Assembly: GCA_903894565.1 (NCBI GenBank) | Contig: CAITQP010000005.1 | Span: 28,971-92,970, forward strand | DNA: 64,000 bases | From: an uncultured bacterium | Lineage (GTDB): Bacteria; Patescibacteriota; Minisyncoccia; Phycocordibacterales; UBA9973 | Direction of reading: 5' to 3' | Part shown: positions 1 to 64,000 of the stretch, piece by piece | How the letters are laid out: each line of letters starts with the position of its first letter | Numbering within the stretch: the stretch's first letter is position 1 | Made by a program: the position numbers and the translations under genes | Notes under the pieces: model-generated | What the model saw: the letters and a program-made list of their open reading frames with translations, nothing else | Database searches by the model: none | Told to the model about the DNA's origin: nothing

Positions 1-164
1 TCTGGGAAACAACAATGGATCCTGCTCGTCGTATTTTGCGACAAGTCGCGATCGAAGACGGAGCTGAAGCAGATCGTGTATTTGATATGCTCATGGGCTC
101 CGATGTCGCTCCACGCAAATCGTTTATTCAGACATACGCTCATACTGCAGATATCGACATCTAA
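1..164 (+). CDS. gyrB: DNA gyrase subunit B, C-terminal end (5' truncated by the window edge)
   Basis: Frame from nt 3 translates to ...[48 protein letters not shown], matching the conserved GyrB C-terminus (LMGD.VEPRR.FIE.NA...DI). Stop TAA at 162-164. Confidence 0.7.
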
Positions 165-421
165 TGACTATACAGTTTCTCACGGAGACGGCAGGATGGA
201 TTGGTACAGGGCTTGTTGTGCTCGCATATGTATTGGTATCGACCAAGCGAGTACAAGGTTCAAGTACTTCATATCAATTACTTAATCTTTTTGGATCGAT
301 TGGTGTTGGTGCGAATGTGCTCTATCAACACGCAATTCCGTCGCTTGTACTTCAAGCGATCTGGGCATGCATTGCCGTGTTTACTCTTTCAAAGGCAATT
401 CTGGCAAAAATCATTAGATAA
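164..421 (+). CDS. Small (85 aa) two-helix membrane protein, possibly LAB_N-like; function unknown
   Basis: ATG overlaps the gyrB stop (TAATG). Hydrophobic segments LVVLAYVLV and IWACIAVFTL. Followed by a strong hairpin terminator. Confidence 0.45.
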   Translation: MTIQFLTETAGWIGTGLVVLAYVLVSTKRVQGSSTSYQLLNLFGSIGVGANVLYQHAIPSLVLQAIWACIAVFTLSKAILAKIIR

Positions 422-477
422 AAATACGCACAAAAAAACACGGAGGGTCATCCTTCGTGTTTTTTTGTGCGTATTTT
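421..477. terminator. Bidirectional intrinsic terminator: 22-bp perfect inverted repeat with A-tract and T-tract
   Basis: AAAATACGCACAAAAAAACACG (421-442) / loop / CGTGTTTTTTTGTGCGTATTTT (456-477). Lies between the convergent small ORF (+) and thrS (-). Confidence 0.65.
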
Positions 478-483
478 ATTTTG

Positions 484-2232
484 TTAGTTTAACGTCCTTT
501 CTTCAATTTCTTTTTCGAGGCGTGCTACAAATTCTTCAGGAGAGATATTTTCGATTTTTTCTGCGCGGGTCTCGACGGTGAGTACATTTGCATCGCGTTC
601 TTTGTCTCCAATAACAATGACGTAGGGAGTCTTCATGTTCTTGGCTTCGCGGATGCGCTTGCCCATTGAGTCCTTGCCATCATCGAGTTTTACGCGAATG
701 TTTTTTGCTTTCAACATTGCGTAAACTTTGTTTGCATATTCCTCATGAACATCTTTGATCGGCACGATGACGACTTGTGTTGGCGAAAGCCAAACAGGGA
801 AATTCCCAGCGAGGTGCTCGATGAGTGTACTCATAAAGCGTTCGATTGATCCCATGATGGCTGCGTGGATCATCACAACTTGTTCCTTTTCACCTTTTTC
901 ATTGATACAGGTGAGTTTGAAATTCTTTGGCTGATTGAAATCGAGCTGGATTGTGGCGACTTGGAGTACTCGTCCGATTGAGTCGCGAGAAATGAAGTCA
1001 ATTTTTGGTCCATAGAATGCTGCCTCACCAATACCATCAATCCATGTCACGTTGCGTGATTCCATGAGTTTTTGGAGCGCGTCCTCAGCTTTTTTCCAGA
1101 CGTCTGCGCCTCCGAGGTATTTTTCTGGTGTTGCTGGGTCGTGGCGAGAAAAGCGTACTTGGAGTTTAAACCCAAACGTATTGTAGAATGTTTCGATGAT
1201 GTCCCAGATGGCGAGTGCTTCTTGTTCAATCTGAATTTCACGACAGAATACGTGTGCGTCATCTTGGGTGATTGAGAGCACGCGTGAGAGTCCTGAGAGC
1301 TCACCAGACTGTTCGTCACGGTAGACCATCGTAGTCTCAGCATAACGCTGAGGCATATCACGGTAACTGCGAAGTTCGCTATCAAAAATTTGTGTATGAT
1401 GCGGACAGTTCATTGGCTTCATCGCGTAGAGGTGATCTTCGCGTGTATGAATCTTGAAGAGGTCATCGGCGTATTTTGCCCAATGGCCACTTGTTTCATA
1501 GAGTTCTTTTTTTGTGATGTGTGGAATTGTAACTTTTTCATATCCACGATCTTTACGAAGACTCCAGACATAGTCATTGAGTGCTTCACGGATCAGTGTG
1601 CCACGTGGGGTCCAAAGAGGGAGTCCTGGACCAACGAGTTCGGAGAATACGAAGAGGCCAAGCTCTTTGCCGAGTTTGCGGTGGTCTCGTTTCTTGGCTT
1701 CTTCTTGTTGTGTGATGTATGCGTCGAGTTCCTCTTTGGTGCTAAAAGCAAGACCATAAATGCGAGTGAGCATTTTGTTTTTCTCATCACCACGCCAATA
1801 TGCACCAGCAACGTGATCGAGTTTGAATGCATCAGCGGAAATTTCTTGACTTGGATTTTCTGAGTGACCTCCACGACAAAGGTCTTCAAAACCGCCACAG
1901 GTATAGAGTGTAATTTTCTCACCACGTCCGGCAATCTCTTCTATAAGTTCAAGTTTGTATTCGTTGCCGGCGAAGACTGTGCGTGCTTCCTCCGGACTTA
2001 CTTCGCGGTGCGTAAAAGCTGTCCATTTTGAAAGATTTTTTCGCATGGATTTTTGGAGATCTTTGAGGTTTTCGTCACTTACTTTATCATTGCCAAAATC
2101 GATGTCGTAATAGAAACCATTGTCGACAGCGGGTCCGAGAGTCAATTTTGCGCTTGGATATTGGTCTTTTACCGCTTGGGCGAGTAGGTGCGCAAGTGTA
2201 TGGCGGGCATGGGCGAGTTGTTCTTGGTTCAT
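484..2232 (-). CDS. thrS: Threonyl-tRNA synthetase (lacks N-terminal TGS/N1 domain)
   Basis: 582 aa with class II aaRS motifs and a ThrRS catalytic plus anticodon-binding region. Stop TAA. Confidence 0.9.
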   Translation of the reverse strand: MNQEQLAHARHTLAHLLAQAVKDQYPSAKLTLGPAVDNGFYYDIDFGNDKVSDENLKDLQKSMRKNLSKWTAFTHREVSPEEARTVFAGNEYKLELIEEIAGRGEKITLYTCGGFEDLCRGGHSENPSQEISADAFKLDHVAGAYWRGDEKNKMLTRIYGLAFSTKEELDAYITQQEEAKKRDHRKLGKELGLFVFSELVGPGLPLWTPRGTLIREALNDYVWSLRKDRGYEKVTIPHITKKELYETSGHWAKYADDLFKIHTREDHLYAMKPMNCPHHTQIFDSELRSYRDMPQRYAETTMVYRDEQSGELSGLSRVLSITQDDAHVFCREIQIEQEALAIWDIIETFYNTFGFKLQVRFSRHDPATPEKYLGGADVWKKAEDALQKLMESRNVTWIDGIGEAAFYGPKIDFISRDSIGRVLQVATIQLDFNQPKNFKLTCINEKGEKEQVVMIHAAIMGSIERFMSTLIEHLAGNFPVWLSPTQVVIVPIKDVHEEYANKVYAMLKAKNIRVKLDDGKDSMGKRIREAKNMKTPYVIVIGDKERDANVLTVETRAEKIENISPEEFVARLEKEIEERTLN

Positions 2233-2480
2233 ACTGAAATCCTAGCACGCTATAGGCTTTGGGAAAAGGTGTTGCGGATAATTCGAATAGGGGTATAGTG
2301 ATTCAAAACTTGCCACATGGAGATTCTTCAGAACGTTTTAATTATATGGCTTTGCTTTAATGGCACATTGATAGTGTGCGCTTTAGTAAGCTATGGAGTT
2401 TTTGTTGAAAAATAAAGGACTCCGCTCTATATCATCTTAACCTCGAAAGCGTAGAAATACGTGAGTAGAGGTTTTGTTTT

Positions 2481-5400
2481 TTATACAGCCTTGGCTTTTT
2501 CGATAACGAGACTCTTTTCGCCGTTGCGCTCGCTCACGCGAGCTTGTACTGCAACGACCGTATCAACCAAAAGAATATTTTGTAGTTCCGCGAACGCTTT
2601 GGTGAAGAGGACACCTTCAATTGAGCTTGTGAGATCGCCGACTTTGATGAATGCCATTTGTTCATTCTTCTTTGTGAAGATAACTTTCACCTCTTCGACG
2701 ATACAGGCGAACGTGACAGGGAAGCCAGGCTTCACTTCGTCGCGAATTTTCTTGATGGTCATGCCACTTTTTTCGATGCGATCACGGATGCGTTCGAGTG
2801 GATGTCCGGATACATACAATCCGAGCAATTCTTTTTCCCATTTCAATTTTTCAATTGTTTCAGCTTTTGGAGCTGGTGCGAGGGTGAGCGAGAGCGATTG
2901 AGTGGGGAGATCTCCAAACAGTGAGACTTGTGATCCAATATTTTGACGTTCTTTGTTGTATGCGAGCATGATTTCCATGTTGGCGAGCAGTTGTCCTCGT
3001 TCGCCGAAATGATCGAAGGCTCCGGCTTTGATGAGCGCCTCCATTGATTTCTTGTTGAGATTTTTGTGTGTGATGCGTTCGAGGAATTCAGTTACCGATT
3101 TGAAATCGCCACGCAGTCTGCGTTCTTCGATGATGGCGTTTGCGATATCTGCACCGAAGTTTTTGATGGTAAGCAAGCCGAAACGAATGATGCCTTCACC
3201 GGAGACATTTGAATTGTTGACCACAGTGAAGTCGGCGAAGCTCGCATTGATTTCTGGAGGGAGAACAGTGATGCCCATTTTGACGGCCTCGTTGATTATT
3301 TCGGCGACCTTCTCTGTGTCACCTGACTCGGCCGTCAAAATCGCACACAAATATTCCACAGGGAAATTCGCCTTCATATACGCCGTCTGATATGCCACGC
3401 GTCCATACGAAGCGGCGTGCGCCTTGTTGAATCCGTACGCTGCGAATGGTTCGATGAGAGCCCAGAGTTCCTGTGCTTTTTTTTCTGTGAGACCGTGCTC
3501 AACAAAACCTTCGAGCAAATGTTTTTTCTGCGCTTCCATTTCGGCTGGAATTTTTTTCCCCATTGCCTTACGGAGTTTGTCGGCTTCAAGCCATGAATAT
3601 CCGGCGAGCTTAATCGCAATCATCATGACGTCGTCCTGATACGTGATGACTCCGTATGATTGATCGAGAATATCTTTCATTCGTGGATCGAGATATCGCA
3701 CGAGTGATGGATTTTCTTTACGTTCAATATATTGTGGAATCATTTCCATCGGACCTGGGCGATACAGTGCGACCATGGCATTGATGTCGTGAATCGTTGT
3801 TGGTTTGAGTTGCTTGAGGTATGCAGTCATACCCGAGCCATTGAGCTGGAAGAGCCCCATCGTTTCTCCACGTGCGAGGATTTCAAATGTGCGTGCATCT
3901 TCGAGGGGAACTTTGTCGAGGTTCACATCAATATCACGAAGCTCCTTTACGAGACGCACAGCATCAGCGAGAATGGCAAGGTTGCGAATACCGAGGAAGT
4001 CGAATTTTGGCAGGCCCACATCTTCGATGTAGTGCATGTCATATTGAGTGATGATTGAACCACCTTTTGGATCAAACTGCACAGGTGCAAATTCGTAGAG
4101 TGGTTTTGGCGCGATAACGACACCTGCAGCATGAACAGACACGTGGCGTACACAGCCTTCGAGTTTGAGGGCGAGATCGATGATGTGCTTGGTGTCAGCT
4201 TCTTTTTTGTATGCATCAGCAAGTTCTGGAATGAGTTCCATCGCGTGCGTAATTGTCATAGGGAATCCCTGCGAGCCCATTGGAATGAGAGCCGAAATTC
4301 GGTCGCCAATCGCATACGGATATCCGAGTGCGCGGGCTACGTCACGCACTGAACCTTTGGCCATCATCGTTCCGAATGTTCCAATTTGCGCGACACGATC
4401 TTCACCATAGCGACGCTTGGCGTATTCAATCATTTCACCACGTCGGTTATCGGCGTAGTCCATATCAATATCGGGAAGCGACGGACGCTCTGGGTTGAGG
4501 AAACGTTCAAACGGAAGTTTGTATACGAGCGGATCAACGTTCGTAATTCCGATCAGATATGTCGTGAGCGATCCCGCGACCGATCCTCGAATATTTGTGA
4601 GAATACCGTTTTCACGCGCGAATTTGAGCAAGTCTCCCACGACGAGGAAGTATCCTGCGTAGCCTTTTTGTTTGATGACACTGAGCTCGTATTCGAGACG
4701 ATCGAGATATGGTTTCGTTTGTTCGAGATCGCGAAAAGCGAAACCGTCGTATGACAGTTCGCGTAATTTCATGTCCGCCGTAATTCCTTCAGGAAGGGGA
4801 AATTCAGGGAAGTAGGCGACACCGAGTTCAATCTCGTAATTCTCGCATAGGTCTGCGACTTTGGATGTGTTTGCAACAGCTTCGGGAATATCTGAAAAAT
4901 ATTCGAGCGCGGTTTTTTCATCGATGAGCGAAAAGTCGTCGTCAGGGAATTCAAATTTGCCCGTGTTGCCATCACCTTGTGTGTTGATTGCAAGGAGCGT
5001 GTGATGTGCCTCGTGGTCGTCACGACATGGATAGTGTGAGTCTTGTGTTGCGACGATAGTGACGTCGTGTTTTCGTGCAAGCTCAATGAGACGCTCGCGC
5101 ACGAGTTTGTCGTTTTCAATATGTGGATGGCTTTGTACTTCGATGAAATAATTTTCTTTGCCGAAGATGTCGAGGTGCTCGCGAACGATATCATCCGCTT
5201 TATCCATATCGTTCGCGAGCACTGCCTGCGAAAGTTCTCCGCCGAGACACGCCGAAAGACACACGATACCTTCGTGATATTTTCGCAAGATTTCTTTGTC
5301 CATGCGTGGCTTGTAGTAATAGCCTTCGAGGTTTGCAATCGTGACGAGACGAATGAGATTTTTGTATCCTTGCAGATTTTTGGCGAGGAGGATGAGGTGA

Positions 5401-5666
5401 TAGTAACGCTTGCCGTTACTGACCGCGACTTTGTCGAGGCGTGAGCCGGATGTGACATATGCCTCTACACCGATGATTGGTTTGATGCCTGCCTTGCGCG
5501 CAACTTTGTAGAATTCAATCGCCCCGTACATGTTTCCATGGTCAGTCAGAGCCACCGCTGTTTGGCTGTTCTTTTTTGCGATATCTACCATGTCCTCAAG
5601 TTTGGTCAGACCGTCGAGCAGGGAATAGTGCGAGTGCGTGTGGAGGTGGACGAATTTGGAGCTCAT
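2481..5666 (-). CDS. dnaE: DNA polymerase III alpha subunit
   Basis: PHP-domain start MSSKFVHLHTHSHYSLLDG at ATG 5664-5666 (the ORF track extends to TTG at 5684). ~1060 aa Pol III alpha architecture. Stop TAA. Confidence 0.9.
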   Translation of the reverse strand: MSSKFVHLHTHSHYSLLDGLTKLEDMVDIAKKNSQTAVALTDHGNMYGAIEFYKVARKAGIKPIIGVEAYVTSGSRLDKVAVSNGKRYYHLILLAKNLQGYKNLIRLVTIANLEGYYYKPRMDKEILRKYHEGIVCLSACLGGELSQAVLANDMDKADDIVREHLDIFGKENYFIEVQSHPHIENDKLVRERLIELARKHDVTIVATQDSHYPCRDDHEAHHTLLAINTQGDGNTGKFEFPDDDFSLIDEKTALEYFSDIPEAVANTSKVADLCENYEIELGVAYFPEFPLPEGITADMKLRELSYDGFAFRDLEQTKPYLDRLEYELSVIKQKGYAGYFLVVGDLLKFARENGILTNIRGSVAGSLTTYLIGITNVDPLVYKLPFERFLNPERPSLPDIDMDYADNRRGEMIEYAKRRYGEDRVAQIGTFGTMMAKGSVRDVARALGYPYAIGDRISALIPMGSQGFPMTITHAMELIPELADAYKKEADTKHIIDLALKLEGCVRHVSVHAAGVVIAPKPLYEFAPVQFDPKGGSIITQYDMHYIEDVGLPKFDFLGIRNLAILADAVRLVKELRDIDVNLDKVPLEDARTFEILARGETMGLFQLNGSGMTAYLKQLKPTTIHDINAMVALYRPGPMEMIPQYIERKENPSLVRYLDPRMKDILDQSYGVITYQDDVMMIAIKLAGYSWLEADKLRKAMGKKIPAEMEAQKKHLLEGFVEHGLTEKKAQELWALIEPFAAYGFNKAHAASYGRVAYQTAYMKANFPVEYLCAILTAESGDTEKVAEIINEAVKMGITVLPPEINASFADFTVVNNSNVSGEGIIRFGLLTIKNFGADIANAIIEERRLRGDFKSVTEFLERITHKNLNKKSMEALIKAGAFDHFGERGQLLANMEIMLAYNKERQNIGSQVSLFGDLPTQSLSLTLAPAPKAETIEKLKWEKELLGLYVSGHPLERIRDRIEKSGMTIKKIRDEVKPGFPVTFACIVEEVKVIFTKKNEQMAFIKVGDLTSSIEGVLFTKAFAELQNILLVDTVVAVQARVSERNGEKSLVIEKAKAV

Positions 5667-5774
5667 GTGCGCGTAGTATACCAACGATTGATGCCTTTAG
5701 ACAAAGATATTTTTTATTGTATAATTTTACTTTGTTTAGTTCGTTCGAAATTGTATTTGTTATATACTTACAGT

Positions 5775-6374
5775 ATGAAAGTAATCGTCGGCATCGACGA
5801 AGTCGGTCGCGGGCCACTGGCGGGGCCGGTGGCAGTTGGAGCTTTTGTTCTTCTCGAACCGACTACTGAAAAAGAAATTCAAACGTTTCGAATTCCGCTC
5901 CGTGATTCAAAACAACTTTCGCGCGCTCAGCGAGAAGAATGGTTTACTCAAATCGAATCGTGGCAGAAAGCGGGGAAGTGCGATTTCGCCGTGTCCATGG
6001 TGAGTGCTAAAGAAATCGATGCGCACGGCATTTCTCGCGCGATCAAAAAAGCACTCGCCGAAACACTTGAGACGCTTGAGTGTTCGACCGATGCACTTAT
6101 TCTCCTTGATGGTTCACTCCACGCTCCAGAACATTTTCACAATCAAATTACGATTATCAAAGGTGACGAAAAAGAACCAATTATTTCACTCGCCTCAATC
6201 GTAGCGAAGGTCACACGCGATCGATATATGACACGCTTCGCCGAACGCTACCCACACTATGGATTTGAGCGACACATGGGCTATGGTACCGCAGAGCATT
6301 ACACAGCACTGAAGAAATACGGTCTGTGTCCGATTCACCGCAAGAGCTTTTTGAAAAATATGAGTAAGGTATAG
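5775..6374 (+). CDS. rnhB: Ribonuclease HII
   Basis: MKVIVGIDEVGRGPLAGPVAVGAFVL... canonical RNase HII N-terminus. Stop TAG. Confidence 0.9.
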   Translation: MKVIVGIDEVGRGPLAGPVAVGAFVLLEPTTEKEIQTFRIPLRDSKQLSRAQREEWFTQIESWQKAGKCDFAVSMVSAKEIDAHGISRAIKKALAETLETLECSTDALILLDGSLHAPEHFHNQITIIKGDEKEPIISLASIVAKVTRDRYMTRFAERYPHYGFERHMGYGTAEHYTALKKYGLCPIHRKSFLKNMSKV

Positions 6375-6419
6375 AGACGCCCTTGCATTTTTAAAAATAT
6401 TTGCTACTATGTTCCCTGT

Positions 6420-6635
6420 ATGGTTATTCGAATGCGTCACACGCGAGCCCACACGGGCAATCGCCGAAGTCATCACGCTCTTAAAAGTGCGGCATTTTCT
6501 AAGTGTTCCCACTGTGGAACCCTTCGTCCGCCTCACACAGTGTGTGTAGCTTGTGGTTATTACCGTGGCCGCAAAGTTCTCGACGTCGTAAAGAAAGTCG
6601 AGAAAAAGCAGGCAAAGCGCAAGACCTCTAAATAA
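6420..6635 (+). CDS. rpmF: 50S ribosomal protein L32
   Basis: RMRHTRAHTGNRRSHHALK... with a CxxC...CxxC zinc ribbon, 71 aa. Confidence 0.8.
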   Translation: MVIRMRHTRAHTGNRRSHHALKSAAFSKCSHCGTLRPPHTVCVACGYYRGRKVLDVVKKVEKKQAKRKTSK

Positions 6636-6743
6636 GCATACGTTTTACGTAGTGCAGAGAGGAGAGATTTAGAAATGGGCAGAACCCGTTCTATGATTGT
6701 CTTCTCTACGTTTCGTATTTGAACGCAATAATTTTTATTTACA

Positions 6744-7661
6744 ATGGCAAATAGGCACCTTTCACGGTCAATCGTTCTCCAAACCCTCTTCGAGTGGGAT
6801 TTTAAAGGTCACCAAACAGAAGGCGTCGAAGAGATGCTTGAGCGCAATGAAGGCGAGTTTGCACCCGGAAACGAAGATTTGCAGTTCATGAAAAAGATTC
6901 TCAGCTATGTCATCGACAAGCGTGAGATTATTGATCAGATCATCGAGAAAGCTGCGCCTGAATGGCCAATTGAAAAGATTAATGCGGTTGATCGAAACAT
7001 TCTTCGTATGGGTCTTGGTGAATTGCTCTTTGGTGATCACAACGAAGTGCCACCAAAGGTTGCTATAAACGAGGCAATCGAACTCGCGAAAACATTCGGA
7101 GGTGATAGTTCGTCACGATTTGTGAACGGAGTACTTGGCGCTGTCTACAAAGAAATCGGCGAACCGGGCAAGGACCAGACATCGAAGCGTCAAAAGAAAC
7201 TCGACGAAGTAGATATTGCGAAGCTTCCTGTTGAACAAAAAGCAGGTGCTCTCATTTATGCACGCGACGGCGAGGAATTGTATTTCGCACTCGTGCATGA
7301 CATTTTTGGATACTGGACCCTTTCGAAGGGTGGCGTTGAAGGGGATGAGACAGCTGAGCAAGCTGCAATTCGTGAGATCAAAGAAGAGTGTAATCTCGAT
7401 ATTACAATCAAAGAAAAAATTGGTGAGAGTGAGTACGTCGCGTCGCATCCAGAAAAAGGCAAAATCAAAAAGCGTGTTACATTCTTCCTTGCAGAATCTC
7501 CTTACGTTCCGGTCACACTCGAAAATCATTCTGGAGGACTCGACGATGTACGATGGTTTACGCTTGCTGAAGTTGCAAGTCTCAAAATGTATGATGACGT
7601 GACTGGGTATATGGCGAATGCCATCACGACTCTCGTTGGAGACAATAGTGGTGCTGAATAA
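6744..7661 (+). CDS. nusB: NusB antitermination factor fused to a C-terminal NUDIX hydrolase domain
   Basis: N-terminal ~140 aa NusB fold (ILRMGLGELLF..., VAINEAIELAKTFGGDSSSRFVNGVLGAV). C-terminal ~140 aa with Nudix box GGVEGDETAEQAAIREIKEECNL. Continuous 305-aa ORF, stop TAA. Confidence 0.75.
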   Translation: MANRHLSRSIVLQTLFEWDFKGHQTEGVEEMLERNEGEFAPGNEDLQFMKKILSYVIDKREIIDQIIEKAAPEWPIEKINAVDRNILRMGLGELLFGDHNEVPPKVAINEAIELAKTFGGDSSSRFVNGVLGAVYKEIGEPGKDQTSKRQKKLDEVDIAKLPVEQKAGALIYARDGEELYFALVHDIFGYWTLSKGGVEGDETAEQAAIREIKEECNLDITIKEKIGESEYVASHPEKGKIKKRVTFFLAESPYVPVTLENHSGGLDDVRWFTLAEVASLKMYDDVTGYMANAITTLVGDNSGAE

Positions 7662-7687
7662 TAGACATTAATTTACGATTTACTCTT

Positions 7688-8398
7688 ATGCCTGAAAAAT
7701 TATCACGTGAATGGGAGACCTTTGAAAAGACTATTGGCGTAAGTTTTAAAAACCGCGACCTGCTTACGCAGGCGTTCATTCATCGTTCTTTTTTAAACGA
7801 GAACCCACGTACTGGTATTGAACACAACGAACGTCTCGAATTTCTTGGTGATGCAGTTCTTGAGCTTGCTGTTACTGATTATTTGTATCGAACATACCCA
7901 GAAAGTCCAGAAGGTGAGCTTACGTCATATCGCGCCGCACTCGTGAACGCAAATACGATGGCTGATTTTGCAAATGAGATCAACATGAATGAGTATTTGT
8001 TCCTTTCACGAGGAGAAGCCAAAGATACCGGCAAGGCACGTTTGTACATTCTCGCGAACGCGATTGAAGCACTCATTGGTGCACTCTACCTCGATCAGGG
8101 ATATGATGTCGCAGAGCAATTCATCGATCGATTTCTCTACAAGCGTGCTGCTGACGTGGTCAAAATGAAATTGTGGCGCGATTCGAAAAGTCTTGTGCAA
8201 GAAAAAGCTCAAGAGCACGTAAACGTGACGCCGAGCTATAAAGTCGTTCGGGAGACAGGTCCAGATCACGACAAGCATTTTACGATTGGTATTTTCTTTG
8301 GTGAAGAAAAAATTGCCGAGGGTCGAGGACACTCCAAACAGGAAGCAGAACAGGATGCTGCACGTGCAGCCCTTGTAGCAAAACACTGGCTCGATTAG
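7688..8398 (+). CDS. rnc: Ribonuclease III
   Basis: ERLEFLGDAVLEL RNase III signature plus C-terminal dsRBD. Stop TAG. Confidence 0.9.
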   Translation: MPEKLSREWETFEKTIGVSFKNRDLLTQAFIHRSFLNENPRTGIEHNERLEFLGDAVLELAVTDYLYRTYPESPEGELTSYRAALVNANTMADFANEINMNEYLFLSRGEAKDTGKARLYILANAIEALIGALYLDQGYDVAEQFIDRFLYKRAADVVKMKLWRDSKSLVQEKAQEHVNVTPSYKVVRETGPDHDKHFTIGIFFGEEKIAEGRGHSKQEAEQDAARAALVAKHWLD

Positions 8399-8415
8399 AA
8401 TAGAGGAGTCACTGT

Positions 8416-10656
8416 ATGCTCAAACGAATCGAACTATCTGGATTTAAATCTTTTGCGAAAAAAACAACGCTTACTTTTGATACGCCAATCACGGCAGTCG
8501 TCGGACCGAATGGTTCGGGAAAATCAAACGTCGTTGAGTCTATTCGCTTTGTGCTTGGAGAGCAGAGTATCAAAAGCATGCGAGGCAAGGGCTCTGCCGA
8601 CCTCATTTGGAAAGGTTCAAAATTACTTGCGGGTGGAACGAAGGCACGCGTCTCAATCGCGTTCGACAATTCTGATCGTAAGTTCGCTTTTTCAAATGCG
8701 AGTGGTGCATCCGCTGAACTTGGCTTCGATGAAATCACGCTTTCGCGTGAGGTGACCGCTGATGGGGGAAGTGATTACTTTATCAATGGTACGAATGTTC
8801 GTCTCAAGGATATTACGGAGCTTCTTGGTTCGGTAAATATTGGTTCTTCAGGTCACCATATCATTTCGCAAGGTGAGGCAGATCGACTGCTCAGCGCGTC
8901 TCCAAAGGATCGCCGTGGCATGGTAGAGGACGCACTGGGACTCAAGGTTTACCAGATGCGTATTCGCGACGCAGAACGCAAACTCGAAAAAACAGCGCTC
9001 AATATGCGTGAAGTCCAAGCACTGCGACGTGAACTTGCTCCGCACCTCATATTCCTCGGAAAGCAGGTTGAGAAAATTAAAATGGCAGAAGAACTGCGCA
9101 AGGAATTTGCGGGACTGTATCATGAGTATGCGACATTAGAATCTGCATCGATTCGATTTGCTGAACACGAGCTTCATACAGAGGAGTCACATATCAAACG
9201 TGAGATTGCGAGTATCGAAGATGTGGTGACAAGTAGCACTTCGGGTAAATACGATGCGGAACGTGGAGTGATCCTCGATGAAGTACGAACAGCAGAAAAT
9301 GAACAAAGTAAACTCTTTCGAGAGAAAGAAGAACTTGGTCGTGCACTTGGACGTATTGAAGGTAAGCTTGATGCACTTACAGTTGTCCACGAAGAGACTC
9401 GTGGAGTGACAGTCGTGCCTGTGCGAGACGTGCAGTCACTCTGTGCAGATATCATCGCAACAATAGATACAACGGAGACGATAGAAGAATTGTCTGGCGT
9501 TCGTTCGGCGCTTCTCTCTATGAAGCACAAAATTGCGACATTTACGGATTCACTCAAAGGGCAGAAAGCTCCAGAGATTGATCGCGATTCGATACGAGCT
9601 TCGATTGATCATGAAAAGCAAGCACTCGAATCACGCATGCGCGAGATCGATGTGCTTGTGAGTGCCGTGCGTGATCACGTACAGGTTGCTCGCGAAAAGC
9701 TTGCGAAACTCGAGCAAGAAATTCGTGACAGTGAACGAAGTTCCTACGCAGGTGTCGCCCGTCGAGCTACGCTCGACGGGCAGCTTCGCGAGTGCGCTAT
9801 CCGCATGGAGAATCTCACTCGTCGCAAATCGGTACTTGCCGAAGAGACACGCGAAGCTGAAGCATTGCTCGGTGTGTTGATGCATGGTGTGACTGATGGC
9901 CCGATGAGCGAAGATACGAATGAGAAATTCGCTGAGCGTGAGGCACTTCATCGAAAACTCGAACGTATTAAAATCAAACTCGAAGATGCAGGAGCTGCGA
10001 GTGGGGCAGAAGTCCTCAAAGAATTTGAAGACACTCGTGATCGTGATGCGTTTCTCGCGCGCGAGCTTGTTGATATCGAGGCAAGTATTACTTCGCTTCG
10101 CGCCCTCATTCATGAATTGCGCGATACAATTGAACGTACCTTCAAAGAAGGTATTGAGAAAATCAACGTACAGTTTGGAGACTTTTTCAAACTCATGTTT
10201 GGCGGGGGAGGAGCATTTCTTTCTATCGTTGTTGAACACAAGGCACGTCGTGATGAAGATGGCGATATGATTGATCAGGATTCTGATGCGCTCCCATTTG
10301 AACACGGCATTGAAATCAACGTAAATCTTCCACACAAAAAAGTCCGCGATCTCAATATGCTCTCAGGAGGCGAGCGTTCACTCATTTCGATTGCGCTTCT
10401 CTTTGCGATGAGTCAGGTCAATCCACCACCATTCCTCGTACTCGATGAGACAGACGCTGCGCTCGACGAAGCCAACTCGCGCAAGTACGGCGACATGCTC
10501 ACGCACCTCTCACAGCACTCCAAACTCATCGTGGTCACTCACAATCGTGAGACGATGTCTCGTGCACAAGTACTCTACGGAGTCACGATGGGCCTTGAAG
10601 GCGCATCAAAATTACTCTCCATCAAGTTTGATGAAGCAGTATTGATTGCAAAATAA
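8416..10656 (+). CDS. smc: Chromosome segregation protein SMC (compact, 746 aa)
   Basis: N-terminus MLKRIELSGFKSFAKK...GPNGSGKSN (Walker A). C-terminus LSGGERSLISIALLFAM signature, FLVLDETDAALD Walker B, and the LYGVTM tail. Coiled-coil middle is shortened. Confidence 0.85.
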   Translation: MLKRIELSGFKSFAKKTTLTFDTPITAVVGPNGSGKSNVVESIRFVLGEQSIKSMRGKGSADLIWKGSKLLAGGTKARVSIAFDNSDRKFAFSNASGASAELGFDEITLSREVTADGGSDYFINGTNVRLKDITELLGSVNIGSSGHHIISQGEADRLLSASPKDRRGMVEDALGLKVYQMRIRDAERKLEKTALNMREVQALRRELAPHLIFLGKQVEKIKMAEELRKEFAGLYHEYATLESASIRFAEHELHTEESHIKREIASIEDVVTSSTSGKYDAERGVILDEVRTAENEQSKLFREKEELGRALGRIEGKLDALTVVHEETRGVTVVPVRDVQSLCADIIATIDTTETIEELSGVRSALLSMKHKIATFTDSLKGQKAPEIDRDSIRASIDHEKQALESRMREIDVLVSAVRDHVQVAREKLAKLEQEIRDSERSSYAGVARRATLDGQLRECAIRMENLTRRKSVLAEETREAEALLGVLMHGVTDGPMSEDTNEKFAEREALHRKLERIKIKLEDAGAASGAEVLKEFEDTRDRDAFLARELVDIEASITSLRALIHELRDTIERTFKEGIEKINVQFGDFFKLMFGGGGAFLSIVVEHKARRDEDGDMIDQDSDALPFEHGIEINVNLPHKKVRDLNMLSGGERSLISIALLFAMSQVNPPPFLVLDETDAALDEANSRKYGDMLTHLSQHSKLIVVTHNRETMSRAQVLYGVTMGLEGASKLLSIKFDEAVLIAK

Positions 10657-10660
10657 TTTT

Positions 10661-11698
10661 TTACTTTGTGCTGAGCGAAGGAGCGTAGTTTGAATCGAGA
10701 ATAGTTTCATGAGGCGTCACATCAGTGACGTTTTTTCCTGTGAGCGTTGCGGTGACATAGAGACCATGCGTTGTGTTCGTAGAGAACGGTTGATCGAAGA
10801 TGAAGTTTCCGAGACTGTAGAGGATCGGTGCGCCGTTGTATGCGGCGATATCCTCAGCGACATGAGGATGCGCTCCGACAATCATAACTGCGCCATCATC
10901 AATCGCTTTTTGGGCGAGTGTTTCTTGGCGTGCATTGTGTTTGGTTTGATACTCAACACCAAAGTGGAATGAGACAATCAGTGAGTCGACTTTGGTCGAA
11001 GCCGTGCGTACGATCGAATCGAAATCTGGATCGTTTGCAAGGAGTACGCCAGCCTTTGTGTCTGTTGCAGCACCATCGTCTGGTCCAACATCAGTAAAGC
11101 ACAAGAACCCAACAGTGCGGTCTCCTTTGGTAAAGATTGCTGGAGTCTCTGCTTCTGTTTTGTTCATACCAATACCACATGTTTGTATTCCTCCCGCGCG
11201 AAGTCGCTCGAGTGTATCGACAAGTGCGGGCTCGCCCCAATCTTTGATGTGATTGTTTGCTGATGAGACAACATCGACGCCCGCATCTTTGAGTATGGAA
11301 ACAACTTTTGGATCCATACGGAATGAATACAAGTTGTGACGATCTGCACCGACGTCGCTCACAGGACCTTCGAGGTTTGCAAAAGTAATATCTGTATCTT
11401 TGAGAAAACTGGCATTCGCAAATAGTTTGGAATAATCACCATCAAGATTTTTGTTTACTTTAAACTTTACACCACGGTCGAGCATGATATCTCCGACCAT
11501 ACCGATAGTGATTGAAGTTGGCGCGGGGAGTGATGGAACAAGATTTTGTTGTGTCGCAATAACTGCAGCGGCTTGGTTTAGATCGTTTGTGGCAGGAAAA
11601 GAGAATTGGATATGTTCAAAACCACGCCCTAAAAAGCCTGCGGACAGACCGAGGAAAAGTAATCCAAACAAAAGTTGTTTATCCTTGTACGACTTCAT
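10661..11698 (-). CDS. CapA-family (PGA-biosynthesis / metallophosphatase-like) membrane-anchored protein
   Basis: N-terminal TM anchor, then the CapA-like pattern (MVGDIMLDRGV..., SSANNHIKDWG, GAHPHV). Start taken at MKSYKDK. Confidence 0.7.
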   Translation of the reverse strand: MKSYKDKQLLFGLLFLGLSAGFLGRGFEHIQFSFPATNDLNQAAAVIATQQNLVPSLPAPTSITIGMVGDIMLDRGVKFKVNKNLDGDYSKLFANASFLKDTDITFANLEGPVSDVGADRHNLYSFRMDPKVVSILKDAGVDVVSSANNHIKDWGEPALVDTLERLRAGGIQTCGIGMNKTEAETPAIFTKGDRTVGFLCFTDVGPDDGAATDTKAGVLLANDPDFDSIVRTASTKVDSLIVSFHFGVEYQTKHNARQETLAQKAIDDGAVMIVGAHPHVAEDIAAYNGAPILYSLGNFIFDQPFSTNTTHGLYVTATLTGKNVTDVTPHETILDSNYAPSLSTK

Positions 11699-13763
11699 AG
11701 TCAATCTGTCGGCGCTCTGGATCAGCACGAACGATTTTCACTTGTATTGTATCACCAATTCGATATTTTTTTTGCGAAATTTGTCCGGTCAATGTAGCGA
11801 GTCGAGGATTGAGACTGAATGGTTCATTCGCAAGTGTGCGAAGAGAGATGAGGCCTTCAGCTGTGGTCTCCTTGTCTCGTACATAGATGCCCCATTCAGC
11901 GATACCGGTAATCATTCCAGTAATTGTTTCGCCAACTTTTGTTGCCATGTATTCAGTGAGTTTGAATTTTACACTCTCGCGTTCTGCGTCAGCTGCGCGC
12001 ACTTCTGCCATCGAACACAGTCGCGCTACGCGCTCGTACGTCTTGCGTGCATTTGCAGGAGCTGGTTTGCCTGCGAGTGCATAGCGGAGCAAGCGATGAA
12101 TGACGAGGTCAGGATAGCGACGAATTGGGGAAGTAAAATGCGTGTAGTGTTTGAATTGCAAACCGTAGTGACCAATATTTTTGGTTGTGTACACAGCTTT
12201 GGCCATGGAACGAATCACAAAAGTGAGCGCGGTTTGTTTCAAGTCACCAGCTTCGAATGCATGAATGACATCACTGATCGCGCGAGGATCGAGCGATCCA
12301 TCTTTGCGGAGCGGAATCGGGTGACCGATTGAGCGCATGAAGAAGGCGAGGTCCTCGGCCTTTTCTGTTGTTGGCTGGTCGTGTGTTCGGTAGATGACAG
12401 AGTATTCACATTCGCCGTTCGGATTTGGTTTTCCTCCAGCTTTTTTAGATTTGCCACCACGCTCGAGGAATTCGGCGATGCGACGATTGGCAAGGAGCAT
12501 GAGCTCTTCAATCAATGTGTGACTTTCGGTGCGGATTTTTTTTACAATTTTGATTGGCTTGCCCGTCTCATCAATGATGACTTTGATTTCTTCTTGTTCG
12601 AGGATGAGTGCGCCTTCGTCGATACGTCCTTTGCCAAGCTTGCGTGCGATGCCGGCTGCAATCATTACTTCCTCGCGGAATTTGTGCGGTGCGCCATCAA
12701 GGACTTCTTGAGCTGATTCATACGTGAAGCGTTGTGCAGAATGAATGACGGTTGGTCCAAACCACGCGCCTTTTTCTTCGCCATCTGGTCCGAAGGTAAC
12801 GACGGCACTCATCGTGAGGCGGTCAACATCGGGAAGCAGGGAACACAAGTCGTCAGAGAGTACGCGTGGGAGCATTGGGATCGTGCGGTCGACGAGATAC
12901 ACAGACGTGCCACGTTCTATCGCTTCACGATCAAGTTCAGTTTTGGGCTGTACGTAATGCGAAACGTCGGCAATATGAATTCCGATTTCGACGTCACCGT
13001 TTGCAAGTTTCTCAACGGAAATTGCGTCGTCAAAATCTTTTGCATCGTATGGATCAATCGTGAATGTTACAATCTTGCGAAAATCACGACGATCGCGGAG
13101 GTCGTCGAGGGTTATACCACGCGCGTCGATAGCTTTTGCTTCGACGAGAACTTCGTCAGGAAATGCTTCGGTGAATCCGCGCTCAAGTGCAATGGCCTGC
13201 ATTTCTGTTTCGTGTTCACCTGGTTTGCCGAGGAGACGAACGACGCGACCAATCGGCGCAACATTTTGATTTTTCCATTCAGTCATTTCGACATACACAC
13301 GATCTCCCGGACGCGCATCAAGTGCCATGTCTTTTTGGATCGAAATATTTGCGTACATTTTTGGATCGGAAGCTTTGAGGATGTATGAATTGCCGAGTTG
13401 CGCGAGTACGCCAGTGAATTGTGTTTTGGCACGCATTACGATCTCGGTAATTCGACCGATGGTTTCTTTGGTAGGAGCACCTGTCGTGATTGATGGGCGA
13501 GTGGCTTTTGATCCCGTCACAACGACTTTGACTTCGTCGCCATGGAGTGCCATATTCATGTCGTTTTCAAACACACGAATGCCATCTTTGTATTCTTCGC
13601 ATTTGACGATACCACCTCCGCGACCAAGTACGACGAGCGTACCCTCAATGATTTTCTGAGGTCGGGCATGGTTCTTTGTTTGCGTTTTGTTTTCGTGAGA
13701 GGCTCGAGCGGAATGGTGCGGACGAGGGGCGTGCTTGTCTCCGCCTTGATGAGGTTTTTTCAT
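11679..13763 (-). CDS. rnr: Ribonuclease R (RNB-family 3'-5' exoribonuclease)
   Basis: RNB catalytic region, C-terminal S1 domain, His/Lys-rich basic N-terminal tail. Stop TAA. Confidence 0.85.
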   Translation of the reverse strand: MKKPHQGGDKHAPRPHHSARASHENKTQTKNHARPQKIIEGTLVVLGRGGGIVKCEEYKDGIRVFENDMNMALHGDEVKVVVTGSKATRPSITTGAPTKETIGRITEIVMRAKTQFTGVLAQLGNSYILKASDPKMYANISIQKDMALDARPGDRVYVEMTEWKNQNVAPIGRVVRLLGKPGEHETEMQAIALERGFTEAFPDEVLVEAKAIDARGITLDDLRDRRDFRKIVTFTIDPYDAKDFDDAISVEKLANGDVEIGIHIADVSHYVQPKTELDREAIERGTSVYLVDRTIPMLPRVLSDDLCSLLPDVDRLTMSAVVTFGPDGEEKGAWFGPTVIHSAQRFTYESAQEVLDGAPHKFREEVMIAAGIARKLGKGRIDEGALILEQEEIKVIIDETGKPIKIVKKIRTESHTLIEELMLLANRRIAEFLERGGKSKKAGGKPNPNGECEYSVIYRTHDQPTTEKAEDLAFFMRSIGHPIPLRKDGSLDPRAISDVIHAFEAGDLKQTALTFVIRSMAKAVYTTKNIGHYGLQFKHYTHFTSPIRRYPDLVIHRLLRYALAGKPAPANARKTYERVARLCSMAEVRAADAERESVKFKLTEYMATKVGETITGMITGIAEWGIYVRDKETTAEGLISLRTLANEPFSLNPRLATLTGQISQKKYRIGDTIQVKIVRADPERRQIDYEVVQG

Positions 13764-13844
13764 ATATATGTACTATACCATTTTAGGAGACAAAAACACG
13801 ATTTCTTGCCTTTTTTCTGAATTCTGGTAGTATACCTCTCACAT

Positions 13845-14150
13845 ATGTTAATGATCCGAATGCAACGAATAGGTCGCAAGAACGAGGCGCATTTCCGCAT
13901 CGTTTTGACCGATCACAAGAACGCAGCAAAGTCTGGTAAATTCCAGGAGATTCTTGGTGCCTACAACCCAAAGGCTGGGGAGGTCACTATCAAAGAAGAT
14001 CGTGTAAAGCACTGGATGAGTGTTGGTGCTCAGCCATCTGACACTGTTTATAACTTCCTCGTCACAAAGGGTATCGTTGTCGGAAAGAAAAAGAACGTAC
14101 TCTCACGCAAGGCTCCAACTAAGAAGCGCAAAGAACTCAAAGCTGCGTAA
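13845..14150 (+). CDS. rpsP: 30S ribosomal protein S16
   Basis: MIRMQRIGRKNEAHFRIVLTDHKNAAKSGKFQEILGAYNP... canonical S16. Confidence 0.9.
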   Translation: MLMIRMQRIGRKNEAHFRIVLTDHKNAAKSGKFQEILGAYNPKAGEVTIKEDRVKHWMSVGAQPSDTVYNFLVTKGIVVGKKKNVLSRKAPTKKRKELKAA

Positions 14151-14164
14151 TTGTAACGCAGTGT

Positions 14165-14247
14165 GGGCGCGAAAAAAATAAAGGTACTAAAAAACACGGT
14201 CGACCCATTCCTCCGTGTTTTTTAGTACCTTTATTTTTTTCGCGCCC
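14165..14247. repeat. 35-bp perfect inverted repeat (hairpin) with a 13-nt spacer, between rpsP and the KH-protein gene
   Basis: GGGCGCGAAAAAAATAAAGGTACTAAAAAACACGG (14165-14199) and its exact reverse complement (14213-14247). Shares the core AAAAAACACGG...CCGTGTTTTTT with the terminator at 421-477. Confidence 0.85.
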
Positions 14248-14357
14248 AAACGACTTTCCAAAAATGCTGATGTGAGGTATTATGCTTCCTAAGCAGTAGG
14301 GTCGGAACTATTGCATAGTATATGTATTGCATTAACAGAATTTCAGTTTAGTACACC

Positions 14358-14669
14358 ATGGAACAGGATACAGCATTTCTTGAATACGTAGTAAAAGCAC
14401 TCGTCGACAACCCTAATGATGTGAAGATCGAGCGTACCGTCGATGAGATGGGCGTGCTCGTGAAGCTCACCGTCAACCCCGCAGATATGGGCAAGATCAT
14501 CGGCCGCCAAGGCAACACAGCTAAGGCTATCCGCACATTGCTCCGTGTCATCGGCATGAAGAATAATTCGCGCGTCAATTTGAAGATCAACGAACCAGAT
14601 GGCGGTACAAAAGCTGCTGGAATCGAAGAGACTTTTGATGAGGCAATGGCTGATTTGAAGAACATGTAG
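14358..14669 (+). CDS. KH-domain RNA-binding protein (YlqC/KhpA-like)
   Basis: GKIIGRQGNTAKAIRTLL KH motif. Located downstream of rpsP as in the rpsP-ylqC-rimM-trmD arrangement. Stop TAG. Confidence 0.8.
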   Translation: MEQDTAFLEYVVKALVDNPNDVKIERTVDEMGVLVKLTVNPADMGKIIGRQGNTAKAIRTLLRVIGMKNNSRVNLKINEPDGGTKAAGIEETFDEAMADLKNM

Positions 14670-14694
14670 TTTTGGAATTAGGAATATTTTTGAA

Positions 14695-14724
14695 GCAAAA
14701 GACACCCGTAAGGGTGTTTTTTGC
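14695..14724 (+). terminator. Intrinsic terminator after the KH gene
   Basis: GCAAAAGACACCC-GTAA-GGGTGTTTTTTGC hairpin followed by a T-tract. Confidence 0.55.
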
Positions 14725-14810
14725 TTGTGTAAAAAAAATGGAATAGTTACAATAGTAATTATTACTATTATTCCTTGCGAACCGTAGGTAGGTTCACAAG
14801 TCAGTATGAT

Positions 14811-16145
14811 ATGAGTTTTTGGAATAACCCCGAAAATAACGCAGTAAAGGTTTTGCTTCTTGTTGTTGTTTTGGCGGGTGCTGGTTTTTTTGTGGTAAAT
14901 GGTGCTCATTCGGGTACTGGAAGTGCGACTGGTCAAGTTATTGTTGCTTCACAAACAAGTACACAATCACCTGCAGGAATGCTTCCTCCTGGTGTTGGAG
15001 CTGTTAATTCAATTGGTGTACCAGCGAATGCTCCGACTACGCCAAGTGGCTCGTCTACAACTGGTACTACTACTGGTGGTGGAGTAGGTGCTGGTACGAG
15101 CGGTACTGGAGCTACACCACCAACAGCAACTCTCTTTCCAGCGATTAATATTGGAGCAAATCCTACTGGATCACTCGCTTCTGCAATGAAGGTCTTGTAC
15201 GTTCAAGGAACGTCAGTCTTTGCAGGTGGTGTAGGCATCCGCGGACAGCTCGGTGTGGCTCAGAATGATGGGAGTACTGTCTCAACGAGCGCTCCTGGAT
15301 ATAACACTATCTATGTACAAGGCGTTCCTGTTTGTTTGAGAGATGGTTCAAACTGTCCTCAGTCAGGCGCTTCGATGGGATCAAATAATGCAGGTACAGC
15401 AGCTGCTCCTTCATCTGTTTTGCCTTTTACATCAAAAGGACCAGTCACTTCACAAGGAGCTTGGATTGGTTGGAATAATCTTACCGGTGGTACTGGTGAG
15501 ACAGATTTCATTAATAATAAAGGTGAGGGTACGGGAGGATTCGCATTTATGAATGGAGGCAATGGTAGTCCATCTGCACCATCTGAGAAAGTTCTCGGTA
15601 CGCTCGATGACACAGGAACATTGTCTGTCCCTGGTTCAGTAAATGCTTTGAACGAATCTCATTTTGGAGTTGGAGGAAAATATATCGATCCAGCTCCAGG
15701 TGTTCCAGTTGCATTGAAGGCAAATTCAATCGCGACAGGAAAATTGGTTGTGGATGGTGAAGTACCAATTATGCGTATTAACCCTGCTTGTTTTGAAGGG
15801 GACACAAAATGGTTTAATCCGTTTCCTATGCCTTTTGATTCAAATACTCTCTCGAATATGTTTATTGGTACGGTTTCTCTTCCGTTTCAGATATTAAATC
15901 AAGCCGGAATTCTTGCTAAAAATTTATTGAACGTAGTTTTTGGCGGAGGAAATAACTGGAACGACAGCATCTTGAAATCTTCAGTTATACTTACAACAAG
16001 TACTGGTTGTTATAACAAGAATGGAACATATTATAGTAATGCCGATTATGGAATTTTCGGGTTCGTTCTTCCTGGTATTCCACCAAAGAATGCTAGTACA
16101 GATATAATCAATAAATACACATTACTTGGTACGGGGCATAAATAA
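14811..16145 (+). CDS. Membrane-anchored Gly/Thr/Ser-rich low-complexity surface protein
   Basis: N-terminal hydrophobic anchor (VKVLLLVVVLAGAGFFVV), then long G/T/S/A/P-rich low-complexity region and a C-terminal globular part. No recognisable enzymatic motif. Start at ATG 14811 (ORF track starts 14775). Confidence 0.6.
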   Translation: MSFWNNPENNAVKVLLLVVVLAGAGFFVVNGAHSGTGSATGQVIVASQTSTQSPAGMLPPGVGAVNSIGVPANAPTTPSGSSTTGTTTGGGVGAGTSGTGATPPTATLFPAINIGANPTGSLASAMKVLYVQGTSVFAGGVGIRGQLGVAQNDGSTVSTSAPGYNTIYVQGVPVCLRDGSNCPQSGASMGSNNAGTAAAPSSVLPFTSKGPVTSQGAWIGWNNLTGGTGETDFINNKGEGTGGFAFMNGGNGSPSAPSEKVLGTLDDTGTLSVPGSVNALNESHFGVGGKYIDPAPGVPVALKANSIATGKLVVDGEVPIMRINPACFEGDTKWFNPFPMPFDSNTLSNMFIGTVSLPFQILNQAGILAKNLLNVVFGGGNNWNDSILKSSVILTTSTGCYNKNGTYYSNADYGIFGFVLPGIPPKNASTDIINKYTLLGTGHK

Positions 16146-16161
16146 AGAGAGGTAGTTGAGG

Positions 16162-16193
16162 AAAAAAGGCCGCGCGTACGCGCGGCCTTTTGT
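16162..16193 (+). terminator. Intrinsic terminator
   Basis: AAAAAAGGCCGCGCG-TA-CGCGCGGCCTTTT. Confidence 0.65.
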
Positions 16194-16262
16194 ATTTGCG
16201 TATTCGAGGAAATAGTGTTATTGTTGTAGGGTAATTGGCCCCACGGGGCTCTTATTTTATAT

Positions 16263-18056
16263 ATGGACAAAAAAGATATCAGAAATATAGCTATTATCGC
16301 ACACGTTGACCACGGCAAGACCACTCTTACCGATGCTCTTTTGAAGTTTACGGGAGCCGTCGACGCAACCGCTTCAAGTATGGATTCGAACGATCTTGAA
16401 AAGGAGCGTGGTATCACGATCTATTCAAAGAACTGTTCACTCATGTACAAGGGCACAAAGATCAACATCGTTGATACTCCAGGACACGCCGACTTCGGTT
16501 CTGAAGTTGAACGCGTGCTCCGCTCAATCGATACTGTCCTTCTCATTGTTGACGCACAAGAAGGTCCAATGCCACAGACACGATTCGTGCTCAAGAAGTC
16601 ACTCGAACTCGGTCTCAAGCCAATCGTCGTTGTGAACAAAATCGACAAGCCAGCTGCAAACCCAGAACAAGTTCATGAACAAGTCCTCGAACTCTTTCTT
16701 GAGCTTGGAGCAAACGATGAACAGCTCGATTTCAAAACTATCTTCGCAATCGGACGACAGGGAATCGCAAAGCGCAATCTCGCTGATGATTCAAAAGATC
16801 TCGCACCGCTTCTTGATATGGTTCTCGAACTTGTTCCATCAGCGACTCGTGATGTGAATGCTCCAGCATGTGCACAAGTATTCAACCTTGCATATGACTC
16901 ATTCCTCGGACGTCTCGCTATTGCGCGTGTCTATGATGGAACGCTCAAAGATGGCTCCACTATTTTTGTAAAACATGGAGACACAACTCGTCAGGCAAAA
17001 ATCACAAAAATGTTTTCATTCATAGGACAGAAACGTGAACCAGTTACTGAGCTCGTCTCAGGAGACATTGGTATCGTTGCTGGTATTTCAGATGTGTACA
17101 TCGGAGAAACAATCGCCGGAGACAATTCTGTCACCGCGCTTCCAACAATCTCGATTGACGAACCAACAATCACACTCAGTTTCCTCGTGAACGACTCACC
17201 ATTCGCAGGACGCGATGGAAAATTTGTTACATCACGTCAGATTCGCGATCGTCTCGAACGTGAACTGCAGGTCAACGTTGGTCTCAAAGTTGACTTTGAT
17301 TCTGAAGCAACATTTCAAGTATCAGGTCGTGGAGAACTCCACGTTGCTGTGCTCCTCGAACAGATGCGTCGTGAAGGATTTGAAATGCAAGTATCTCAGC
17401 CAAAGGCAATCACCAAAGAGGTTGATGGCGTAAAGAACGAACCATACGAAGAAGCAACTGTTGATGTTCCAATGGAATTTTCAGGAGCAGTTATCGAAAC
17501 ACTTACCAAGCGTCGTGGTTTGCTCACTTCAATGACAGAAAAAGAAGGCATTGCGCGTATCCTTATCGAAATCCCAACTCGTGGATTGCTCGGTTACCGA
17601 AACCAATTCGTGATTGATACAAAGGGAGAAGGAATTCTTGCTTCACGCGTGATCGGGTTCCGTCCATGGGCGGGTGAGATTAAGAAGAAGGAAGTTGGTG
17701 CTATGGTCTCGATGATCACAGGGTTTGCCGCTGGATTCTCCATCTGGAATCTTCAAGATCGCGGTGTGATGTATATCGTCCACAACACTGAAGTGTACGA
17801 AGGAATGATCGTTGGAAACACATCGAAGGGCGAAGATATGATGGTGAATCCGATCAAAGGAAAGGCACTTTCAAACGTTCGTTCATCAGGAACCGACGAG
17901 GCAATGTATCTCAACCCAGCATGGGAACTCACGATCGAACGCGGTCTTGAAGTCATGAACCATGACGAATATCTCGAAGTTACTCCTCATTTTGTGCGCT
18001 TGCGCAAAAAGTTACTCACAGAGACTGAGCGATCACGTGGATCTCGAAATCAATAA
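16263..18056 (+). CDS. typA: Translational GTPase TypA/BipA
   Basis: [20 protein letters not shown]-domain and EF-G-like domain layout, 597 aa. Confidence 0.9.
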
Positions 18057-18066
18057 ATTATAAGTG

Positions 18067-18092
18067 AAAAATTCCGCGTACGCGGAATTTTT
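18067..18092 (+). terminator. Intrinsic terminator
   Basis: AAAAATTCCGCG-TA-CGCGGAATTTTT; same CGCGTACGCG core as the terminator at 16162. Confidence 0.65.
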
Positions 18093-18113
18093 CGTAACTG
18101 TTATACTCATATT

Positions 18114-18734
18114 ATGTCATTCATCAACAATCTCAACTGGCGTTACGCCACCAAACAATTTAATGGAAATATTGTAGGCGATGTACAGCTCGATACAATT
18201 CTCGAGGCAATTCGTCTCGCTCCATCGGCAACGGGGATGCAACCATATCATATCGTTGTTGCACACGGTGCAATGAAGGACAAACTCATTGAGTCTTCAG
18301 GACAGGTTGCGAAAATGGGTGCTTCACATCTTCTTGTTTTTTGTTCACGTACAGATTATCCCGCACGCGGAGAGCAGCAGATTGCGAATACAGCACAGAT
18401 ACAAGGAGTGACGACTGAATCACTCGAGGGACTTAAGAAGATGGTGTGGATGTCCTTTGAGTCAAAAACTCCTGAAAAGCTTATTGCCTGGGCAGAACGA
18501 CAAGTCTATATTGCACTTGGATTCGCTCTTGCTGCATGTGCTGAGCTTGAGATCGACGCAGCTCCTATGGAAGGATTTAAGCCTGACGCATTTCAAGAAA
18601 TACTCGGGTTGCCCGCGTCAATCCACCCTGTTGTGATTATGGCTATTGGTCATCGTGATCCAGAAGATAGTGCTCAGCCAAGCAAACGCGCGAAAGTTCG
18701 ATTTCCAAAAGACGACTTGTTTTCGTTTCAGTAA
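18114..18734 (+). CDS. Nitroreductase-family (NfsB-like) oxidoreductase
   Basis: Nitroreductase fold pattern (RYATKQF..., LAPSATGMQPYH), 206 aa. Confidence 0.75.
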   Translation: MSFINNLNWRYATKQFNGNIVGDVQLDTILEAIRLAPSATGMQPYHIVVAHGAMKDKLIESSGQVAKMGASHLLVFCSRTDYPARGEQQIANTAQIQGVTTESLEGLKKMVWMSFESKTPEKLIAWAERQVYIALGFALAACAELEIDAAPMEGFKPDAFQEILGLPASIHPVVIMAIGHRDPEDSAQPSKRAKVRFPKDDLFSFQ

Positions 18735-18776
18735 AACTCTTTATTATTCATAACTCAATTGATATACTAAATTCAC

Positions 18777-20312
18777 ATGAAAAATATTTTTCTTTCGATC
18801 AAGACGTATTATGAGTCTCACCCAAAACGATTTTGGGTTCTTGGCGCGGTTGTCGTAGTTGCGATTTTGTATGCGATATTCCATACAACCCCTAGCACAG
18901 TGACAGTCTATCCTGTCGCAAAGGCTGATTTGCAATCTACGATCCTTGCAACAGGACAAGTAACAAGCGCAACTGATCTCAGTTTGTCATTTTCTACAAA
19001 TGGGACGATTGAGACACTTCCAGTTGCTGTCGGCGACAGAGTTACGAAAGGTCAGATTATTGCAACATTAAACAATGCAAGTGAGTATGCCGCTCTCAAG
19101 TCTGCCCAAGCAAATTACCAAAAGGTGGTTCAAGGATCTTCGAACGAAGAAATCGCTGTTGCGCAAGCAGGACTTGCTTCAGCACAATCAAGTCTCGAAA
19201 GTGCAAAAAAAGTACAAGGCAATTTGGTTGCAAGTGCATATTCAGCGATGCTCAATGGTGATCTTTCACCTGAGTCAGTATCGGGAACTGTAACGATTGC
19301 TCCACTCTTGTCGGGAACATATTCAGGAAGCGGAGAGGGAGCATATACTATTACTACGTACTCAACAGGGAATGGTGGATACTTTTCATATGACGGAATT
19401 GAATCGGGGACTGGTCAGATCAATTCTGGGACAACGAGCGCTTTGGGGACACACGGTCTCTTCCTCCAGTTTCCCGCAAACTATCCGTTCGGAACGAACA
19501 CTCTTTGGAAAGTAACAATTCCGAATACAAAATCATCCAACTATCTTACTCGTTACAACGCATATCAAGATGCATTAAAAATGCAAGATAGTACGGTAGC
19601 TGCAGCTCAAGCTGCTGTTGTCCAAGCTCAGGCAAATCTTGATTTGAAGAAGGCGGGTGCACGATCTGCTGACCTCGATATCGCGAATGCGCAAGTGCTT
19701 TCTGCTCAAGCAACGTATGATAAGACGATCCTTGTTGCACCAGCGGGAGGTACTGTCGTTCATGTGGACTCAAAGATTGGTGAACAGGCCAAAGCGCAAC
19801 AGGAAGTTGTTACGATTCAGGACGTTGGCAATCTCTATGTTGAGGCGGATATCAATGAAACAAACATCGCACGTGTCGCGCTCGGTCAGCCTGTGCGCAT
19901 GACACTCGATGCATTTGGCCCAGACACTATTTTTACTGGATCAGTTATTCATATTGATCCATCTTCTACGACAGCTGATGGAGTCGTGAATTACAAAATG
20001 AAAGCATCAATTCAAAATCCAGTTTGTAAGGATACACAGGACTGCGTTGATCTGATCAAGGACAAGGTTCGCCCAGGCATGAATGCGAATATGATCATCA
20101 CAGCGTGGGACAAACCTGATGCTATTGCGATACCCAAAGCTGCGCTTATCAAGGAGAGCGATGGAACAACGAGCGTCAATTTGATTGTTGACGATAAGAC
20201 AGGTGAATACAAAAAACAAACAGTTGTCGTCGGCCTTGTCGGTGATGGCGAACTCGTCGAGGTCGTGAGCGGCCTCTCCGGTGGAGAGAAGATTGCAGTG
20301 GGTGCGAAGTAA
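18777..20312 (+). CDS. HlyD/MacA-family periplasmic adaptor (membrane-fusion protein)
   Basis: N-terminal TM anchor, biotin-lipoyl-like hairpin (GDRVTKGQIIATL), coiled-coil and beta-barrel regions. Confidence 0.8.
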   Translation: MKNIFLSIKTYYESHPKRFWVLGAVVVVAILYAIFHTTPSTVTVYPVAKADLQSTILATGQVTSATDLSLSFSTNGTIETLPVAVGDRVTKGQIIATLNNASEYAALKSAQANYQKVVQGSSNEEIAVAQAGLASAQSSLESAKKVQGNLVASAYSAMLNGDLSPESVSGTVTIAPLLSGTYSGSGEGAYTITTYSTGNGGYFSYDGIESGTGQINSGTTSALGTHGLFLQFPANYPFGTNTLWKVTIPNTKSSNYLTRYNAYQDALKMQDSTVAAAQAAVVQAQANLDLKKAGARSADLDIANAQVLSAQATYDKTILVAPAGGTVVHVDSKIGEQAKAQQEVVTIQDVGNLYVEADINETNIARVALGQPVRMTLDAFGPDTIFTGSVIHIDPSSTTADGVVNYKMKASIQNPVCKDTQDCVDLIKDKVRPGMNANMIITAWDKPDAIAIPKAALIKESDGTTSVNLIVDDKTGEYKKQTVVVGLVGDGELVEVVSGLSGGEKIAVGAK

Positions 20313-20315
20313 CCT

Positions 20316-21593
20316 ATGGCGGACCGCACACGCATCGAAAATTCATTTTCCCAAAACATTAAAGTCGGTTGGTATCTTGCCAAACGCGATATTAAGCGTG
20401 CCAATATTTGGACGACTGGACTCATCGTGCTCGTCATGACGTTTACGTTTCTTAATCTTGTCGTCGTTGCTGGAATTCTCGTCGGACTTATACAAGGCTC
20501 CGAGGATGCACAAAAAAAATATGCGATTGGAGACATTGTGATCTCATCTTTTTTGGATCACGCCTTTATTGAGCAGTCACCCAAAGTCGCAGATATTGCG
20601 AAAACAATCCCTGGATTTAAAGACGAAACTGTTCGCTATAGTGGGTCAGCAAAAGTGGAGAGTAACTATCGTAAGACACTTGCTCCAGGCGAAATTGCAG
20701 ATGGTGCAGGAGGTTCTTTCCTGGGTATTGATCCTGTTGCAGAAGAAAATTTTTCTGGTGTTTCAAAATTTGTCATTCGTGGACAATATCTCACACCGGA
20801 AGATCAGGACAGTGTTTTGATTGGTAAAAATTTACTCTATGAGTTTACTCCGATTGATGCACCTGGTTTTCAAACACTCAAAAATGTTTCGATTGGTTCG
20901 CGTATTCGTATTACGGTTGGGAATAACCAAAAAGAATATTATGTGAAAGGAATCGTGTCTTCAAAAGTCGATGTGTTTGATACGTCGGTGATTGGACTTG
21001 CAAGTGAAGTTCGCAAGATGACAGGCAGAACGGATTTGAACGCATCATCGATCGCGATTCAGCTTCTTCCGAACACCGATCCTATTGCAGCCAAACAATT
21101 CTTGCTTGATAGTGGTGTTGGTTCGTATGGGCGTGTGCAAACTGCTGCTGAAGCATTTCCAAAATTCTTGCAGGATATCAAGACCACATTCGCGATTCTT
21201 GGAAACGCGATCAGTGGTATTGGTTTGATTGTGGCATCAATCACAATTTTCATTGTTATTTTTGTCAACGCAATCACTCGTCGTAGATTCATTGGAATTT
21301 TGAAGGGGATTGGTATCAACCGTCGTGCGATATTATATTCCTACATGTTTCAAGCACTGATTTATGCATTGATTGGTGTGACGATTGGTATGTTTCTTGT
21401 ATTCGTGATTATCAAACCATATTTCTCTGCAAACCCGATCAACTTCCCATTCTCGGATGGTATTCTTGTTGCTACTGTTTCGGGTACATTCTTGCGCGCT
21501 GGAATCCTTATGGTGACGACGATAATCGCTGGATATATTCCTGCACGTATCGTTATTAAACAAAACACGTTGAGCGCGATTCTCGGAAGATAA
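20316..21593 (+). CDS. ABC transporter permease, MacB/FtsX family
   Basis: N-terminal TM, large periplasmic domain, C-terminal FtsX-like 3-TM bundle. Confidence 0.8.
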   Translation: MADRTRIENSFSQNIKVGWYLAKRDIKRANIWTTGLIVLVMTFTFLNLVVVAGILVGLIQGSEDAQKKYAIGDIVISSFLDHAFIEQSPKVADIAKTIPGFKDETVRYSGSAKVESNYRKTLAPGEIADGAGGSFLGIDPVAEENFSGVSKFVIRGQYLTPEDQDSVLIGKNLLYEFTPIDAPGFQTLKNVSIGSRIRITVGNNQKEYYVKGIVSSKVDVFDTSVIGLASEVRKMTGRTDLNASSIAIQLLPNTDPIAAKQFLLDSGVGSYGRVQTAAEAFPKFLQDIKTTFAILGNAISGIGLIVASITIFIVIFVNAITRRRFIGILKGIGINRRAILYSYMFQALIYALIGVTIGMFLVFVIIKPYFSANPINFPFSDGILVATVSGTFLRAGILMVTTIIAGYIPARIVIKQNTLSAILGR

Positions 21594-21594
21594 T

Positions 21595-22275
21595 ATGATA
21601 GAAGTAAAAAAACTCACCAAAATATTTATATCAGGCGAACAAAGGATAGTAGCGCTTGATAACCTTACTTTTAGTGTGCCAGAAGGACAATTCCTCACGG
21701 TCACAGGAAAATCTGGCTCAGGAAAATCAACATTACTGTATCAGCTTGGGTTGCTTGATTTGCCCACAAGCGGGGAAGTCCTCATTGACGGAGTTGATAT
21801 GATACCCGTATCTGAGAACGAACGAACAATGACCCGACTGAACGATCTTGGATATATTTTTCAAGACTACGCGATTATTCCTTCACTGACAGCACTTGAA
21901 AATACTGTTGTGCCACTTCTGATGCAAGGATACCCACTTCCTGAAGCCGAAGAGAAAGCAAAGAAAGCACTTATTCGAGTTGGTCTCGGCGATCGTATGA
22001 ACAATCTGCCAAGCCAGCTTTCGGGAGGTCAGCAACAACGTGTTGCGATCGCACGCGCGATTGGTCACAGTCCAAAAATTATTTTTGCCGATGAACCAAC
22101 TGCCAACCTTGATTCAGAAACATCTGATCAAGTTATTCAAACATTCATCGACCTCAACAAGGAAGGGCAGACTATCGTCATGGTGACGCATGAGCCGGAA
22201 TATGCTAAATTGGCGCATCGCACAATCACGATGGCTGACGGCAAAGTCCTGAGTGATGTCATGAACAAAAAGTAA
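21595..22275 (+). CDS. ABC transporter ATP-binding protein (MacB/LolD-like)
   Basis: Walker A GKSGSGKST, signature LSGGQQQRVAIARA, Walker B IFADEPTANLD. Confidence 0.9.
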   Translation: MIEVKKLTKIFISGEQRIVALDNLTFSVPEGQFLTVTGKSGSGKSTLLYQLGLLDLPTSGEVLIDGVDMIPVSENERTMTRLNDLGYIFQDYAIIPSLTALENTVVPLLMQGYPLPEAEEKAKKALIRVGLGDRMNNLPSQLSGGQQQRVAIARAIGHSPKIIFADEPTANLDSETSDQVIQTFIDLNKEGQTIVMVTHEPEYAKLAHRTITMADGKVLSDVMNKK

Positions 22276-22297
22276 TTGGGCGCTCCCGTTCAAACCT

Positions 22298-22996
22298 ATG
22301 CATTTCTACGTTATAACACTATTTCCCGAAGCCTTTGATTCATATCTCAATGAGTCAATCATTGGTCGTGCAATCAAAGAAAAACGGATCAAAGTCACGT
22401 TTGTAAATCCGCGAATGTTCGTCTCGGGCAAGAAGTACAAACGCGTATGGCCTGACGGCAACGTGTCACGCATCGTGGATGATCGTCCATTCGGTGGAGG
22501 CCCGGGAATGATTATCCGCGCGGAACCTGTCTTGAAAGCGGTTGAAAGTATTGCGAAGAAAATTGCAAAAAAAGAGAATCGAAAAACAAAAATCATTCAC
22601 TTCAGTCCGAGCGGAACAAAATTTACAACGAGCTACGCGAAAGCGACCGTGAAGAAATATACCGATGTCGTTATGCTGTGCGGACGATATGAGGGGATCG
22701 ATGCGCGTGTTGCGAAGATATTGAAAGCAGAAGATGTTTCAATTGGAGATTATGTGCTCACGGGAGGGGAGCTTCCAGCGATGGTGCTCATCGATTCGAT
22801 GGCGCGCCAAATCCCTGGCGTGCTCGGCACATTCGATTCGCTCGAAGAAGAGCGTGTCTCGTCGAGCGAATTCTATACTCGCCCAGAAGTGCTCGAATGG
22901 AAGAAAAAAAAATATGCAGTGCCACCCGTCCTCCTCTCAGGCGACCACAAGAAAATTGAAGCATGGAAAATGGAACACAATAAAAAAGAACCGTAA
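22298..22996 (+). CDS. trmD: tRNA (guanine37-N1)-methyltransferase
   Basis: MHFYVITLFPEAF... SPOUT/TrmD motifs, 232 aa. Confidence 0.9.
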   Translation: MHFYVITLFPEAFDSYLNESIIGRAIKEKRIKVTFVNPRMFVSGKKYKRVWPDGNVSRIVDDRPFGGGPGMIIRAEPVLKAVESIAKKIAKKENRKTKIIHFSPSGTKFTTSYAKATVKKYTDVVMLCGRYEGIDARVAKILKAEDVSIGDYVLTGGELPAMVLIDSMARQIPGVLGTFDSLEEERVSSSEFYTRPEVLEWKKKKYAVPPVLLSGDHKKIEAWKMEHNKKEP

Positions 22997-23021
22997 TATT
23001 TATCTATTACGGTTCTTTTTT
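22982..23021. terminator. Bidirectional hairpin terminator overlapping the trmD stop
   Basis: AAAAAAGAACCGTAAT-ATTTATCT-ATTACGGTTCTTTTTT, between trmD (+) and the convergent gene 23028-23579 (-). Confidence 0.5.
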
Positions 23022-23027
23022 GATTTC

Positions 23028-23579
23028 TTAGAAAATGTTAGAACGATATTCGTCCTCTTTTGTAATCAAGGCGAGATAACCGTTTTTTAACATAAGGTTT
23101 TTTTTCATATCAACAAAAGGCCACAGGTATAAAAGTGCGTTCGCAATTGTAATACTTGTAATTACAAGAATGTGTACTTCGTCTCTCGAATTAAATGTAT
23201 CGAGACACAGGGTGAATGCTGACGTTGCTTCCATCCAGTAATCACTTGCCCGCATATCATTCATGTATTCAAGACGCTTGCCATTAGGATCCAAATCCAC
23301 GTTTATTTGGTTAAATAATGAAGTACCGGTGAGTTGATATCTTCCATTGTATCCTTGAAGCACTTCCATTGAGATTGTGAACAGAGGATCATTCGCTTGA
23401 CCTGTCAGCAAATGGGTGATAACAGGTGTTGATTTCGTAATTTTTCCAGCTAGATGATTTTTCGTTTCTAAATCTAGATTTTGCGGATTTACCGCGACGA
23501 TTGTTATTGTTGATTTTATCATTGGTACAAGTTTTGATACTTTATACAACATTTTTATAAATTTAGCAAGCATGGGCAA
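23028..23579 (-). CDS. Hypothetical protein (183 aa, C-terminal hydrophobic segment)
   Basis: ORF with no recognisable motif. Divergent from the Cys-rich gene. Confidence 0.45.
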   Translation of the reverse strand: MPMLAKFIKMLYKVSKLVPMIKSTITIVAVNPQNLDLETKNHLAGKITKSTPVITHLLTGQANDPLFTISMEVLQGYNGRYQLTGTSLFNQINVDLDPNGKRLEYMNDMRASDYWMEATSAFTLCLDTFNSRDEVHILVITSITIANALLYLWPFVDMKKNLMLKNGYLALITKEDEYRSNIF

Positions 23580-23627
23580 AAATAGTATTCACTAGAACAC
23601 GAACTGCGCTCATGGTACTGTTAGTGC

Positions 23628-23792
23628 ATGCAAGAAACACACACGTGTCGTATCTGCTCACATGACTTCGCTATAACCGAGGAGGATTTTGGATTTTATG
23701 AGAAGATGGCCGTGCCTGCGCCAACACTTTGTGCTGAGTGCCGTCAACAACGTCGCTACGCATGGCGCAACGAGCGCACATTGTATCGCTGA
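23628..23792 (+). other. 54-codon zinc-ribbon module (CxxC-x27-CxxC) ending at an in-frame TGA; apparent N-terminal part of the downstream Cys-rich gene
   Basis: ATG 23628: MQETHTCRICSHDFAITEEDFGFYEKMAVPAPTLCAECRQQRRYAWRNERTLYR-TGA(23790-23792)-TCDFCGK... Same frame as the 23820 ORF. Homologous to the C-terminal module of that ORF. Confidence 0.55.
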
Positions 23793-23819
23793 ACGTGCGA
23801 CTTTTGTGGCAAAAGTACG

Positions 23820-25319
23820 GTGACAATTTATTCTCCAAACAAACCATTCAAAGTATATTGTGTTCCGTGTTGGTGGAGTGACGGTTGGGATCCCGCAAGC
23901 TTCGGACGTGACTACGATTTCTCACGACCGTTTTTTGAACAATTTAGCGGGCTCCAACATGAGGTGCCACGCATGGCATTACTCACGAAAAATAGTATCA
24001 ATTCTGAATACACAAATCATTCCGGTGATAATAAAAATGTGTATCTTTCCTTTGCTGCTTTTGGATCAGAGAATGTATGGTACAGCACCTGGGCCATGAA
24101 GTCTCGTGACTGCATGGACTGTAGTTTTATTGCCGACAAAGGTGAGCGTTTATATTTTGTTTCTGATTCTCGCACTTCGTATAAGTGTCAGTACGGAATT
24201 TTCTTGAAAGACTGTTCCTCGTGTCACTACGTATACGATGCTCACGGATGTACTAATTGTTTTATGTCGTCGAATATGCGAAACAAGAGCTACATGTTTC
24301 GGAATGAGCAATGCACTCGAGAAGAATATTTTCAAAAAATGCAGGAAATTGATTTGTCTTCATTCGAGACGAGAGAAACATTGAGTGAAGAGTTCGAAGT
24401 GCTAATGGAAATTGGTTCCATACATCGTTATGTCGTTAGTGAGCGCAATGCTAACTCAATTGGGTCTCTTATGTACGATTGTAAAAACGTTACTGATTCT
24501 TTTGAAACAAACAAATGTGAGGACTCTAAATATATTTATGGTGGAATAGAAAATAGAAACTGCGCGGATATTTACCATGTTGGCTATAACGTTGAACTTT
24601 GTTACGAACTGCAAGGCTGTACTCGAGTGACGAATTCAGCGTTTTGTCATTTGTGCTACGACAATACGTTTTTGCAGTATTGTGATTCCTGCCAGAATAG
24701 TCAGAATTTGTTTGGGTGTGTATCGATAAAAAAAGGTGAGTACATGATTCTCAATAAAAAATATTCCAAAGAGGAATATACTTATCTTCGCGCGAGAATC
24801 ATCGAGCAGATGAAATCGACTGGTGAGTATGGTGAATTTTTCCCACCAAATATTGCACCTGTGTATTACAACGAAACACAAGGCGCACTCTATATGCCAC
24901 TCTCGAAAGAGGAAACGCTTGCTCGTGGCTGGCAGTGGGAAGACAACCTTCCAGGGACATACGGCAAAGAGACGGTCACTCCGGAGAATGTACCTGATTC
25001 GATTCTCGAGGTGTCAGACTCAGCGACCAAAGAAATTTATCGTTGCATGACGTGCACGAAGAATTTTAATATCGTACCTGATGAACTCGCGTTCTATCGT
25101 CGAGAAATAATTCCACTTCCGCGCCGCTGCCCTGATTGTAGATACAAACGTCGTTTTGCACTTCGTCCACCACGCAAGCTCTGGCCGAGGACATGTATGT
25201 GTACACGGACGAATCACGAACACGGAGATACGTGTCCGAACACATTCGAGACTCCATTTGCCCCCGAACGACCTGAACAGGTATTTTGTGAAGCGTGTTA
25301 TCAGCAGGAAGTGATATAA
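23820..25319 (+). CDS. Cys-rich multi-zinc-ribbon protein (about 28 Cys, about 4 CxxC-pair ribbons); no Met start of its own unless translation continues from the upstream segment
   Basis: 499-aa ORF from GTG 23820: ...CDFCGK..CVPCWW..., many CxxC pairs. C-terminal module CMTCTKNFNIVPDELAFYRREIIPLPRRCPDCRYKRR. Stop TAA. Confidence 0.7.
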   Translation: MTIYSPNKPFKVYCVPCWWSDGWDPASFGRDYDFSRPFFEQFSGLQHEVPRMALLTKNSINSEYTNHSGDNKNVYLSFAAFGSENVWYSTWAMKSRDCMDCSFIADKGERLYFVSDSRTSYKCQYGIFLKDCSSCHYVYDAHGCTNCFMSSNMRNKSYMFRNEQCTREEYFQKMQEIDLSSFETRETLSEEFEVLMEIGSIHRYVVSERNANSIGSLMYDCKNVTDSFETNKCEDSKYIYGGIENRNCADIYHVGYNVELCYELQGCTRVTNSAFCHLCYDNTFLQYCDSCQNSQNLFGCVSIKKGEYMILNKKYSKEEYTYLRARIIEQMKSTGEYGEFFPPNIAPVYYNETQGALYMPLSKEETLARGWQWEDNLPGTYGKETVTPENVPDSILEVSDSATKEIYRCMTCTKNFNIVPDELAFYRREIIPLPRRCPDCRYKRRFALRPPRKLWPRTCMCTRTNHEHGDTCPNTFETPFAPERPEQVFCEACYQQEVI

Positions 25320-25357
25320 TACAAGTCTACTAGCGTGCGTAGCGAGCTCTCTATTTC

Positions 25358-26725
25358 ATGAAAGTATTCATCTCAAGCATTGTTATTGTGTTCTTGATTG
25401 TCTCAGGGTATTTTTTGTTCCACCGCGCAACTGCGCCAAAGACTGCTCCAGCGCCTGCTGTTGGGAAAACGTCGTTTTCAGTTTTGATTGCTGTTCCGCT
25501 TCCAGGGTCGCTTTTGACGGCGACACAGTCAGTCGTCGCGATAGCGACGACGAATAGTACGCTCAAGGATATCGTTCTTCAAATCGATGGCATTACGGTG
25601 GCGACATGCACAACATCGCCGTGTTCGTATGATTGGGATACAACGAAGTCTGCGAATGGTAGGCACACCATTCTAGCAACGGCGAGCGACGAGACTCTGG
25701 CTGTCATAAAAACGGAACCACTGTTCGTTACGGTCAGCAATCAACCAGTCACACAGAATGCCACTCCAAAAAATACACCGGCCAAATCAGAGACCCGAGC
25801 AACACCCGTCGTGACGCATCCGATTGTGTCAAAACCTACACCAACCCCAGTACCGATTGTGCAAGTCAAAAAAGCAGGAACACCTGATCCATTGCCCACA
25901 ATCACGCAAAGTCCGCTCGTGAATGATTCGTCGAGCACAGAAATGCTTTCGTGGAAAACGAATGTGCCGACGACATCACATGTGCAATATGGTACGACGA
26001 GTTCAACGACGAGCACGTATCCAATGACGACACCTGAAGAGACTGTTCTGTCGACCGATCACACCGTCAAACTCACACAGCTCGTTGCTGGCAAGACGTA
26101 CTATTATCAAATCGTCGCGAGCGATGCGAGCGGACACGTGGTCACTTCGGCAGAAAAATCCTTTACGATTCCTGTGATGACGATTATGGCTATCACTGCG
26201 TCAGATTTGTTTGCGACGACGGCGACTATCAAGTGGACGACGAATTTTAAAACAGAAGGGCAGGTGATTTGGGGGCCGACGAGTTCGAGTGTCGGGCAGT
26301 ATAGTTATAGTACGGTGCAATCGAGTGATTTTACGACGGCACATACGGCCACAGTGACACAGGCGAGCGCGGGCACGACGTACTTCTATCGAGTCATCTC
26401 GATTGATTCTGCGGGCAACAAAGTCACCTCACCAGAGTCGACATTCACGACATCGAAGATTACGATTGGCTCGACTCATTATTCTGTGCAAGGGGAGACG
26501 ATTGAATGGCAGACGACGACTGCTGTCAAAAGCGAACTCAAGTACGGCACGCAGAGTCTGACGACGAATGCGTACCCATTTAACGTTACTGATGGCAATT
26601 TGGTTATTTCACACTCAACACTGCTTCCAGGAATAAGCTCAAACACGACATACTACTATCGCATCACAACGACAGATGCATCGGGTGTCAAGGTTACCTC
26701 GCCAGAGTATTCTTTCAACAGTTAG
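25358..26725 (+). CDS. Membrane-anchored surface protein with a bacterial Ig-like domain and three FN3-like repeats
   Basis: N-terminal TM anchor. Three repeats of the pattern W.T......V.YG.......H.V.L..L...T.YYY.V...D..G....S....FTT (purple-acid-phosphatase-N / FN3-like). Stop TAG. Confidence 0.75.
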   Translation: MKVFISSIVIVFLIVSGYFLFHRATAPKTAPAPAVGKTSFSVLIAVPLPGSLLTATQSVVAIATTNSTLKDIVLQIDGITVATCTTSPCSYDWDTTKSANGRHTILATASDETLAVIKTEPLFVTVSNQPVTQNATPKNTPAKSETRATPVVTHPIVSKPTPTPVPIVQVKKAGTPDPLPTITQSPLVNDSSSTEMLSWKTNVPTTSHVQYGTTSSTTSTYPMTTPEETVLSTDHTVKLTQLVAGKTYYYQIVASDASGHVVTSAEKSFTIPVMTIMAITASDLFATTATIKWTTNFKTEGQVIWGPTSSSVGQYSYSTVQSSDFTTAHTATVTQASAGTTYFYRVISIDSAGNKVTSPESTFTTSKITIGSTHYSVQGETIEWQTTTAVKSELKYGTQSLTTNAYPFNVTDGNLVISHSTLLPGISSNTTYYYRITTTDASGVKVTSPEYSFNS

Positions 26726-26754
26726 GGGATTAGGCTGTTTCCTCGAGAGAGATA

Positions 26755-26763
26755 TGGTATAAT
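26755..26763 (+). promoter_or_regulatory. Extended -10 promoter element TGGTATAAT upstream of the SWIB gene
   Basis: TGnTATAAT match, 45 nt upstream of ATG 26809. Confidence 0.45.
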
Positions 26764-26808
26764 GGCAGGAGTAGCATTTATTATAATCAGTAATTAAGAA
26801 TCAATATC

Positions 26809-27105
26809 ATGGCTGAGAAAAAAGTAGTAGCAAAAAAAACAGTTGCAAAAAAAGCAGGAGGAACATCTGCATTTATGAAACCAATGAACATCAGTGACGA
26901 GCTTGCGCTCGTTGTTGGAAAAGGCCCAATGCCTCGTTCAGAAGTAGTGAAGGCTCTCTGGGCTTACATCAAGAAGAATAAACTTCAGGATGAGAAAAAC
27001 AAGCGCAATATCAACGCTGACGACAAACTCAAGGCCGTCTTCGCAGGAAAGAAGGTCGTGAACATGTTCGAAATGACAAAGCTCGTTTCTGCACACCTTT
27101 CCTAA
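26809..27105 (+). CDS. Standalone SWIB/MDM2-domain protein with a Lys/Ala-rich N-terminal tail
   Basis: LALVVGKGPMPRSEVVKALWAYIKKNKLQDEKNKRNINADDKLKAVFAGKKVVNMFEMTKLVSAHL matches the SWIB-domain consensus. N-terminus MAEKKVVAKKTVAKKAGG. Confidence 0.8.
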   Translation: MAEKKVVAKKTVAKKAGGTSAFMKPMNISDELALVVGKGPMPRSEVVKALWAYIKKNKLQDEKNKRNINADDKLKAVFAGKKVVNMFEMTKLVSAHLS

Positions 27106-27122
27106 TCAGAGGCATGCGATGT

Positions 27123-27155
27123 AAAAACCACAAGAGGTAATCTCTTGTGGTTTTT
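27123..27155 (+). terminator. Intrinsic terminator after the SWIB gene
   Basis: AAAAACCACAAGAG-GTAAT-CTCTTGTGGTTTTT. Confidence 0.65.
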
Positions 27156-27190
27156 AGTTTTCGTTTAACATGCAGTGATACAGTATCAAT

Positions 27191-27499
27191 ATGAATATCG
27201 AAACGATCACTTCGCAAATCGATGACTTCATTTTGAAGCTTAAACCGGAAACGCGAGCTCGGGTGATTCGAGTCATAGAATTGCTCGAAAAATACGAAAA
27301 TAAGCTTGGCATGCCTTTCAGTAAAAGCATCGGGAATGCCTTGTTTGAACTTCGTATAATAGGAAAGGAACATATTCGCATTGTGTATTGTTTCCATAAG
27401 AATACTATTTTCTTACTTACTGTTTTTAACAAGAAAACAAGCAAGATTCCTCGATCTGAAATTGAACTCGCAAAGAAAAGAAGAAAAATGCTTGTATAA
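27191..27499 (+). CDS. Type II toxin, RelE/ParE superfamily (HigB/Gp49-like)
   Basis: 102 aa, ...SIGNALFELRIIGKEHIRIVYCFHKNTIFLLTVFNKKTSKIP... typical of HigB-like mRNA interferases. Upstream of an XRE antitoxin. Confidence 0.75.
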   Translation: MNIETITSQIDDFILKLKPETRARVIRVIELLEKYENKLGMPFSKSIGNALFELRIIGKEHIRIVYCFHKNTIFLLTVFNKKTSKIPRSEIELAKKRRKMLV

Positions 27500-27527
27500 C
27501 GTATATGGTATATGGTATCATATACAA

Positions 27528-27797
27528 ATGACACGATTTAAAAAAGTAAAAAAAATTGCACTCAAAGACCCCGGTACTCGAAAAGCATACAGAGAAATGG
27601 ATCTTGAGTTTTCGATAGTCAGCCAAATCATTGAAAAACGAATTCAGCTCGGATTGTCTCAAAAGGACCTTGCACTTAAAATTGGTACGAAGCAACCCTC
27701 GATTGCGCGATTTGAGTCGGGTACATACAACCCAACAGTCGTATTTTTACAGAAGGTTTCAAGAGCGCTCGGCGGAGAACTGAAAATAACCATATAA
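27528..27797 (+). CDS. HTH XRE-family antitoxin (HigA-like)
   Basis: LGLSQKDLALKIGTKQPSIARFESG helix-turn-helix, 90 aa, immediately downstream of the toxin. Confidence 0.75.
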   Translation: MTRFKKVKKIALKDPGTRKAYREMDLEFSIVSQIIEKRIQLGLSQKDLALKIGTKQPSIARFESGTYNPTVVFLQKVSRALGGELKITI

Positions 27798-27800
27798 CAA

Positions 27801-27823
27801 CTCTTGACTCTTGACTCTTGACC
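27801..27823 (+). repeat. Tandem heptamer (CTCTTGA) x3 creating three overlapping TTGACT/TTGACC -35-like hexamers upstream of rpoB
   Basis: ctcttgaCTCTTGACTCTTGAcc; a TAATAT -10-like hexamer lies 16 nt after the second TTGACT. About 190-nt structured leader before the rpoB ATG. Confidence 0.7.
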
Positions 27824-28008
27824 AAAAATAAGTAATATACATACCACTACGGACAGATTGAGTTTTAGCTGCGATCCGGAGCTTTAGTAGCTAAATTGGC
27901 GCTCCACGCCAAGGTGAACACAAACGAATAAACTGGATGATAGAAGCCCCGACGAAGGAGGAGGTTTCTCTCGTCCCATTTTTGTTTGTGTTCGCGGAAA
28001 AATAATCT

Positions 28009-31000
28009 ATGTCGATTCACACGACTGCGCGGCCAAAAAAGTACTTCCAAAAGTACAAGGCCCCGCTCACGGAGTTTCCGAATTTGCTTGAAATGCAAAT
28101 TCATTCGTTCAAAGAATTGGTCGAGAAAGGTCTCGGAGAAGTGTTCAAGGAATTTTCTCCAATTCCAGATTACTCGGGTAAGAAATTCCAACTTGAGTTC
28201 ACCTCGTTTAGTCTTGGTGAACCAAAGTGTGATGAGTTCTACGCAAAAGAGAACAAGCTCTCATACGAAGCTCCACTCAAAGTGCAGGTTCGTTTGACGA
28301 ACAAGCTCTCAGGTGGACAGGCAAAGGAACAAGAAATTTTCCTTTCTGATCTTCCAATGATGACGGCTCACGGTACGTTCATCATCAATGGTGTTGAACG
28401 TGTCATCGTTCCACAGCTTGCACGAAGTTTCGGTATTTTCTTCACAGAAAATGAATTGAAAGGCAAGCGATTTTTCGGTGCCAAAATCATCCCAGCACGT
28501 GGTGTCTGGATTGAAATTGATGCTGAAACAGACGGTGTTATCTACGTTCGTATCGACAAGAAGCGCAAATTCCCAGTGACTTCACTTTTGCGCAGTTTTG
28601 GCATGGTTTCAGATGATGAAATCCGAGCCGCTTTTACTGATCACGAAACAGCAGCCGCTGTTGTCGCGACCTGTCTCGCCAAGGACACTGCGAAGACTCC
28701 TTCAGAAGCAAACATTGAAATGTACAAGCGTCTCCGTGATGGTGACCTTGCAACAGCAGACAACGCGCGTGAATTCATCACGGCGCTCTTTTCAAAAGAT
28801 CGTTACGACCTTTCACCAGTTGGACGTTTCCGTTTCAACAAGCGCTTCAATCTCTCAATGGATGAGAAAGAACTTGAGCGTCGCACGATCTCACGCGAAG
28901 ACCTCATTCAGGTTATCAAGCACATCGTTGATCTCTCAAATACTCCAAATGCAAAGGCTGACGACATCGACCACCTTGCACAGCGTCGCGTTCGTTACGT
29001 TGGGGAACTCCTCGCCCAGAAAATCCGTGTCGGTATGACGCAGATCAAGCGTAATGTTCAGGACCGCATGTCGACTATCGACACTGCTGCTGCACTTCCA
29101 ATTCAAATCATCAACCAGCGTCCGCTCCAGGCTCGTATTAAGGAATTCTTTACGACCAACCAGCTCTCGCAGTTCATGAACCAAGAAAACCTCCTCGCTG
29201 AGGTGGAACATCTCCGTACATTGTCTGCTCTTGGACCCGGCGGTCTCACTCGTGAGCGCGCAGGTCTCGAAGTGCGTGACGTGCACACATCGCACTATGG
29301 TCGCGTGTGTCCAATCCATACTCCTGAAGGTCCGAACATCGGTCTTATTCTTCACCTTTCGATCTATGCGCGTATCAATGATTTTGGAATCATCGAGACT
29401 CCATACGTCAAAGTGAAGGATGGAAAAGTTACGAATGAAATCGTGTACTTGAACGCCCTTGAAGAAGAAAAGTACAACATCGCGCACGCTGCAGTTGCAA
29501 CAAATGAACAAGGTCTCATCATGGAAGAGTTTGTAGAAGCTCGTCTTAAGACTGAGCCAGGTCTCATCAAGCGTGATGAAATTCATTTCATCGACGTTGC
29601 TCCATATCAGGCATTCTCAATCGCAACAGCGATGGTTCCATTCCTCGAACACAACGACGCAAACCGCGCGCTCATGGGAAGTAACATGCAGAAGCAAGCT
29701 ACTCCATGTCTCATACCAAACGCTCCACTCGTGGCTACAGGTATCGAAGAATTCGCAGCACCATACTCAGGTCGTCTCGTTCTTGCTTCTGAAGCAGGTG
29801 AGGTTACCAAAGTTGATGCTCGTCATATCGTCATCAAGGGCAAGTCTGGCGTGAAGGAATATCCTCTCGTTAACTTCTCACGTACCAACAACTTCACGGC
29901 CTTTCATCAGCGCCCAGTCGTTTCAGTTGGTCAGGAAGTCAAAAAGGGAACATTGCTCGCCGACATGTCGAGTTCGGATAACGGACAGATTGCACTTGGA
30001 CAAAACGTTCTCGTTGCGTTCATGTCATGGGCTGGAAACAACTACGAAGACGCGATCATTCTTTCTGACCGTCTCGTGAAAGATTCAGTATTCACTTCGA
30101 TTCACGTTGAAGAATTCGTTTGTATCGTTCGTGATACAAAACTTGGACCTGAAGTTACGACACGCGACATTCCAAACGTTGGTGAAGGTAAACTCAAGGA
30201 TCTCGACGAAGAAGGTATTATTCGTATCGGTGCAGAAATTCGTGAGAACGATATTCTTGTCGGTAAGATCACACCAAAGGGCGAAACAGAACTCACTCCT
30301 GAAGAGCGATTGCTCCGCAGTATCTTTGCTGAAAAAGCACGTGATGTGAAGGACACTTCACTCCGTCTTGAACACGGAAAGCGCGGACGCATCATCGGCG
30401 TGAAAGTATTTTCTCGTGCAGAAGGTCATCAGCTCGAAAGTGGAATCATCAAGAAAGTTGTTATCGAAGTTGCTCAGCTTCGTAACGTGTCTGTGGGTGA
30501 CAAGCTCGCAGGTCGTCACGGAAACAAGGGAGTCATCTCAACAATCCTTCCACAAGAAGAAATGCCATTCATGGCAGACGGTACACCAGTTGATGTGATC
30601 CTCACACCACTCGGAGTTCCATCACGTATGAACCTTGGACAGATTCTTGAAATGCACCTTGGACTCGCAGCAAACTCGCTTGGCTACCAAGCAATCGTGC
30701 CACCATTCTCTGGTGCACGTGATACAGAAATCAAAGCTGAACTCGTCAAAGCTGGATACCCAGAAACAGGAACACTTCCTCTTTACGACGGACGCACTGG
30801 CGACAAATTCGAACAAGATGTTGCCGTTGGTATCATGTACATGCTCAAGCTGCACCACATGGTTGAAGACAAGATTCACATGCGCAGTATTGGTCCTTAC
30901 AGTCTCATCACGCAACAGCCACTCGGAGGAAAAGCTCAAGGTGGAGGTCAGCGCTTTGGAGAAATGGAAGTGTGGGCTCTCGAAGGTTACGGTGCAGCGC

Positions 31001-31224
31001 ACACCCTTCGCGAAATGCTCACGGTTAAGTCAGACGACATCATGGGACGTTCACAGGCCTTCGATGCCATCATCAAGGGTGAAGAAATTCCAATTCCGAA
31101 TACACCAGCATCATTCAGTGTCATGTTGAACTACCTCCGTGGTCTTGCACTTGATGTTGATTTGCAGAAACGCGGTACCGCTGGTCGAATCATAGAAGCA
31201 GCTTCGAAAGAGGTCGCTGAGTAA
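28009..31224 (+). CDS. rpoB: DNA-directed RNA polymerase beta subunit
   Basis: 1071 aa with conserved beta motifs (GRHGNKGV..., NMQRQAVP-like NMQKQATP). Confidence 0.95.
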   Translation: MSIHTTARPKKYFQKYKAPLTEFPNLLEMQIHSFKELVEKGLGEVFKEFSPIPDYSGKKFQLEFTSFSLGEPKCDEFYAKENKLSYEAPLKVQVRLTNKLSGGQAKEQEIFLSDLPMMTAHGTFIINGVERVIVPQLARSFGIFFTENELKGKRFFGAKIIPARGVWIEIDAETDGVIYVRIDKKRKFPVTSLLRSFGMVSDDEIRAAFTDHETAAAVVATCLAKDTAKTPSEANIEMYKRLRDGDLATADNAREFITALFSKDRYDLSPVGRFRFNKRFNLSMDEKELERRTISREDLIQVIKHIVDLSNTPNAKADDIDHLAQRRVRYVGELLAQKIRVGMTQIKRNVQDRMSTIDTAAALPIQIINQRPLQARIKEFFTTNQLSQFMNQENLLAEVEHLRTLSALGPGGLTRERAGLEVRDVHTSHYGRVCPIHTPEGPNIGLILHLSIYARINDFGIIETPYVKVKDGKVTNEIVYLNALEEEKYNIAHAAVATNEQGLIMEEFVEARLKTEPGLIKRDEIHFIDVAPYQAFSIATAMVPFLEHNDANRALMGSNMQKQATPCLIPNAPLVATGIEEFAAPYSGRLVLASEAGEVTKVDARHIVIKGKSGVKEYPLVNFSRTNNFTAFHQRPVVSVGQEVKKGTLLADMSSSDNGQIALGQNVLVAFMSWAGNNYEDAIILSDRLVKDSVFTSIHVEEFVCIVRDTKLGPEVTTRDIPNVGEGKLKDLDEEGIIRIGAEIRENDILVGKITPKGETELTPEERLLRSIFAEKARDVKDTSLRLEHGKRGRIIGVKVFSRAEGHQLESGIIKKVVIEVAQLRNVSVGDKLAGRHGNKGVISTILPQEEMPFMADGTPVDVILTPLGVPSRMNLGQILEMHLGLAANSLGYQAIVPPFSGARDTEIKAELVKAGYPETGTLPLYDGRTGDKFEQDVAVGIMYMLKLHHMVEDKIHMRSIGPYSLITQQPLGGKAQGGGQRFGEMEVWALEGYGAAHTLREMLTVKSDDIMGRSQAFDAIIKGEEIPIPNTPASFSVMLNYLRGLALDVDLQKRGTAGRIIEAASKEVAE

Positions 31225-31245
31225 TCTAACGAAGGAAACATATAT

Positions 31246-34200
31246 ATGAAAACTATTGATACAAATTCGGATTTCGAATCGATCTCGCTCAAGCTCGCAA
31301 GTCCAGACCGCATCCGCGACTGGTCATACGGTGAAGTCACCAAGCCAGAAACAATCAACTACCGCACGGGACGTTCAGAACGTGGAGGTCTCTTTGACGA
31401 ACGCATCTTCGGACCAGAAAAAGACTACGAATGTTACTGTGGAAAATACCGCCGTATTCGTTACAAGGATATCGTGTGTGAGAAGTGTGGCGTTGAAGTT
31501 ACACGCAGTATTGTTCGTCGCGAACGCATGGGTCACATCGAGCTTGCAACACCAGTTGCGCACATTTGGTTCCTCCGTGGCGTGCCATCTCGCATGTCGA
31601 CACTCCTCAACATCACCGCAACTGATCTTGAAAAGGTGATCTACTTCGCTGGCTACATCATCATGAAGGTGTACCAAGAAGAAAAAGACAAACTCCTCAA
31701 GAATCTCGAAAATGAATACAAGACGAAGGTAAAGAGTTCAGCAGATGAAGAGACCAAGACAAAGCTCAAGGAGCTCCTCATGACTGCGAAGAAAGAAATC
31801 GGTGAAATTTACGAAGGTAAAGTGCTCACTGAAATCGCATACCACCGCTACAGTCTTAAGTACGGTACTTGTTTCGAAGCATCGATTGGTGCCGAAGCTA
31901 TTTACGCCGTGCTCAAGAATCTTGACCTCAAGAAGCTTCAGGAAATCAGTGAAGCTTCACATGAAAAAGCATCTGCAGTTGAGCGTGAGAAACTCGAAAA
32001 GCGTCTCTCACTCATTCGCTCAATGATCACGAGTGGTATTCGTCCAGAATGGATGTTCCTTACCGTCATCCCAGTTATTCCACCAGCACTTCGCCCAATG
32101 GTTGCGCTTGATGGAGGACGTCATGCAACAAGTGATATCAACGACCTCTATCGTCGTGTGATCAACCGCAATAACCGTCTTGCAAAATTGAAGGGCATCG
32201 GTGCACCAGATGTTATTCTTCGTAACGAAAAGCGTATTCTTCAGGAAGCAGTTGATGCACTCATCGACAACTCAATCGCTCGTCAGAATGATTCAGTCGC
32301 GATGAACCAGGCACAGCGCCGTGCATTGAAATCACTTTCAGACAACCTTAAATCAAAGCAGGGTCTCTTCCGTCAGAACCTTCTCGGAAAGCGCGTGGAC
32401 TACTCCGGTCGTTCCGTGATTGTCGTTGGACCATCACTCAAACTTTCACAGTGTGGACTTCCAAAGCACATGGCGCTTGAGCTCTTCCGCCCATTCGTCA
32501 TCAGTAAGCTCATCTCTCAAGAACTTGCATACAACATTCGTGGAGCGAACCGTCTCATCGAAGATGGTATTCCAGAAGTGTGGGCAATTCTCGAAGAAGT
32601 TATCAAGGGCAAGCGTGTGCTCCTCAACCGTGCACCAACGCTTCACCGTCTCGGTATTCAGGCCTTCCAGCCTGTGCTCATTGAAGGAAATGCTATTCAG
32701 GTTCACCCACTCGTGTGTCCAGCGTTCAACGCTGACTTCGACGGAGACCAAATGGCCGTTTACGTTCCGCTTTCAAAGGCTGCTCAAAATGAAGCCGAGG
32801 ATCGTATGGCTTCAAACAAGAACCTCCTCAAGCCACAAAACGGAGATCCAATCACAAGTCCTCGTATGGACATGGCGCTCGGTTGTTTCTGGATGACCAA
32901 AGTTGGTATCAACGAAACAGGCGAGGGTATGATGTTCAGTAGTCCAAACCAAGCAATCACTGCGTACGATTTCAAAGCAGTTTCACTTCGTGCAAAAATC
33001 AAAGTGCTTGGAACAGACAGTCAGAAATATCAGCCATTCAACAAACAGCCATTTGAAACGACTGTTGGACGATTGCTCTTCAACTCAATCCTTCCTGAAG
33101 ATTTCCCATTCTTGAACGAAACAATCAACCAAAAGCGTCTCAACGGACTCGTGGATGAATTCATCATGCACTACGGTATTGATGAGACACCAAAAGTACT
33201 CGACAAGATTAAGACATTTGGATTCACGTATTCAACAAAGTCTGGTATCAGTTGGGGTATTGATAACATTCATGTTCCAGCAGGCAAGCCTGAGGCTGTG
33301 AAGCGCGGACGTGCGAAGGAATTTGAAGTCATCAACCAATACAACGAAGGTCTTCTCTCTGAAGAAGAAAAGTACCGAAAGACAATTGAAATTTGGGAAG
33401 GAGTCAAGAAAGAAATTGAAGGTATGCTCCCAGCAACACTCGTTGAAGGAAGTTCTGCAAGTGACATGATCACTTCAGGAGCCCGCGGAAGTATGAGTAA
33501 CCTCTCGCAGATGGCGGGAATGAAGGGTCTCATTATTTCTCCAAGTGGACGTACTATTGATTTCCCAATTGTCCCATCGTTCAAAGAAGGATTTTCTCCA
33601 ATTGAATACTTCATTACGACTCACGGATCACGTAAAGGTCTCGCCGATACAGCGCTCAACACTGCAAAGGCTGGATACCTCACTCGTCGTCTCGTTGACG
33701 TTGCACAAGATGTTGTGATCACTGAAGAAGATTGTGGAACAAAGGATGGAAAGATGATGATCAAGGACAACGTGCTTGGTATCGAAATTCCAATCTCCAA
33801 AACACTTCGTGGACGCGTGCTTGCCGCTGACCTCAAAGACAAAGAAGGAAACATCATTCATAAGCGCGGATTCCTCGTCAACAAAGAAGAGGCAATGCGA
33901 CTTGAGAAAGTTGGTGTTACAGAAGCGTTTGTTCGTTCACCACTTACGTGTAAGACAACATACGGAATCTGTCAGGCATGTTACGGTCTCGACCTCGGAC
34001 GCAACACACTCGTCAAAGTCGGTGAAGCAGTCGGTATCGTCGCAGCGCAAGCTATCGGTGAACCAGGAACTCAGCTCACGCTCCGTACGTTCCACGCCGG
34101 AGGAGTCGCAGGAGTGGACATCACCGCAGGTCTTCCACGCGTCGAAGAAATCTTCGAGCGCCGTTTGCCAAAGAACCCAGCTGTCGTTTGTCATGAAGAT

Positions 34201-34878
34201 GGAACTGTTATCGAGGTTCGTCCAAATGGAGCAGAGCGTGCAATTGTTGTTCTCCATGACACAAAGGTAGATGGTAAGAGTAATGAAACAACATACGAAC
34301 TTCCACCACACCGTCTTCCAATCGTTTTGAAGGGTGCTGCGGTGAAGAAGGGTGAACTTATGACTGATGGATCAGCTGACATCGCAGAAATCTTCAAGTT
34401 TGGAGGTCGCGAGCGTGCAGAAGAATATATCATTCACGAAATCAACAAAGTGTATGAATTGCAGGGTGCCTCGATCGCGCGTAAGCACATCGAAATCATC
34501 ATTCGTCAGATGTTCAGTCGCAAGAAGGTGAAAGATGCTGGAGAGACAGGATTCTCACCAAGTGAGATTGTCGAAACAGTTGAACTTCTCGACGAGAACG
34601 CTCTTATGAAACTCCAAGGACGCACTGAAGCAAAGGCAGAATCGCTCGTACTTGGAATTTCTGAGACAGCGCTTACAACGAAGAGTTGGCTTTCTGCAGC
34701 TTCGTTCCAGAACACAAACCGTGTCCTCATCACCAATGCAATCCGCGGTGGTATCGACACACTTCGTGGACTCAAGGAGAATGTCATCATCGGACGTCTC
34801 ATCCCAGCAGGTACTGGATATGGTGCTCACGAGGAGCGACCAGTCGTTGTTGAATCAGATCAGAAGCAGGCAGAATAA
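31246..34878 (+). CDS. rpoC: DNA-directed RNA polymerase beta' subunit
   Basis: 1210 aa with Zn-finger CYCGKYRRIRYKDIVCEKCGVEV and the NADFDGDQM catalytic motif. Confidence 0.95.
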   Translation: MKTIDTNSDFESISLKLASPDRIRDWSYGEVTKPETINYRTGRSERGGLFDERIFGPEKDYECYCGKYRRIRYKDIVCEKCGVEVTRSIVRRERMGHIELATPVAHIWFLRGVPSRMSTLLNITATDLEKVIYFAGYIIMKVYQEEKDKLLKNLENEYKTKVKSSADEETKTKLKELLMTAKKEIGEIYEGKVLTEIAYHRYSLKYGTCFEASIGAEAIYAVLKNLDLKKLQEISEASHEKASAVEREKLEKRLSLIRSMITSGIRPEWMFLTVIPVIPPALRPMVALDGGRHATSDINDLYRRVINRNNRLAKLKGIGAPDVILRNEKRILQEAVDALIDNSIARQNDSVAMNQAQRRALKSLSDNLKSKQGLFRQNLLGKRVDYSGRSVIVVGPSLKLSQCGLPKHMALELFRPFVISKLISQELAYNIRGANRLIEDGIPEVWAILEEVIKGKRVLLNRAPTLHRLGIQAFQPVLIEGNAIQVHPLVCPAFNADFDGDQMAVYVPLSKAAQNEAEDRMASNKNLLKPQNGDPITSPRMDMALGCFWMTKVGINETGEGMMFSSPNQAITAYDFKAVSLRAKIKVLGTDSQKYQPFNKQPFETTVGRLLFNSILPEDFPFLNETINQKRLNGLVDEFIMHYGIDETPKVLDKIKTFGFTYSTKSGISWGIDNIHVPAGKPEAVKRGRAKEFEVINQYNEGLLSEEEKYRKTIEIWEGVKKEIEGMLPATLVEGSSASDMITSGARGSMSNLSQMAGMKGLIISPSGRTIDFPIVPSFKEGFSPIEYFITTHGSRKGLADTALNTAKAGYLTRRLVDVAQDVVITEEDCGTKDGKMMIKDNVLGIEIPISKTLRGRVLAADLKDKEGNIIHKRGFLVNKEEAMRLEKVGVTEAFVRSPLTCKTTYGICQACYGLDLGRNTLVKVGEAVGIVAAQAIGEPGTQLTLRTFHAGGVAGVDITAGLPRVEEIFERRLPKNPAVVCHEDGTVIEVRPNGAERAIVVLHDTKVDGKSNETTYELPPHRLPIVLKGAAVKKGELMTDGSADIAEIFKFGGRERAEEYIIHEINKVYELQGASIARKHIEIIIRQMFSRKKVKDAGETGFSPSEIVETVELLDENALMKLQGRTEAKAESLVLGISETALTTKSWLSAASFQNTNRVLITNAIRGGIDTLRGLKENVIIGRLIPAGTGYGAHEERPVVVESDQKQAE

Positions 34879-34954
34879 TGAAGAGATGCGCCGAGGACTT
34901 CGTCCTCGGCGCCGTGCGTGGGGTACTTGCGTAATTGCTTTCAAAAAACAAATC

Positions 34955-36751
34955 ATGTCTTCTTCAGTTGAAAAAATTAAGGAACGACTCTCCATTGTTG
35001 ATGTGATTTCTTCGTACTTAAAACTCGAAAAATCAGGAAGTAATTATAAAGCTCCATGTCCTTTTCACAACGAAAAAACACCGTCATTTTTTATTTCGCC
35101 GTCACGCAATAGTTACTATTGTTTCGGATGTGGTGCCAAAGGCGACATTTTTACGTTCGTCGAGCAGTTTGAGGGACTCGATTTCAAAGGATCCCTCAAG
35201 CAACTCGCCGCACGTGCTGGTGTTGATCTTGAACCATATCGTGGTAGTGACCCGAAAGAAAAAAATGAAAAGGATCGCCTTCACGAACTCATGGAAGCGG
35301 CGTGTGTGTTCTATCAATCAGAATTGAAGACATGTTCCGATGCACTTCTGTATCTCACGAAGCGTGGTGTCAAAGATATGACACTCGCAAGTTTCCGTAT
35401 CGGATATGCGCCAAAGGAATGGCGAGTACTTGCGAATGCACTCCGCAAACAAGGCTTCACTGATGCTGAGATTGTGCTCGCTGGTCTTGCGAAACATCCT
35501 GATGAAAATCCGACTGGCGATATCTATGATCGCTTTCGTGATCGAGTCATGTTTCCGATCAGTGACACGAGTGGACGCATCATCGCGTTCAGTGGACGAA
35601 TGCTTCATGATGATGGTTCTGGCATGCAAGGCAAATATATCAACTCACCAGAGACTCCCATTTTTAAAAAGGGAAGTACGCTCTATGGTCTTGATAAGGC
35701 AAAGTTTGAAATCAGAAAACGCGATGCTGCTATCCTTGTCGAAGGACAAATGGATTTAGTACTATCGCATCAGGCGGGATTTACGAATACAGTTGCTTCA
35801 AGCGGCACAGCACTTGGTGATTCACTCATCGCTGATACAGACAAAGGTTTGCTTTCAGGACTCGGTGCTGTGCACGCGCTCACCAAGAATCTCATTGTGG
35901 CATTTGATGCTGACAAAGCTGGACTCCGTGCAGCCGGTCGCGCTGAGAAGATTGGATTGTCGCTTGGGATGAATGTGAAGATCGCCAAACTTCCGTCTGG
36001 CCTCGATCCAGCAGATACCATTCTTGAAAAAGGTGCAGAAGAATGGAAAAAGATTGTTGATACAGCACAGCACATTGTCCTCTTATACCTCTCTGTGCTC
36101 ATGGAACATCCACTGAGTGAACTCACACGTACACGTGCGATTCGAGACAAGATTTTGCCGTATATTGCAGTTATGCCGAGTGCTGTCGAGCGAGTACACT
36201 TCATCCGTGAAATTGCGGTGAAGACGGGTATTCCTGAAGAAGCACTCGCTGAAGATGTCGTTCGATTGCTCGTTGCAACACCAGCACCTTCGCCAAAAAA
36301 TCAGTCACAATTGGTGCAACCAAATACAGTGAATGCAGGAATCGTGCGAACGACACGTATCCTCGATCGATTGCTCGGTGTTGTCTTTTGGCAAGAGACA
36401 CTTCCTCAGTCTGTCATCCCGCTCGATTCTGTGAAAGATCGAATCAAAAGTATCATTGGCGAAGAACAGCTCATCGGGATGCTCGCAATGCCAAATGACA
36501 AAAAGAATGAACGTATTTTCGAAGTCGAACTTGTGTATCAAGATTCAAAAGATTTGAAAGAAGACGTCGAGGAATTACTCGACAATTTAGAAGAAGAAAC
36601 GCTCGGAAGGGCACTCGAGGCTTTGATGGCGAAGATGTCGCACGCTGAGAGAGGTGAAGATGGCGAAGTCCTCCAATCATTACTCGCCGAATCACAGAAG
36701 ATAAGCACACGTCTCAACACCATTAAAAGCAGTCGATTTTTACATAATTAA
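34955..36751 (+). CDS. dnaG: DNA primase
   Basis: CHC2 zinc finger CPFHNEKTPSF, TOPRIM domain. Start at ATG 34955, the first in-frame ATG after the rpoC stop (34876-34878). Confidence 0.9.
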   Translation: MSSSVEKIKERLSIVDVISSYLKLEKSGSNYKAPCPFHNEKTPSFFISPSRNSYYCFGCGAKGDIFTFVEQFEGLDFKGSLKQLAARAGVDLEPYRGSDPKEKNEKDRLHELMEAACVFYQSELKTCSDALLYLTKRGVKDMTLASFRIGYAPKEWRVLANALRKQGFTDAEIVLAGLAKHPDENPTGDIYDRFRDRVMFPISDTSGRIIAFSGRMLHDDGSGMQGKYINSPETPIFKKGSTLYGLDKAKFEIRKRDAAILVEGQMDLVLSHQAGFTNTVASSGTALGDSLIADTDKGLLSGLGAVHALTKNLIVAFDADKAGLRAAGRAEKIGLSLGMNVKIAKLPSGLDPADTILEKGAEEWKKIVDTAQHIVLLYLSVLMEHPLSELTRTRAIRDKILPYIAVMPSAVERVHFIREIAVKTGIPEEALAEDVVRLLVATPAPSPKNQSQLVQPNTVNAGIVRTTRILDRLLGVVFWQETLPQSVIPLDSVKDRIKSIIGEEQLIGMLAMPNDKKNERIFEVELVYQDSKDLKEDVEELLDNLEEETLGRALEALMAKMSHAERGEDGEVLQSLLAESQKISTRLNTIKSSRFLHN

Positions 36752-36778
36752 TTAGTAACATTTATTTTGAACGATTTT

Positions 36779-38080
36779 ATGGCAAAGAAAAAAGAAGTAA
36801 AAAAGAAGATTGTTGCGAAGAAGCCTGCACCGAAAAAGGCAGTTGCAAAGGCTGTCAAAAAGCCAGCCAAAAAAGCTGTTGCCAAAAAGGCTCCAGCTCC
36901 AAAAGTGGCGAAGGCGAAGAAGGTTGTCGTCAAAAAACCAGCTCGTCAAAAGGCGCAAAAGGGTAGTGGTGCAATCGCTGCTGGACGTGTCGCTGCCAAG
37001 AAACAGCAGAAAGGCAAAATGACACCAACAGATCGCGCGGATGATCTCGTCATGAAAGGCAAGAAGCGTGGCTTCGTAACGTTCGACGAAATTTTGCGTT
37101 CGTTCCCAAACATTGAGACAAACATTGAATTTCTTGATGATTTGTACGAGAAGCTCACCACGGCTGGTATCGATGTGCTCGAAGGAGGAAATTTGCTCGA
37201 CATTGATCTTGCTGAAGGAGATCACAAGGACGAGAAGAGTGATTCGAGTTATGACTCAATCCAAATGTATCTCAAAGAGATTGGACAGTACCCGCTCATT
37301 CAAGCAGGTGAGGAAAAAGAACTCGCGAAGCGAATTCAAGCTGGAGATATGGAGGCCAAGAATTTGCTTGCACGTGCGAACCTTCGTCTCGTTGTTTCGA
37401 TTGCAAAGAAATATGTTGGACGCTCTAGTGATTTGACACTCCTTGACCTTATTCAAGAAGGAAACCTCGGTCTCTTTAAAGCCGTAGAAAAATTCGACTG
37501 GACCAAAGGATACAAATTCTCGACATACGCAACATGGTGGATTCGTCAATCAATTACTCGAGCGCTCGCCGACCAATCCCGCACGATTCGTATTCCTGTG
37601 CATATGGTTGAAACGATTTCAAAGTACAAGCAAGTCTACCGCCGTCTCGCGCAAGACCTCGGTCGTGATCCACTCGCCGAAGAAATCGCAACTGAAATGG
37701 GTATTGATGTTGAGAAAGTCCACGTCATTGAAAATATTTCTCAGGATACTGTATCGCTCGAACAGCCAATTGGTGACGATGATGAGAAATCAACTCGTGG
37801 AGAATTTATCGCCGATGACAAGATTCTTCGTCCAGACCAAGAAGCATCACGACGAATTCTTACGGATCAGATTCGTGGAGTGCTCGAAGAACTCTCACCA
37901 AAGGAGCGTAAGATTCTTGAGATGCGTTATGGTCTCTCCGATGGGGTACAGCACACACTCGAAGAAGTGGGCACAGAGTTCGGTGTGACGCGCGAACGTA
38001 TTCGTCAGATTGAGGCGAAGGTACATGAGAAGCTCCGCACACATGAGCGCATTCTCCGATTGAAGAATTATTTTGATTAA
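36779..38080 (+). CDS. rpoD: RNA polymerase sigma-70 factor with a histone-H1-like Lys/Ala-rich N-terminal extension
   Basis: Regions 1.2-4.2 present ([57 protein letters not shown]). N-terminal ~65 aa [49 protein letters not shown]. Confidence 0.9.
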
Positions 38081-38092
38081 AGCGTAGCGAAA

Positions 38093-38130
38093 GTACGAAA
38101 AAACCCTTCTATAGAAGGGTTTTTTCGTAC
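38093..38130 (+). terminator. Intrinsic terminator after rpoD
   Basis: GTACGAAAAAACCCTTCT-ATA-GAAGGGTTTTTTCGTAC. Confidence 0.65.
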
Positions 38131-38153
38131 TAATTGCGCATTTTGGTATTATA

Positions 38154-38165
38154 TGGTATTATAAT
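38154..38165 (+). promoter_or_regulatory. Extended -10 promoter (TGGTATTATAAT) for the proABC operon
   Basis: TGnTATTAT / TATAAT about 30 nt upstream of the proA ATG 38194. Confidence 0.4.
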
Positions 38166-38193
38166 AACGTATTTGTTCTCACCCAATGTCCGT

Positions 38194-39432
38194 ATGCACA
38201 CAGTGAAAGAACAAGCCGAAAAGGCAAAACAGGCATCTCATATTTTGCGCAAAGCTTCGAGCACCGCAAAAAACGAGTTTCTTCGAGTGCTCGCCACAGA
38301 GCTCGAACAGAAGCTTCCACTCATTCTTTCCGAAAACCAAATTGATCTCGACGAGAATCCAACCATCACAAGCGCTATGCGAAAGCGTTTGCTTTTGAGT
38401 GAGCAAGGACTTACCAGTATCATTGCTGGTGTTCGCGAGATGCTCGACTTTCCAGATCCTGTTGGATCAATCGTCAAAGATACTGTTCGCCCTGATGGGC
38501 TCCGTATCAAAAAGGTCCGCGCTCCGATCGGCGTCATTGCCTGTATTTTTGAGTCACGTCCAAACGTCATCATCGATGTCGCTATTTTGTGTGTCAAAAG
38601 TGGCAACGCCGTCATCGTTCGTGGTGGAAAGGAGGCAGCACACTCAAATACGATTTTGCTCTCATGTATCGAAACTGCACTTAAGGCCTCAGGTCTCCCA
38701 ACAGAATCTGTACAGCAACTCGAGGATCGTCGTCACGAAGCAGTCTATGAACTCGTCGCCATGGAAGAATATCTCGACCTCGTCATTCCGCGTGGACGCA
38801 AAGAGCTCATTGATGCAGTGTCGGCACACTCACGTGTGCCTGTCATGAAGCACTCTCGCGGACTCTGTCACTGTTATATCGATGTTGACGCAAATCCCGA
38901 GAAAGCAGTCGCGATTGCGGTGAACGCAAAGACTTCAAACCCAGCAACCTGTAACTCAATTGAAACGATTCTTGTGCACAAAGATATTGCGGACAGTGTT
39001 ATGCCCGAATTACTCAAACAATTGTTCGCTAAGAATGTTGAAGTGCGTGGTGATGAAAAAACTCGCGCATACTCACCTTTGTGTAAGGTTGCGACCGAAG
39101 ATGATTGGGCGGAAGAATATCTCGATCTCGTGGTCTCAATCAAAATCGTGGATTCATACGCCGATGCAATTCATCATATTGATACATACAGTTCACATCT
39201 TACAGACTCAATCGTGACTGAAAACAAAACAACAGCACAAACATTTGAGCTCGATATTGATAGTGCCTCAGTGCTCGTGAATGCTTCAAATCGATTGACC
39301 GACGGAGGAGTGTTCGGTCTCGGTGGCGAAATTGGTATCAGTACGTGTCGTATTCACATGCGCGGACCAATGGGGCTCGAAGACCTTACGGTAACGAAAT
39401 ATATCGTCGAGGGCGACGGTCATATTCGTTAA
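38194..39432 (+). CDS. proA: Gamma-glutamyl phosphate reductase
   Basis: Aldehyde-dehydrogenase-like ProA pattern. Start at MHTVKEQ. Confidence 0.85.
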   Translation: MHTVKEQAEKAKQASHILRKASSTAKNEFLRVLATELEQKLPLILSENQIDLDENPTITSAMRKRLLLSEQGLTSIIAGVREMLDFPDPVGSIVKDTVRPDGLRIKKVRAPIGVIACIFESRPNVIIDVAILCVKSGNAVIVRGGKEAAHSNTILLSCIETALKASGLPTESVQQLEDRRHEAVYELVAMEEYLDLVIPRGRKELIDAVSAHSRVPVMKHSRGLCHCYIDVDANPEKAVAIAVNAKTSNPATCNSIETILVHKDIADSVMPELLKQLFAKNVEVRGDEKTRAYSPLCKVATEDDWAEEYLDLVVSIKIVDSYADAIHHIDTYSSHLTDSIVTENKTTAQTFELDIDSASVLVNASNRLTDGGVFGLGGEIGISTCRIHMRGPMGLEDLTVTKYIVEGDGHIR

Positions 39433-39436
39433 TCCT

Positions 39437-40513
39437 ATGAACAAAGACCTCTACATCATTAAAATTGGAACGAATGCGTTGGTGAATACTGACGGCACGA
39501 TTATTGATTCGAGTGTTACTGAAATTTTGCAATCTGCAAAAGAAGCGATGAGTCGGGGAGTCAATGTGCTTGTCGTTACAAGTGGGGCAGCTCGTCTCGG
39601 AAGACTTGCTCTCAATGATCTTGCTACTCCCAAAAAAATTGCAACTTGTGTCGGTCAGCCGATTTTATTCAGCGCTTGGCAGGAACGCGCAAAAAAAGAA
39701 AATATTATACTCGCTGAATTTTTAATTTCACGTTCTTCAATCATCCGCAAAGAACTATTCATGTTGCTTCGCGATACATTCAATTGTTTGTTTGAGCGTG
39801 GCATTATTCCTGTCGTGAACGAAAACGATGTGATGGTCAACGGCACGAACCTTTCGTTTGGAGAGGGAGGCAACGACAGCCTCGCCCAAGTCCTTGCTGT
39901 CGCACTGAAAGCGACCAAGCTCATAATCGTCTCAGATATTGAAGGGCTGTGTGATAGTGATCCACGAGAGAATCCAAATGCAAAGGTGATCGCCGAGGTT
40001 GATGACATTACGGAGAAATTCATTAGTCTTTGTTCAAAGAGTAAATCGTCACACAGTACTGGAGGAATGCTTTCGAAGCTTAAATCAATTCGTATTTGTA
40101 CAGCAGTAGGTATTGAGTCATACATTGTGAGTGGCTTAAAATATGGAAATCTAACAAAGGTTGTTCGTGGAGAACAAGCTGGAACAAAGTTTCTTCCTCG
40201 GCCACTCGGTAAAAAAGTTACCGAACGTGAACGATGGATATTGGCTGCAAAAAGTTCGACAGGTTCACTTGTTATCGACAAAGGGGCAGTCGAGGCTGTT
40301 CAAAATGGGGCGAGCCTGCTCGCTGTTGGTGTGAAGAAAGTCTACGGATATTTTAATGAAAAAGAGGTGATCGAGATCGTAGACCAAAAAAATCAAGGCA
40401 TCGCTTTTGGTATTGTTGATATGTCGTGTGTCGATATCGACACCATGCTTCGCACGAAAGACATGCACCAAAAATTACTCGTGCATGCGAACAATTTATT
40501 TTTGTTAAAATAA
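39437..40513 (+). CDS. proB: Glutamate 5-kinase (with PUA domain)
   Basis: Amino-acid kinase fold (IIKIGTNAL..., VVTSGA) and a C-terminal PUA domain. Confidence 0.85.
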   Translation: MNKDLYIIKIGTNALVNTDGTIIDSSVTEILQSAKEAMSRGVNVLVVTSGAARLGRLALNDLATPKKIATCVGQPILFSAWQERAKKENIILAEFLISRSSIIRKELFMLLRDTFNCLFERGIIPVVNENDVMVNGTNLSFGEGGNDSLAQVLAVALKATKLIIVSDIEGLCDSDPRENPNAKVIAEVDDITEKFISLCSKSKSSHSTGGMLSKLKSIRICTAVGIESYIVSGLKYGNLTKVVRGEQAGTKFLPRPLGKKVTERERWILAAKSSTGSLVIDKGAVEAVQNGASLLAVGVKKVYGYFNEKEVIEIVDQKNQGIAFGIVDMSCVDIDTMLRTKDMHQKLLVHANNLFLLK

Positions 40514-40522
40514 AATTCCAAT

Positions 40523-41332
40523 ATGAAAAACCCACAACATATTTGTATTATCGGTGCTGGAGCAATGGGCGGAGCTATCGCGGGGGCTCTTGCTATCGGT
40601 GCAGTGAAGAATGATTGGAAGATTACGGTGATCGCTCGACATATGGAAAAGCTCGAGCAGCTAAAACGTGCTCATCGCTTGATTGGCATTTCAACTCAGT
40701 ACGATTCACTTACACATGCAGATATTGTGATTATTGCGGTTAAGCCGCAGTCATTTGATGAGTTGGCAAGTGAGATATCTTCAGCCTTGAATAAGAATGC
40801 GTTACTTGTCTCAGTAATGGCTGGCCGTTCGATCGGCAGTATAGCCAAAGTTTTTTCAAACAAGCGTATTGTTCGTGCTATGCCAAACCTCGGTGCACAA
40901 TTCTTTGAGTCAATGACTATCTGGACGGGAAGTGGTTTAACAAAGAAAGATACGACATTTACAAAAAAAGTTTTGTCGTCTATCGGTGAAGAATTGTGTG
41001 TCACAAATGAAGACCTTGTCGACAAAGCAACCGCAGTGTCAGCGAGTGGCGTTGGATTTTTGGCATACATGACTGAGGCCTATATCGAGGAGACTGAAGC
41101 ACTTGGATTTTCTCGCGAAGATGCGGAACGTGTTGTGCTCCAAACACTCAAGGCGACAAATACTATTTTACAAAAGAAAGAAAAAACGCCTGAGCAACTT
41201 CGTGTCGCGGTAACCTCGAAGGCAGGAACGACGGAAGCTGGACTTTCGGTTTTGATGGGTAAGTCACTTCGCTCGATTTTCGAGAGGACATTCAAAAAAG
41301 CATACCAGCGTGCAAAAGCGCTTGCACGATAA
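40523..41332 (+). CDS. proC: Pyrroline-5-carboxylate reductase
   Basis: Rossmann motif IGAGAMGGAI and the P5CR C-terminal dimerisation domain. Confidence 0.85.
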   Translation: MKNPQHICIIGAGAMGGAIAGALAIGAVKNDWKITVIARHMEKLEQLKRAHRLIGISTQYDSLTHADIVIIAVKPQSFDELASEISSALNKNALLVSVMAGRSIGSIAKVFSNKRIVRAMPNLGAQFFESMTIWTGSGLTKKDTTFTKKVLSSIGEELCVTNEDLVDKATAVSASGVGFLAYMTEAYIEETEALGFSREDAERVVLQTLKATNTILQKKEKTPEQLRVAVTSKAGTTEAGLSVLMGKSLRSIFERTFKKAYQRAKALAR

Positions 41333-41408
41333 AATGAGTACCGTATAATAGAAGGGAAACATGCCCAATCGGGTAATTTATTAGTAACGTTTCGAAAAAA
41401 TAAATTAT

Positions 41409-41663
41409 ATGATGAAAAAATGTATGTGTATGCCTGCGAAGGTCGGTGGTCTCCTTGTTTTCGTCGGAGGTTTGAACTGGGGTCTTGTTGGTCTCGGTAT
41501 GTTCTTCGGTGGTAATTGGAACCTCGTCACTTTGCTCCTTGGCTCATGGCCAAAGCTTGAGGCTCTCGTCTACGTTCTCGTAGGTGTTGCCGCTGTTATG
41601 ATGCTCTTCGGATGCAAGTGTGCAAAATGCAAGGCTTGTATGACTGGTGCTGCACAGCAGTAA
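41409..41663 (+). CDS. DUF378-like small membrane protein (GLNWGLVG motif) with a Cys-rich C-terminus
   Basis: LVFVGGLNWGLVGLGMFFGGNWNLVTLLLG... then CKCAKCKAC. Confidence 0.55.
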   Translation: MMKKCMCMPAKVGGLLVFVGGLNWGLVGLGMFFGGNWNLVTLLLGSWPKLEALVYVLVGVAAVMMLFGCKCAKCKACMTGAAQQ

Positions 41664-41680
41664 TTGACGGTTTTGCTTAG

Positions 41681-41719
41681 AAAAAGGCCGGTTTTCGCTC
41701 CGCGAAAACCGGCCTTTTT
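41681..41719 (+). terminator. Intrinsic terminator
   Basis: AAAAAGGCCGGTTTTCGC-TCC-GCGAAAACCGGCCTTTTT. Confidence 0.65.
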
Positions 41720-41742
41720 CAATGGATTTCGGAGCAATTTTG

Positions 41743-41751
41743 TGCTATAAT
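41743..41751 (+). promoter_or_regulatory. Extended -10 promoter TGCTATAAT for the GT2 gene
   Basis: TGnTATAAT, 14 nt upstream of ATG 41766. Confidence 0.4.
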
Positions 41752-41765
41752 ACAAAAATACCCTT

Positions 41766-43013
41766 ATGGAGCAAGTGTTTAGCTTTATATTCTATATTTT
41801 CACCTTTCTCGCCGTTTACGTCGAGGTTTTTTTTCTTGTCACATACCTTGAGCGCCGCAAAGACATCGTTGTTCGACTCGATGATAAGCCCAATCGTGTT
41901 TACCCAAGCGTAACGGTTATTGTTCCGTGCTGGAACGAACAGACAACTGTTCAAGGTACAGTTGAATCATTGCTCGCGCTTGATTACCCAAAAGACAAAA
42001 TCAAAATAATGCTTGTTGATGACGGCTCTACCGATAATACATGGAATGTATTACAACAATTTGCGCATACTCCTAATATCGAAGTGATCCACAAGGAGAA
42101 TGGTGGCAAACATACAGCAATGAATCTTGGTATCGAAAAAGCAACAACAGAAATGATTGGTTGTTTGGATGCTGACTCATATGTAACACCATCCGCTTTG
42201 AAGCGAATGATTCCATATTTTGATGAGCCAGGTGTGATGGCGGTTTCTCCTTCGATTATTGTCAAAGATCCAAAACGACCGATTGAGTGGGCACAAAAAA
42301 TCGAATACCAGCTCTCCGTATATATTAAAAAAATGCTTGGGTTGATGAATGGTATTCACGTAACCCCTGGGCCATTCTCTATCTATCGTATCGAAGTATT
42401 CCAGCAACTTGGCCCGTACCGCGAAGCTCACAAAACTGAAGATATGGAGATTGCGTATCGTATGCATGAGGCTGGTATGCGTATCGAGCAGTGTCATGAT
42501 GCACAAGTCTTTACCAAGACTCCGCCAACTGCTGTAGCGCTGTACAAACAACGCAAGCGTTGGATTTATGGTTTTATCAATAACACTATTGATTATCGCC
42601 GTTTGATATTTAAAGAAAAGTACGGCGCGTTCGCGCTCTTCACGATTCCAGCAGGAGTTGTTTCGATTTTTTCCGCAATATATCTGTTCATTTTTATGAT
42701 CTATACGTTTGTAAAATTTATTACAAATAAATTTGTTCAATTTCAAGCCGTTGGCGTTCATGTGAGTACCGTTGTTCAACCACAGCAATTTAGCTGGTTT
42801 TATGTAAGTACTCAAGCTGTATTTCTCATCACAGTCCTTTTGTATGGATTCGTATTTACTTCGCTTATGATTGGTGCAAGGATGTCGACGGGGAAGTGGA
42901 AGCCGTCATTCGCCATGGTGTGGTATATCGCAATCTATAGTATTATTGCACCACTGTGGATTATGCGGGCTGTGATTAATACCGTGTTCAGACGTGAGAC
43001 GGCGTGGAGATAA
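41766..43013 (+). CDS. Processive family-2 glycosyltransferase (polysaccharide synthase; PgaC/cellulose/chitin-synthase-like)
   Basis: N-terminal TM, GT-A core with DDGSTD, DAD, and Q(R)xRW motif (KQRKRW), then 3-4 C-terminal TM helices. Confidence 0.8.
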   Translation: MEQVFSFIFYIFTFLAVYVEVFFLVTYLERRKDIVVRLDDKPNRVYPSVTVIVPCWNEQTTVQGTVESLLALDYPKDKIKIMLVDDGSTDNTWNVLQQFAHTPNIEVIHKENGGKHTAMNLGIEKATTEMIGCLDADSYVTPSALKRMIPYFDEPGVMAVSPSIIVKDPKRPIEWAQKIEYQLSVYIKKMLGLMNGIHVTPGPFSIYRIEVFQQLGPYREAHKTEDMEIAYRMHEAGMRIEQCHDAQVFTKTPPTAVALYKQRKRWIYGFINNTIDYRRLIFKEKYGAFALFTIPAGVVSIFSAIYLFIFMIYTFVKFITNKFVQFQAVGVHVSTVVQPQQFSWFYVSTQAVFLITVLLYGFVFTSLMIGARMSTGKWKPSFAMVWYIAIYSIIAPLWIMRAVINTVFRRETAWR

Positions 43014-43032
43014 CAGAATTAATTTTATATAT

Positions 43033-43716
43033 ATGAATCAAAACAATACAACAAATGTAGAACATGATACTGGCTGGTCAAAATACCTCGTTGTTTTTCT
43101 TATTACCCTTGGTATTTTTGTAACTATTTTTTATGTAAGTGATGTATTAACCAAGCGAAAACTCGCTGAGCTTAATACTATTCAGAATAATATTTCTGTA
43201 GACCTTCTTTCAGCAGAAACTCAGTATTCGCTCCTTGGTGAATTAGATTGTTCTCAGGTAACAAGTACGGTACTTTCTGACCAATTGAATGATCTTTCAA
43301 AAAAGATTGAGTATCTTGAGAATTCGAGTGGTAAATCTGACGAACTTACACAGCTTGAAAAACAATATTCATTGCTTGAAATTAAAGACTACCTTCTCAT
43401 GAAAGAGATCACGAATCGTTGTGGTCAGAAATCAGTTTTTATCTTGTATTTCTATACAACAAGTGACAACTGTAGTGAGTGTGTGAAGCAAGGCTATGTA
43501 CTTACCGATCTTCGACAAAAATATCCAGCGCTCCGCGTGTACTCATTCGACTATGGATTGAACCTCTCTGCAGTTGAGACACTCATCAAGATTTATGATA
43601 TTAAGGACACCGAACTTCCAGCGCTTGTGTCTGATAGGCAGGTGTATACGGGATTCCATAGTGTTGCAGATATCGAAAAACTGATTCCGAAGCTGAAGGC
43701 GACGTTGCCGAAATAG
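43033..43716 (+). CDS. Membrane-anchored thioredoxin-like protein with CxxC (CSEC) motif
   Basis: TM anchor (YLVVFLITLGIFVTIFYV), then ...VFILYFYTTSDNCSECVKQGYVL... resembling a TlpA/ResA-like fold. Start at ATG 43033. Stop TAG. Confidence 0.5.
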   Translation: MNQNNTTNVEHDTGWSKYLVVFLITLGIFVTIFYVSDVLTKRKLAELNTIQNNISVDLLSAETQYSLLGELDCSQVTSTVLSDQLNDLSKKIEYLENSSGKSDELTQLEKQYSLLEIKDYLLMKEITNRCGQKSVFILYFYTTSDNCSECVKQGYVLTDLRQKYPALRVYSFDYGLNLSAVETLIKIYDIKDTELPALVSDRQVYTGFHSVADIEKLIPKLKATLPK

Positions 43717-43831
43717 GGAACTAATGCACAGATTTGTACCTTAATATACTTTCTATTTGCTATAATAGAAGGGTCAGATGTCCTAGGGGGCTTCTATTGA
43801 CTTTTTAGTATAATTAAGGTATAATATAAGT

Positions 43832-44122
43832 ATGAATAATATCGAACAGTTCGTAGACGAGCTCGTTTCGGCAAAAGGGTTCGATGAAAAAGATCCTGAA
43901 GTCCTCGCAGAAATAAAACGCGGGGTAATGAGTCGTTTAGAAGATAGAATCAATGCAATGGTGCTCGCCAATTTGCCAGAAGATTCTCTTGATGATTTCA
44001 ATAAAGTTCTCGATGCTGATAATGAGGAGCAGATGATTTCATTCGTCAAAAAATACGTTCCTGATCTCGATGAAAAGGTCGCAGGCGAAATGCTTGCTTT
44101 TAGAAGTGCTTACCTAGGATAA
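43832..44122 (+). CDS. Small acidic hypothetical protein (96 aa)
   Basis: ORF with a ribosome-binding-like context; no motif recognised. Confidence 0.4.
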   Translation: MNNIEQFVDELVSAKGFDEKDPEVLAEIKRGVMSRLEDRINAMVLANLPEDSLDDFNKVLDADNEEQMISFVKKYVPDLDEKVAGEMLAFRSAYLG

Positions 44123-44127
44123 TTTTT

Positions 44128-47100
44128 ATGTCAAATAAAGCACCCGCACCCGCACCCGCACCCGCACCTACACCTGCAAACGAAAAACAGGTTTTTAAGG
44201 CTGCTATCGTAAACACCACGAAGATGGTGGAAGCGCATATTACTGATGTTGCGGACGCTCGCATGACGGCCTCAAAAGAGGACCGAAACAAGAATTGGTT
44301 TAAACGAAAGATTGATAAAATTTGGAAGCATGATCTCATGCAGGAATTTTATCGTCAACGTGAAATATCAAAAGTTCGAAAGGAAATTGCGGATACGGGC
44401 AATTTTTATGCTGGAGACAAAGAGATCATTGATTCAAACGAAGCCAAGGAAGCGATGCTTGCAATTACAGATCGTTTTACCGACGAGCTTCGTGACGAAA
44501 TGTTGACAAAGGAAGAGAAAGATTCGATTGATGAGAATTCGCGTTCCAGCCAGGAAATGAATGATCTCGTACGCAAATATGCTGATACAACGCATGTAAT
44601 GTCAGATCAGGCATTTGAGGAAGAAAAGAAGCGTATAATCGCAAATCTTGACCCAACGTACAAAGACAAACGTGAGGTATATGCCGACAATATACTTGAG
44701 ATAGCAAAAAACGTTCGCCAAGCGGTTGCCAACGGTCAGAAGCTTGAAGAGCTCGACTTTGACGTTGATATTACACTCGGAAGTACCCGTGGACGCATGC
44801 AAACAGCAGCGCACCACAATGCCTTTGATAAGGGTGTTGAAAAACTACAGAATTCAAAACTCGGGAAGTTCCTTGTGAATACTCCAGGTGCTATCGCGCT
44901 CTCAGCAGCAGTTTATTCAGTGGGCAAATATGCATTTACAAAAGTTGCACGTACTGATGCAGCAAAAATTGCGAGTTTTGGTGGTACGGCAGTGATCTCA
45001 GGAACTGTTGCGGCTACAAAAGAAGCTGCACGTTTGAACCGCGAGCGTGCTCAGCATCATCGCGAAAAAGCCAAAGGAGTTACATTTGAGGGTGACGACA
45101 TGAAGCGTCGTAACTCAATGAATACTACTTCATACGAAACACAAAAAGCTACGGAAGTCACCACACTGCTTGCGGGTGATCTCGCGAAGGTTGAAGCTGG
45201 CAATATGCAGCCTGCTGACCTTGATATGATTATCGCGCACATCGCAAATCTTCGCGCTCGAAAGTCGCTTGGAGAAGATCGTCATATTGACCTTGTTACT
45301 TACTCTAGTTTAAAGATGATGGAGAAAGAGGGTAAAGAGCTCGACAAAACCGAGGCTAAATTGGTTGTGGCTCTTCGTAAAGGAGTCGAATCTGGAAAGA
45401 TAGTTTTCGACAAAGAGACAGATGATTTTGATACATATCTGAGTCAGCAAATATATACGCAAGAACGTGCGTTGCTTGGTGGTGAATCTGGTATCGAAAA
45501 AAAGGATCAAGCGTTTACTAAAATGAAAGCGAAGCGCACTGCTTGGGCTTTTGTGAAGTCAGCAACACTTGGTGCCGGTATCGGGGCTGTATTCCAAGAA
45601 GCGCATGCCCTCCTTTCTGACGATCTCGACGGAGTACTTGAGGGTATGAGTAAACACTTACATCAGGGCACGACAGGTGGCTTTACAGAGCACGCTACAG
45701 CGCTTGAGGCACTGCGTCGCCACTTCAACCACGAAGACGTTCCTCGACTTGCAGATACGGGTGCAGGTCACGAGTATCTTATGAATGGTGGTGCAACAAC
45801 AATGCACACTCCAGATGGAGCAACGGTTACCGTGAATCCAGATGGTACATACAATATCATGCGAGGTAATGACGTGCTTGAGAAGAATCTTCCACTAGAG
45901 TTTGATAAGACGACTGGAGATCTTCTGCCAACATCCCGTGCATTGCTTCAAAAAGATGGAATTTTTGCGAACTTCAGCCAGACGACACAGCATGGTAGTG
46001 GCCCAATGAGTGCGGAGGATTACATCAAGAGTCACAATGGTGATTTTACCAAAGTCCACCGACATACTTTCTATGACAATAATACTGCTGATAAACCAGA
46101 CTTGAACGAAAAACGCGAGTATTGGGGCGGCGAGAATGGAACCGGTGTCAATGCGAAAGGAAACTATGAATTTAGAACGGGCGTAAAGGCAGGTGGATCA
46201 TTCCATGGGAATGATGCATTCGATGTACCTGAAGCAATCAAAAAAGGCGGAATCGTAAAGATGGCATTCTCGGTCACTCGTGGGACTCAGCATGAAGTTA
46301 TCATGCTTCCAGTGTCATCTGTTGATGAACACGGTAATGCAATATTTGAAATCGACAAGGACAGTGCTCTCGGTAAGGATTTGTTCGAAGTGAACGCGGA
46401 TGGACATGCCGTTTTCAAAGGCCAATTTGCCGAACTTATTGAAGACTCAGGCAAAGCAGCTGATGGAGCAGAGAACATCAATATCATTGCAACGCACATC
46501 GGACTTGGACAAGCTGATACTATTGTTGGAGGGGTAGACAAAGTCGTGCCACATCTTAAACTGGATATTCCTGGTTCGTGGGATTATGAAATGCCAATGG
46601 TTGTTCCAATCTTGGGACGTCGTCCACTTGAATCAGGCAAGGCGCCTGCTAAAAAGAAGCGACCAAATGAGGACCCACACGGACCAGCTGATCCAAACGC
46701 ACCAACGCCACATGGACCTGACGGCGTACCGCTCAAAGCTAAGGATAAACTTCCTCCAAGTAAGTTTACAATTCGAAAATTCGTTGGAGAAAAGCCTGAG
46801 GACAAATATTCTGGTCTTACACAGGACTTAGAAGTATATGAGAAAGCTCGATTGGCTGGTGGTTCTGAATTTTCTGTAAATAGTAAGGATTTGAAATCAA
46901 CAGGCTTCAAAGAAATTTTAAGAAAGCACGCTCAAGTGACTAAAACACCAGGATCGGATGAAGAGACGTATGCCGTTACGCTTGATGCACGCGGAAAAAT
47001 TGCTGATGCATTATATAAGGCAAATCAGGCTGAGGTCAAAAGAAGTAATCTAAAAGTCCAAGCAATGGGTCACAATCCGCTTTTGGAAGATCTCGATAAG

Positions 47101-47547
47101 TATGCCCACGAGACTATGAAACCTGTGTCAAAAGAAGATTTTACAAAAAAATATCTTCCAAAGTTGATTCAAGAAGCATTCCGCGGATATGGAAATATCG
47201 AGGTGCCTGATAATGCATTTTTGTCCTCGAAGTCACGTGTTCTGCCTGCGAATGAATTCGTCGGGAACCTTGATATCAAAGTGAAGCCTTCGAAAGGAAG
47301 CAAAAAGGTTGATGCCAAGATCGACAATCTTAAATTCATAATGAAGGACGGCAAATTGGAGGTAGCGAAAGGATATACATTTACGAATCCAGATGAAACG
47401 AAGGATGTTCGCGATACTGTAAATAAGGTATTAACGGACTTCGGAAGCGTTTTCGACAAGGATCTTTCAGGCCTATTCGGTGAAAAACTTAAGAGCTTGA
47501 AGATGAATGGAGGTAACGTTGATGTTCTTACAACCAAGAAAGTATAA
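44128..47547 (+). CDS. Giant (1139 aa) membrane-associated hypothetical protein with N-terminal (Ala-Pro)n repeat and a Pro-rich linker
   Basis: MSNKAPAPAPAPAPTPA..., hydrophobic helices near residues ~250-320 and ~515-540, linker KKKRPNEDPHGPADPNAPTPHGPDGVP. No known domain recognised. Confidence 0.65.
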   Translation: MSNKAPAPAPAPAPTPANEKQVFKAAIVNTTKMVEAHITDVADARMTASKEDRNKNWFKRKIDKIWKHDLMQEFYRQREISKVRKEIADTGNFYAGDKEIIDSNEAKEAMLAITDRFTDELRDEMLTKEEKDSIDENSRSSQEMNDLVRKYADTTHVMSDQAFEEEKKRIIANLDPTYKDKREVYADNILEIAKNVRQAVANGQKLEELDFDVDITLGSTRGRMQTAAHHNAFDKGVEKLQNSKLGKFLVNTPGAIALSAAVYSVGKYAFTKVARTDAAKIASFGGTAVISGTVAATKEAARLNRERAQHHREKAKGVTFEGDDMKRRNSMNTTSYETQKATEVTTLLAGDLAKVEAGNMQPADLDMIIAHIANLRARKSLGEDRHIDLVTYSSLKMMEKEGKELDKTEAKLVVALRKGVESGKIVFDKETDDFDTYLSQQIYTQERALLGGESGIEKKDQAFTKMKAKRTAWAFVKSATLGAGIGAVFQEAHALLSDDLDGVLEGMSKHLHQGTTGGFTEHATALEALRRHFNHEDVPRLADTGAGHEYLMNGGATTMHTPDGATVTVNPDGTYNIMRGNDVLEKNLPLEFDKTTGDLLPTSRALLQKDGIFANFSQTTQHGSGPMSAEDYIKSHNGDFTKVHRHTFYDNNTADKPDLNEKREYWGGENGTGVNAKGNYEFRTGVKAGGSFHGNDAFDVPEAIKKGGIVKMAFSVTRGTQHEVIMLPVSSVDEHGNAIFEIDKDSALGKDLFEVNADGHAVFKGQFAELIEDSGKAADGAENINIIATHIGLGQADTIVGGVDKVVPHLKLDIPGSWDYEMPMVVPILGRRPLESGKAPAKKKRPNEDPHGPADPNAPTPHGPDGVPLKAKDKLPPSKFTIRKFVGEKPEDKYSGLTQDLEVYEKARLAGGSEFSVNSKDLKSTGFKEILRKHAQVTKTPGSDEETYAVTLDARGKIADALYKANQAEVKRSNLKVQAMGHNPLLEDLDKYAHETMKPVSKEDFTKKYLPKLIQEAFRGYGNIEVPDNAFLSSKSRVLPANEFVGNLDIKVKPSKGSKKVDAKIDNLKFIMKDGKLEVAKGYTFTNPDETKDVRDTVNKVLTDFGSVFDKDLSGLFGEKLKSLKMNGGNVDVLTTKKV
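44140..44163 (+). repeat. Hexanucleotide tandem repeat (GCACCC) x4 encoding the (Ala-Pro)n stretch
   Basis: gcacccgcacccgcacccgcaccc, in frame (2 codons per unit). Confidence 0.8.
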
Positions 47548-47570
47548 GGTACATAGATAGACACACAAAT

Positions 47571-47599
47571 AAAAAACCGGCACTTTGTGCCGGTTTTTT
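47571..47599. terminator. Bidirectional intrinsic terminator between the giant ORF and tRNA-Thr
   Basis: AAAAAACCGGCAC-TTTG-TGCCGGTTTTTT. Confidence 0.7.
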
Positions 47600-47609
47600 A
47601 TTTAACTTG

Positions 47610-47682
47610 AGCCGCTTCTCGGACTCGAACCGAGGACCCACGCTTTACAAAAGCGTTGCTCTACCAACTGAGCTAAAGCGGC
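47610..47682 (-). tRNA. tRNA-Thr (anticodon UGU), 73 nt, no encoded CCA
   Basis: Reverse complement GCCGCTTTAGCTCAGTTGGTAGAGCAACGCTTTTGTAAAGCGTGGGTCCTCGGTTCGAGTCCGAGAAGCGGCT. 7-bp acceptor stem, D stem GCTC/GAGC, anticodon stem ACGCT/AGCGT with loop TTTGTAA, T arm CTCGG-TTCGAGT-CCGAG. Confidence 0.85.
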
Positions 47683-47715
47683 TTGGTCGGTCGCGTGAGC
47701 GACCGAATCATCCTA

Positions 47716-48135
47716 CTATATTTCTTCTTTTTTTGCTAGCCCCGCCTCACCACCTTCTTTACGAATCGCATCTGTTACTTTGTCTTTGTGTGCACGGATG
47801 TTTTTGAGGAATCCTGATGGTCGTCCGCCTATAGGGTGGTGTCCATTCTTTGTGATCAGACGAGTGAGTCGATCTTTCACTTTGCCGTCAGTTTTTCGTA
47901 CCCAAGTTGAGATGAGAATCCACGCCTTGAGTGTAAGAAGCACGATGTGGTGAACAGTAAACTTGGCAAATTCGATGAGACGCATACGAATGCTTTCGAT
48001 AGAAAGATCATGCCAATCTGCTTCCTCATATGATCCGGTAATAATTTTACCGGTACGGAAAAGCCAGACCTTGTGCCCAATGAGAGCGAAAGCGACTGCT
48101 ACTGAAAGGAAAAAGAGAATAATAGTGAATACCAT
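47716..48135 (-). CDS. Hypothetical membrane protein (139 aa)
   Basis: N-terminal TM helix (IILFFLSVAVAFALI) and a second hydrophobic segment. No motif recognised. Stop TAG. Confidence 0.5.
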   Translation of the reverse strand: MVFTIILFFLSVAVAFALIGHKVWLFRTGKIITGSYEEADWHDLSIESIRMRLIEFAKFTVHHIVLLTLKAWILISTWVRKTDGKVKDRLTRLITKNGHHPIGGRPSGFLKNIRAHKDKVTDAIRKEGGEAGLAKKEEI

Positions 48136-48156
48136 GTGAGTATTGTACCGCGTCTA

Positions 48157-48933
48157 TTACGCAGTTGCTACACGAACGAATCCGACGAGTGTCGCACCAT
48201 TTGCTGCGAGGAGCTTCTCGATCGTTTGGTCAGGATTCTTGATGAATGGCTGGTCAAGCAATGTGCGTTCTTTGAAGAATGTATCAAGCTTTCCTGCGAG
48301 CATCTTTTCTTGAATATCTGCTGGTTTACCTGATTTTGCAACCTCCTCCGCGAAGAGTGCTTTGACATTCGTCTTTGCATCTTCAGGAACATCGGCGCGA
48401 GTCTTGTATTCAGGATTCATTGCAGCAACATGCATCGCGATGTCTTTTGCGACCTCCTGATTGCCTCCACTGAGACCAACCATTGTGCCAACGCGTCCAT
48501 CGTGGACATAGACACCGACGACAGGAGCTTCCATAACAACGATTTCTCCGAGCTGAAGATTCTCTCCAAGCTTTTGGATACCAGTTGAGATGAGTTCAGG
48601 AGCCATTGCTTCAGCGGCTGCCTTACCTTTTTCGATTGCCTCGTTTGCAAGTGTTGTTGCGATTGCAACGAAGTCTGCATTTTTAGCAACGAAATCTGTC
48701 TCACAGCGGAGTGTCAAAAGGAGAGCGAATCCGTTCTTTTCAGCTTTGACGATAACGCCAGCAGTTGCCTCACGGTCAGACTTTTTGGCTGCAATTTCTG
48801 TTGATTTCTTTTTGAGGATGAGGAGCGCTTTTTCCATGTCTCCGCCCGCCTCTTCAAGTGCCTTTTTGCACTGCATAACTGAAACGCCCGTCTTGTCTCG
48901 CAATTCTTTGACCTGTTCCGTTGTGATAGCCAT
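48157..48933 (-). CDS. tsf: Elongation factor Ts
   Basis: MAITTEQVKELRDKTGVSVMQCKKALEEAGGDMEKALLILKKK UBA-like N-terminus plus EF-Ts core. Confidence 0.9.
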   Translation of the reverse strand: MAITTEQVKELRDKTGVSVMQCKKALEEAGGDMEKALLILKKKSTEIAAKKSDREATAGVIVKAEKNGFALLLTLRCETDFVAKNADFVAIATTLANEAIEKGKAAAEAMAPELISTGIQKLGENLQLGEIVVMEAPVVGVYVHDGRVGTMVGLSGGNQEVAKDIAMHVAAMNPEYKTRADVPEDAKTNVKALFAEEVAKSGKPADIQEKMLAGKLDTFFKERTLLDQPFIKNPDQTIEKLLAANGATLVGFVRVATA

Positions 48934-48949
48934 AGATATAGTTTTTTAA

Positions 48950-49645
48950 TTACTGCTTGTAAGCATCGGCAAGATGTTTGACGATGAATTCGATTGCTGC
49001 ACGTGATGCATCGTTGGCGAGGATTGGGTAGGTGATTGTAGTGAGGTCACAGTCTGTACTACCGAGGGCGATGACTGGGATACCGAGACGCTGAGCTTCG
49101 AGGACTGCGATTTCTTCCTTCTTAGGGTCTACGATGAAGAGTGCATCTGGAAGTCCTTTGAGAGAAACGATACCACTGAAGAGTTCTTCCATCTTCGCAA
49201 CTTCACGCGCGATGAGGAGCTGTTCTTTCTTGGTGTATTTTTTCTGAAGGTCTCCAGAAATTTTGGCTGCACGGAGTTCTTCGAGACGAGTGAGACGCTT
49301 TTTGATCTCAGGGAAGTTTGTAAGGATACCTCCAACCCAGCGACTTGTAACGAATGGAAGATCGAGACTTTCTGCGGCTGTGCGAGTAGCATCTTTTGCT
49401 TCTGGCTTCGTACCGACGAAGATAACAGTCTTGCCTTTCTGGCCGAGAGTCTTCATGTACTCAGCAGCTTTTTGGAGCATGACTTCTGTCTGCTCGATAT
49501 CAATGATGTCGACCTTGTTTTTGGTGCCGAACAAATGTCGGGCGACCGATGGGTGACGGCGAGTTCGGGAATACCCGAAGTGAGCGCCGACACTAAAGAG
49601 CTCCTTGAGGAGCGGGGATGCACTGGTGTTCTCTGACATAGACAC
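48950..49645 (-). CDS. rpsB: 30S ribosomal protein S2
   Basis: LLKELFSVGAHFGYSRTRRHPSVARHLFG... canonical S2. Confidence 0.9.
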   Translation of the reverse strand: MSMSENTSASPLLKELFSVGAHFGYSRTRRHPSVARHLFGTKNKVDIIDIEQTEVMLQKAAEYMKTLGQKGKTVIFVGTKPEAKDATRTAAESLDLPFVTSRWVGGILTNFPEIKKRLTRLEELRAAKISGDLQKKYTKKEQLLIAREVAKMEELFSGIVSLKGLPDALFIVDPKKEEIAVLEAQRLGIPVIALGSTDCDLTTITYPILANDASRAAIEFIVKHLADAYKQ

Positions 49646-49906
49646 AATAGCTTGGTTTCTCGGTTCATGACCGGAAAACCTTAATTATAAAGCCGAGCGT
49701 AGCTCGGCGCGATCCGTTTTTAAGCATTTCAGCTTGGCATTTCTGCCGATACAGGGAAGGTGACTAGTGTCGGGACTCCCCACGGAAAGCCCAATTACTA
49801 TAGCAGAAAAATTGGTTTTGGGCAAATGTCTGATGCCAGCATCAGTTCATTTGTAAAAGGCACTTTTTTCCTGTAGTATCCGTATATAGCATAATCTAAA
49901 AAACAG

Positions 49907-51364
49907 ATGGCAAATCCTCAAAATCAATCAACTGAAGAGTCGTTCCACATCACTCCTCGCGCAGAGGATTATTCTGCATGGTATCTCGATATTATTCGTG
50001 CAGCTGGGCTTGCCGAGCATGGTCCTGCAAAGGGAACGATGGTTATCAAGCCATACGGCTATGCAATTTGGGAAAAAGTACAGACAGTATTGAACGCAAA
50101 ATTCAAAGAATCAAATGTTGAGAATGCATATTTCCCGATGCTCATTCCGGAAAGTCTTTTGAAGCGCGAGGCTGATCATATTGAAGGCTTCGCTCCAGAA
50201 GTTGCAGTTGTGACCCATGCTGGTGGCAAAGATTTGGAAGAGCGCCTCATCATTCGACCGACTTCGGAGACTATCATGTACGAAGTGTTTTCAAATTGGA
50301 TTCACTCATACCGAGATTTGCCACTGCTCATCAACCAATGGGCAAACGTTGTGCGTTGGGAAATGCGTCCTCGACTTTTTTTGCGTACGACAGAATTTTT
50401 GTGGCAGGAAGGACACACGGTGCATGCGAGCGAGGCGCTTGCCGACGAGCGTGCTCGAATGATGCTTGAGGTGTATCGAGATTTTGCAGAAACGTACATG
50501 GCTATTCCTGTTATCCCAGGACAAAAATCTGATTCAGAAAAATTTGCAGGAGCACTTCGTACCTATACATGTGAGGCAATGATGCAAGACGGCAAGGCGC
50601 TTCAGTTTGCAACATCACACAACCTTGGTGATCATTTTGCAAAAGCATTTCATATTCAATTCCTCGATGAAAACAATGAACAACAGTTTGGTTGGCAAAC
50701 AAGCTGGGGACTTTCGACTCGCTCAATTGGCGGACTTATCATGACACATAGTGATGATAAGGGTCTCGTGCTTCCTCCAAAGATGGCTTCTATTCAAGCA
50801 GTGCTTGTGCCAATTCTCATTGGCAAAGATGTTGATACTGATGTGCTCTCAAAAATGAAAGAACTTGATGCGCAGATTCGCGGACTTTCAATTAGTACAA
50901 AAATCGATGATCGCGCACTGCGCCCTGGTGAGAAATTTTATGAATGGGAACGCAAAGGTGTGCCTGTACGTGTTGAATTCGGACCAAAAGATCTTGCAGC
51001 AAATCATGCTGTACTTGTGCGTCGCGATACAGGCGAAAAAGAAACAGTCACGCTCAGTGATGTACCAGAACGTATCGGTCAGCTTCTCGAAACAATTCAG
51101 AAATCTCTCTACGAGCGTGCAGTACAACTTCGTACTTCAAAAACAAAAACACTCGATACCTGGGATGAATTTAAACAGGCAATCGAAGAAGGAAATTTTG
51201 TTCTCGGTCATTGGGACGGTACGCGCGAAACAGAAGCGTTGATCAAAGAAGAAACAGGAGCAACGATTCGCTGCATCCCATTTGATTCAAAAGACGAAGT
51301 TGGTATGTGTATTAAGTCTGGTAAGCCATCGAAGCGCCGCGTTATTTTTGCGAAAGCATATTAA
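49907..51364 (+). CDS. proS: Prolyl-tRNA synthetase, archaeal/eukaryotic-type (no INS editing domain, C-terminal Zn-binding domain)
   Basis: 485 aa; class II motifs; N-terminus FHITPRAEDYSAWYLDII and a C-terminal domain ending ...AKAY, typical of the archaeal-like ProRS form. Confidence 0.85.
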   Translation: MANPQNQSTEESFHITPRAEDYSAWYLDIIRAAGLAEHGPAKGTMVIKPYGYAIWEKVQTVLNAKFKESNVENAYFPMLIPESLLKREADHIEGFAPEVAVVTHAGGKDLEERLIIRPTSETIMYEVFSNWIHSYRDLPLLINQWANVVRWEMRPRLFLRTTEFLWQEGHTVHASEALADERARMMLEVYRDFAETYMAIPVIPGQKSDSEKFAGALRTYTCEAMMQDGKALQFATSHNLGDHFAKAFHIQFLDENNEQQFGWQTSWGLSTRSIGGLIMTHSDDKGLVLPPKMASIQAVLVPILIGKDVDTDVLSKMKELDAQIRGLSISTKIDDRALRPGEKFYEWERKGVPVRVEFGPKDLAANHAVLVRRDTGEKETVTLSDVPERIGQLLETIQKSLYERAVQLRTSKTKTLDTWDEFKQAIEEGNFVLGHWDGTRETEALIKEETGATIRCIPFDSKDEVGMCIKSGKPSKRRVIFAKAY

Positions 51365-51369
51365 GTTTT

Positions 51370-52416
51370 ATGTTTGAACGGGTCTACAACACATTCTCAA
51401 ACGACATCGGTATCGACCTTGGTACTGCCAATACGCTCGTGTACCTCAAGGGGCATGGGATTGTGATTAATGAACCTTCTGTCGTTGCGGTGAATCAAAA
51501 GACTGGACGCATTGTGGCTGTCGGGACTGAGGCGAAGAACATGCTCGGACGAACTCCAGGGCATATTCGTGCGGTGCGACCGATCATTGATGGCGTGATT
51601 TCGGATTTTGAGGTGACCGAGGAGATGCTTTCGTATTTGATTGCGAAGGCCGAAAAAATTTCGAAGAAATTTTTTCGGCCCCGTGTCGTCGTCGGTGTCC
51701 CATCAGGAATCACCAATGTCGAAATTCGAGCCGTGTATGACGCGGCAAAATCTGCCGGAGCTCGCGAAGTATTCATTATCGAAGAACCAATGGCTGCAGC
51801 GATTGGCATTCGTCTCCCCGTCAAAGAACCAGTCGGTTCGATGATCGTTGATATTGGCGGAGGTACGACAGACATCGCTATCATTTCTCTTGGAGGAATT
51901 GTGCGAAGCAAGAATTCAAAAGTCGCTGGCGACAGACTCAACTCAGATATATCTTCATACCTTCGCGATGAATTCAAATTACTCATCGGAGAAAAGACTG
52001 CTGAGAATGTAAAAATTGCAATTGCGAGCGCGACGGAAGGCAAATTTCAAGAAGCTCAAGTTCGTGGACGCGATCTTGTCACAGGACTTCCACGTGAAGT
52101 TATCATAACTGATAGTGATATCCGTGAAGCGATCGCGCCTGCGGTGAATGAACTCGTTGATAGTATCAAAGAGGTACTCGAAACAACGCCACCAGAAATT
52201 CTCTCTGATGTAATGCATCGAGGCATTGTCCTCTCTGGTGGCGGAGCGCTTCTGACAGGCCTCGACTCACTGCTTGAAGGAGTGCTTAAAATTCCAATTT
52301 TCGTCGCAGAGGATCCGCTCACGGCTGTTGCTCGTGGTGCCGGCGTTGTGCTTGATGCAGTAGATGAATACGAAGAACAACTCGTGAGCTCGACGAACGA
52401 TCTGCCTCCACGATAG
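51370..52416 (+). CDS. mreB: Rod-shape-determining protein MreB
   Basis: IGIDLGTANTLVY..., actin-like ATPase motifs. Confidence 0.9.
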   Translation: MFERVYNTFSNDIGIDLGTANTLVYLKGHGIVINEPSVVAVNQKTGRIVAVGTEAKNMLGRTPGHIRAVRPIIDGVISDFEVTEEMLSYLIAKAEKISKKFFRPRVVVGVPSGITNVEIRAVYDAAKSAGAREVFIIEEPMAAAIGIRLPVKEPVGSMIVDIGGGTTDIAIISLGGIVRSKNSKVAGDRLNSDISSYLRDEFKLLIGEKTAENVKIAIASATEGKFQEAQVRGRDLVTGLPREVIITDSDIREAIAPAVNELVDSIKEVLETTPPEILSDVMHRGIVLSGGGALLTGLDSLLEGVLKIPIFVAEDPLTAVARGAGVVLDAVDEYEEQLVSSTNDLPPR

Positions 52417-52457
52417 TCGGGTATCTGCTTAAGCACCTTTTGTGCTATTCTAGAAAA

Positions 52458-53252
52458 ATGATTCCGCGTCAGCGACAATTTGCTCCAACTCATACAAAGA
52501 CTCGCCAATTGCGCGTCATTGGGGCCCTTCTTTTTCTTGTTATTATTTTTGCGATCCCCACTGTTCGTTCGGTCACGCGTCGAAGTGTGAGCGCTGTTGG
52601 TATAACCATCGCACGGAGTACACATGCTATTGGAGGATTGTTTGTCACTATCGGCACAACGGTGCGATCAAAGTATTCACTCGCGAATGAAAATGATGCA
52701 CTCAAAGCACAAGTTTCAGAATTGAACGCACGACTCGCACAAAGTGATCAGACAGCACGAGAGAATGTTAATTTAAAATCTGCGATGGGAAGGAATGAAA
52801 GTGCCCATTTCATTCTTGCTACCGTTATCGAAAAACCGCCACATTCACTGTACGACACACTGGTGATTGACGGAGGAAGTTCTGTTGGATTTTCTGTTGG
52901 ACAGATTGTGTATGCGAATGGCGAAACACCGATTGGTTCGATTGAGCAAGTGTTGCCGAGTACTGCGATTGTTAAATTGTACTCTGCTCCAGGAGAAGAA
53001 ACAGAAGCTCGACTTATGCCATCAAATATTGACGTAACACTTACGGGAAAAGGGGGAGGTAATTTTTATACAACAATACCTCACGATGTTACTGTTTCAG
53101 ACGGCGCGACTGTGATGACAAAGGAAACGAATGCGAGCACTATTGCTGTGTTTCAAAAAGTCGTATCAGATGCGCGAGATTCGTTTCAGACAATTCTCCT
53201 TGGAGCACCACTTAATATTTATGAATTGAATTTTGTTGAAGTAAGACAATAA
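52458..53252 (+). CDS. mreC: Rod-shape-determining protein MreC
   Basis: N-terminal TM, coiled-coil (LKAQVSELNARLAQ), beta-rich C-terminus. Immediately after mreB. Start at ATG 52458 (the ORF track begins at TTG 52440). Confidence 0.75.
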   Translation: MIPRQRQFAPTHTKTRQLRVIGALLFLVIIFAIPTVRSVTRRSVSAVGITIARSTHAIGGLFVTIGTTVRSKYSLANENDALKAQVSELNARLAQSDQTARENVNLKSAMGRNESAHFILATVIEKPPHSLYDTLVIDGGSSVGFSVGQIVYANGETPIGSIEQVLPSTAIVKLYSAPGEETEARLMPSNIDVTLTGKGGGNFYTTIPHDVTVSDGATVMTKETNASTIAVFQKVVSDARDSFQTILLGAPLNIYELNFVEVRQ

Positions 53253-53256
53253 TTTT

Positions 53257-54486
53257 GTGAAGCCAATCCAATTTACGATTACAAAAAAAATTCCGAATGC
53301 GCTTGGACGAGCCGGAGTATTAGAAACACCTCACGGCACAGTACAGACACCGGCGTTTGTTTCTGTGGGAACGAAAGCAACAGTGAAAGGAATGACGCCT
53401 GAAATGTTGAAAGATATGGGCGGGCAAATCACACTTTGTAATACGTACCATTTGTATTTGCAGCCTGGGGATGAATTGATTGCGCGCGCAGGAGGACTCC
53501 ACACATTCATGGGATGGAACGGACCGATGATGACAGACTCAGGAGGTTTTCAAGTATTTTCACTTGGTGCCGCGTATGGCAAGGGAATTTCAAAAGTGCT
53601 ACATCCAGCCGAACCATCACAACAAATTCCTGAGCGTTCAAGTGCTGATGATGGTGTTCCTCGTCTCGCGACGGTTGGTAATGATGGCGTGTCGTTTCGT
53701 TCGCACATTGATGGAAGTTTGCATTACATTACGCCTGAGAAGTCGATGGAGATCCAACACAATCTTGGGGCTGATCTTATTTTTGCGTTCGATGAATGTA
53801 CCTCGCCGACAGAAGAACGCAGATATCAGGAAGAGGCGCTCATGCGTACTCATGCGTGGGCGAAGCGAAGTCTTGAGTATCATCATGCACGACCGAATGC
53901 TGAGAGACAGGCACTGCTTGGGATTGTACAAGGTGGACGTGATGAGGAATTGCGCCGCCGGTCGGCACGCGAAATATCTCTGATGCGCTCGACCGGCGGC
54001 GCCGAATTCGACGGCTTTGGCATCGGAGGTTCATTTGAAAAAGACGATCTACATAGTGCGGTGCAGTGGGTGAATGAAGAATTGCCTGAAGACAAACCGC
54101 GTCACTTGCTCGGTATCGGCGAACCAGAAGATTTATTTATGGGAGTTGAGAATGGTGTTGACCTTTTTGATTGTGTCGCACCCACGCGCAATGCTCGCTC
54201 AACGGGAACACTCTATACCAAAGAAGGGCGAATGCGTATTATGAACACAAAATATCGCGAAGATTTCACTCCCATCGAAAGTGATTGTGGATGCTATACG
54301 TGTACACATTTTACTCGTGCATATCTCGCGCATCTTTTTCATGCGAAAGAAATGCTTGGCAGCATGCTCGCAAGCGTTCACAATTTATACTTTCTGACAC
54401 ATCTCGTTGATCAAATGCGTGAGGCGATTATTGCCGGAACTTTTTATGAACTCAAGGAATCGTTCATGAAATCGTATGCAAAATAA
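53257..54486 (+). CDS. tgt: Queuine tRNA-ribosyltransferase
   Basis: TPHGTVQTPAFVSVGT..., DSGGFQ, and zinc motif CGCYTCTHFTRAYLAHL. GTG start. Confidence 0.9.
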   Translation: MKPIQFTITKKIPNALGRAGVLETPHGTVQTPAFVSVGTKATVKGMTPEMLKDMGGQITLCNTYHLYLQPGDELIARAGGLHTFMGWNGPMMTDSGGFQVFSLGAAYGKGISKVLHPAEPSQQIPERSSADDGVPRLATVGNDGVSFRSHIDGSLHYITPEKSMEIQHNLGADLIFAFDECTSPTEERRYQEEALMRTHAWAKRSLEYHHARPNAERQALLGIVQGGRDEELRRRSAREISLMRSTGGAEFDGFGIGGSFEKDDLHSAVQWVNEELPEDKPRHLLGIGEPEDLFMGVENGVDLFDCVAPTRNARSTGTLYTKEGRMRIMNTKYREDFTPIESDCGCYTCTHFTRAYLAHLFHAKEMLGSMLASVHNLYFLTHLVDQMREAIIAGTFYELKESFMKSYAK

Positions 54487-54487
54487 C

Positions 54488-54802
54488 ATGGATATCGAAA
54501 AAGGATTTTACTATCATTACAAGCACGATCCAGCGGGTGAGATAAACAACTATGCGTATGAGGTGATGGGTATCGCACATCACTCTGAAATTGATGGTCT
54601 CGCCGAGAGTGCAATGGTCATGTATCGACCCCTTTATAATGCGCCGATATACCAAGCGGGGAAGCATTGGAACGTACGACCGCGCGCGATGTTCGCAGAA
54701 ATTGTGACGAAAAATGATATCAACAAGCCACGTTTTCAAAAAATTACTGATGCTACAATACTCGGTGAGCTTGAGAAAATTCGCGATGCCATGTATAACT
54801 AA
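54488..54802 (+). CDS. DUF1653-family protein
   Basis: MDIEKGFYYHYKHDPAGEINNYAYEVMGIAHHSEIDG...MYRPLY matches the DUF1653 pattern. ATG 1 nt after the tgt stop. Confidence 0.6.
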   Translation: MDIEKGFYYHYKHDPAGEINNYAYEVMGIAHHSEIDGLAESAMVMYRPLYNAPIYQAGKHWNVRPRAMFAEIVTKNDINKPRFQKITDATILGELEKIRDAMYN

Positions 54803-54810
54803 CAGCTACG

Positions 54811-56835
54811 ATGTCAAAGAATATTTTTACTATAGAGAGTGACTGGGCGCCGTCAGGCGATCAGCCAGAGGCAATCAAAGCACTCGTCAAAGGACTTGAT
54901 TCAGGTATGCAAAAGCAGACCCTTCTTGGTGCTACCGGTACAGGAAAAACATTCACGATAGCGAATGTCATTCAACAACACAACAAACCGACGCTCATCA
55001 TCGCCCACAACAAAACACTCGCCGCACAGCTCGCACAGGAATTTCGAGAATTTTTTCCAAACCACGCAGTGCACTATTTTGTCTCATACTATGACTTCTA
55101 TCAACCAGAAGCATATCTTCCGACGAGTGATACCTATATTGAAAAAGACGCACAGATTAATAAAGAAATTGATCGTCTTCGTCACGCGACGACACAGTCC
55201 CTCCTGCTCAGGAAAGATGTGATTATCGTTGCGTCGGTTTCGTGTATTTATGGTCTTGGAAGTCCAGCTGAATATCAGAAAGTGAATATGAAATTGTCTG
55301 TTGGTGACACGATCGATCGTACAGCACTCATGCGCCGACTTATTGAAGTACATTTTACTCGTACGAATGCCGATCTTGAACCGGGAACATTTCGTTCTGT
55401 CGGGAATAAAATCGACATCATGCCAATCTCAGAAACGATGATGTACCAGATTTCAGTTGGTGCTCGTGGTATCGAACGTATTACAAAGATTGATCCTGTT
55501 TCATCCAAATCACTTGGTGATCAAGAACATTTGTTCGTATTTCCTGCGAAGCACTTCATCACGAATGATGAGAGCAAGACACGTGCCGTCAAAAGTATAA
55601 AAGCGGAACTCGCTACTCAGCTCAAGAAATTCGAAAAAGAAGGAAAGCTTCTCGAAGCAGAACGATTGAAGCGACGCACAACATATGATCTCGCGATGAT
55701 TGATGAAATGGGTTACTGTAACGGAATTGAAAACTATTCACGTCATCTCTCGGGTAAAAAAGCAGGGGATCCACCAGAAACATTACTCTCATATTTTCCA
55801 CACAAGGCTGATGGCTCGCCAGATTTTCTGACGATCATTGATGAGTCCCACGTGACCTTGCCACAGATTGGTGGTATGTATGCAGGTGATCAAGCTCGCA
55901 AGAAAAATCTTGTGGAATTCGGTTTTCGTTTGCCGAGCGCCTGTGACAACAGACCGCTCACATTTCCAGAATTTGAACAACGTATTGGACAAGTCGTCTT
56001 CGTTTCGGCGACTCCCGCTATCCGCGAAAAAGAAATGAGTGAACAAATTGTTCAGCAGATTATTCGTCCCACCGGACTTGTTGACCCAGAAGTTATCGTG
56101 CGTCCAATTTTGGAAAAGGGAAGTTACCCAGGACAAATTCAAGATTTTATTCGCGAAACGGAACTCACGGTGAAGAAAGGTGATCGTGTTCTTGCCACGA
56201 CACTCACCAAGAAAATGGCCGAAGATCTTGCCACGTATCTCAAAGACAAAAAAATCAATGCGGAGTATCTGCATAGTGAAATCAAAACAATCGATCGTAT
56301 TCGTATTCTCACTCAATTCCGCAAAGGTGAATTTGATGTGCTTGTCGGTGTGAACTTGCTTCGAGAAGGTCTCGACCTCCCAGAAGTTTCTTTTATCGGA
56401 ATTCTTGACGCTGACAAGGAAGGATTTCTTCGTTCAGAAACTTCTCTCATTCAAACGATCGGTCGTGCTGCTCGTAACGTTGATGGTCACGTTATTCTTT
56501 ATGCAGATGTGATGACCGGTTCGCTCGAAAAAGCGATCGGCGAAACGAATCGCCGTCGTGCGATTCAAGTTGCGTACAATACGAAGCATGGTATTACGCC
56601 GATGACTATCAAGAAGGCCATTCGTGATATTGCACAAGAACTTGAAAGTGAACACGAAAAGGCCCTCGGGGAAGAATTGTCGATTGACATGGCAATGCTT
56701 GGCACAAAAGGACCAAAGGCATATGCAAAACTCATCAAAATAAAAGAAAAAGAAATGAACGCTGCGGTGAAAGATCTTGATTTTGAGACAGCTGCAATCT
56801 TGCGCGATGAGATCCAAGCTCTCCGAGCACGGTAA
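54811..56835 (+). CDS. uvrB: Excinuclease ABC subunit B
   Basis: GATGTGKTFT Walker A, helicase motifs, C-terminal UVR domain (AAILRDEIQALRAR). Confidence 0.95.
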   Translation: MSKNIFTIESDWAPSGDQPEAIKALVKGLDSGMQKQTLLGATGTGKTFTIANVIQQHNKPTLIIAHNKTLAAQLAQEFREFFPNHAVHYFVSYYDFYQPEAYLPTSDTYIEKDAQINKEIDRLRHATTQSLLLRKDVIIVASVSCIYGLGSPAEYQKVNMKLSVGDTIDRTALMRRLIEVHFTRTNADLEPGTFRSVGNKIDIMPISETMMYQISVGARGIERITKIDPVSSKSLGDQEHLFVFPAKHFITNDESKTRAVKSIKAELATQLKKFEKEGKLLEAERLKRRTTYDLAMIDEMGYCNGIENYSRHLSGKKAGDPPETLLSYFPHKADGSPDFLTIIDESHVTLPQIGGMYAGDQARKKNLVEFGFRLPSACDNRPLTFPEFEQRIGQVVFVSATPAIREKEMSEQIVQQIIRPTGLVDPEVIVRPILEKGSYPGQIQDFIRETELTVKKGDRVLATTLTKKMAEDLATYLKDKKINAEYLHSEIKTIDRIRILTQFRKGEFDVLVGVNLLREGLDLPEVSFIGILDADKEGFLRSETSLIQTIGRAARNVDGHVILYADVMTGSLEKAIGETNRRRAIQVAYNTKHGITPMTIKKAIRDIAQELESEHEKALGEELSIDMAMLGTKGPKAYAKLIKIKEKEMNAAVKDLDFETAAILRDEIQALRAR

Positions 56836-56896
56836 CTTGCGCAAAACCAAAAAGTGATGTATTGTGCGACTATAATAATTAACGCAGGAATTCAGT

Positions 56897-57391
56897 ATGA
56901 AAACAATGGATAAGAAATGGTGGTGGGTTGTTGGCGGAGCTGTCGTACTCGTGATTGTGCTCGCAATTGCGCTTCGTCCAAATCGTAAAGTAGAAGCTCC
57001 CGCAACAGCACCATCAACTCACGACCTCGAGACCTCAGTACTTCAATCGACTGAAGATTTTAGTAGCGGTAGTGTGCATCAGACACCTACTCCAACTGCT
57101 CCTGTATTGACGTACGCCGAGGCACTTACTCAGTACGCGGATGCACGTCTTGAATTTGACTCAGGGTGTCAGGTAAGACCCGTCAACCAAACATGGAAGA
57201 ATAATACTGAACTCATGCTTGATAATCGTTCGGGAGAAAATCGTTTGATTCACATGGATGTCCTTGGAGATGTTACAATCAAACCGTGGGGATTTAAAAT
57301 TGTGAAGTTCTCAAGTCTTACAACTCCAGATACAATCATGATCGACTGTGGAAATTTGCAAAATGTTACGACTGTGCTTCTTCAAAAATAA
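56897..57391 (+). CDS. Membrane-anchored hypothetical protein (164 aa)
   Basis: N-terminal TM (WWWVVGGAVVLVIVLAIAL). No motif recognised. Lies between uvrB and uvrA. Confidence 0.5.
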   Translation: MKTMDKKWWWVVGGAVVLVIVLAIALRPNRKVEAPATAPSTHDLETSVLQSTEDFSSGSVHQTPTPTAPVLTYAEALTQYADARLEFDSGCQVRPVNQTWKNNTELMLDNRSGENRLIHMDVLGDVTIKPWGFKIVKFSSLTTPDTIMIDCGNLQNVTTVLLQK

Positions 57392-59992
57392 TTGAAAGAT
57401 AAAGAACATCAAAACTGGATACGTGTGCGTGGCGCAAAAACGCACAATCTCAAAAACGTCGATGTTGATATGCCTCGAGACAAAATGGTCGCAGTGACCG
57501 GAATGTCTGGTTCAGGAAAATCATCACTCGCGTTTGATACGATATTTGCAGAGGGTCAACGTCGATACGTTGAGTCGTTGTCTTCGTATGCCCGTCAATT
57601 CTTGCAACAAATGCCAAAGCCTGAGGTGGAAGAAATTACCGGACTTTCTCCTGCTATTTCGATCGATCAAAAATCTCGCTCGAACAATCCTCGTTCGACA
57701 GTCGCAACAATTACTGAAATTTACGATTATCTTCGTGTGCTCTATGCGCGTATCGGCCGACCATTTTCGCCGATCTCAGGACTCGAAGTAAAAAAACTTT
57801 CCAACCAAGAAATTTCTGATTTCGTTCTGAAGAAAGTAAAAGATGTTCTTAAGAATTCAAAAGGAAAAGAAAAAACAGTAATGGGTGTTTCATGGGTTGA
57901 TGCTCCGATTTCAATTTACGCACCACTCGTGCGTGGACGAAAAGGTGAGTACTATCAGTTGCTCTATGACATGCTTTCAAAGGGATATGAGAAGGCGCGT
58001 ATTGATGGAGCAGAACACAATCTCCGCGATCGAATCGAATTGTCCAAGAATGCAAAACATGAGATTGATATTCTCGTGGATTCGTTTGCCGTGCATGAAT
58101 TTACTGACCGACCAGCTGATATGGAAATGCGTTTGGCTGAAGCAATCGAGCGCGCGATTCTTGAGAGCGATGGATTGATCCGCATCGTAACCCCAGAAGA
58201 AGATTCACTTCTTTCTGCGAAACTCGTGTGTCCAGAAGATGGCTATGTATTTCCTGAAATCGAACCACGTTTGTTCTCCTTCAATTCACCATACGGTGCA
58301 TGTCCGTCATGTAACGGTCTTGGAACAAAACATTTTCTTGGAGGTGAACCATGTCCTGATTGTAAAGGAGCACGTCTTCGTGAAGAAGCACTCAATGTAT
58401 TTCTTGGCGGAAAAGAAAATGGAAAGAATATTGTTGATTTTACCAAGATGACTGTTCGTGATGCGCATGAATTTCTAAAGACACTCAAACTCACACCAAA
58501 AGAAAAAGAAATTGCAGCAGCTATATTGAAAGAGATCGGAGACCGTGTACAATTCATGCTCAACGTGGGTCTTGATTATCTTGGTCTTGATCGTCGAGCG
58601 AATACACTCAGTGGTGGAGAATCACAACGTATTCGCCTCGCATCTCAACTCGGCTCACGCCTTGTCGGTGCCATGTACGTCCTCGACGAACCAACGATAG
58701 GTCTCCATCAACGCGACAACGACAAACTCATTGCCACATTGCTCGAACTTCGCGATCTCGGAAACACGATCATCGTCGTTGAACATGACGAAGATACTAT
58801 TTACGCATCGGACTATATCGTTGATATTGGTCCGGCTGCTGGAGTACACGGCGGAAATATTATCGAAAGTGGCTGGCTCGATACGTTGCTTACGGCAAAA
58901 ACAAATCCATCAGGCAGTCGTACACTTGCGTATTTGCGTGGAGAAGCAAAAATTCCTGTACCAGAAAAACGTCGCGAAGCAGACAAAGGCAAATTGCAAA
59001 TTGTCGGTGCGAAGATTCACAATATTGATAATGTGAATGTAGATATTCCGCTTGGTCGCCTCGTGTGTATCACGGGAGTATCAGGTGCGGGGAAGTCGTC
59101 ATTCATGGACGACGTACTTGCTGCGAACCTGTCTGCTCAATTCGACAAAAAATATCGTTCAAACAATATTTATAATTGTTCAAAATTCCTCGGCCGTGAA
59201 TACCTCACTCGTGCAATTTTGATTGATCAAAGTCCAATTGGACGTACTCCTCGATCCAATATCGCGACGTATACAGGCGCATGGAGTCATATTCGTGATA
59301 TGTTTGCTGAGACGGAGGAAGCCCGACTTCGCGGATGGAAGGCAAATCGATTCTCTTTTAATGTGAAAGGTGGACGTTGTGAAGCGTGTGAAGGTCGCGG
59401 AGTCATTGCTGTTGAGATGCACTTTTTGCCGACAGTATATGTCACTTGCGATGTGTGTAATGGCAAACGTTTCGACAAAGAAACACTCAAAATAAAATTC
59501 AAAAAGAAGAATGTGTTTGAAGTATTGGAAATGACTGTTGAAGAAGCAAATATATTTTTCCGTGATATTCCAGCGATTAGTGATCGTTTACAAACATTGC
59601 TCGACGTAGGTCTCGGGTATATCAAAATCGGACAAAATGCGACAACACTCTCTGGTGGAGAAGCACAGCGTGTCAAAATAGCGAGTGAATTGTACCGCCC
59701 GTTTATTCACAAGGCGATGTATTTGCTCGATGAGCCGACAGTCGGACTTCACTATGACGACGTCGCGAATCTTGTTGATGTACTCCAGAAGCTCGTCGAT
59801 CGTGGTAACACTGTCGTCGTGATTGAACACAATCTAGACCTCATCAAATGCGCCGATCATCTCATCGACTTTGGTCCAGAAGGAGGAGACAAAGGAGGAA
59901 AGATTGTTGCAAAGGGAACACCCGAAGAAGTAGCAAACAATGCAAAGTCGCATACTGGCTACTATCTCAAGAAAGTACTGAAGAAAAAATAA
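57392..59992 (+). CDS. uvrA: Excinuclease ABC subunit A
   Basis: Two ABC modules ([48 protein letters not shown]) plus Zn fingers. TTG start. Confidence 0.95.
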
Positions 59993-60000
59993 TTGATCGT

Positions 60001-60996
60001 TTATCGTACGACAAGCATATCGTGGTGATACATACTCCACTCTTTTTCAAAAAGTGATTGGCTTATTTCGAGACGTCCGTATTCAGGATCGTTGACGAGA
60101 AGTATCATTTCTCCATTTATTTTTGTTTTATATCCAACAATTACATTTACGTGTGTTGGGATAAAAGGAATTGTTTTACCGCTCGGTGATTGATAGGTGA
60201 GGAGTGTTTCGTGCGGGAGATCATCAAGTGACGCAGTCCACACAATCACAGGATTATTGGAATCGATTTCATGAGTTATTGATGCAATGGTATTTTGTGT
60301 TGTTGCTTCGCTATTCGGGCGGTATTTTTGTGCGACACTGAGGACTGGTTCTTTGTCTGCTCCCCATCCAGTTGCTCCGAGTGTGCCTAGGCTATTGAAA
60401 AACCAACCTCTGACGTCACCGACGAATCCGAGTGACGGATCGCCCCAAATGTACTGTCCGCTTGTTTGTTTTTGTTTTTGAAACGGAAGAGCTTGAGGAA
60501 TTTCTTTTATGATGTCATCTTGGTTTTTGATTACTCCTTTATACGCGAGTGCCATTTCAAGACTTGCTGCCTCGCACGACAGCGGATAGATTTGTTCAAA
60601 AAGGGGAACTGAAAGAACGTGGGTTACCTCGTCAATTTTTGTGAGTGAGAAATTTCCGTTGATGGTAAATTTTGAATCGGAGATCGGTGTGTTGGTATTT
60701 GCGGTTAATTCTGTATTCATCATGGCGCGCGTGAGCGCGCCAATAGTACCGGTTGGCTCCATTTCGTGGATCATTTGATACTGTAATACAGCTGATGTTG
60801 TGAGTGTCCCATATGTTCCTGTTGGAGAAGGAATAGCAAGAAGATTCTCCCGAATGAGAATAGTTTGAGCACTGATGATTGATTGCTGTGCAAAATGATA
60901 GGGAATACCTTGCCAGAGAGAATACACAACGCTCGCGTTTGCGCTACGCGCAAACGCGAGCGTGCAGAACACAATCACAATGAGAGTTCGACGCAT
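60001..60996 (-). CDS. Secreted protein: signal peptide, peptidoglycan-binding domain, C39-like cysteine peptidase domain
   Basis: MRRTLIVIVFCTLAFARSANA signal; PG_binding_1-like LTTSAVLQYQMIHEMEPTGTIGALT; C39-like region with catalytic-type Cys context (PLSCEAASLEMALAYKG) and downstream His. Confidence 0.6.
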   Translation of the reverse strand: MRRTLIVIVFCTLAFARSANASVVYSLWQGIPYHFAQQSIISAQTILIRENLLAIPSPTGTYGTLTTSAVLQYQMIHEMEPTGTIGALTRAMMNTELTANTNTPISDSKFTINGNFSLTKIDEVTHVLSVPLFEQIYPLSCEAASLEMALAYKGVIKNQDDIIKEIPQALPFQKQKQTSGQYIWGDPSLGFVGDVRGWFFNSLGTLGATGWGADKEPVLSVAQKYRPNSEATTQNTIASITHEIDSNNPVIVWTASLDDLPHETLLTYQSPSGKTIPFIPTHVNVIVGYKTKINGEMILLVNDPEYGRLEISQSLFEKEWSMYHHDMLVVR

Positions 60997-61022
60997 CGTA
61001 AACTCAATGGTAGTATGCAGAC

Positions 61023-62252
61023 ATGAAAAGTCAAGACGTGGCCAAAGCGAAATTGCCAGATACTCCAGGAGTATATTTTTTTCGCTTGGGCAGTGAAATT
61101 CTCTATATCGGCAAAGCAACATCCCTCCGTGACCGAACGAAGAGCTATTTTGCCAAAGACCTCATTGCTACTCGTGGTCCACTCATCGTCGATATGGTGT
61201 TCAAGGCTGACACGATTACATTCGAACAAACAGACTCCGTACTTGAAGCACTTATTCTTGAAGCAAATCTGATCAAGAAATATCAGCCGTATTACAATAC
61301 AAAAGAAAAGGACGATAAAAGTTGGAACTATGTTTGTATTACCAAAGGGGACTGTCCGATGGTGTTAGTTGAGCGCGGAAAGAATATCAATTTTGAGACG
61401 GGGACTACCTCAAATAGTGTGGTGTTGAGTGATTGGTACGGACCATTCACGAGCGGGACACAGCTCAAAGAAGCACTCAAAATTATTCGCAAAATTTTCC
61501 CTTTTGTCGATGCCTCGAGCGCGAAGCGCGACAACTATGAATTTTATCGGCAGCTTGGACTCACGCCCGATGTCTCGGGTGAGGAAAAGCTCACGGCATA
61601 TAAACGCAGTGTTCGTAACCTGAAGTTATTTTTTGAAGGAAAGAAAAAAACAATAGTGACCGAACTTGAACGAGAAATGAAGCTTGCTGCAAAGGCTGAG
61701 CGTTTTGAGGATGCGTCGCATATTCGCAATCAACTTTTTGCACTTGGTCATATCAATGATATCGCACTGCTAAAAAGTGATCCAAGTATTCGAAAAGAAA
61801 AAGCTGGTTTTCGGATCGAAGCATATGATGTTGCGCATATGAGCGGAAAAAACATGGTCGGTGTCATGACGGTCATGGAAGATGGTGAGGTAAACAAAAA
61901 AGAATACCGTACATTTACCGTGCGAGGATTTACGAAAGCAAACGATACGGGTGCTCTCGAGGAAATTCTCTCACGCAGACTTCGCCATACGGAATGGGGC
62001 ATGCCCGATCTCGTGGTGGCCGATGGAGGAGAGGCTCAGCTTCGTGTTGCTCGTCAGGTGCTTGATCGGTATCAACTAAAAGTTCCCGTTGTGTCTGTGG
62101 TCAAAGATGATCATCACAAGCCAAAAGATTTTTTGGGTGATATGGATATGGTAGAAAAACACAAAAAAGAAATCCTGTTAATGAATTCTGAGGCGCATCG
62201 TTTTTCGATTCGTCTACATAAAAACAAACGAGACAAGAATTTTTTGCCGTAA
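61023..62252 (+). CDS. uvrC: Compact UvrC-like excinuclease subunit (GIY-YIG, UVR and RNase-H-like endonuclease domains; no HhH)
   Basis: GVYFFRLGSEILYIGKATSLRDR (GIY-YIG), UVR motif ELEREMKLAAKAERFEDASHIRNQLFAL, C-terminal endonuclease domain (RIEAYDVAHMSG...PDLVVADGGEAQ...EAHRFSI). 409 aa. Confidence 0.75.
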   Translation: MKSQDVAKAKLPDTPGVYFFRLGSEILYIGKATSLRDRTKSYFAKDLIATRGPLIVDMVFKADTITFEQTDSVLEALILEANLIKKYQPYYNTKEKDDKSWNYVCITKGDCPMVLVERGKNINFETGTTSNSVVLSDWYGPFTSGTQLKEALKIIRKIFPFVDASSAKRDNYEFYRQLGLTPDVSGEEKLTAYKRSVRNLKLFFEGKKKTIVTELEREMKLAAKAERFEDASHIRNQLFALGHINDIALLKSDPSIRKEKAGFRIEAYDVAHMSGKNMVGVMTVMEDGEVNKKEYRTFTVRGFTKANDTGALEEILSRRLRHTEWGMPDLVVADGGEAQLRVARQVLDRYQLKVPVVSVVKDDHHKPKDFLGDMDMVEKHKKEILLMNSEAHRFSIRLHKNKRDKNFLP

Positions 62253-63202
62253 TGCGATATACTGAGTATATGATTCGTGTTGGAGTACTTCGTGGAGGAG
62301 CAGGAACAAATTACGAGCAATCACTCGCGAGTGGAGCCTACGTACTTAAACATCTTCCTTCTGATCGCTATGAATTGATTGATCTGTACATCGACACCGA
62401 GGGGACTTGGCATCTTGGAGGTCTTCCAGTTTCAGAAGAACGATTGCGTCATCGAGTAGATGTCATTTGGAATACACTGCTTGGTTATTTTGGAGCAGAT
62501 GGGAAAGTGCAACAATTGTTGGAACGGCTTGGAATTCAGTATACGGGGAGTGGCCCGCTCGCTTCAGCTATTGTCGCTAATCGCAAGTTACAAAAAGATC
62601 GACTCGCTACTCTCGGGATACTTACTCCCCGCGGAGTCTTTATTGAATCATGGGGAGAGGGATCATATGATGAAAAGGTTGTTGATGGTGTCGTTGGAAC
62701 AATTTCAAAAAAATTTTCTCCGCCATGGATTATCTCGCCACTGTATCCGAGTGACGATCCTTCGTCGGTGATTGCAAAAACCCGAGTTGACCTCACTGAC
62801 ATGCTTCAAGAGAAATGTCAGAACAAAATTCCAGTACTCGTTGAAGAAGCGGTATTCGGACAAAAAGTATCTGTTATTGCCTCGAGTGGTTTCCGCAAAC
62901 AAAAAACATATACATTTTTACCTGTTGAAAAAAAAGATGGTGCCTATCGAAAATTAAGTAAGAAAGAACGCGATAGTGTACAGCACATTGCGAAGCATTT
63001 GCATGAGAGCCTCGAGCTCGGTCCTTATTCGTGCGTACACGCGATTGTTTCTACGAAAGGGAAGGTATATATTCTCGGCATTGATACGGTGCCAGTCCTT
63101 CATTCAGAATCCGTACTTCATGAAATGCTCTCGTCCGTTGGCTCTTCGTTCGGTGAATTTTCGGAACATATGATCACTCATGCTCGTACGCGAAAGGTCT
63201 AG
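62252..63202 (+). CDS. ddl: D-alanine--D-alanine ligase-family ATP-grasp protein
   Basis: RVGVLRGGAGTNYEQSLASGAYVL Ddl-like N-terminus, ATP-grasp C-terminal half. Start overlaps the uvrC stop (TAATG). Confidence 0.65.
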   Translation: MRYTEYMIRVGVLRGGAGTNYEQSLASGAYVLKHLPSDRYELIDLYIDTEGTWHLGGLPVSEERLRHRVDVIWNTLLGYFGADGKVQQLLERLGIQYTGSGPLASAIVANRKLQKDRLATLGILTPRGVFIESWGEGSYDEKVVDGVVGTISKKFSPPWIISPLYPSDDPSSVIAKTRVDLTDMLQEKCQNKIPVLVEEAVFGQKVSVIASSGFRKQKTYTFLPVEKKDGAYRKLSKKERDSVQHIAKHLHESLELGPYSCVHAIVSTKGKVYILGIDTVPVLHSESVLHEMLSSVGSSFGEFSEHMITHARTRKV

Positions 63203-63281
63203 ACCTCTTTTCCACATCCGGGTCGAGTTTTTTATGCAAGAAGAGTATACTTATATTACTAGTAATTAATTAGCAGTATTT

Positions 63282-63749
63282 ATGAAAAACAAACAAGCTG
63301 GTTTTACCCTTATTGAACTTTTGGTTGTTATCGCTATCATTGGAATTCTCGCAACGATAGTCCTTACATCACTTGGAAGTGCTCGTGTGAAGGCAAACGA
63401 TGCGAAGGTCCAAGCACAACTTTCTTCCATGCGTGCACAAGGAGAAATGTTCTTTGGTGATAATTCTAGCTACGGCAGTTCACAGTCTTCATACGGAGAT
63501 TGCCACACAGGTGAGTTGTTCCTTGCTGGATCAAACACGCTCTTCTCACTTATTTCTGCAATACCATCAACATACACTGTTACTTGTTACGAAGATCCAT
63601 ATGGCTCAGGAAGTGCAACTGCTTGGGGCGTCACTGCTTCGAACGGGCTCGCGATTGGAGGTGCTTCGTGGTGCGCGGATAGTACTGGCCAGTTTAAGAA
63701 CTACTCAGGATCAACTCCTGCGACCCCGTTGCTTGCTGTTTGTCAGTAA
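63282..63749 (+). CDS. Type IV pilin / pseudopilin (prepilin-type N-terminal cleavage-methylation domain)
   Basis: MKNKQAGFTLIELLVVIAIIGILATIVL class III signal; two Cys pairs in the C-terminal region. Confidence 0.8.
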   Translation: MKNKQAGFTLIELLVVIAIIGILATIVLTSLGSARVKANDAKVQAQLSSMRAQGEMFFGDNSSYGSSQSSYGDCHTGELFLAGSNTLFSLISAIPSTYTVTCYEDPYGSGSATAWGVTASNGLAIGGASWCADSTGQFKNYSGSTPATPLLAVCQ

Positions 63750-63765
63750 TGAGATTTTTTGATTA

Positions 63766-63809
63766 ACACGCAGTAAAAAAACGCCATTAGGCGTTTTTTT
63801 ACTGCGTGT
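63766..63809. terminator. Bidirectional intrinsic terminator between the pilin gene and tRNA-Ala
   Basis: ACACGCAGTAAAAAAACGCC-ATTA-GGCGTTTTTTTACTGCGTGT. Confidence 0.7.
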
Positions 63810-63836
63810 ATCGTGTTGTCGAGAATCGAACGGTTG

Positions 63837-63909
63837 TGGACCCTAGGAGATTCGAACTCCTGACCTCCTCTTTGCAAAAGAGGCGCTCTACCAACTAAGC
63901 TAAGGGCCC
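63837..63909 (-). tRNA. tRNA-Ala (anticodon UGC), 73 nt, G3:U70 identity pair present, no encoded CCA
   Basis: Reverse complement GGGCCCTTAGCTTAGTTGGTAGAGCGCCTCTTTTGCAAAGAGGAGGTCAGGAGTTCGAATCTCCTAGGGTCCA. Anticodon loop TTTGCAA. Acceptor stem GGGCCCT/AGGGTCC with a G3-U70 wobble. Confidence 0.85.
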
Positions 63910-64000
63910 AAAAAATAACTTCGGTATTGTAGCTTAGATTTATCTTTTTCGCAAGAAATGACTATTTTAATCAGACTATTTTAGGGCAAGAAATTCACTT

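What the first reader, a model, noticed from the sequence alone, without database searches (positions are those of the whole stretch)
1..64000. None of ~56 CDS stop codons in this window is TGA
Reading the stop codon of every CDS called here (both strands) gives about 46 TAA, about 8 TAG (rnhB, rnc, the KH gene, the FN3 protein, the thioredoxin-like gene, mreB, ddl, ORF 47716) and 0 TGA. If TGA were used for even 10% of stops, seeing none in 56 would be expected well under 1% of the time. TGA is not a frequent sense codon either: all long housekeeping ORFs (rpoB, rpoC, dnaE, uvrA, thrS) are uninterrupted and Trp is encoded by TGG. That rules out code 4 or code 25 style wholesale reassignment. 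The pattern fits an unassigned or very rarely used UGA (for example loss or weak activity of RF2). That makes the one in-frame TGA in the Cys-rich gene (23790) more likely to be read through than to be a true stop.
Basis: seen in the sequence. Interest (0 to 1): 0.7.

Follow-up and report, generated by a model that had tools for sequence, protein, structure and literature searches.

The report
TGA-poor stop codon usage, CPR bacterium
This stretch of an uncultured Nomurabacteria-type (CPR) bacterium has no TGA stop codons, but its relatives use TGA rarely and genuinely as a stop, and the one in-frame TGA is a single-base nonsense change of an arginine codon, so it is a strong lineage-wide codon bias under the standard code and not a changed genetic code.

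Summary
I curated 52 genes in the window: 44 end in TAA, 8 in TAG and none in TGA. Six more genes in the left flank of the same genome all end in TAA. There is one in-frame TGA in 20,147 codons, although TGA is abundant out of frame.

The right comparison is the lineage, not bacteria in general. The organism is a Paceibacterota ('Ca. Nomurabacteria') bacterium.
- In 80 related rpoB loci, TGA ends about 9-10% of genes.
- In the 24 closest of these it ends about 5%.
- In five family-level relatives it ends 4 of 81 genes.
- A beta-binomial fit gives P(0 of 52) of about 0.1.

Relatives use TGA as a real stop. One example is the ortholog of the window's FtsX-like gene in the GTDB relative L001. None of the 80 relatives has an in-frame TGA inside conserved genes.

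The in-frame TGA at 23790 replaces an Arg that is kept in 118 of 119 homologs. Three congeneric strains carry CGA there, with intact 563-codon genes. It is therefore a strain-specific C-to-T nonsense change and gives no evidence of read-through.

I could not locate prfB, so RF2 loss in this genus is unsupported but not excluded. It is ordinary biology, mildly interesting as a clade-wide TGA avoidance.

The parts
1..64000 (.). Gene set of the window: 52 genes, with stops 44 TAA, 8 TAG and 0 TGA. It includes housekeeping genes (thrS, dnaE, rnc, smc, rnr, rpsP, typA, trmD, rpoB, rpoC, dnaG, sigA, proABC, tsf, rpsB, proS, mreBC, tgt, uvrABC, ddl) and lineage-specific genes.
   Evidence: ENA gene tables
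23628..25319 (+). Cys-rich gene of 563 codons with no Pfam hit. It belongs to a family with more than 5000 homologs, mostly in Nomurabacteria/Paceibacterota. The reading frame is open throughout except for one TGA. ENA's gene caller reports only a 448-aa product starting at 23973.
23790..23792 (+). The only in-frame TGA (codon 55 of the Cys-rich gene). It aligns with Arg in 118 of 119 homologs. Congeners L086, L087 and L088 have CGA here with identical flanking codons, so this is a C-to-T transition. It is also present in an independent Logan assembly (L081).
   Evidence: no significant downstream hairpin (z = -1.17)
20316..21593 (+). FtsX-like permease gene ending ...GGA AGA TAA. Its ortholog in relative L001 ends ...GGA CGG TGA at the same codon, which is a genuine TGA stop in a near relative.
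11679..13763 (-). RNase R gene ending in TAA. Orthologs in L095, L005, L008 and L018 end in TGA, with alignments that reach both C-termini.
62250..62254 (+). TAATG stop/start overlap between uvrC and ddl. The window has no ATGA overlap, which is the context holding two of the four TGA stops in family-level relatives.
47609..47682 (-). tRNA-Thr(UGU). It is not a UGA decoder.
63836..63909 (-). tRNA-Ala(UGC). It is not a UGA decoder.

Best explanation
The window comes from a Paceibacterota ('Candidatus Nomurabacteria'-type, CPR/Patescibacteria) bacterium that uses the standard bacterial code. In this lineage TAA is strongly preferred, TAG comes second and TGA is a rare but functional stop.

The most likely cause is inferred from published work on other bacteria: a termination system in which RF2 is scarce or inefficient relative to RF1, so selection disfavours the leaky UGA. 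With a lineage rate of roughly 3-5%, a 52-gene window with no TGA stop is an expected sampling outcome.

The single in-frame TGA at 23790 is a recent, strain-specific CGA-to-TGA nonsense mutation in a fast-evolving Cys-rich gene. This follows directly from the comparison with congeners. Whether the truncated gene is dead, reinitiated downstream or occasionally read through is not known.
For: Identity: the rpoB best matches are Nomurabacteria/Paceibacterota MAGs. The window lies on a 112.7-kb MAG contig.

Lineage rates (codon-model caller, validated on the window):
- L001-L002: 1 of 32 stops are TGA.
- L003-L024: 14 of 278 (5%).
- L025-L050: 9.7%.
- L051-L080: 15%.
- Conserved-ORF-only count for L003-L024: 6 of 199 (3%).
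- Five family-level relatives (L001, L002, L085, L095, L096): 4 of 81.
- Beta-binomial predictive P(0/52) = 0.095-0.114.
- 20 of the 54 loci with at least 10 genes have no TGA stop.

TGA is a real stop in relatives:
- The L001 FtsX-like ortholog ends in TGA at the orthologous codon.
- RNase R ends in TGA in L005, L008, L018 and L095.
- rpoB, dnaG and sigA end in TGA in L051.

Standard code: there is no internal in-frame TGA in 603 HSPs covering 311,448 aligned columns.

Selection and not mutation:
- TAG outnumbers TGA by 202 to 82.
- Orthologous stop switches run about 10 TAA<->TAG against 1 TAA<->TGA.
- TGA is abundant out of frame.

Literature: UGA falls below UAG where RF2 is the scarcer factor, and UGA is the leakiest stop (PMC4989110).

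Nonsense mutation:
- Arg in 118 of 119 homologs.
- CGA in L086, L087 and L088, whose genes are intact at 563 codons.
- The window's genes hold 188 CGA codons, each one transition away from TGA.
Against: - prfB/RF2 was not found. No RF homolog lies in the window, in the roughly 20 kb of known gene content to its left, in the roughly 10 kb to its right, or in any fetched locus. RF2 presence in this genome is therefore inferred from relatives only.
- Within the genus (window strain plus congeners L086-L089 and L091) I saw 0 TGA stops in about 66 distinct genes. At the family rate of 4.9% that has P of about 0.04, so the genus may use TGA even less than its family, or not at all.
- The gene carrying the TGA is otherwise intact.
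- The RF2-scarcity mechanism is an inference from other phyla.
Confidence: 0.8

Rival explanations
1. UGA is unassigned in this genus. All UGA stops have been replaced, RF2 has been lost or disabled, and no dedicated tRNA reads UGA. A CGA-to-UGA change would then be tolerated, because a near-cognate tRNA such as tRNA-Arg(UCG), pairing through a first-position G·U, slowly decodes it. This would be a codon-capture intermediate.
For: - 0 TGA stops in 58 genes of this genome and in about 66 distinct genes of the genus, which is marginally below the family rate (P about 0.04).
- One in-frame TGA sits at an invariant Arg in an otherwise intact gene.
- CPR bacteria read CGA with tRNA-Arg(UCG) (PMC8629427).
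- The related CPR lineages Gracilibacteria and Absconditabacteria have reassigned UGA (PMC9297842).
Against: - Relatives at 88-91% rpoB identity use TGA as a stop.
- Congeners carry CGA, not TGA, at the site.
- There is only one in-frame TGA in 20,147 codons and none in the congeners' genes.
- The zero count is a roughly 10% outcome under the clade's own distribution.
- No positive evidence for RF2 loss could be obtained.
Confidence: 0.08
2. Nothing lineage-specific is happening. The genome has ordinary TGA usage for its GC content, and the window lacks TGA by chance and because it is rich in highly expressed housekeeping genes that prefer TAA.
For: - The window holds rpoBC, tsf, rpsB, rpsP, rpmF, aminoacyl-tRNA synthetases and similar genes.
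Against: - About half of the 52 genes are not highly expressed types: hypotheticals, a toxin-antitoxin pair, a glycosyltransferase, the uvr genes and ABC transporters.
- At a 20-25% rate, 0 of 52 has P below 1e-5.
- The deficit is seen across 80 relatives, including non-conserved genes.
- TAG exceeds TGA throughout.
Confidence: 0.08
3. UGA is a sense codon here: a reassignment to Arg, Gly or Trp, or selenocysteine at 23790.
For: An in-frame TGA lies in a conserved, otherwise intact gene, and there are no TGA stops.
Against: - There is a single occurrence in 20,147 codons.
- None occurs in the conserved genes of 80 relatives.
- The homologous residue is Arg, not Cys, Gly or Trp.
- There is no significant SECIS-like hairpin downstream (z = -1.17).
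- Congeners encode the residue with CGA.
- No tRNA(UCA) was found in the window or in the 40 of the 80 related rpoB loci that were scanned (L001-L040), but that is only a small fraction of each genome.
Confidence: 0.02

Closest known systems
Standard-code bacteria in which RF2 is the scarcer release factor and UGA is used less than UAG (Staphylococcus aureus, Streptococcus pyogenes and Bacillus anthracis in Wei, Wang & Xia 2016, PMC4989110)
   Same: Code 11, with TAA dominant, TAG above TGA, and TGA retained as a rare but real stop.
   Different: Those are low-GC Firmicutes with measured RF1 and RF2 levels. Here GC is 45% (family range 41-58%), TGA is rarer still (0-5%), and RF levels, and even prfB presence, are unmeasured.
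Genetic code 25 of Gracilibacteria and Absconditabacteria (UGA = Gly, RF2 lost, tRNA-Gly(UCA))
   Same: Same superphylum (Patescibacteria/CPR), and no UGA stops in the sampled genes.
   Different: Code 25 genomes carry many in-frame UGAs at conserved Gly positions. Here there is one in-frame UGA in 20,147 codons, at an Arg position, and none in relatives.
Genetic code 4 (UGA = Trp) of Mycoplasmatales/Entomoplasmatales and several reduced endosymbionts
   Same: No UGA stops.
   Different: Trp is encoded only by TGG here (153 codons), and no in-frame TGA falls at a Trp position. The genome is not AT-extreme (AT3 = 0.58).
Unassigned codons and the codon-capture intermediate (Osawa-Jukes model; for example CGG in Mycoplasma capricolum and AGA/AUA in Micrococcus luteus; from my own knowledge)
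   Same: A codon that has almost vanished from its normal role.
   Different: Unassignment requires loss of the decoder. That could not be tested here, and near relatives still use the codon.
Ordinary nonsense pseudogenisation by CGA-to-TGA transition
   Same: A single C-to-T change at an Arg CGA codon, intact orthologs in sister strains, and a reading frame that is otherwise undamaged.
   Different: No difference was detected. Only the read-level allele frequency is unknown.

Membership tests
Standard bacterial code (table 11) with TGA-poor stop usage | TGA terminates genuine genes in the lineage | tested here: met
   The L001 FtsX-like ortholog ends in TGA at the orthologous stop position. 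RNase R ends in TGA in L005, L008, L018 and L095. L051 rpoB, dnaG and sigA end in TGA. L085 and L096 have ATGA overlaps. This was not observed in the window genome itself (0 of 58).
Standard bacterial code (table 11) with TGA-poor stop usage | No in-frame TGA inside conserved genes | tested here: met
   There is none in 311,448 aligned columns across 80 relatives. The window has one, and congeners show it to be a CGA-to-TGA change.
Standard bacterial code (table 11) with TGA-poor stop usage | prfB (RF2) present and intact | not testable with these tools
   No RF homolog lies in the window, its known flanks or the fetched loci. The rest of the genome could not be reached.
UGA sense-codon codes (table 4 / table 25) | Recurrent in-frame UGA at conserved Trp or Gly positions | tested here: not met
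   One in-frame TGA in 20,147 codons, at a position that is Arg in 118 of 119 homologs.
UGA sense-codon codes (table 4 / table 25) | tRNA with anticodon UCA | tested here: inconclusive
   Only tRNA-Thr(UGU) and tRNA-Ala(UGC) are in the window. L082 has none, and L001-L040 carry only tRNA-Thr and tRNA-Lys. The genome-wide tRNA set was not available.
Unassigned UGA (RF2 lost, no reassignment) | Zero UGA stops genome-wide | tested here: inconclusive
   0 of 58 in this genome and 0 of about 66 distinct genes in the genus. That is only about 10% of a genome, and it is compatible with a 3-5% usage rate.
Unassigned UGA (RF2 lost, no reassignment) | Absence of prfB | not testable with these tools
   Same evidence as the prfB row under the standard-code family.
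Selenoprotein gene (UGA = Sec) | UGA aligns with Cys or Sec in homologs | tested here: not met
   Arg in 118 homologs and His in 1.
Selenoprotein gene (UGA = Sec) | SECIS stem-loop just downstream of the UGA | tested here: not met
   Folding 23785-23860 gives -13.5 kcal/mol with z = -1.17. 23 of 200 shuffles fold at least as well.

The most novel reading that the evidence does not exclude
In this Nomurabacteria genus UGA has been cleared from all gene ends and RF2 has been lost or crippled, which leaves UGA effectively unassigned. The CGA-to-UGA change in the Cys-rich gene survives because tRNA-Arg(UCG) can read UGA through a first-position G·U pair and restore the wild-type Arg. That would be a living codon-capture intermediate in the same superphylum as the code-25 CPR lineages, possibly heading towards UGA = Arg.
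Probability: 0.06. Interest if true: 0.8.

Novelty: new member of a known kind. Interest (0 to 1): 0.27.

Why it matters
As it stands this is mainly a calibration lesson. A stop-codon anomaly has to be judged against the organism's own lineage. Here the lineage rate of about 5% TGA turns a result of P below 1e-5 into one of P about 0.1.

The residual interest is at clade level. Paceibacterota, in the same superphylum as the two CPR lineages that reassigned UGA, avoid UGA as a stop across a GC range of 30-58% and prefer TAG to it. If that reflects an RF2-poor termination system, it would be the kind of pre-condition that codon-capture models require.

A genome-wide check of prfB and TGA stops in this genus would cheaply show whether any member has gone all the way.

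Tried and rejected
1. Length-only greedy gene calling produced false TGA stops from shadow ORFs, both in the window and in relatives. I replaced it with a conservation-based caller and a codon-model caller.
There were no hits. The query is from memory and only a sliver of each genome was searched, so this says nothing about the whole genome.
3. I tried walking along the 146-kb contig of the same genome.
   - The search for homologous proteins with the UvrD-like fragment at the end of L082 did not return the self protein.
   - The listing of cluster members ids were accepted for look-ups.
   - The look-ups for the right flank and the far left flank returned gene tables without DNA. Only 9.5 kb of extra sequence was gained (L082). 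The Pfam tables for those flanks show no PCRF/RF-1 domain.
4. Literature searches for RF2/prfB or stop-codon usage in Patescibacteria/Parcubacteria found nothing specific.
5. Selenocysteine was rejected.
6. An assembly artefact at 23790 was rejected, because a Logan assembly is identical over 15.9 kb. All assemblies probably derive from the same read set, however.
7. tRNA scans of the window, L082 and L001-L040 found no UCA anticodon.
8. One protein search, the metagenome scan and the structure tools were left unused, because no query available to me could target this genome's prfB.
Full report
**What the window is.** GC content is about 45%. rpoB (28009-31224) is 90% and 89% identical to two 'Candidatus Nomurabacteria' MAGs (L001 JAHFNO01, L002 CALQZW01). 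It is 68-76% identical to 78 other Paceibacterota/Parcubacteria genomes. The exact protein lies on a 112,754-bp contig of ENA ERZ1426828, on a 146,448-bp contig of ERZ27313292, and on Logan contigs of run ERR4193932. The organism is therefore an uncultured CPR/Patescibacteria bacterium of the Paceibacteria class.

**Checking the observation.** A mechanical stop-to-stop listing shows that every large non-nested ORF ends in TAA or TAG. The many TGA-ending ORFs are nested shadow ORFs. A length-only caller kept two TGA-ending ORFs. Pfam shows that these overlap the real KhpA-type KH gene (14358-14669, TAG), the SWIB gene and the Gp49 gene.

A codon-usage caller recovered 49 genes, 41 ending in TAA and 8 in TAG. 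After adding rpmF, the Gp49/HTH pair, the 3' end of the first gene and the full Cys-rich gene, the curated set has 52 genes and covers 94.6% of the window. Its stops are 44 TAA, 8 TAG and 0 TGA.

There is one in-frame TGA among 20,147 codons. In the same genes TGA occurs 421 times in frame +1 and 939 times in frame +2. The absence at gene ends is therefore not a lack of the trinucleotide. The 9.5 kb to the left of the window in the same genome (L082) adds gyrB, a Peptidase_S74 protein, pheT, pheS, a glyoxalase-like gene and a UvrD/PD-(D/E)XK helicase. All of them end in TAA. The total is 0 of 58.

**Is it more than chance?** Against a generic bacterium, yes: 0.75^52 is about 3e-7 and 0.9^52 is about 0.004. 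The relevant reference, however, is the lineage. I called genes in the 80 related rpoB loci (about 1.5 Mb) with the same codon-model caller.
- L001-L002: 1 of 32 stops are TGA.
- L003-L024: 14 of 278 (5.0%).
- L025-L050: 9.7%.
- L051-L080: 15%.

Counting only ORFs conserved in at least three other genomes gives 6 of 199 (3%) for L003-L024. With a stricter score cut-off, the 80 loci together give 594 TAA, 202 TAG and 82 TGA. Of the 54 loci with at least 10 genes, 20 have no TGA stop. Beta-binomial fits to 24, 50 or 80 loci all predict P(0 of 52) of about 0.10.

Five family-level relatives (rpoB 88-91% identical: L001, L002, L085, L095, L096) have 4 TGA stops in 81 genes. The window's zero is therefore at the low end of its clade's normal range. 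It is not an outlier.

**TGA is a working stop codon in the relatives.**
- In L001 the ortholog of the window's FtsX-like gene (20316-21593) ends ...GGA CGG TGA where the window has ...GGA AGA TAA. The next gene starts about 50 nt downstream.
- RNase R ends in TGA in L005, L008, L018 and L095, and the alignments reach both C-termini.
- In L051 (55% GC) rpoB, dnaG, sigA, rpsP and the KH gene all end in TGA.
- In L085 and L096 the TGA sits in an ATGA start/stop overlap.

Conversely, tblastn of the window's proteins against all loci gave 603 HSPs and 311,448 aligned columns with no internal in-frame TGA. Stops appear only where an HSP overruns a gene end, or in a masked stretch of L064. The clade uses the standard code.

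**The clade-level bias is selective, not mutational.** TAG and TGA have the same base composition, yet TAG outnumbers TGA by 202 to 82, and it does so in every GC bin below 0.52. L085, at 57.7% GC, has 8 TAA, 8 TAG and 1 TGA.

Among orthologs of the window strain's genes in six relatives I counted about 10 TAA<->TAG differences and 1 TAA<->TGA difference. Both changes are single A<->G transitions. The pairs are not phylogenetically independent, so this count is only indicative.

Published work on 14 species shows three relevant things. UGA falls below UAG where RF2 is the less abundant factor. UGA is the leakiest stop. UGA is never preferred in highly expressed genes (PMC4989110). I therefore infer an RF2-poor or RF2-inefficient termination regime in this clade. 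This is an inference, and no RF gene or abundance was observed.

**The in-frame TGA.** The gene runs from ATG 23628 to TAA 25319, which is 563 codons. Homologs are 547-582 aa long and cover the N-terminal part that lies upstream of the TGA. The TGA column is Arg in 118 of 119 homologs and His in one.

Members of the window's 90% rpoB cluster include congeners with 99.5% (P0222, NCBI GCA_037143195.1) and 99.9% (P0225, ENA GROS21-1 samples) identical rpoB. Their loci (L086, L087, L088; DNA identity to the window 84-96%) carry an intact 563-codon ortholog. The codon there is CGA. In L087 and L088 the ten flanking codons are identical to the window's. The window's TGA is therefore a single C-to-T transition of CGA.

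It is not an assembler artefact, because the Logan contig L081 is identical to the window over 15.9 kb, TGA included. All of the assemblies probably come from one read set, though. There is no significant hairpin downstream and the homologous residue is not Cys, so selenocysteine is excluded. The window's genes contain 188 CGA codons, so one CGA-to-TGA hit in a strain is unremarkable. Nothing requires read-through.

If read-through does occur, near-cognate decoding by tRNA-Arg(UCG) would happen to restore Arg. That tRNA is the CGA reader in CPR according to PMC8629427. This is speculation.

**What could not be settled.** I could not reach prfB. No PCRF/RF-1 protein lies in the window, in the gene tables for about 20 kb to the left and 10 kb to the right of it, or in any fetched locus.

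Within the genus I saw no TGA stop in about 66 distinct genes. These come from the window, L082, and the eight extra genes of L091. At the family rate that has P of about 0.04, so a further reduction in this genus, or even complete loss, is not excluded. I give that reading about 6-8%.

**Comparison with known systems and verdict.** The pattern works like the UGA-poor, RF1-leaning stop usage described in some standard-code Firmicutes. It does not meet the defining feature of codes 4 or 25, which is recurrent in-frame UGA at conserved positions. It also fails the selenoprotein tests.

'Rarely used UGA' is right. 'Unassigned UGA / RF2 loss' and 'read-through at 23790' are not supported. The finding is a new example of a known kind of codon bias, with modest interest because it lies in the same superphylum as the CPR lineages that reassigned UGA.

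Noticed in passing
window 23628-25319; L016 12080-18337: The Cys-rich 563-aa protein has many CxxC pairs and no Pfam hit. It belongs to a very large family (5209 hits at E <= 1e-10) that seems confined to Nomurabacteria/Paceibacterota, and L016 carries four tandem paralogs. Between congeners it is far more diverged (about 84% DNA and 76% aa identity) than its neighbours (rpoB 99.5-99.9% aa), which suggests rapid or diversifying evolution.
   Followed up: partly
window 2481-5684 (-) versus L091 19614-21815 and L092 14189-16390: dnaE of the congeneric GROS21-1 strains is 1488 aa and contains an intein (Intein_splicing plus LAGLIDADG_3). The window's dnaE is about 1061 aa and has no intein.
   Followed up: no
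window 26809-27797: A SWIB-domain gene is followed by a Gp49-like/HTH toxin-antitoxin pair just upstream of rpoB. The toxin-antitoxin pair is strain-specific: L087 has an unrelated 211-aa gene there and L086 has only an HTH gene.
   Followed up: no
L001-L080 (rpoB loci of Paceibacterota): TAG stops outnumber TGA stops by 202 to 82 across the class, in every GC bin below 0.52. TGA usage is over-dispersed between genomes, from 0 of 17 to 8 of 14. This may mark subclades with different RF2 status.
   Followed up: partly
L085 (ENA ERZ19034065, 720-kb scaffold): This relative has 88% identical rpoB but 57.7% GC, against 45% here and 41% in L001. That is a very wide GC range within one family. Even at 57.7% GC it has 8 TAA, 8 TAG and only 1 TGA.
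   Followed up: partly
L085 20967-20970; L096 5244-5247; window 62250-62254: Two of the four TGA stops in family-level relatives are locked in ATGA start/stop overlaps. The window has no ATGA overlap and uses TAATG instead.
   Followed up: partly
window 44128-47547; right of the window on the 112.7-kb contig: Several very large ORFs have no Pfam hit: one of 1139 aa in the window, and others of 2258 aa and 646 aa immediately to the right (seen only as gene tables). The left flank holds a 977-aa Peptidase_S74 protein (L082 14249-17182), which is 1107 aa with an added DUF5907 domain in congeners.
   Followed up: no
window 28009-31224: rpoB is short, at 1071 aa, throughout this clade (1069-1094 aa in the 90% cluster).
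   Followed up: no

What the first reader, a model, noticed from the sequence alone, without database searches (positions are those of the whole stretch)
6744..7661. NusB fused in-frame to a NUDIX hydrolase domain
One continuous 305-aa ORF: residues ~1-140 are a canonical NusB fold (conserved ILRMGLGELLF and VNGVLGAV segments), a ~30-aa charged linker follows, then a ~140-aa NUDIX domain with an almost canonical Nudix box GGVEGDETAEQAAIREIKEECNL (the terminal Gly is replaced by Asn). The gene sits in the usual nusB position next to rnc. A nucleotide-pyrophosphatase domain attached to an antitermination factor could link transcription to nucleotide, alarmone or RNA-cap (NAD or Np4A cap) metabolism.
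Basis: partly seen in the sequence, partly recalled or inferred. Interest (0 to 1): 0.55.

Follow-up and report, generated by a model that had tools for sequence, protein, structure and literature searches.

The report
NusB fused to Ap4A-hydrolase-like Nudix domain
A whole lineage of ultra-small Patescibacteria makes its rRNA transcription factor NusB as one protein with a nucleotide-polyphosphate-binding Nudix domain, always encoded just upstream of RNase III; the fusion is real and apparently undescribed, but what the extra domain does is still inferred.

Summary
Window 6744-7661 (+) is one 305-aa ORF: NusB (Pfam E 6e-33; TIGR01951 above cut-off), a conserved disordered basic linker, and a Nudix domain (E 4e-15) with a complete box apart from the penultimate G->N. 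It is not an assembly error. The 120 best database homologues and all 80 species-level genome loci examined carry the same uninterrupted fusion, always in the order rpmF - nusB::nudix - rnc - smc. All named sources are Paceibacteria/Parcubacteria. Apparent split versions are the same ORF with one in-frame nonsense codon. By sequence and fold the Nudix half is closest to diadenosine-polyphosphate hydrolases (Aquifex Ap4A hydrolase, Tth Ndx1, C. elegans enzyme, NUDT2), not RppH. Across the family the catalytic glutamates are less conserved than the putative base-stacking tyrosines and a phosphate-binding lysine. E211 is lost in 47 of 237 members, through at least 17 independent changes, yet the domain is kept. 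The window's clade keeps an intact site. Best reading: a NusB carrying an ApnA-hydrolase-type binding and hydrolysing module to the BoxA/rRNA-leader complex. The substrate (RNA 5' end or ApnA) is inferred. New variant of a known kind; no paper found.

The parts
6420..6635 (+). rpmF (ribosomal protein L32), conserved upstream neighbour
   Evidence: Pfam Ribosomal_L32p E 4.7e-16. Lies upstream of the fusion in every related locus whose contig reaches that far.
6744..7661 (+). nusB::nudix fusion gene, 305 aa
   Evidence: Single ORF with both Pfam domains. The same architecture is found in the 120 best homologues and in 80 of 80 genome loci.
6744..7157 (+). NusB domain (residues 1-138)
   Evidence: PF01029 E 5.7e-33 and TIGR01951 above cut-off. 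Sequence matches to T. maritima NusB 1.4e-17, A. aeolicus NusB 2.4e-17 and E. coli NusB 6.6e-14. Fold TMt 0.86, rmsd 1.8 A to Aquifex NusB 3r2d_B. All-helical AF2 model, pLDDT about 85-94.
7158..7223 (+). Conserved basic linker (residues 139-160; GEPGKDQTSKRQKK...)
   Evidence: G139 E140 P141 G142 K143 K148 are invariant in alignment A1 of 21 relatives at 63-92% identity. Their weighted frequencies in the 237-member family are 0.50-0.76. AF2 pLDDT is below 50 for residues 141-155 and pTM is 0.52, so there is no fixed inter-domain packing.
7224..7637 (+). Nudix domain of ApnA-hydrolase type (residues 161-298)
   Evidence: PF00293 E 4.1e-15. Foldseek best hits: Aquifex Ap4A hydrolase 3i7u (TMt 0.88, rmsd 2.1), Tth Ap6A hydrolase Ndx1 (0.84), CT771, C. 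elegans and human Ap4A hydrolases, Mtb Rv2985. A profile of the Nudix halves hits the same proteins at 5e-9 to 1.5e-6.
7329..7397 (+). Nudix box G196-L218 (GGVEGDETAEQAAIREIKEECNL)
   Evidence: Read directly. All of G196, E202, R210, E211, E214, E215 are present. E211 aligns with NUDT2 E58, whose Ala mutant is inactive (PMC8616924).
7434..7436 (+). Y231, putative base-stacking (ApnA specificity) tyrosine
   Evidence: 80/80 in species loci. Aligns with the Tyr of Aquifex Ap4A hydrolase and Tth Ndx1. It matches the ELNYVAR Tyr of NUDT2 by motif comparison with the NUDT2 sequence shown. The motif is described in PMC5389931 and PMC2425470.
7590..7592 (+). Y283, second conserved tyrosine
   Evidence: Weighted conservation 0.96. 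Kept in 98% of members that lost E211. Aligns with Y121 of C. elegans Ap4A hydrolase.
7688..8398 (+). rnc (RNase III), 26 bp downstream, probably co-transcribed
   Evidence: Pfam Ribonucleas_3_3, Ribonuclease_3 and dsrm. Downstream of the fusion in 80 of 80 loci. No + strand terminator-like site between the two genes.
8416..10656 (+). smc (short, 746 aa), conserved next gene
   Evidence: tblastn synteny in 76 of the 80 loci; the four without a hit have no smc match in the DNA held, three of them on short or truncated contigs. SMC_N Pfam on the counterparts in L081/L082.

Best explanation
This is a genuine, lineage-wide bifunctional protein of Paceibacteria/Parcubacteria (Patescibacteria).

The N-terminal half is an orthodox NusB. 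From established NusB biology it binds BoxA RNA together with ribosomal protein S10 in the leader of nascent rRNA and takes part in rRNA transcription and maturation.

A conserved, basic, flexible tether of about 22 residues links it to a small Nudix domain of the diadenosine-polyphosphate (ApnA) hydrolase type. That domain's conserved core function is to bind a purine nucleoside 5'-polyphosphate group. In this genome's clade, where the Nudix box is complete, it probably also hydrolyses it.

The most likely mechanism is that NusB delivers this module to the 5' leader of the nascent transcript. There it acts on the 5'-tri/diphosphate or Np4N-capped end (NUDT2/RppH-like), or on free ApnA near RNA polymerase. 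This couples 5'-end status to rRNA maturation by the co-transcribed RNase III.

Shown: the ORF, both domains, the family-wide fusion, the synteny, ApnA-hydrolase-like sequence and fold, and the intact catalytic motif here.
Inferred: BoxA/S10 binding, enzymatic activity, the identity of the ligand, and the coupling to RNase III.
For: Real and conserved. These cover 80 of 80 species loci with an uninterrupted fusion and rpmF-fusion-rnc-smc synteny, and 230 clusters at 50% identity with E<1e-30, about 60 of them full length.

Split gene calls are single nonsense codons inside the same ORF.

NusB half: TIGR01951 above cut-off, NusB structures as best matches, no second NusB or Nudix gene in the 64 kb window.

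Nudix half: ApnA hydrolases are the closest relatives by sequence and fold. The ApnA specificity Tyr (Y231), the second Tyr (Y283 = C. elegans Y121) and the 'WTxxKG' Lys (K195 = C. elegans K36) are the best conserved residues.

An Ap4A hydrolase (NUDT2) is known to trim 5'-PPP-RNA (PMC8616924). nusB and rnc are genetically linked in E. coli rRNA maturation (PMC4807359).

The domain is retained under constraint even where catalysis is lost, which argues for a role tied to NusB rather than a free housekeeping enzyme. The rnc adjacency exists only in fusion-bearing lineages.
Against: There is no biochemical evidence. AF2 gives no defined inter-domain geometry (pTM 0.52).

The domain fails RppH family models (21.6 bits against cut-off 116), and no RppH structure appears among sequence hits at E<=1e-3, so an RNA substrate is only an analogy.

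The acidic residue that aligns with C. elegans E103 and the Aquifex Glu is an invariant Gly (G265) in this family.

Catalytic Glu residues are lost at least 17 times (E211) and at least 39 times (full REEE set) in the family, so hydrolysis cannot be the general function.

No rRNA operon or BoxA is in the window to test proximity of BoxA to a 5' end.
Confidence: 0.45

Rival explanations
1. Scaffold or pseudo-enzyme role, SuhB-like. The Nudix fold serves mainly as a protein/RNA-interaction module that completes the Nus complex, for example by bridging NusB/S10-BoxA to RNA polymerase or NusA. Any residual hydrolase activity is incidental, as for SuhB in the E. coli rRNA antitermination complex or CFIm25 in eukaryotic 3'-end processing.
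For: Catalytic residues are less conserved than fold and other surface residues: weighted E211 0.51, E214 0.65, R210 0.73 against W271 0.97, Y283 0.96, W191 0.95. 47 of 237 members lack E211 yet retain the domain. Only 10 of 43 divergent cluster representatives keep E211. Precedents: SuhB is recruited NusB-dependently and its IMPase activity is not needed (PMC4807359); CFIm25 binds Ap4A and RNA without hydrolysing them (PMC2425470); non-enzymatic Nudix proteins are a recognised class (PMC5389931).
Against: In the window's clade (>=70% identity) E211 is never lost (0 of 91) and REEE is intact in 76 of 91, which indicates selection for catalysis there. The residues that persist in the 'dead' members are those that bind nucleotide in ApnA hydrolases (Y231, Y283, K195), so ligand binding rather than a pure protein scaffold is implied. 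AF2 predicts no stable interface with NusB.
Confidence: 0.22
2. Independent housekeeping enzyme fused by genome streamlining. An ordinary ApnA/NTP-sanitising Nudix hydrolase gene happened to lie between nusB and rnc and fused to nusB. The two halves work independently and the fusion only ensures co-expression.
For: The flexible linker and absence of predicted domain contacts. The Nudix half looks like a complete, minimal ApnA hydrolase. Patescibacteria have small, compact genomes with short intergenic gaps (26 and 17 bp around rnc).
Against: No unfused two-gene intermediate was found. The apparent ones are nonsense-interrupted fusions, and unfused-NusB relatives have no Nudix neighbour. The linker is sequence-conserved. 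A free housekeeping hydrolase that lost its catalytic Glu would be expected to decay or be deleted, yet 'dead' versions keep the domain and its binding residues. The fusion is maintained across at least 230 clusters at 50% identity.
Confidence: 0.2
3. Allosteric nucleotide sensor. The Nudix domain binds a signalling nucleotide (Ap4A/ApnA or a related alarmone) and modulates NusB-dependent rRNA transcription according to stress or growth state. Hydrolysis, where retained, resets the signal.
For: Ligand-binding residues are conserved more strongly than catalytic ones. Nudix-domain transcription regulators such as NrtR were among the fold hits (3gz8). CFIm25 binds Ap4A with micromolar affinity (PMC2425470).
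Against: There is no predicted contact through which binding could be transmitted to NusB. NrtR hits have a poor rmsd of 7-8 A. Nothing is known here about ApnA metabolism in these organisms.
Confidence: 0.1
4. Artefact: a missed stop or frameshift, or a chimeric assembly, joining two separate genes.
For: A few database entries call the halves as separate genes (P0249, P0276, P0281).
Against: Those entries are the same reading frame with a single nonsense codon at a conserved sense position. 80 of 80 species-level loci and the 120 best homologues from independent projects are continuous.
Confidence: 0.01

Closest known systems
NusB (transcription antitermination / rRNA maturation factor; PF01029, TIGR01951)
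   Same: The N-terminal 138 residues match the NusB equivalog model above its cut-off and superpose on Aquifex and Thermotoga NusB (TMt about 0.86). The Arg-rich N-terminus and DRNILR/NEAIELAK/FVNGVLG motifs are nearly invariant in the family.
   Different: Canonical NusB is a stand-alone protein of about 140 aa. Here it carries a conserved linker and a 140-aa Nudix domain. The gene neighbourhood (rpmF-nusB::nudix-rnc-smc) differs from that of unfused NusB in related Patescibacteria.
Nudix diadenosine-polyphosphate hydrolases (Aquifex aq_158 Ap4A hydrolase, T. thermophilus Ndx1 Ap6A hydrolase, C. elegans Ap4A hydrolase, human NUDT2, Chlamydia CT771)
   Same: They are the closest relatives of the C-terminal half by sequence profile (5e-9 to 1.5e-6) and fold (TMt 0.74-0.88). 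They share the W-x-x-x-K-G lead-in to the Nudix box, the specificity Tyr after the box (Y231) and a second Tyr (Y283 = C. elegans Y121).
   Different: Identity is only 22-27%. The position of C. elegans E103 and the Aquifex Glu is an invariant Gly. The domain is fused to NusB. Catalytic glutamates are frequently lost in the wider family. Activity is untested.
RppH / NUDT2-type RNA 5'-pyrophosphohydrolases and Np4A decapping
   Same: The hypothesised mode of action is a Nudix enzyme of the ApnA-hydrolase lineage converting 5'-PPP (or Np4-capped) RNA to 5'-P RNA. NUDT2 does this and its E58A mutant (the equivalent of E211 here) is dead (PMC8616924).
   Different: It is not a member of the RppH family by NCBIfam models (best 21.6 bits against cut-off 116), and no RppH structure is among the sequence hits. 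An RNA substrate is inference only.
SuhB in the E. coli rRNA antitermination complex; CFIm25 in eukaryotic pre-mRNA 3' processing
   Same: Both are enzyme-fold proteins recruited to an RNA-processing or transcription complex where catalysis is dispensable (PMC4807359, PMC2425470). This parallels family members that lost their catalytic Glu but keep the domain.
   Different: There is no homology to SuhB (a different fold). CFIm25 lacks two glutamates, whereas the window protein has all of them. Here the accessory domain is covalently fused to NusB.

Membership tests
NusB (TIGR01951 / PF01029) | Match to the curated family models above their cut-offs | tested here: met
   TIGR01951 scores 127.7 bits against cut-off 88.35. 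PF01029 scores 114.6 bits against 23.1 and covers 131 of 133 model positions.
NusB (TIGR01951 / PF01029) | All-helical NusB fold | tested here: met
   The AF2 model has seven helices, pLDDT about 85-94. Foldseek to Aquifex NusB 3r2d_B gives TMt 0.86, rmsd 1.8 A, 32% identity. T. maritima NusB 1tzv gives TMt 0.85.
NusB (TIGR01951 / PF01029) | Binds BoxA RNA together with ribosomal protein S10 (NusE) | not testable with these tools
   There is no rRNA operon or BoxA in the window, and no complex prediction is available.
NusB (TIGR01951 / PF01029) | Is the organism's only NusB | tested here: inconclusive
   There is no second NusB-like sequence in the 64 kb window.
Nudix hydrolase superfamily (PF00293) | Match to Pfam NUDIX above the gathering score, and the alpha/beta/alpha Nudix fold | tested here: met
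   56.4 bits against 21.1. The AF2 domain has pLDDT about 80-94 with mixed sheet plus helices. There are hundreds of Nudix structures among the Foldseek hits.
Nudix hydrolase superfamily (PF00293) | Nudix box GX5EX7REUXEEXGU with the catalytic Glu residues | tested here: met
   The window has G196, E202, R210, E211, E214 and E215. Only the penultimate G is N. Family-wide the box is intact (R-E-E-E) in 156 of 237 members.
Nudix hydrolase superfamily (PF00293) | Mg2+-dependent pyrophosphohydrolase activity | not testable with these tools
   This requires an enzyme assay.
ApnA (Ap4A/Ap6A) hydrolase subgroup of Nudix | Closest sequence and structure relatives are characterised ApnA hydrolases | tested here: met
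   Profile against PDB: 3i7u 5.4e-9, 1kt9 1.2e-8, 4ilq 1.2e-8, 1vc8 7.7e-8, 3u53 1.5e-6. Foldseek rank 1 is 3i7u.
ApnA (Ap4A/Ap6A) hydrolase subgroup of Nudix | Conserved Tyr/Phe downstream of the Nudix box that stacks on the adenine (specificity motif; PMC5389931, PMC2425470) | tested here: met
   Y231 is present in 80 of 80 species loci. It aligns with the Tyr of the Aquifex and Tth enzymes and lies adjacent to C. elegans Y76. It matches the NUDT2 ELNYVAR Tyr by motif comparison with the NUDT2 sequence.
ApnA (Ap4A/Ap6A) hydrolase subgroup of Nudix | Additional acidic residue outside the box (C. elegans E103 position) | tested here: inconclusive
   That column is an invariant Gly (G265). A conserved Asp (D267) lies two residues downstream and might substitute.
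ApnA (Ap4A/Ap6A) hydrolase subgroup of Nudix | Hydrolysis of Ap4A/Ap5A/Ap6A | not testable with these tools
   This requires an enzyme assay.
RppH (RNA pyrophosphohydrolase) | Match to RppH family models or structures | tested here: not met
   The best NCBIfam RppH model, NF001938, scores 21.6 bits against cut-off 116 and covers only the Nudix box. No RppH chain appears at E<=1e-3 in the profile search.
NudC (NAD-cap / NADH pyrophosphatase) | Match to the NudC model or structure | tested here: not met
   NF001299 scores 18.9 bits against cut-off 158. E. coli NudC is only rank 46 in Foldseek, with TMt 0.38.

The most novel reading that the evidence does not exclude
The Nudix domain is a 5'-end reader and decapping module that physically ties the 5' terminus (ppp- or Np4N-capped purine) of the nascent rRNA leader to the NusB-S10-BoxA complex. 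In Paceibacteria it takes the place of a SuhB-type looping or accessory factor. It hydrolyses the end in some lineages and merely holds it in those with a degenerate Nudix box. This would be a previously unknown, covalently built-in coupling between transcription antitermination, 5'-end chemistry and RNase III processing.
Probability: 0.2. Interest if true: 0.75.

Novelty: new variant of a known kind. Interest (0 to 1): 0.55.

Why it matters
NusB is one of the most conserved transcription factors, and it is normally a single-domain protein whose accessory partners (S10, SuhB, NusA/G) are separate polypeptides. A lineage-wide covalent fusion to an ApnA-hydrolase-type Nudix domain, always placed just upstream of RNase III, is a natural 'Rosetta stone'. 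It points to a functional link between the Nus/BoxA complex and nucleoside-polyphosphate chemistry, either at RNA 5' ends or through dinucleoside polyphosphates.

The link is directly testable with one recombinant protein. The repeated loss of catalytic residues with retention of binding residues also offers a natural series of enzyme-to-pseudoenzyme transitions inside an essential complex. Finally, it adds a concrete, conserved molecular peculiarity to Patescibacteria, whose transcription and ribosome-biogenesis machinery is poorly understood.

Tried and rejected
1. Assembly or frameshift artefact: rejected.

2. Ancestral two-gene nusB + nudix operon. The 'stand-alone Nudix' hits P0249, P0276 and P0281 turned out to be the fusion ORF with one in-frame TAA/TAG at a conserved Lys, Tyr or Glu codon, so no unfused intermediate was found. 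A reassigned stop codon was considered because smc in L081 is also split. It was rejected because the interrupting codons are TAA/TAG, which also terminate the neighbouring genes.

3. NusB proteins with about 200-aa K/E-rich tails (P0241, P0244, P0267) as degenerate Nudix fusions: hhalign gave no reliable alignment beyond the NusB part, so this is left open.

4. BoxA search in the window: one match with 2 mismatches against 2.2 expected by chance, so uninformative. There is no rRNA in the window.

5. AFDB fold search to list UniProt carriers of the architecture: the library was unavailable.

6. Literature: no paper in the searchable library links NusB with Nudix or describes this fusion. The Nudix-clan survey has no mention of NusB.

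7. Taxonomy of divergent cluster representatives: only one carried a name, also Parcubacteria. Spread outside Paceibacteria therefore remains unknown.

8. RppH or NudC membership: tested and not met.
Full report
**1. The observation**

Window 6744-7661 (+) is a single ORF of 305 codons, starting at ATG and ending at TAA.
- Pfam finds NusB at residues 7-136 (E 5.7e-33) and NUDIX at residues 167-281 (E 4.1e-15), both far above their gathering scores.
- NCBIfam's nusB equivalog TIGR01951 is passed: 127.7 bits against a cut-off of 88.35.
- The Nudix box reads G196-GVEGD-E202-TAEQAAI-R210-E211-I-K-E214-E215-C-N217-L218.
- Neighbours are dnaE (-), rnhB, rpmF, then the fusion, then rnc 26 bp downstream and smc 17 bp further on. 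No + strand terminator-like site lies between rnhB and smc.
- The wider window is ordinary Patescibacteria-style housekeeping: thrS, RNase R, BipA, rpoB, rpoC, uvrB, uvrA. It holds two tRNAs and no rRNA.

**2. It is not an artefact**

- The 120 best hits in a 5.8-billion-protein collection (64-97% identity, from NCBI, JGI, ENA and Logan assemblies) are all about 300 aa and all carry PF01029 plus PF00293.
The 80 best (57-89% identity) come from MAGs titled Paceibacteria, Paceibacterota, Nomurabacteria, Lloydbacteria, Yonathbacteria, Parcubacteria, Minisyncoccia or Patescibacteria. Many others carry generic 'uncultured Candidatus Saccharibacteria' titles, and one, L056, is probably mis-binned as 'Flavobacteriaceae'.
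- In all 80 loci the two halves lie in one frame in one uninterrupted ORF of at least 280 aa.
- The order rpmF - nusB::nudix - rnc - smc is kept wherever the contig reaches.
- A search of 1.84 billion cluster representatives at 50% identity gave 230 clusters with E<1e-30, about 60 of them full-length fusions down to about 33% identity. The architecture is therefore old and deep.
- The only divergent representative with a name is also Parcubacteria.

**3. Apparent split genes**

Some entries call a stand-alone Nudix gene next to a stand-alone nusB (P0249, P0276, P0281). Reading the DNA shows the same frame throughout, with one nonsense codon at a conserved sense position:
- L081: TAA for the Lys in 'SKRQ'
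- L083: TAA for the Tyr in 'GAVYKE'
- L082: TAG for the Glu in 'GLxELLF'

smc of L081 is broken in the same way. These are point nonsense changes or sequencing errors in low-coverage assemblies, not an ancestral two-gene state.

A genuinely unfused NusB family (145-155 aa, NusB Pfam domain only) exists in other Patescibacteria. There nusB lies in a groEL...nusB-hup neighbourhood without rpmF, rnc or any Nudix gene.

**4. Anatomy**

AF2, using 21 homologues as the alignment, gives two confident domains and a disordered connector (pLDDT below 50 for residues 141-155). Mean pLDDT is 82.7. pTM is 0.52, so no fixed mutual orientation is predicted.

The connector is nevertheless conserved in sequence. 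G139-E-P-G-K143 and K148 are invariant among relatives of 63-92% identity. It is basic (GEPGKDQTSKRQKK). It behaves like a functional tether or short linear motif rather than a neutral spacer.

The NusB half:
- It superposes on Aquifex NusB (3r2d_B: TMt 0.86, rmsd 1.8 A, 32% identity) and T. maritima NusB.
- By sequence it matches the T. maritima, A. aeolicus, E. coli and M. tuberculosis NusB structures (1.4e-17 to 1e-11).
- No second NusB or Nudix gene lies in the 64 kb window.

**5. What kind of Nudix domain**

- By sequence (single protein; profile of 25 Nudix halves) and by fold the closest solved relatives are diadenosine-polyphosphate hydrolases. These are Aquifex Ap4A hydrolase (profile E 5.4e-9; TMt 0.88, rmsd 2.1 A), C. 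elegans Ap4A hydrolase (1.2e-8), Chlamydia CT771 (1.2e-8), T. thermophilus Ap6A hydrolase Ndx1 (7.7e-8; TMt 0.84), human NUDT2 (1.5e-6) and Mtb Rv2985. Dcp2 follows further down.
- RppH and NudC family models are far below their cut-offs (21.6 against 116 bits and 18.9 against 158 bits). No RppH chain reaches E 1e-3.
- In the HMMER alignments, K195 of the 'YWTLSKG' lead-in aligns with C. elegans K36.
- Y231 aligns with the Tyr of the Aquifex and Tth enzymes and sits next to C. elegans Y76.
- By motif comparison with the NUDT2 sequence shown, Y231 matches the 'ELNYVAR' Tyr of NUDT2.
- G239-K240...K243 align with G80-K81...K83 of the C. elegans enzyme.
- Y283 aligns exactly with C. elegans Y121.
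- The Tyr/Phe after the Nudix box is the recognised ApnA-hydrolase specificity motif that stacks on the adenine (PMC5389931; PMC2425470).
- One difference: the column of C. elegans E103 and the Aquifex Glu is an invariant Gly (G265) here. A conserved Asp (D267) lies two residues downstream.

**6. The unexpected part: catalysis is not uniformly conserved**

I aligned 242 family members: the window protein, 80 species loci, 118 close homologues and 43 divergent cluster representatives.

| Set | E211 | E214 | R210 | E215 | Other residues |
|---|---|---|---|---|---|
| 80 species-level loci | 65 | 66 | 73 | 79 | W191, Y231, G264, G265, W271 all 80/80 |
| 43 divergent representatives | 10 | 21 | 22 | 29 | W271 40, W191 37, K195 37, Y231 34 |

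(Source. The alignment of the box region was checked by eye.)

With sequence weighting, the commonest-residue frequencies are:
- E211 0.51, E214 0.65, R210 0.73, E215 0.79
- W271 0.97, Y283 0.96, W191 0.95, K195 0.93, T192 0.91, D186 0.90, Y231 0.87

On a neighbour-joining tree, Fitch parsimony needs at least 17 state changes at E211 and at least 39 for the complete R-E-E-E set, which is intact in 156 of 237 members.

E211 is the equivalent of NUDT2 E58 (RETQEE -> RATQEE in the E58A crystal sequence). That mutant is inactive on PPP-RNA (PMC8616924).

The 47 members lacking E211 still keep Y283 (0.98), K195 (0.96), W271 (0.96), W191 (0.94) and Y231 (0.91). Their other metal and catalytic positions erode together: R210 0.53, D267 0.55, E214 0.64. 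Their Nudix half diverges only slightly faster than in intact lineages at equal NusB divergence.

In the window's own clade (>=70% identity) E211 is never lost (0 of 91) and R-E-E-E is intact in 76 of 91. The exceptions are E214 substitutions, for example REIKAE in P0002, P0003 and P0005 (P0002 and P0003 are 92% and P0005 90% identical to the window protein).

The domain is therefore selected everywhere. Its nucleotide-binding residues are selected almost everywhere. Its hydrolytic machinery is selected only in part of the family, which includes this genome.

**7. Most likely mechanism**

Established knowledge:
- NusB with S10 binds BoxA in the rRNA leader, and the Nus complex promotes correct co-transcriptional rRNA folding and maturation.
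- nusB defects in E. coli are suppressed by rnc mutations.
- SuhB, an enzyme-fold protein, joins the complex NusB-dependently, and its own catalytic activity is not what matters (PMC4807359).
- Ap4A hydrolases can act on RNA 5' ends: NUDT2 trims PPP-RNA to P-RNA (PMC8616924).
- The ApnA and cap structures are chemically alike (PMC5389931).

Inference: the fusion places an ApnA-hydrolase-type purine-nucleoside-polyphosphate pocket on a flexible, basic tether of about 22 residues next to the BoxA-bound NusB, close to the 5' end of the nascent leader.

The best-supported reading is that it binds a 5'-tri/diphosphate or Np4N-capped end of the nascent transcript, or free ApnA near RNA polymerase. 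In this clade it probably also hydrolyses that group. This would link 5'-end chemistry to rRNA maturation by the RNase III encoded 26 bp downstream.

Confidence levels:
- That the protein is a real, conserved, two-function NusB: very high.
- That the ligand is a purine nucleoside polyphosphate: moderate.
- That the ligand is specifically an RNA 5' end: low to moderate.

Rivals:
- (a) A SuhB/CFIm25-like scaffold role with incidental catalysis. The erosion pattern favours this. The intact site in this clade and the retention of nucleotide-binding residues argue against it.
- (b) An unrelated housekeeping ApnA hydrolase fused by genome streamlining. The flexible linker favours this. The conserved linker, the absence of unfused intermediates and the retention of 'dead' domains argue against it.
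- (c) A nucleotide sensor modulating NusB.
- (d) An artefact, which is refuted.

**8. Comparison with the known, and novelty**

The N-terminal half is a member of the NusB family: model cut-offs and fold are met, while RNA and S10 binding are untestable here. The C-terminal half is a member of the Nudix superfamily and, by relatives and specificity motif, of the ApnA-hydrolase subgroup, though activity is untested. It is not an RppH or NudC family member, since both were tested and not met. 'Works like RppH/NUDT2' is an analogy only.

The architecture is present in public databases, annotated simply as 'transcription antitermination factor NusB' or 'N utilization substance protein B'. I found no paper that mentions it, and the comprehensive Nudix-clan survey does not mention NusB.

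I therefore rate it a new variant of a known kind: a new, lineage-wide domain architecture of NusB, not a new kind of system.

**9. Verdict**

- Observation: confirmed.
- Interpretation: partly supported. The domain calls and the intact site are right. The 'usual position next to rnc' is wrong as a generality. The function is narrowed to ApnA/5'-polyphosphate chemistry but unproven.
- Interest: 0.55. A specialist would be moderately surprised. The fusion offers a clean, testable handle on a possible link between the Nus complex and RNA 5'-end or dinucleoside-polyphosphate chemistry, and a natural enzyme-to-pseudoenzyme series. The mechanism remains inferential and the parts are individually ordinary.

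Noticed in passing
proteins P0241, P0244, P0267 (from; sequences): NusB proteins of 338-345 aa whose C-terminal ~200 residues are a K/E-rich low-complexity stretch followed by a short conserved end, without a recognisable Nudix box. hhalign against the fusion family aligns only the NusB part reliably. They could be a second, different NusB extension or an extremely degenerate Nudix remnant.
   Followed up: partly
L081 4956-4958 and 7233-7235; L083 941-943; L082 35-37: Single in-frame TAA/TAG codons interrupt the nusB::nudix ORF at conserved sense positions, and in L081 also interrupt smc, in metagenome contigs. This makes gene callers report separate NusB and Nudix genes. They are probably sequencing or assembly errors or population nonsense variants. 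The result is misleading 'stand-alone Nudix' database entries.
   Followed up: yes
window 8416-10656 (+): The smc gene encodes only 746 aa, and relatives in the 80 loci span a similar ~2.2 kb. From my own knowledge, typical bacterial SMC is about 1,100-1,200 aa, so this lineage seems to have a short-coiled-coil 'mini-SMC'.
   Followed up: no
window 44128-47547 (+) and 14775-16145 (+): Two large ORFs (1139 aa and 456 aa) have no Pfam match at E<=1e-5. They are uncharacterised proteins within an otherwise housekeeping region.
   Followed up: no
L084, L086, L087: In Patescibacteria with unfused NusB, the gene sits in a conserved groEL ... (small unknown ORFs) ... nusB - hup (HU) arrangement. This is quite different from the rpmF-nusB::nudix-rnc-smc arrangement of the fusion clade.
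   Followed up: partly
window 10661-13763 (-); also L081 8306-10420 and L082 3551-5661: A PGA_cap-domain gene and RNase R (rnr) on the opposite strand directly follow smc in the window and in the distant relatives L081/L082. The conserved block therefore holds three RNA-processing genes (nusB::nudix, rnc, rnr) around smc.
   Followed up: no
L056 (JBLHIK010000014.1) and many CAY*/CAZ* loci: One contig carrying the typical Paceibacteria locus is titled 'Flavobacteriaceae bacterium' MAG, which is likely a mis-binned contig. Dozens of loci are titled 'uncultured Candidatus Saccharibacteria' although their nearest named relatives are Paceibacteria/Nomurabacteria, so these look like generic or incorrect taxonomic labels.
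   Followed up: no
window 5698-5725 (+): A near-consensus sigma-70-like promoter (TAGACA-16-TATAAT, 11 of 12) lies just upstream of the likely rnhB start at about 5772. It is the best candidate promoter for an rnhB-rpmF-nusB::nudix-rnc-smc transcription unit. A weaker site (9 of 12) lies at 6668-6697, upstream of the fusion. The long ORF call 5538-6374 for rnhB probably over-extends the true start.
   Followed up: no

Follow-up and report, generated by a model that had tools for sequence, protein, structure and literature searches.

The stretch of DNA analysed here (the window, 64 kb in all) raises the question of why a gene for a ribosomal protein should be followed by an inverted repeat that is perfect over a length well beyond that of an ordinary intrinsic terminator. 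The initial annotation had described a 35-bp perfect inverted repeat around a 13-nt loop, and this description was accurate: the sequence GGGCGCGAAAAAAATAAAGGTACTAAAAAACACGG occupies 14165–14199 and its exact reverse complement 14213–14247, and the pair T14164:A14248 adds a 36th, giving arms at 14164–14199 and 14213–14248. Its placement between rpsP and a KH gene was likewise borne out, both genes being confirmed by Pfam. From the sequence and its comparison among relatives, we consider it probable that the element is the Rho-independent terminator of rpsP in the form of an unusually long perfect palindrome, and that the family to which it belongs evolves through hairpin-templated copying combined with selection for pairing.

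Structure and setting of the palindrome

The hairpin lies 13 nt past the rpsP stop codon and 109 nt ahead of the KH gene. The features of the locus, and the two ribonuclease genes encoded nearby, are the following.

7688–8398, plus strand: rnc, encoding RNase III with catalytic and dsRBD domains (Pfam PF14622, PF00636, PF00035); intact
11679–13763, minus strand: RNase R gene (Pfam)
13845–14150, plus strand: rpsP, ribosomal protein S16 (Pfam PF00886), whose transcript the hairpin would end
14131–14281, no strand assigned: imperfect palindromic "halo" with 69-nt arms, 81% complementary, around the perfect arms
14164–14199, no strand assigned: left arm, T + GGGCGCG + A7TA3 + GGTACT + A6 + CACGG, pairing perfectly with 14213–14248
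14184–14228, no strand assigned: 45-nt centre, GTACTAAAAAACACGG + loop + CCGTGTTTTTTAGTAC, which the rpsT palindrome of the sister lineage (L206, L208) repeats without change in its own centre
14200–14212, no strand assigned: 13-nt loop TCGACCCATTCCT, present as its reverse complement in the sister (GROS21) lineage
14213–14248, no strand assigned: right arm, reverse complement of the left arm at every position
14218–14240, plus strand: nested T (U) tracts in the right arm, proposed from the sequence as the points at which termination would occur
14255–14283, plus strand: KH promoter-like motif (TTTCCA, 17 nt, TATTAT), downstream of the hairpin
14358–14669, plus strand: KH-domain (KhpA-like) gene (Pfam PF13083)

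Folded as RNA, the 85-nt element reaches −60 kcal/mol (z = −17 against shuffles) and a 181-nt context −79.5 kcal/mol (z = −11.7), and the 35-mer appeared in none of the shuffles of the window, even with three mismatches allowed. An assembly artefact could be ruled out, the same sequence being present in independent assemblies, the k141-named contig L002 and the BUCK21 scaffold L004. Imperfect complementarity continues beyond the perfect arms: by hand count, 21 of the outer 34 positions of the halo pair, over a span that takes in the stop codon of rpsP as well as the KH promoter, as against a mean of 8.6 (sd 2.6, maximum 21) for random pairs of 34-mers (n = 200,000), and the corresponding pairing in L001 is 21 of 35.

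The right arm holds two T tracts, T6 at 14218–14223 after a 5-bp inner stem and TTTATTTTTTT at 14230–14240 after a 17-bp stem, and mirror-image A-tracts at 14172–14182 and 14189–14194 would serve transcription of the minus strand. In a plus-strand transcript, the inner hairpin (CACGG/CCGUG), which is weak and precedes U6, would form first; with only five G/C-containing pairs and a 13-nt loop, this hairpin is by itself a poor terminator. The next structure to form would be the 17-bp stem (GGUACU-A6-CACGG with its complement), followed by UUUAUUUUUUU over 14230–14240, and this combination, a stable stem-loop ahead of a U-rich tract, looks like a strong terminator; on either strand, the 17-bp stem with its U3AU7 tract has a folding energy of −27.3 kcal/mol. 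Only in read-through RNA would the outer A/U and GGGCGCG/CGCGCCC segments close the full 36-bp stem. As a perfect palindrome, the DNA carries the same signals on its minus strand. The location is also that of a terminator: the transcription unit would end here, a promoter-like motif precedes the next gene, and six other lineages have hairpins at the same site. Because the outer arms would pair only in read-through RNA, their perfection is not explained by termination: termination does not need the outer 19 bp, which would be absent from the terminated RNA, and the perfection of these arms needs a second explanation.

Fifteen perfect hairpins with stems of at least 11 bp are found in the window, nine of which (at 421, 14164, 16164, 18066, 22982, 38092, 41680, 47567 and 63766) have the order A-tract, stem, T-tract and start 0–19 nt past a stop codon, the one at 22982 overlapping the stop. 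These nine sit between convergent as well as co-directional genes. The rpsP hairpin is the longest and a clear outlier among them, with 36 bp against stems of 14–22 bp in the others, in keeping with the original description of it as far longer than ordinary terminators. A simple terminator scan, whose loop limit of 8 nt left the rpsP hairpin with its 13-nt loop unlisted, gave no enrichment over shuffles in the window and is not used as evidence here. The arrangement of A-tract, hairpin and T-tract is typical of bidirectional terminators (Kingsford et al., PMC1852404), and the rpsP element resembles these in lying just past a stop codon and in having a stem-loop with complementary runs of A and T. 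It differs from them in its 36-bp stem, where 5–15 bp is usual, in U-tracts that are nested inside the stem, and in a co-directional rather than convergent context, in which a bidirectional design has no obvious use.

The rpsP and KH genes had been taken to form a unit that is normally co-transcribed, a view that did not hold for this clade. The KH promoter-like motif keeps its position in seven lineages irrespective of the sequence upstream, and in three of them (L010, L202 and L205) the rpsP–KH spacer holds other genes. Since the motif precedes KH in all seven lineages, whatever lies upstream, rpsP in this clade has a hairpin of its own at its end, and KH is most likely a separate transcription unit with its own promoter. 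For a conserved stem in the KH 5′ UTR, double-sided covariation was looked for and not found.

The rpsP site across related lineages

The lineages compared, seven in number, were assembled from contigs with an identical S16 or KH protein together with close S16 homologues, and the C-terminal residues of S16 (KKRKELKAA*) are kept in all seven. The sources of close homologues put the organism within the Paceibacteria (Patescibacteria/CPR). A perfect hairpin stands directly 3′ of rpsP in every related Paceibacteria lineage examined, with stems of 15 bp in L010, 21 bp in L202, 16 bp in L203, 16 bp in L204 and 14 bp in L205. The hairpins of L202, L203 and L204 (16–21 bp) are perfect as well but unrelated in sequence. 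By comparison, the window hairpins at 16164, 18066 and 22982 are essentially conserved in sequence between the lineages compared at each site (~84–89% DNA identity).

The closest comparison is with genomes of the GROS21 lineage, which are only about 86–89% identical to the window (~12% apart). Their rpsP copy reads GGGCGCAAAAAATAAAAGGTACTAAAAAACACGG / AGGAATGGGTCGA / exact complement, and relative to the window its arms show one deleted G:C pair and one shifted T:A pair, mirrored in both arms, such that both stems are perfect. The loop differs in orientation: it is TCGACCCATTCCT in the window, L002 and L004, and the reverse complement AGGAATGGGTCGA in L001, L003 and L005. Orientation tracks lineage, with three independent assemblies of the window type against seven GROS21 assemblies, and the flanks are collinear. 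The sequence GGTACTAAAAAGCCAAAAATAAAACC occurs as a variant beside the two loop orientations. One GROS21 contig end (L008) combines the GROS arm with the loop orientation of the window, an apparent flip within the lineage that may instead reflect how the assembly graph was traversed, by way of the second copy. In L003, four substitutions in one arm are unmirrored; these are probably assembly errors because the strain is otherwise 99.7–100% identical to L001.

More distant relatives bear on the age of the parts. In L205, whose S16 is 83% identical, the site reads ACTAAAAAACACAG / 11 nt / CTGTGTTTTTTAGT followed by ACC, which is the inner hairpin at its orthologous site, lacking the outer 20 bp. 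In L010, the left flank of the 15-bp perfect hairpin is homologous to the left arm of the window, and a remnant of the right outer arm adjoins the KH promoter; the ~640 bp that intervene include a 115-aa minus-strand ORF for which no Pfam match was found. By these comparisons, the ancestral part is the inner hairpin. The long outer arms were added later, in the clade of the window and GROS21 and perhaps already in the ancestor shared with L010.

Related palindromes at other loci

The proposal of a dispersed palindromic family had drawn on a core that the rpsP hairpin shares with the hairpin at 421–477. The shared core and the 22-bp perfect stem at 421–477 were both confirmed, and the family stood up to further comparison, but the core failed as its proof. 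The core AAAAAACACGG occurs exactly three times in the 64 kb, two of the occurrences being the arms themselves, and with one mismatch it occurs six times in the window against 2.3 expected, which is within the range of chance. The recommended search for further copies was made with the pattern AAAAAACACG-N5-25-CGTGTTTTTT across 185,579 species genomes and returned at least 120 matches, which are ordinary terminator hairpins of Bacillus, Vibrio, Bacteroidota, Clostridia and others; the rpsP element itself was not among the matches listed. Because the matches are ordinary terminators in unrelated phyla, the core is uninformative: the 11-nt core alone is a generic terminator pattern and no family signature. 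What sets the window hairpins apart is the pairing outside it. Perfect pairing beyond the 10-nt core AAAAAACACG reaches at most 8 bp among the 120 matches listed, as against 25 bp in the rpsP hairpin (24 bp beyond the A6 tract) and 12 bp in that at 421–477. A metagenome scan with TAAAAAACACGG-N11-15-CCGTGTTTTTTA gave 51 loci, all of them unrelated terminators.

Better evidence for a family came from the rpsT locus of the L016 lineage, which was reached through RuvA. In the GROS21 lineage this locus reads rpsT-TAG...AAAATCGCAAAAACAAAATACGTACTAAAAAACACGG / TCGACCCATTCCT / CCGTGTTTTTTAGTACGTATTTTGTTTTTGCGATTTT, followed by a thioredoxin-like gene, and the palindrome is perfect over 37 bp. Over its central 45 nt, made up of the loop and 16-nt inner arms, it is identical to the rpsP copy, and its outer arms, about 70–75% similar to those at rpsP, are locus-specific. 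The copy at rpsT in the L010 lineage (L212) has the same arms around a different loop of 8 nt, but its pairing is broken by one G/T mismatch and by an indel of 4 nt that is not mirrored; between L198 and L206, the centre of the rpsT palindrome differs and the outer arms are kept. When the rpsT element was aligned locally with the whole window, the score was 57 at the rpsP copy and 40 at 401–500, where the 421 hairpin lies, and at most 17 elsewhere, with a background of 8.8 ± 2.6 and scores of 7–17 at other terminators. The arm of the 421 hairpin differs from an rpsT-type arm at 2 of 23 positions. This second family member in the window and the gene beside it are as follows.

407–487, no strand assigned: palindromic hairpin between an 85-aa ORF (plus strand) and thrS (minus strand)
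484–2232, minus strand: thrS, encoding ThrRS (Pfam)

Its stem is perfect over 22 bp, or can be drawn as 26 bp at 96%. The location given for it originally, between gyrB and thrS, was right as to thrS and not as to gyrB, the upstream 85-aa ORF being without a Pfam match. Taken together, the alignments show that the rpsP hairpin, the 421–477 hairpin and the rpsT palindrome are a small family of homologous palindromes, most likely terminators. The family is known from three loci only, and a search of 164 kb (the 64-kb window and about 100 kb of related loci) for further matches to the arms with up to four mismatches found none.

An alignment of six members shows how the stems have diverged. Pairing holds in 93.4% of its stem cells, and both sides have changed at 15 of the 37 stem pairs, a number reached in 0 of 500 shuffles and compared with 0–3 in slid controls; just four pairs vary on one side only. 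Several of the double-sided changes are AU↔UA or CG↔GC swaps, which have no wobble intermediate.

The palindromes also leave traces in the assemblies themselves. In one scaffold (L016), rpsT runs directly into KH through a junction that lies inside the hairpin, and since the rpsP and rpsT copies have an identical 45-nt centre, this scaffold is a chimera or a recombinant across that centre. Three of the compared scaffolds have N-gaps inside the element and two contigs end inside it, and a contig of the window lineage (L190) ends 31 nt past rpsT, within the rpsT terminator.

Origin and role of the perfect arms

The reading that we favour joins termination to a process acting on the DNA. The family would evolve by template switching from arm to arm ("quasipalindrome correction"), probably with conversion between copies, and under selection for pairing, and the palindrome would have grown outward from an ancestral hairpin of 14–16 bp. 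Templated copying of this kind would keep the arms perfect while their sequence changes, would permit outward growth and flipping of the loop, and would produce mirrored indels and transversions and an identical centre at two loci. Perfection is not universal among the copies, as the rpsT element of L212 shows and, unless its differences are the probable assembly errors, the rpsP element of L003 too. To our knowledge, quasipalindrome correction has not been described as a long-term evolutionary mode of a terminator family. It is established that template switching turns quasipalindromes perfect (PMC7202029): in E. coli and yeast, one arm templates the other, which would yield mirrored substitutions and indels such as those seen here, although the process is known there as a mutational mechanism in reporter genes, whereas we infer its action on these terminators. 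For the loop, the nearest parallel is in plastid DNA, in which hairpin-associated inversions of 4–50 bp are common (PMC12371153) and loops flip between close relatives, as the 13-nt loop between 35-bp arms does here between collinear flanks. The differences are that the present genome is bacterial (Patescibacteria/CPR), that its arms are longer and perfect, and that a second copy in the genome offers conversion in either orientation as an alternative route.

The initial annotation had suggested a REP/MITE-like element, and a small mobile element of non-autonomous type (MITE-, REP- or Correia-like), inserting at the 3′ ends of genes and terminating transcription incidentally, would suit several observations: homologous palindromes at three or more unlinked loci, centres 100% identical over 45 nt at rpsP and rpsT within outer arms that are not, an rpsP–KH spacer that is a hot spot for insertion, and an rpsT centre that varies between lineages inside conserved outer arms (L198 and L206). 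We nevertheless regard a mobile origin as unlikely. REPs are imperfect palindromes that occur in very large numbers in association with RAYT transposases. Correia elements, present in hundreds of copies, measure 100–155 bp and have terminal repeats of 26 bp together with promoters, an IHF site and a TA duplication. None of these traits was found for the present element. It shares with Correia (NEMIS) elements, and more loosely with REP/BIME, ERIC and RUP repeats, the character of a small intergenic palindromic repeat affecting neighbouring transcripts, but it is an 85-bp palindrome uninterrupted by any internal core and has no TA duplication. REP/BIME (REPIN) repeats, which go with a RAYT (Y1 transposase) gene and a conserved 5′ tetranucleotide, number tens to hundreds per genome, as against two copies in the 64 kb and no more in ~100 kb of related loci at up to four mismatches. 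No target-site duplication or other direct repeat was found to flank the arms (flanks GCAGTGT and AAACGAC), and the GTAC at the ends of the 45-nt centre belongs to the palindrome. As to empty sites, the centre of the palindrome differs in L010, L198, L205 and L212, and the orthology of the inner hairpin in the distant L205 implies that it is ancestral and not inserted; no autonomous element was seen, nor was a transposase or RAYT gene noticed among the nine ORFs scanned with Pfam. The pattern of loop and inner stem had no match in the viral contigs of IMG/VR, and BLAST of the element gave no match in a phage record collection and chance matches only in a plasmid collection. A different reason for sharing stem sequences is known from the uptake-sequence terminators (Neisseria DUS, Pasteurellaceae USS), in which many stems per genome are alike for a reason other than termination (PMC1852404); these too comprise several terminators with a common stem sequence, but theirs number ~1,000 or more per genome, against two copies in 64 kb here, far too few for that class, and over-representation of the arm motif outside hairpins was not found in the window.

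The remaining explanations concern what the long arms might do. Bacterial RNase III requires a duplex of roughly 20 bp, which the perfect 36-bp stem (−60 kcal/mol) exceeds, and the RNA ending at the second U-tract would still offer at least 17 bp; the presence of rnc in the window, noted originally, was verified, and the gene is intact with its dsRBD. Together with the perfection of outer arms that termination does not need, and with the precedent of the Correia inverted-repeat hairpins, which RNase III binds and cleaves (PMC2649163), this makes cleavage of the element plausible. That the element exists as a processing or decay site, at which the 36-bp dsRNA in rpsP read-through or rpsP–KH transcripts would be cut and both mRNAs thereby uncoupled or destabilised, seems to us rather improbable: the full stem is present only in RNA extending past two U-tracts, KH has its own promoter, and a DNA-level process accounts equally well for the perfection. 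Still less credence is given to a site acting in the DNA independently of transcription, as a cruciform or a binding site for a dimeric protein, for instance in recombination or replication. Such a site would make sense of perfection beyond the needs of an RNA function, of a structure that works in either orientation given the flip of the loop, of the self-complementary octamer GGTCGACC in the centre of the element and of imperfect palindromy reaching to 69-nt arms, yet it has no candidate protein, all members of the family lie at the positions expected of terminators and carry A/T tracts, and the loops of some members (L212, L205) are wholly different. Finally, the attenuator that had been suggested, or a riboswitch-like regulator of KH, has in its favour only a position between genes that are co-transcribed in many bacteria, and is very improbable. 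The same 36-bp stem appears in both the MFE and the centroid fold, with no competing (antiterminator) structure found, and in Rfam just two tRNAs reach the gathering threshold, the models at E ≤ 10 being sub-threshold miRNA precursors of the kind that any long hairpin tends to call up. The reversal of the loop between lineages shows that its sequence is not constrained as RNA, and argues against a strand-specific function of the loop in RNA and hence against an attenuator or riboswitch, and the KH gene has a promoter of its own.

The terminator with templated copying thus leaves the outer arms with two explanations that are not exclusive: their perfection may come from templated copying of the DNA, from selection for a duplex that RNase III could cleave, or from both. 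A bolder version, which we think doubtful, is that CPR genomes harbour transposase-free, "self-perfecting" palindromic terminator cassettes that spread from one gene end to another and become alike through hairpin-templated copying or conversion in either orientation, and that grow outward until they meet the stop codon on one side and the next promoter on the other, with the outer arms kept as an RNase III fail-safe in read-through RNA.

The rpsP palindrome is of interest, although it is no new kind of element. It breaks or mis-joins metagenome assemblies, and the breaks inside it, with the L016 join, identify such palindromes as a source of chimeric MAG contigs. If the proposed reading is true, terminators in streamlined CPR genomes would not be static and would here make up a small family of sequences that evolve in concert, under the influence of hairpin template switching at the level of DNA as well as by function in RNA, and this family would provide a natural comparative case of quasipalindrome correction and loop inversion over bacterial evolutionary time.

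The rpsP-KH spacer and its palindromic surroundings

The spacer between rpsP and the KH (khpA-like) gene, at window positions 14151-14357, is a hot spot for insertion from lineage to lineage, and the inserts in three relatives all lie downstream of the rpsP hairpin and ahead of the conserved promoter of KH:

L010, spacer 9278-10000, minus strand: ORF of 115 aa
L202, spacer 1807-2794, minus strand: YfbR-like gene
L205, spacer 1807-2439: DUF4258 and DUF2283 pair

The 115-aa ORF had no Pfam match, and the pair in L205 resembles a toxin-antitoxin module. The KH 5′ UTR begins with a conserved motif (window 14293-14314), GCAGTAG-GGTCGGAA-CTATTGC, in which GTCG.A is invariant and which is also found at the matching position in L001 (GROS21 lineage), L010 and L202-L205. 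RNAalifold gave only a weak 6-bp stem for this motif, with no double-sided covariation in the stem; the motif might bind a protein or act as a leader element for khpA.

Beyond the perfect arms of the rpsP palindrome, imperfect palindromy goes on through 14131-14163 and 14249-14281. When the outer 34 nt are compared (14131-14164 vs 14248-14281), 21 of the 34 positions are paired, against a mean of 8.6 ± 2.6 and a maximum of 21 among 200,000 random 34-mer pairs. This halo (14131-14281) takes in both the conserved stop codon of rpsP and the promoter of KH. L001 has a comparable halo (21/35), as does the rpsT copy of L206 (18/35).

Palindromes at the rpsT site in other lineages

In other lineages, rpsT is followed by long palindromes of a different kind. 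In L198 (3256-3375) the palindrome has arms of ~28 nt (GCAAAAACAAAAACACCCTTTTGAAAAG) and a centre of 57 nt, and its outer arms are the same as those of the GROS21 copy. L193 (2160-2240) carries a perfect stem of 24 bp, and the terminators of L191 and L197 at this site are short and simple. The rpsT copy of the L010 lineage (L212 1494-1585, minus strand) has GGAGGAGG directly 3′ of the stop codon, complementary to the 8-nt loop together with the first part of the right arm (CTCCTCCTCC); this would allow a possible alternative pairing, which is absent from the other copies.

A possible further variant of the centre, and assembly breaks

The palindromic element breaks up and wrongly joins metagenome assemblies. 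N-gaps lie inside the hairpin in L006, L009 and L017, and contigs L007 and L008 terminate within it. L017 (380-440) has a left arm of the window type followed by GGTACTAAAAA-GCCAAAAATAAAACCAGAAAAAATTTG and then its N-gap, and the end of contig L007 is the exact base at which the L017 sequence meets its break; together, these two contigs suggest that a third variant of the palindrome centre is present in some populations. In L016 (= L207; 9790-9900), rpsT is joined to KH through the 45-nt centre common to the rpsT and rpsP palindromes, with 1 nt different in the loop; the join may be an assembly chimera or may reflect genuine recombination.

Other inverted repeats and a shared terminator module

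Perfect inverted repeats of 15-17 bp also occur inside coding regions or at their edges:

5175-5222: within the DNA polymerase III alpha gene
51648-51680: inverted repeat
60929-60963: inverted repeat

These repeats lack A/T tracts, whereas the gene-end hairpins have them. The ORF upstream of the 421-477 hairpin, which the initial annotation took for gyrB, in fact encodes an 85-aa hydrophobic protein (window 164-421) with no Pfam match, and its final codons overlap the left arm of that palindrome. A further hairpin at 63766-63809, of the form ACACGCAGTAAAAAAACGCC/atta/..., carries an ACGCAG(T)-A6-7 module in common with the L010 rpsP terminator (9300-9340) and the truncated rpsT terminator at the end of L190. 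Matches to ACG[CT]A[CG]N?AAAAAA number 4 in the window, vs 0.17 expected, and all lie within the arms of the 421 and 63766 hairpins. Sharing of this module may reflect a wider, looser family of terminators.
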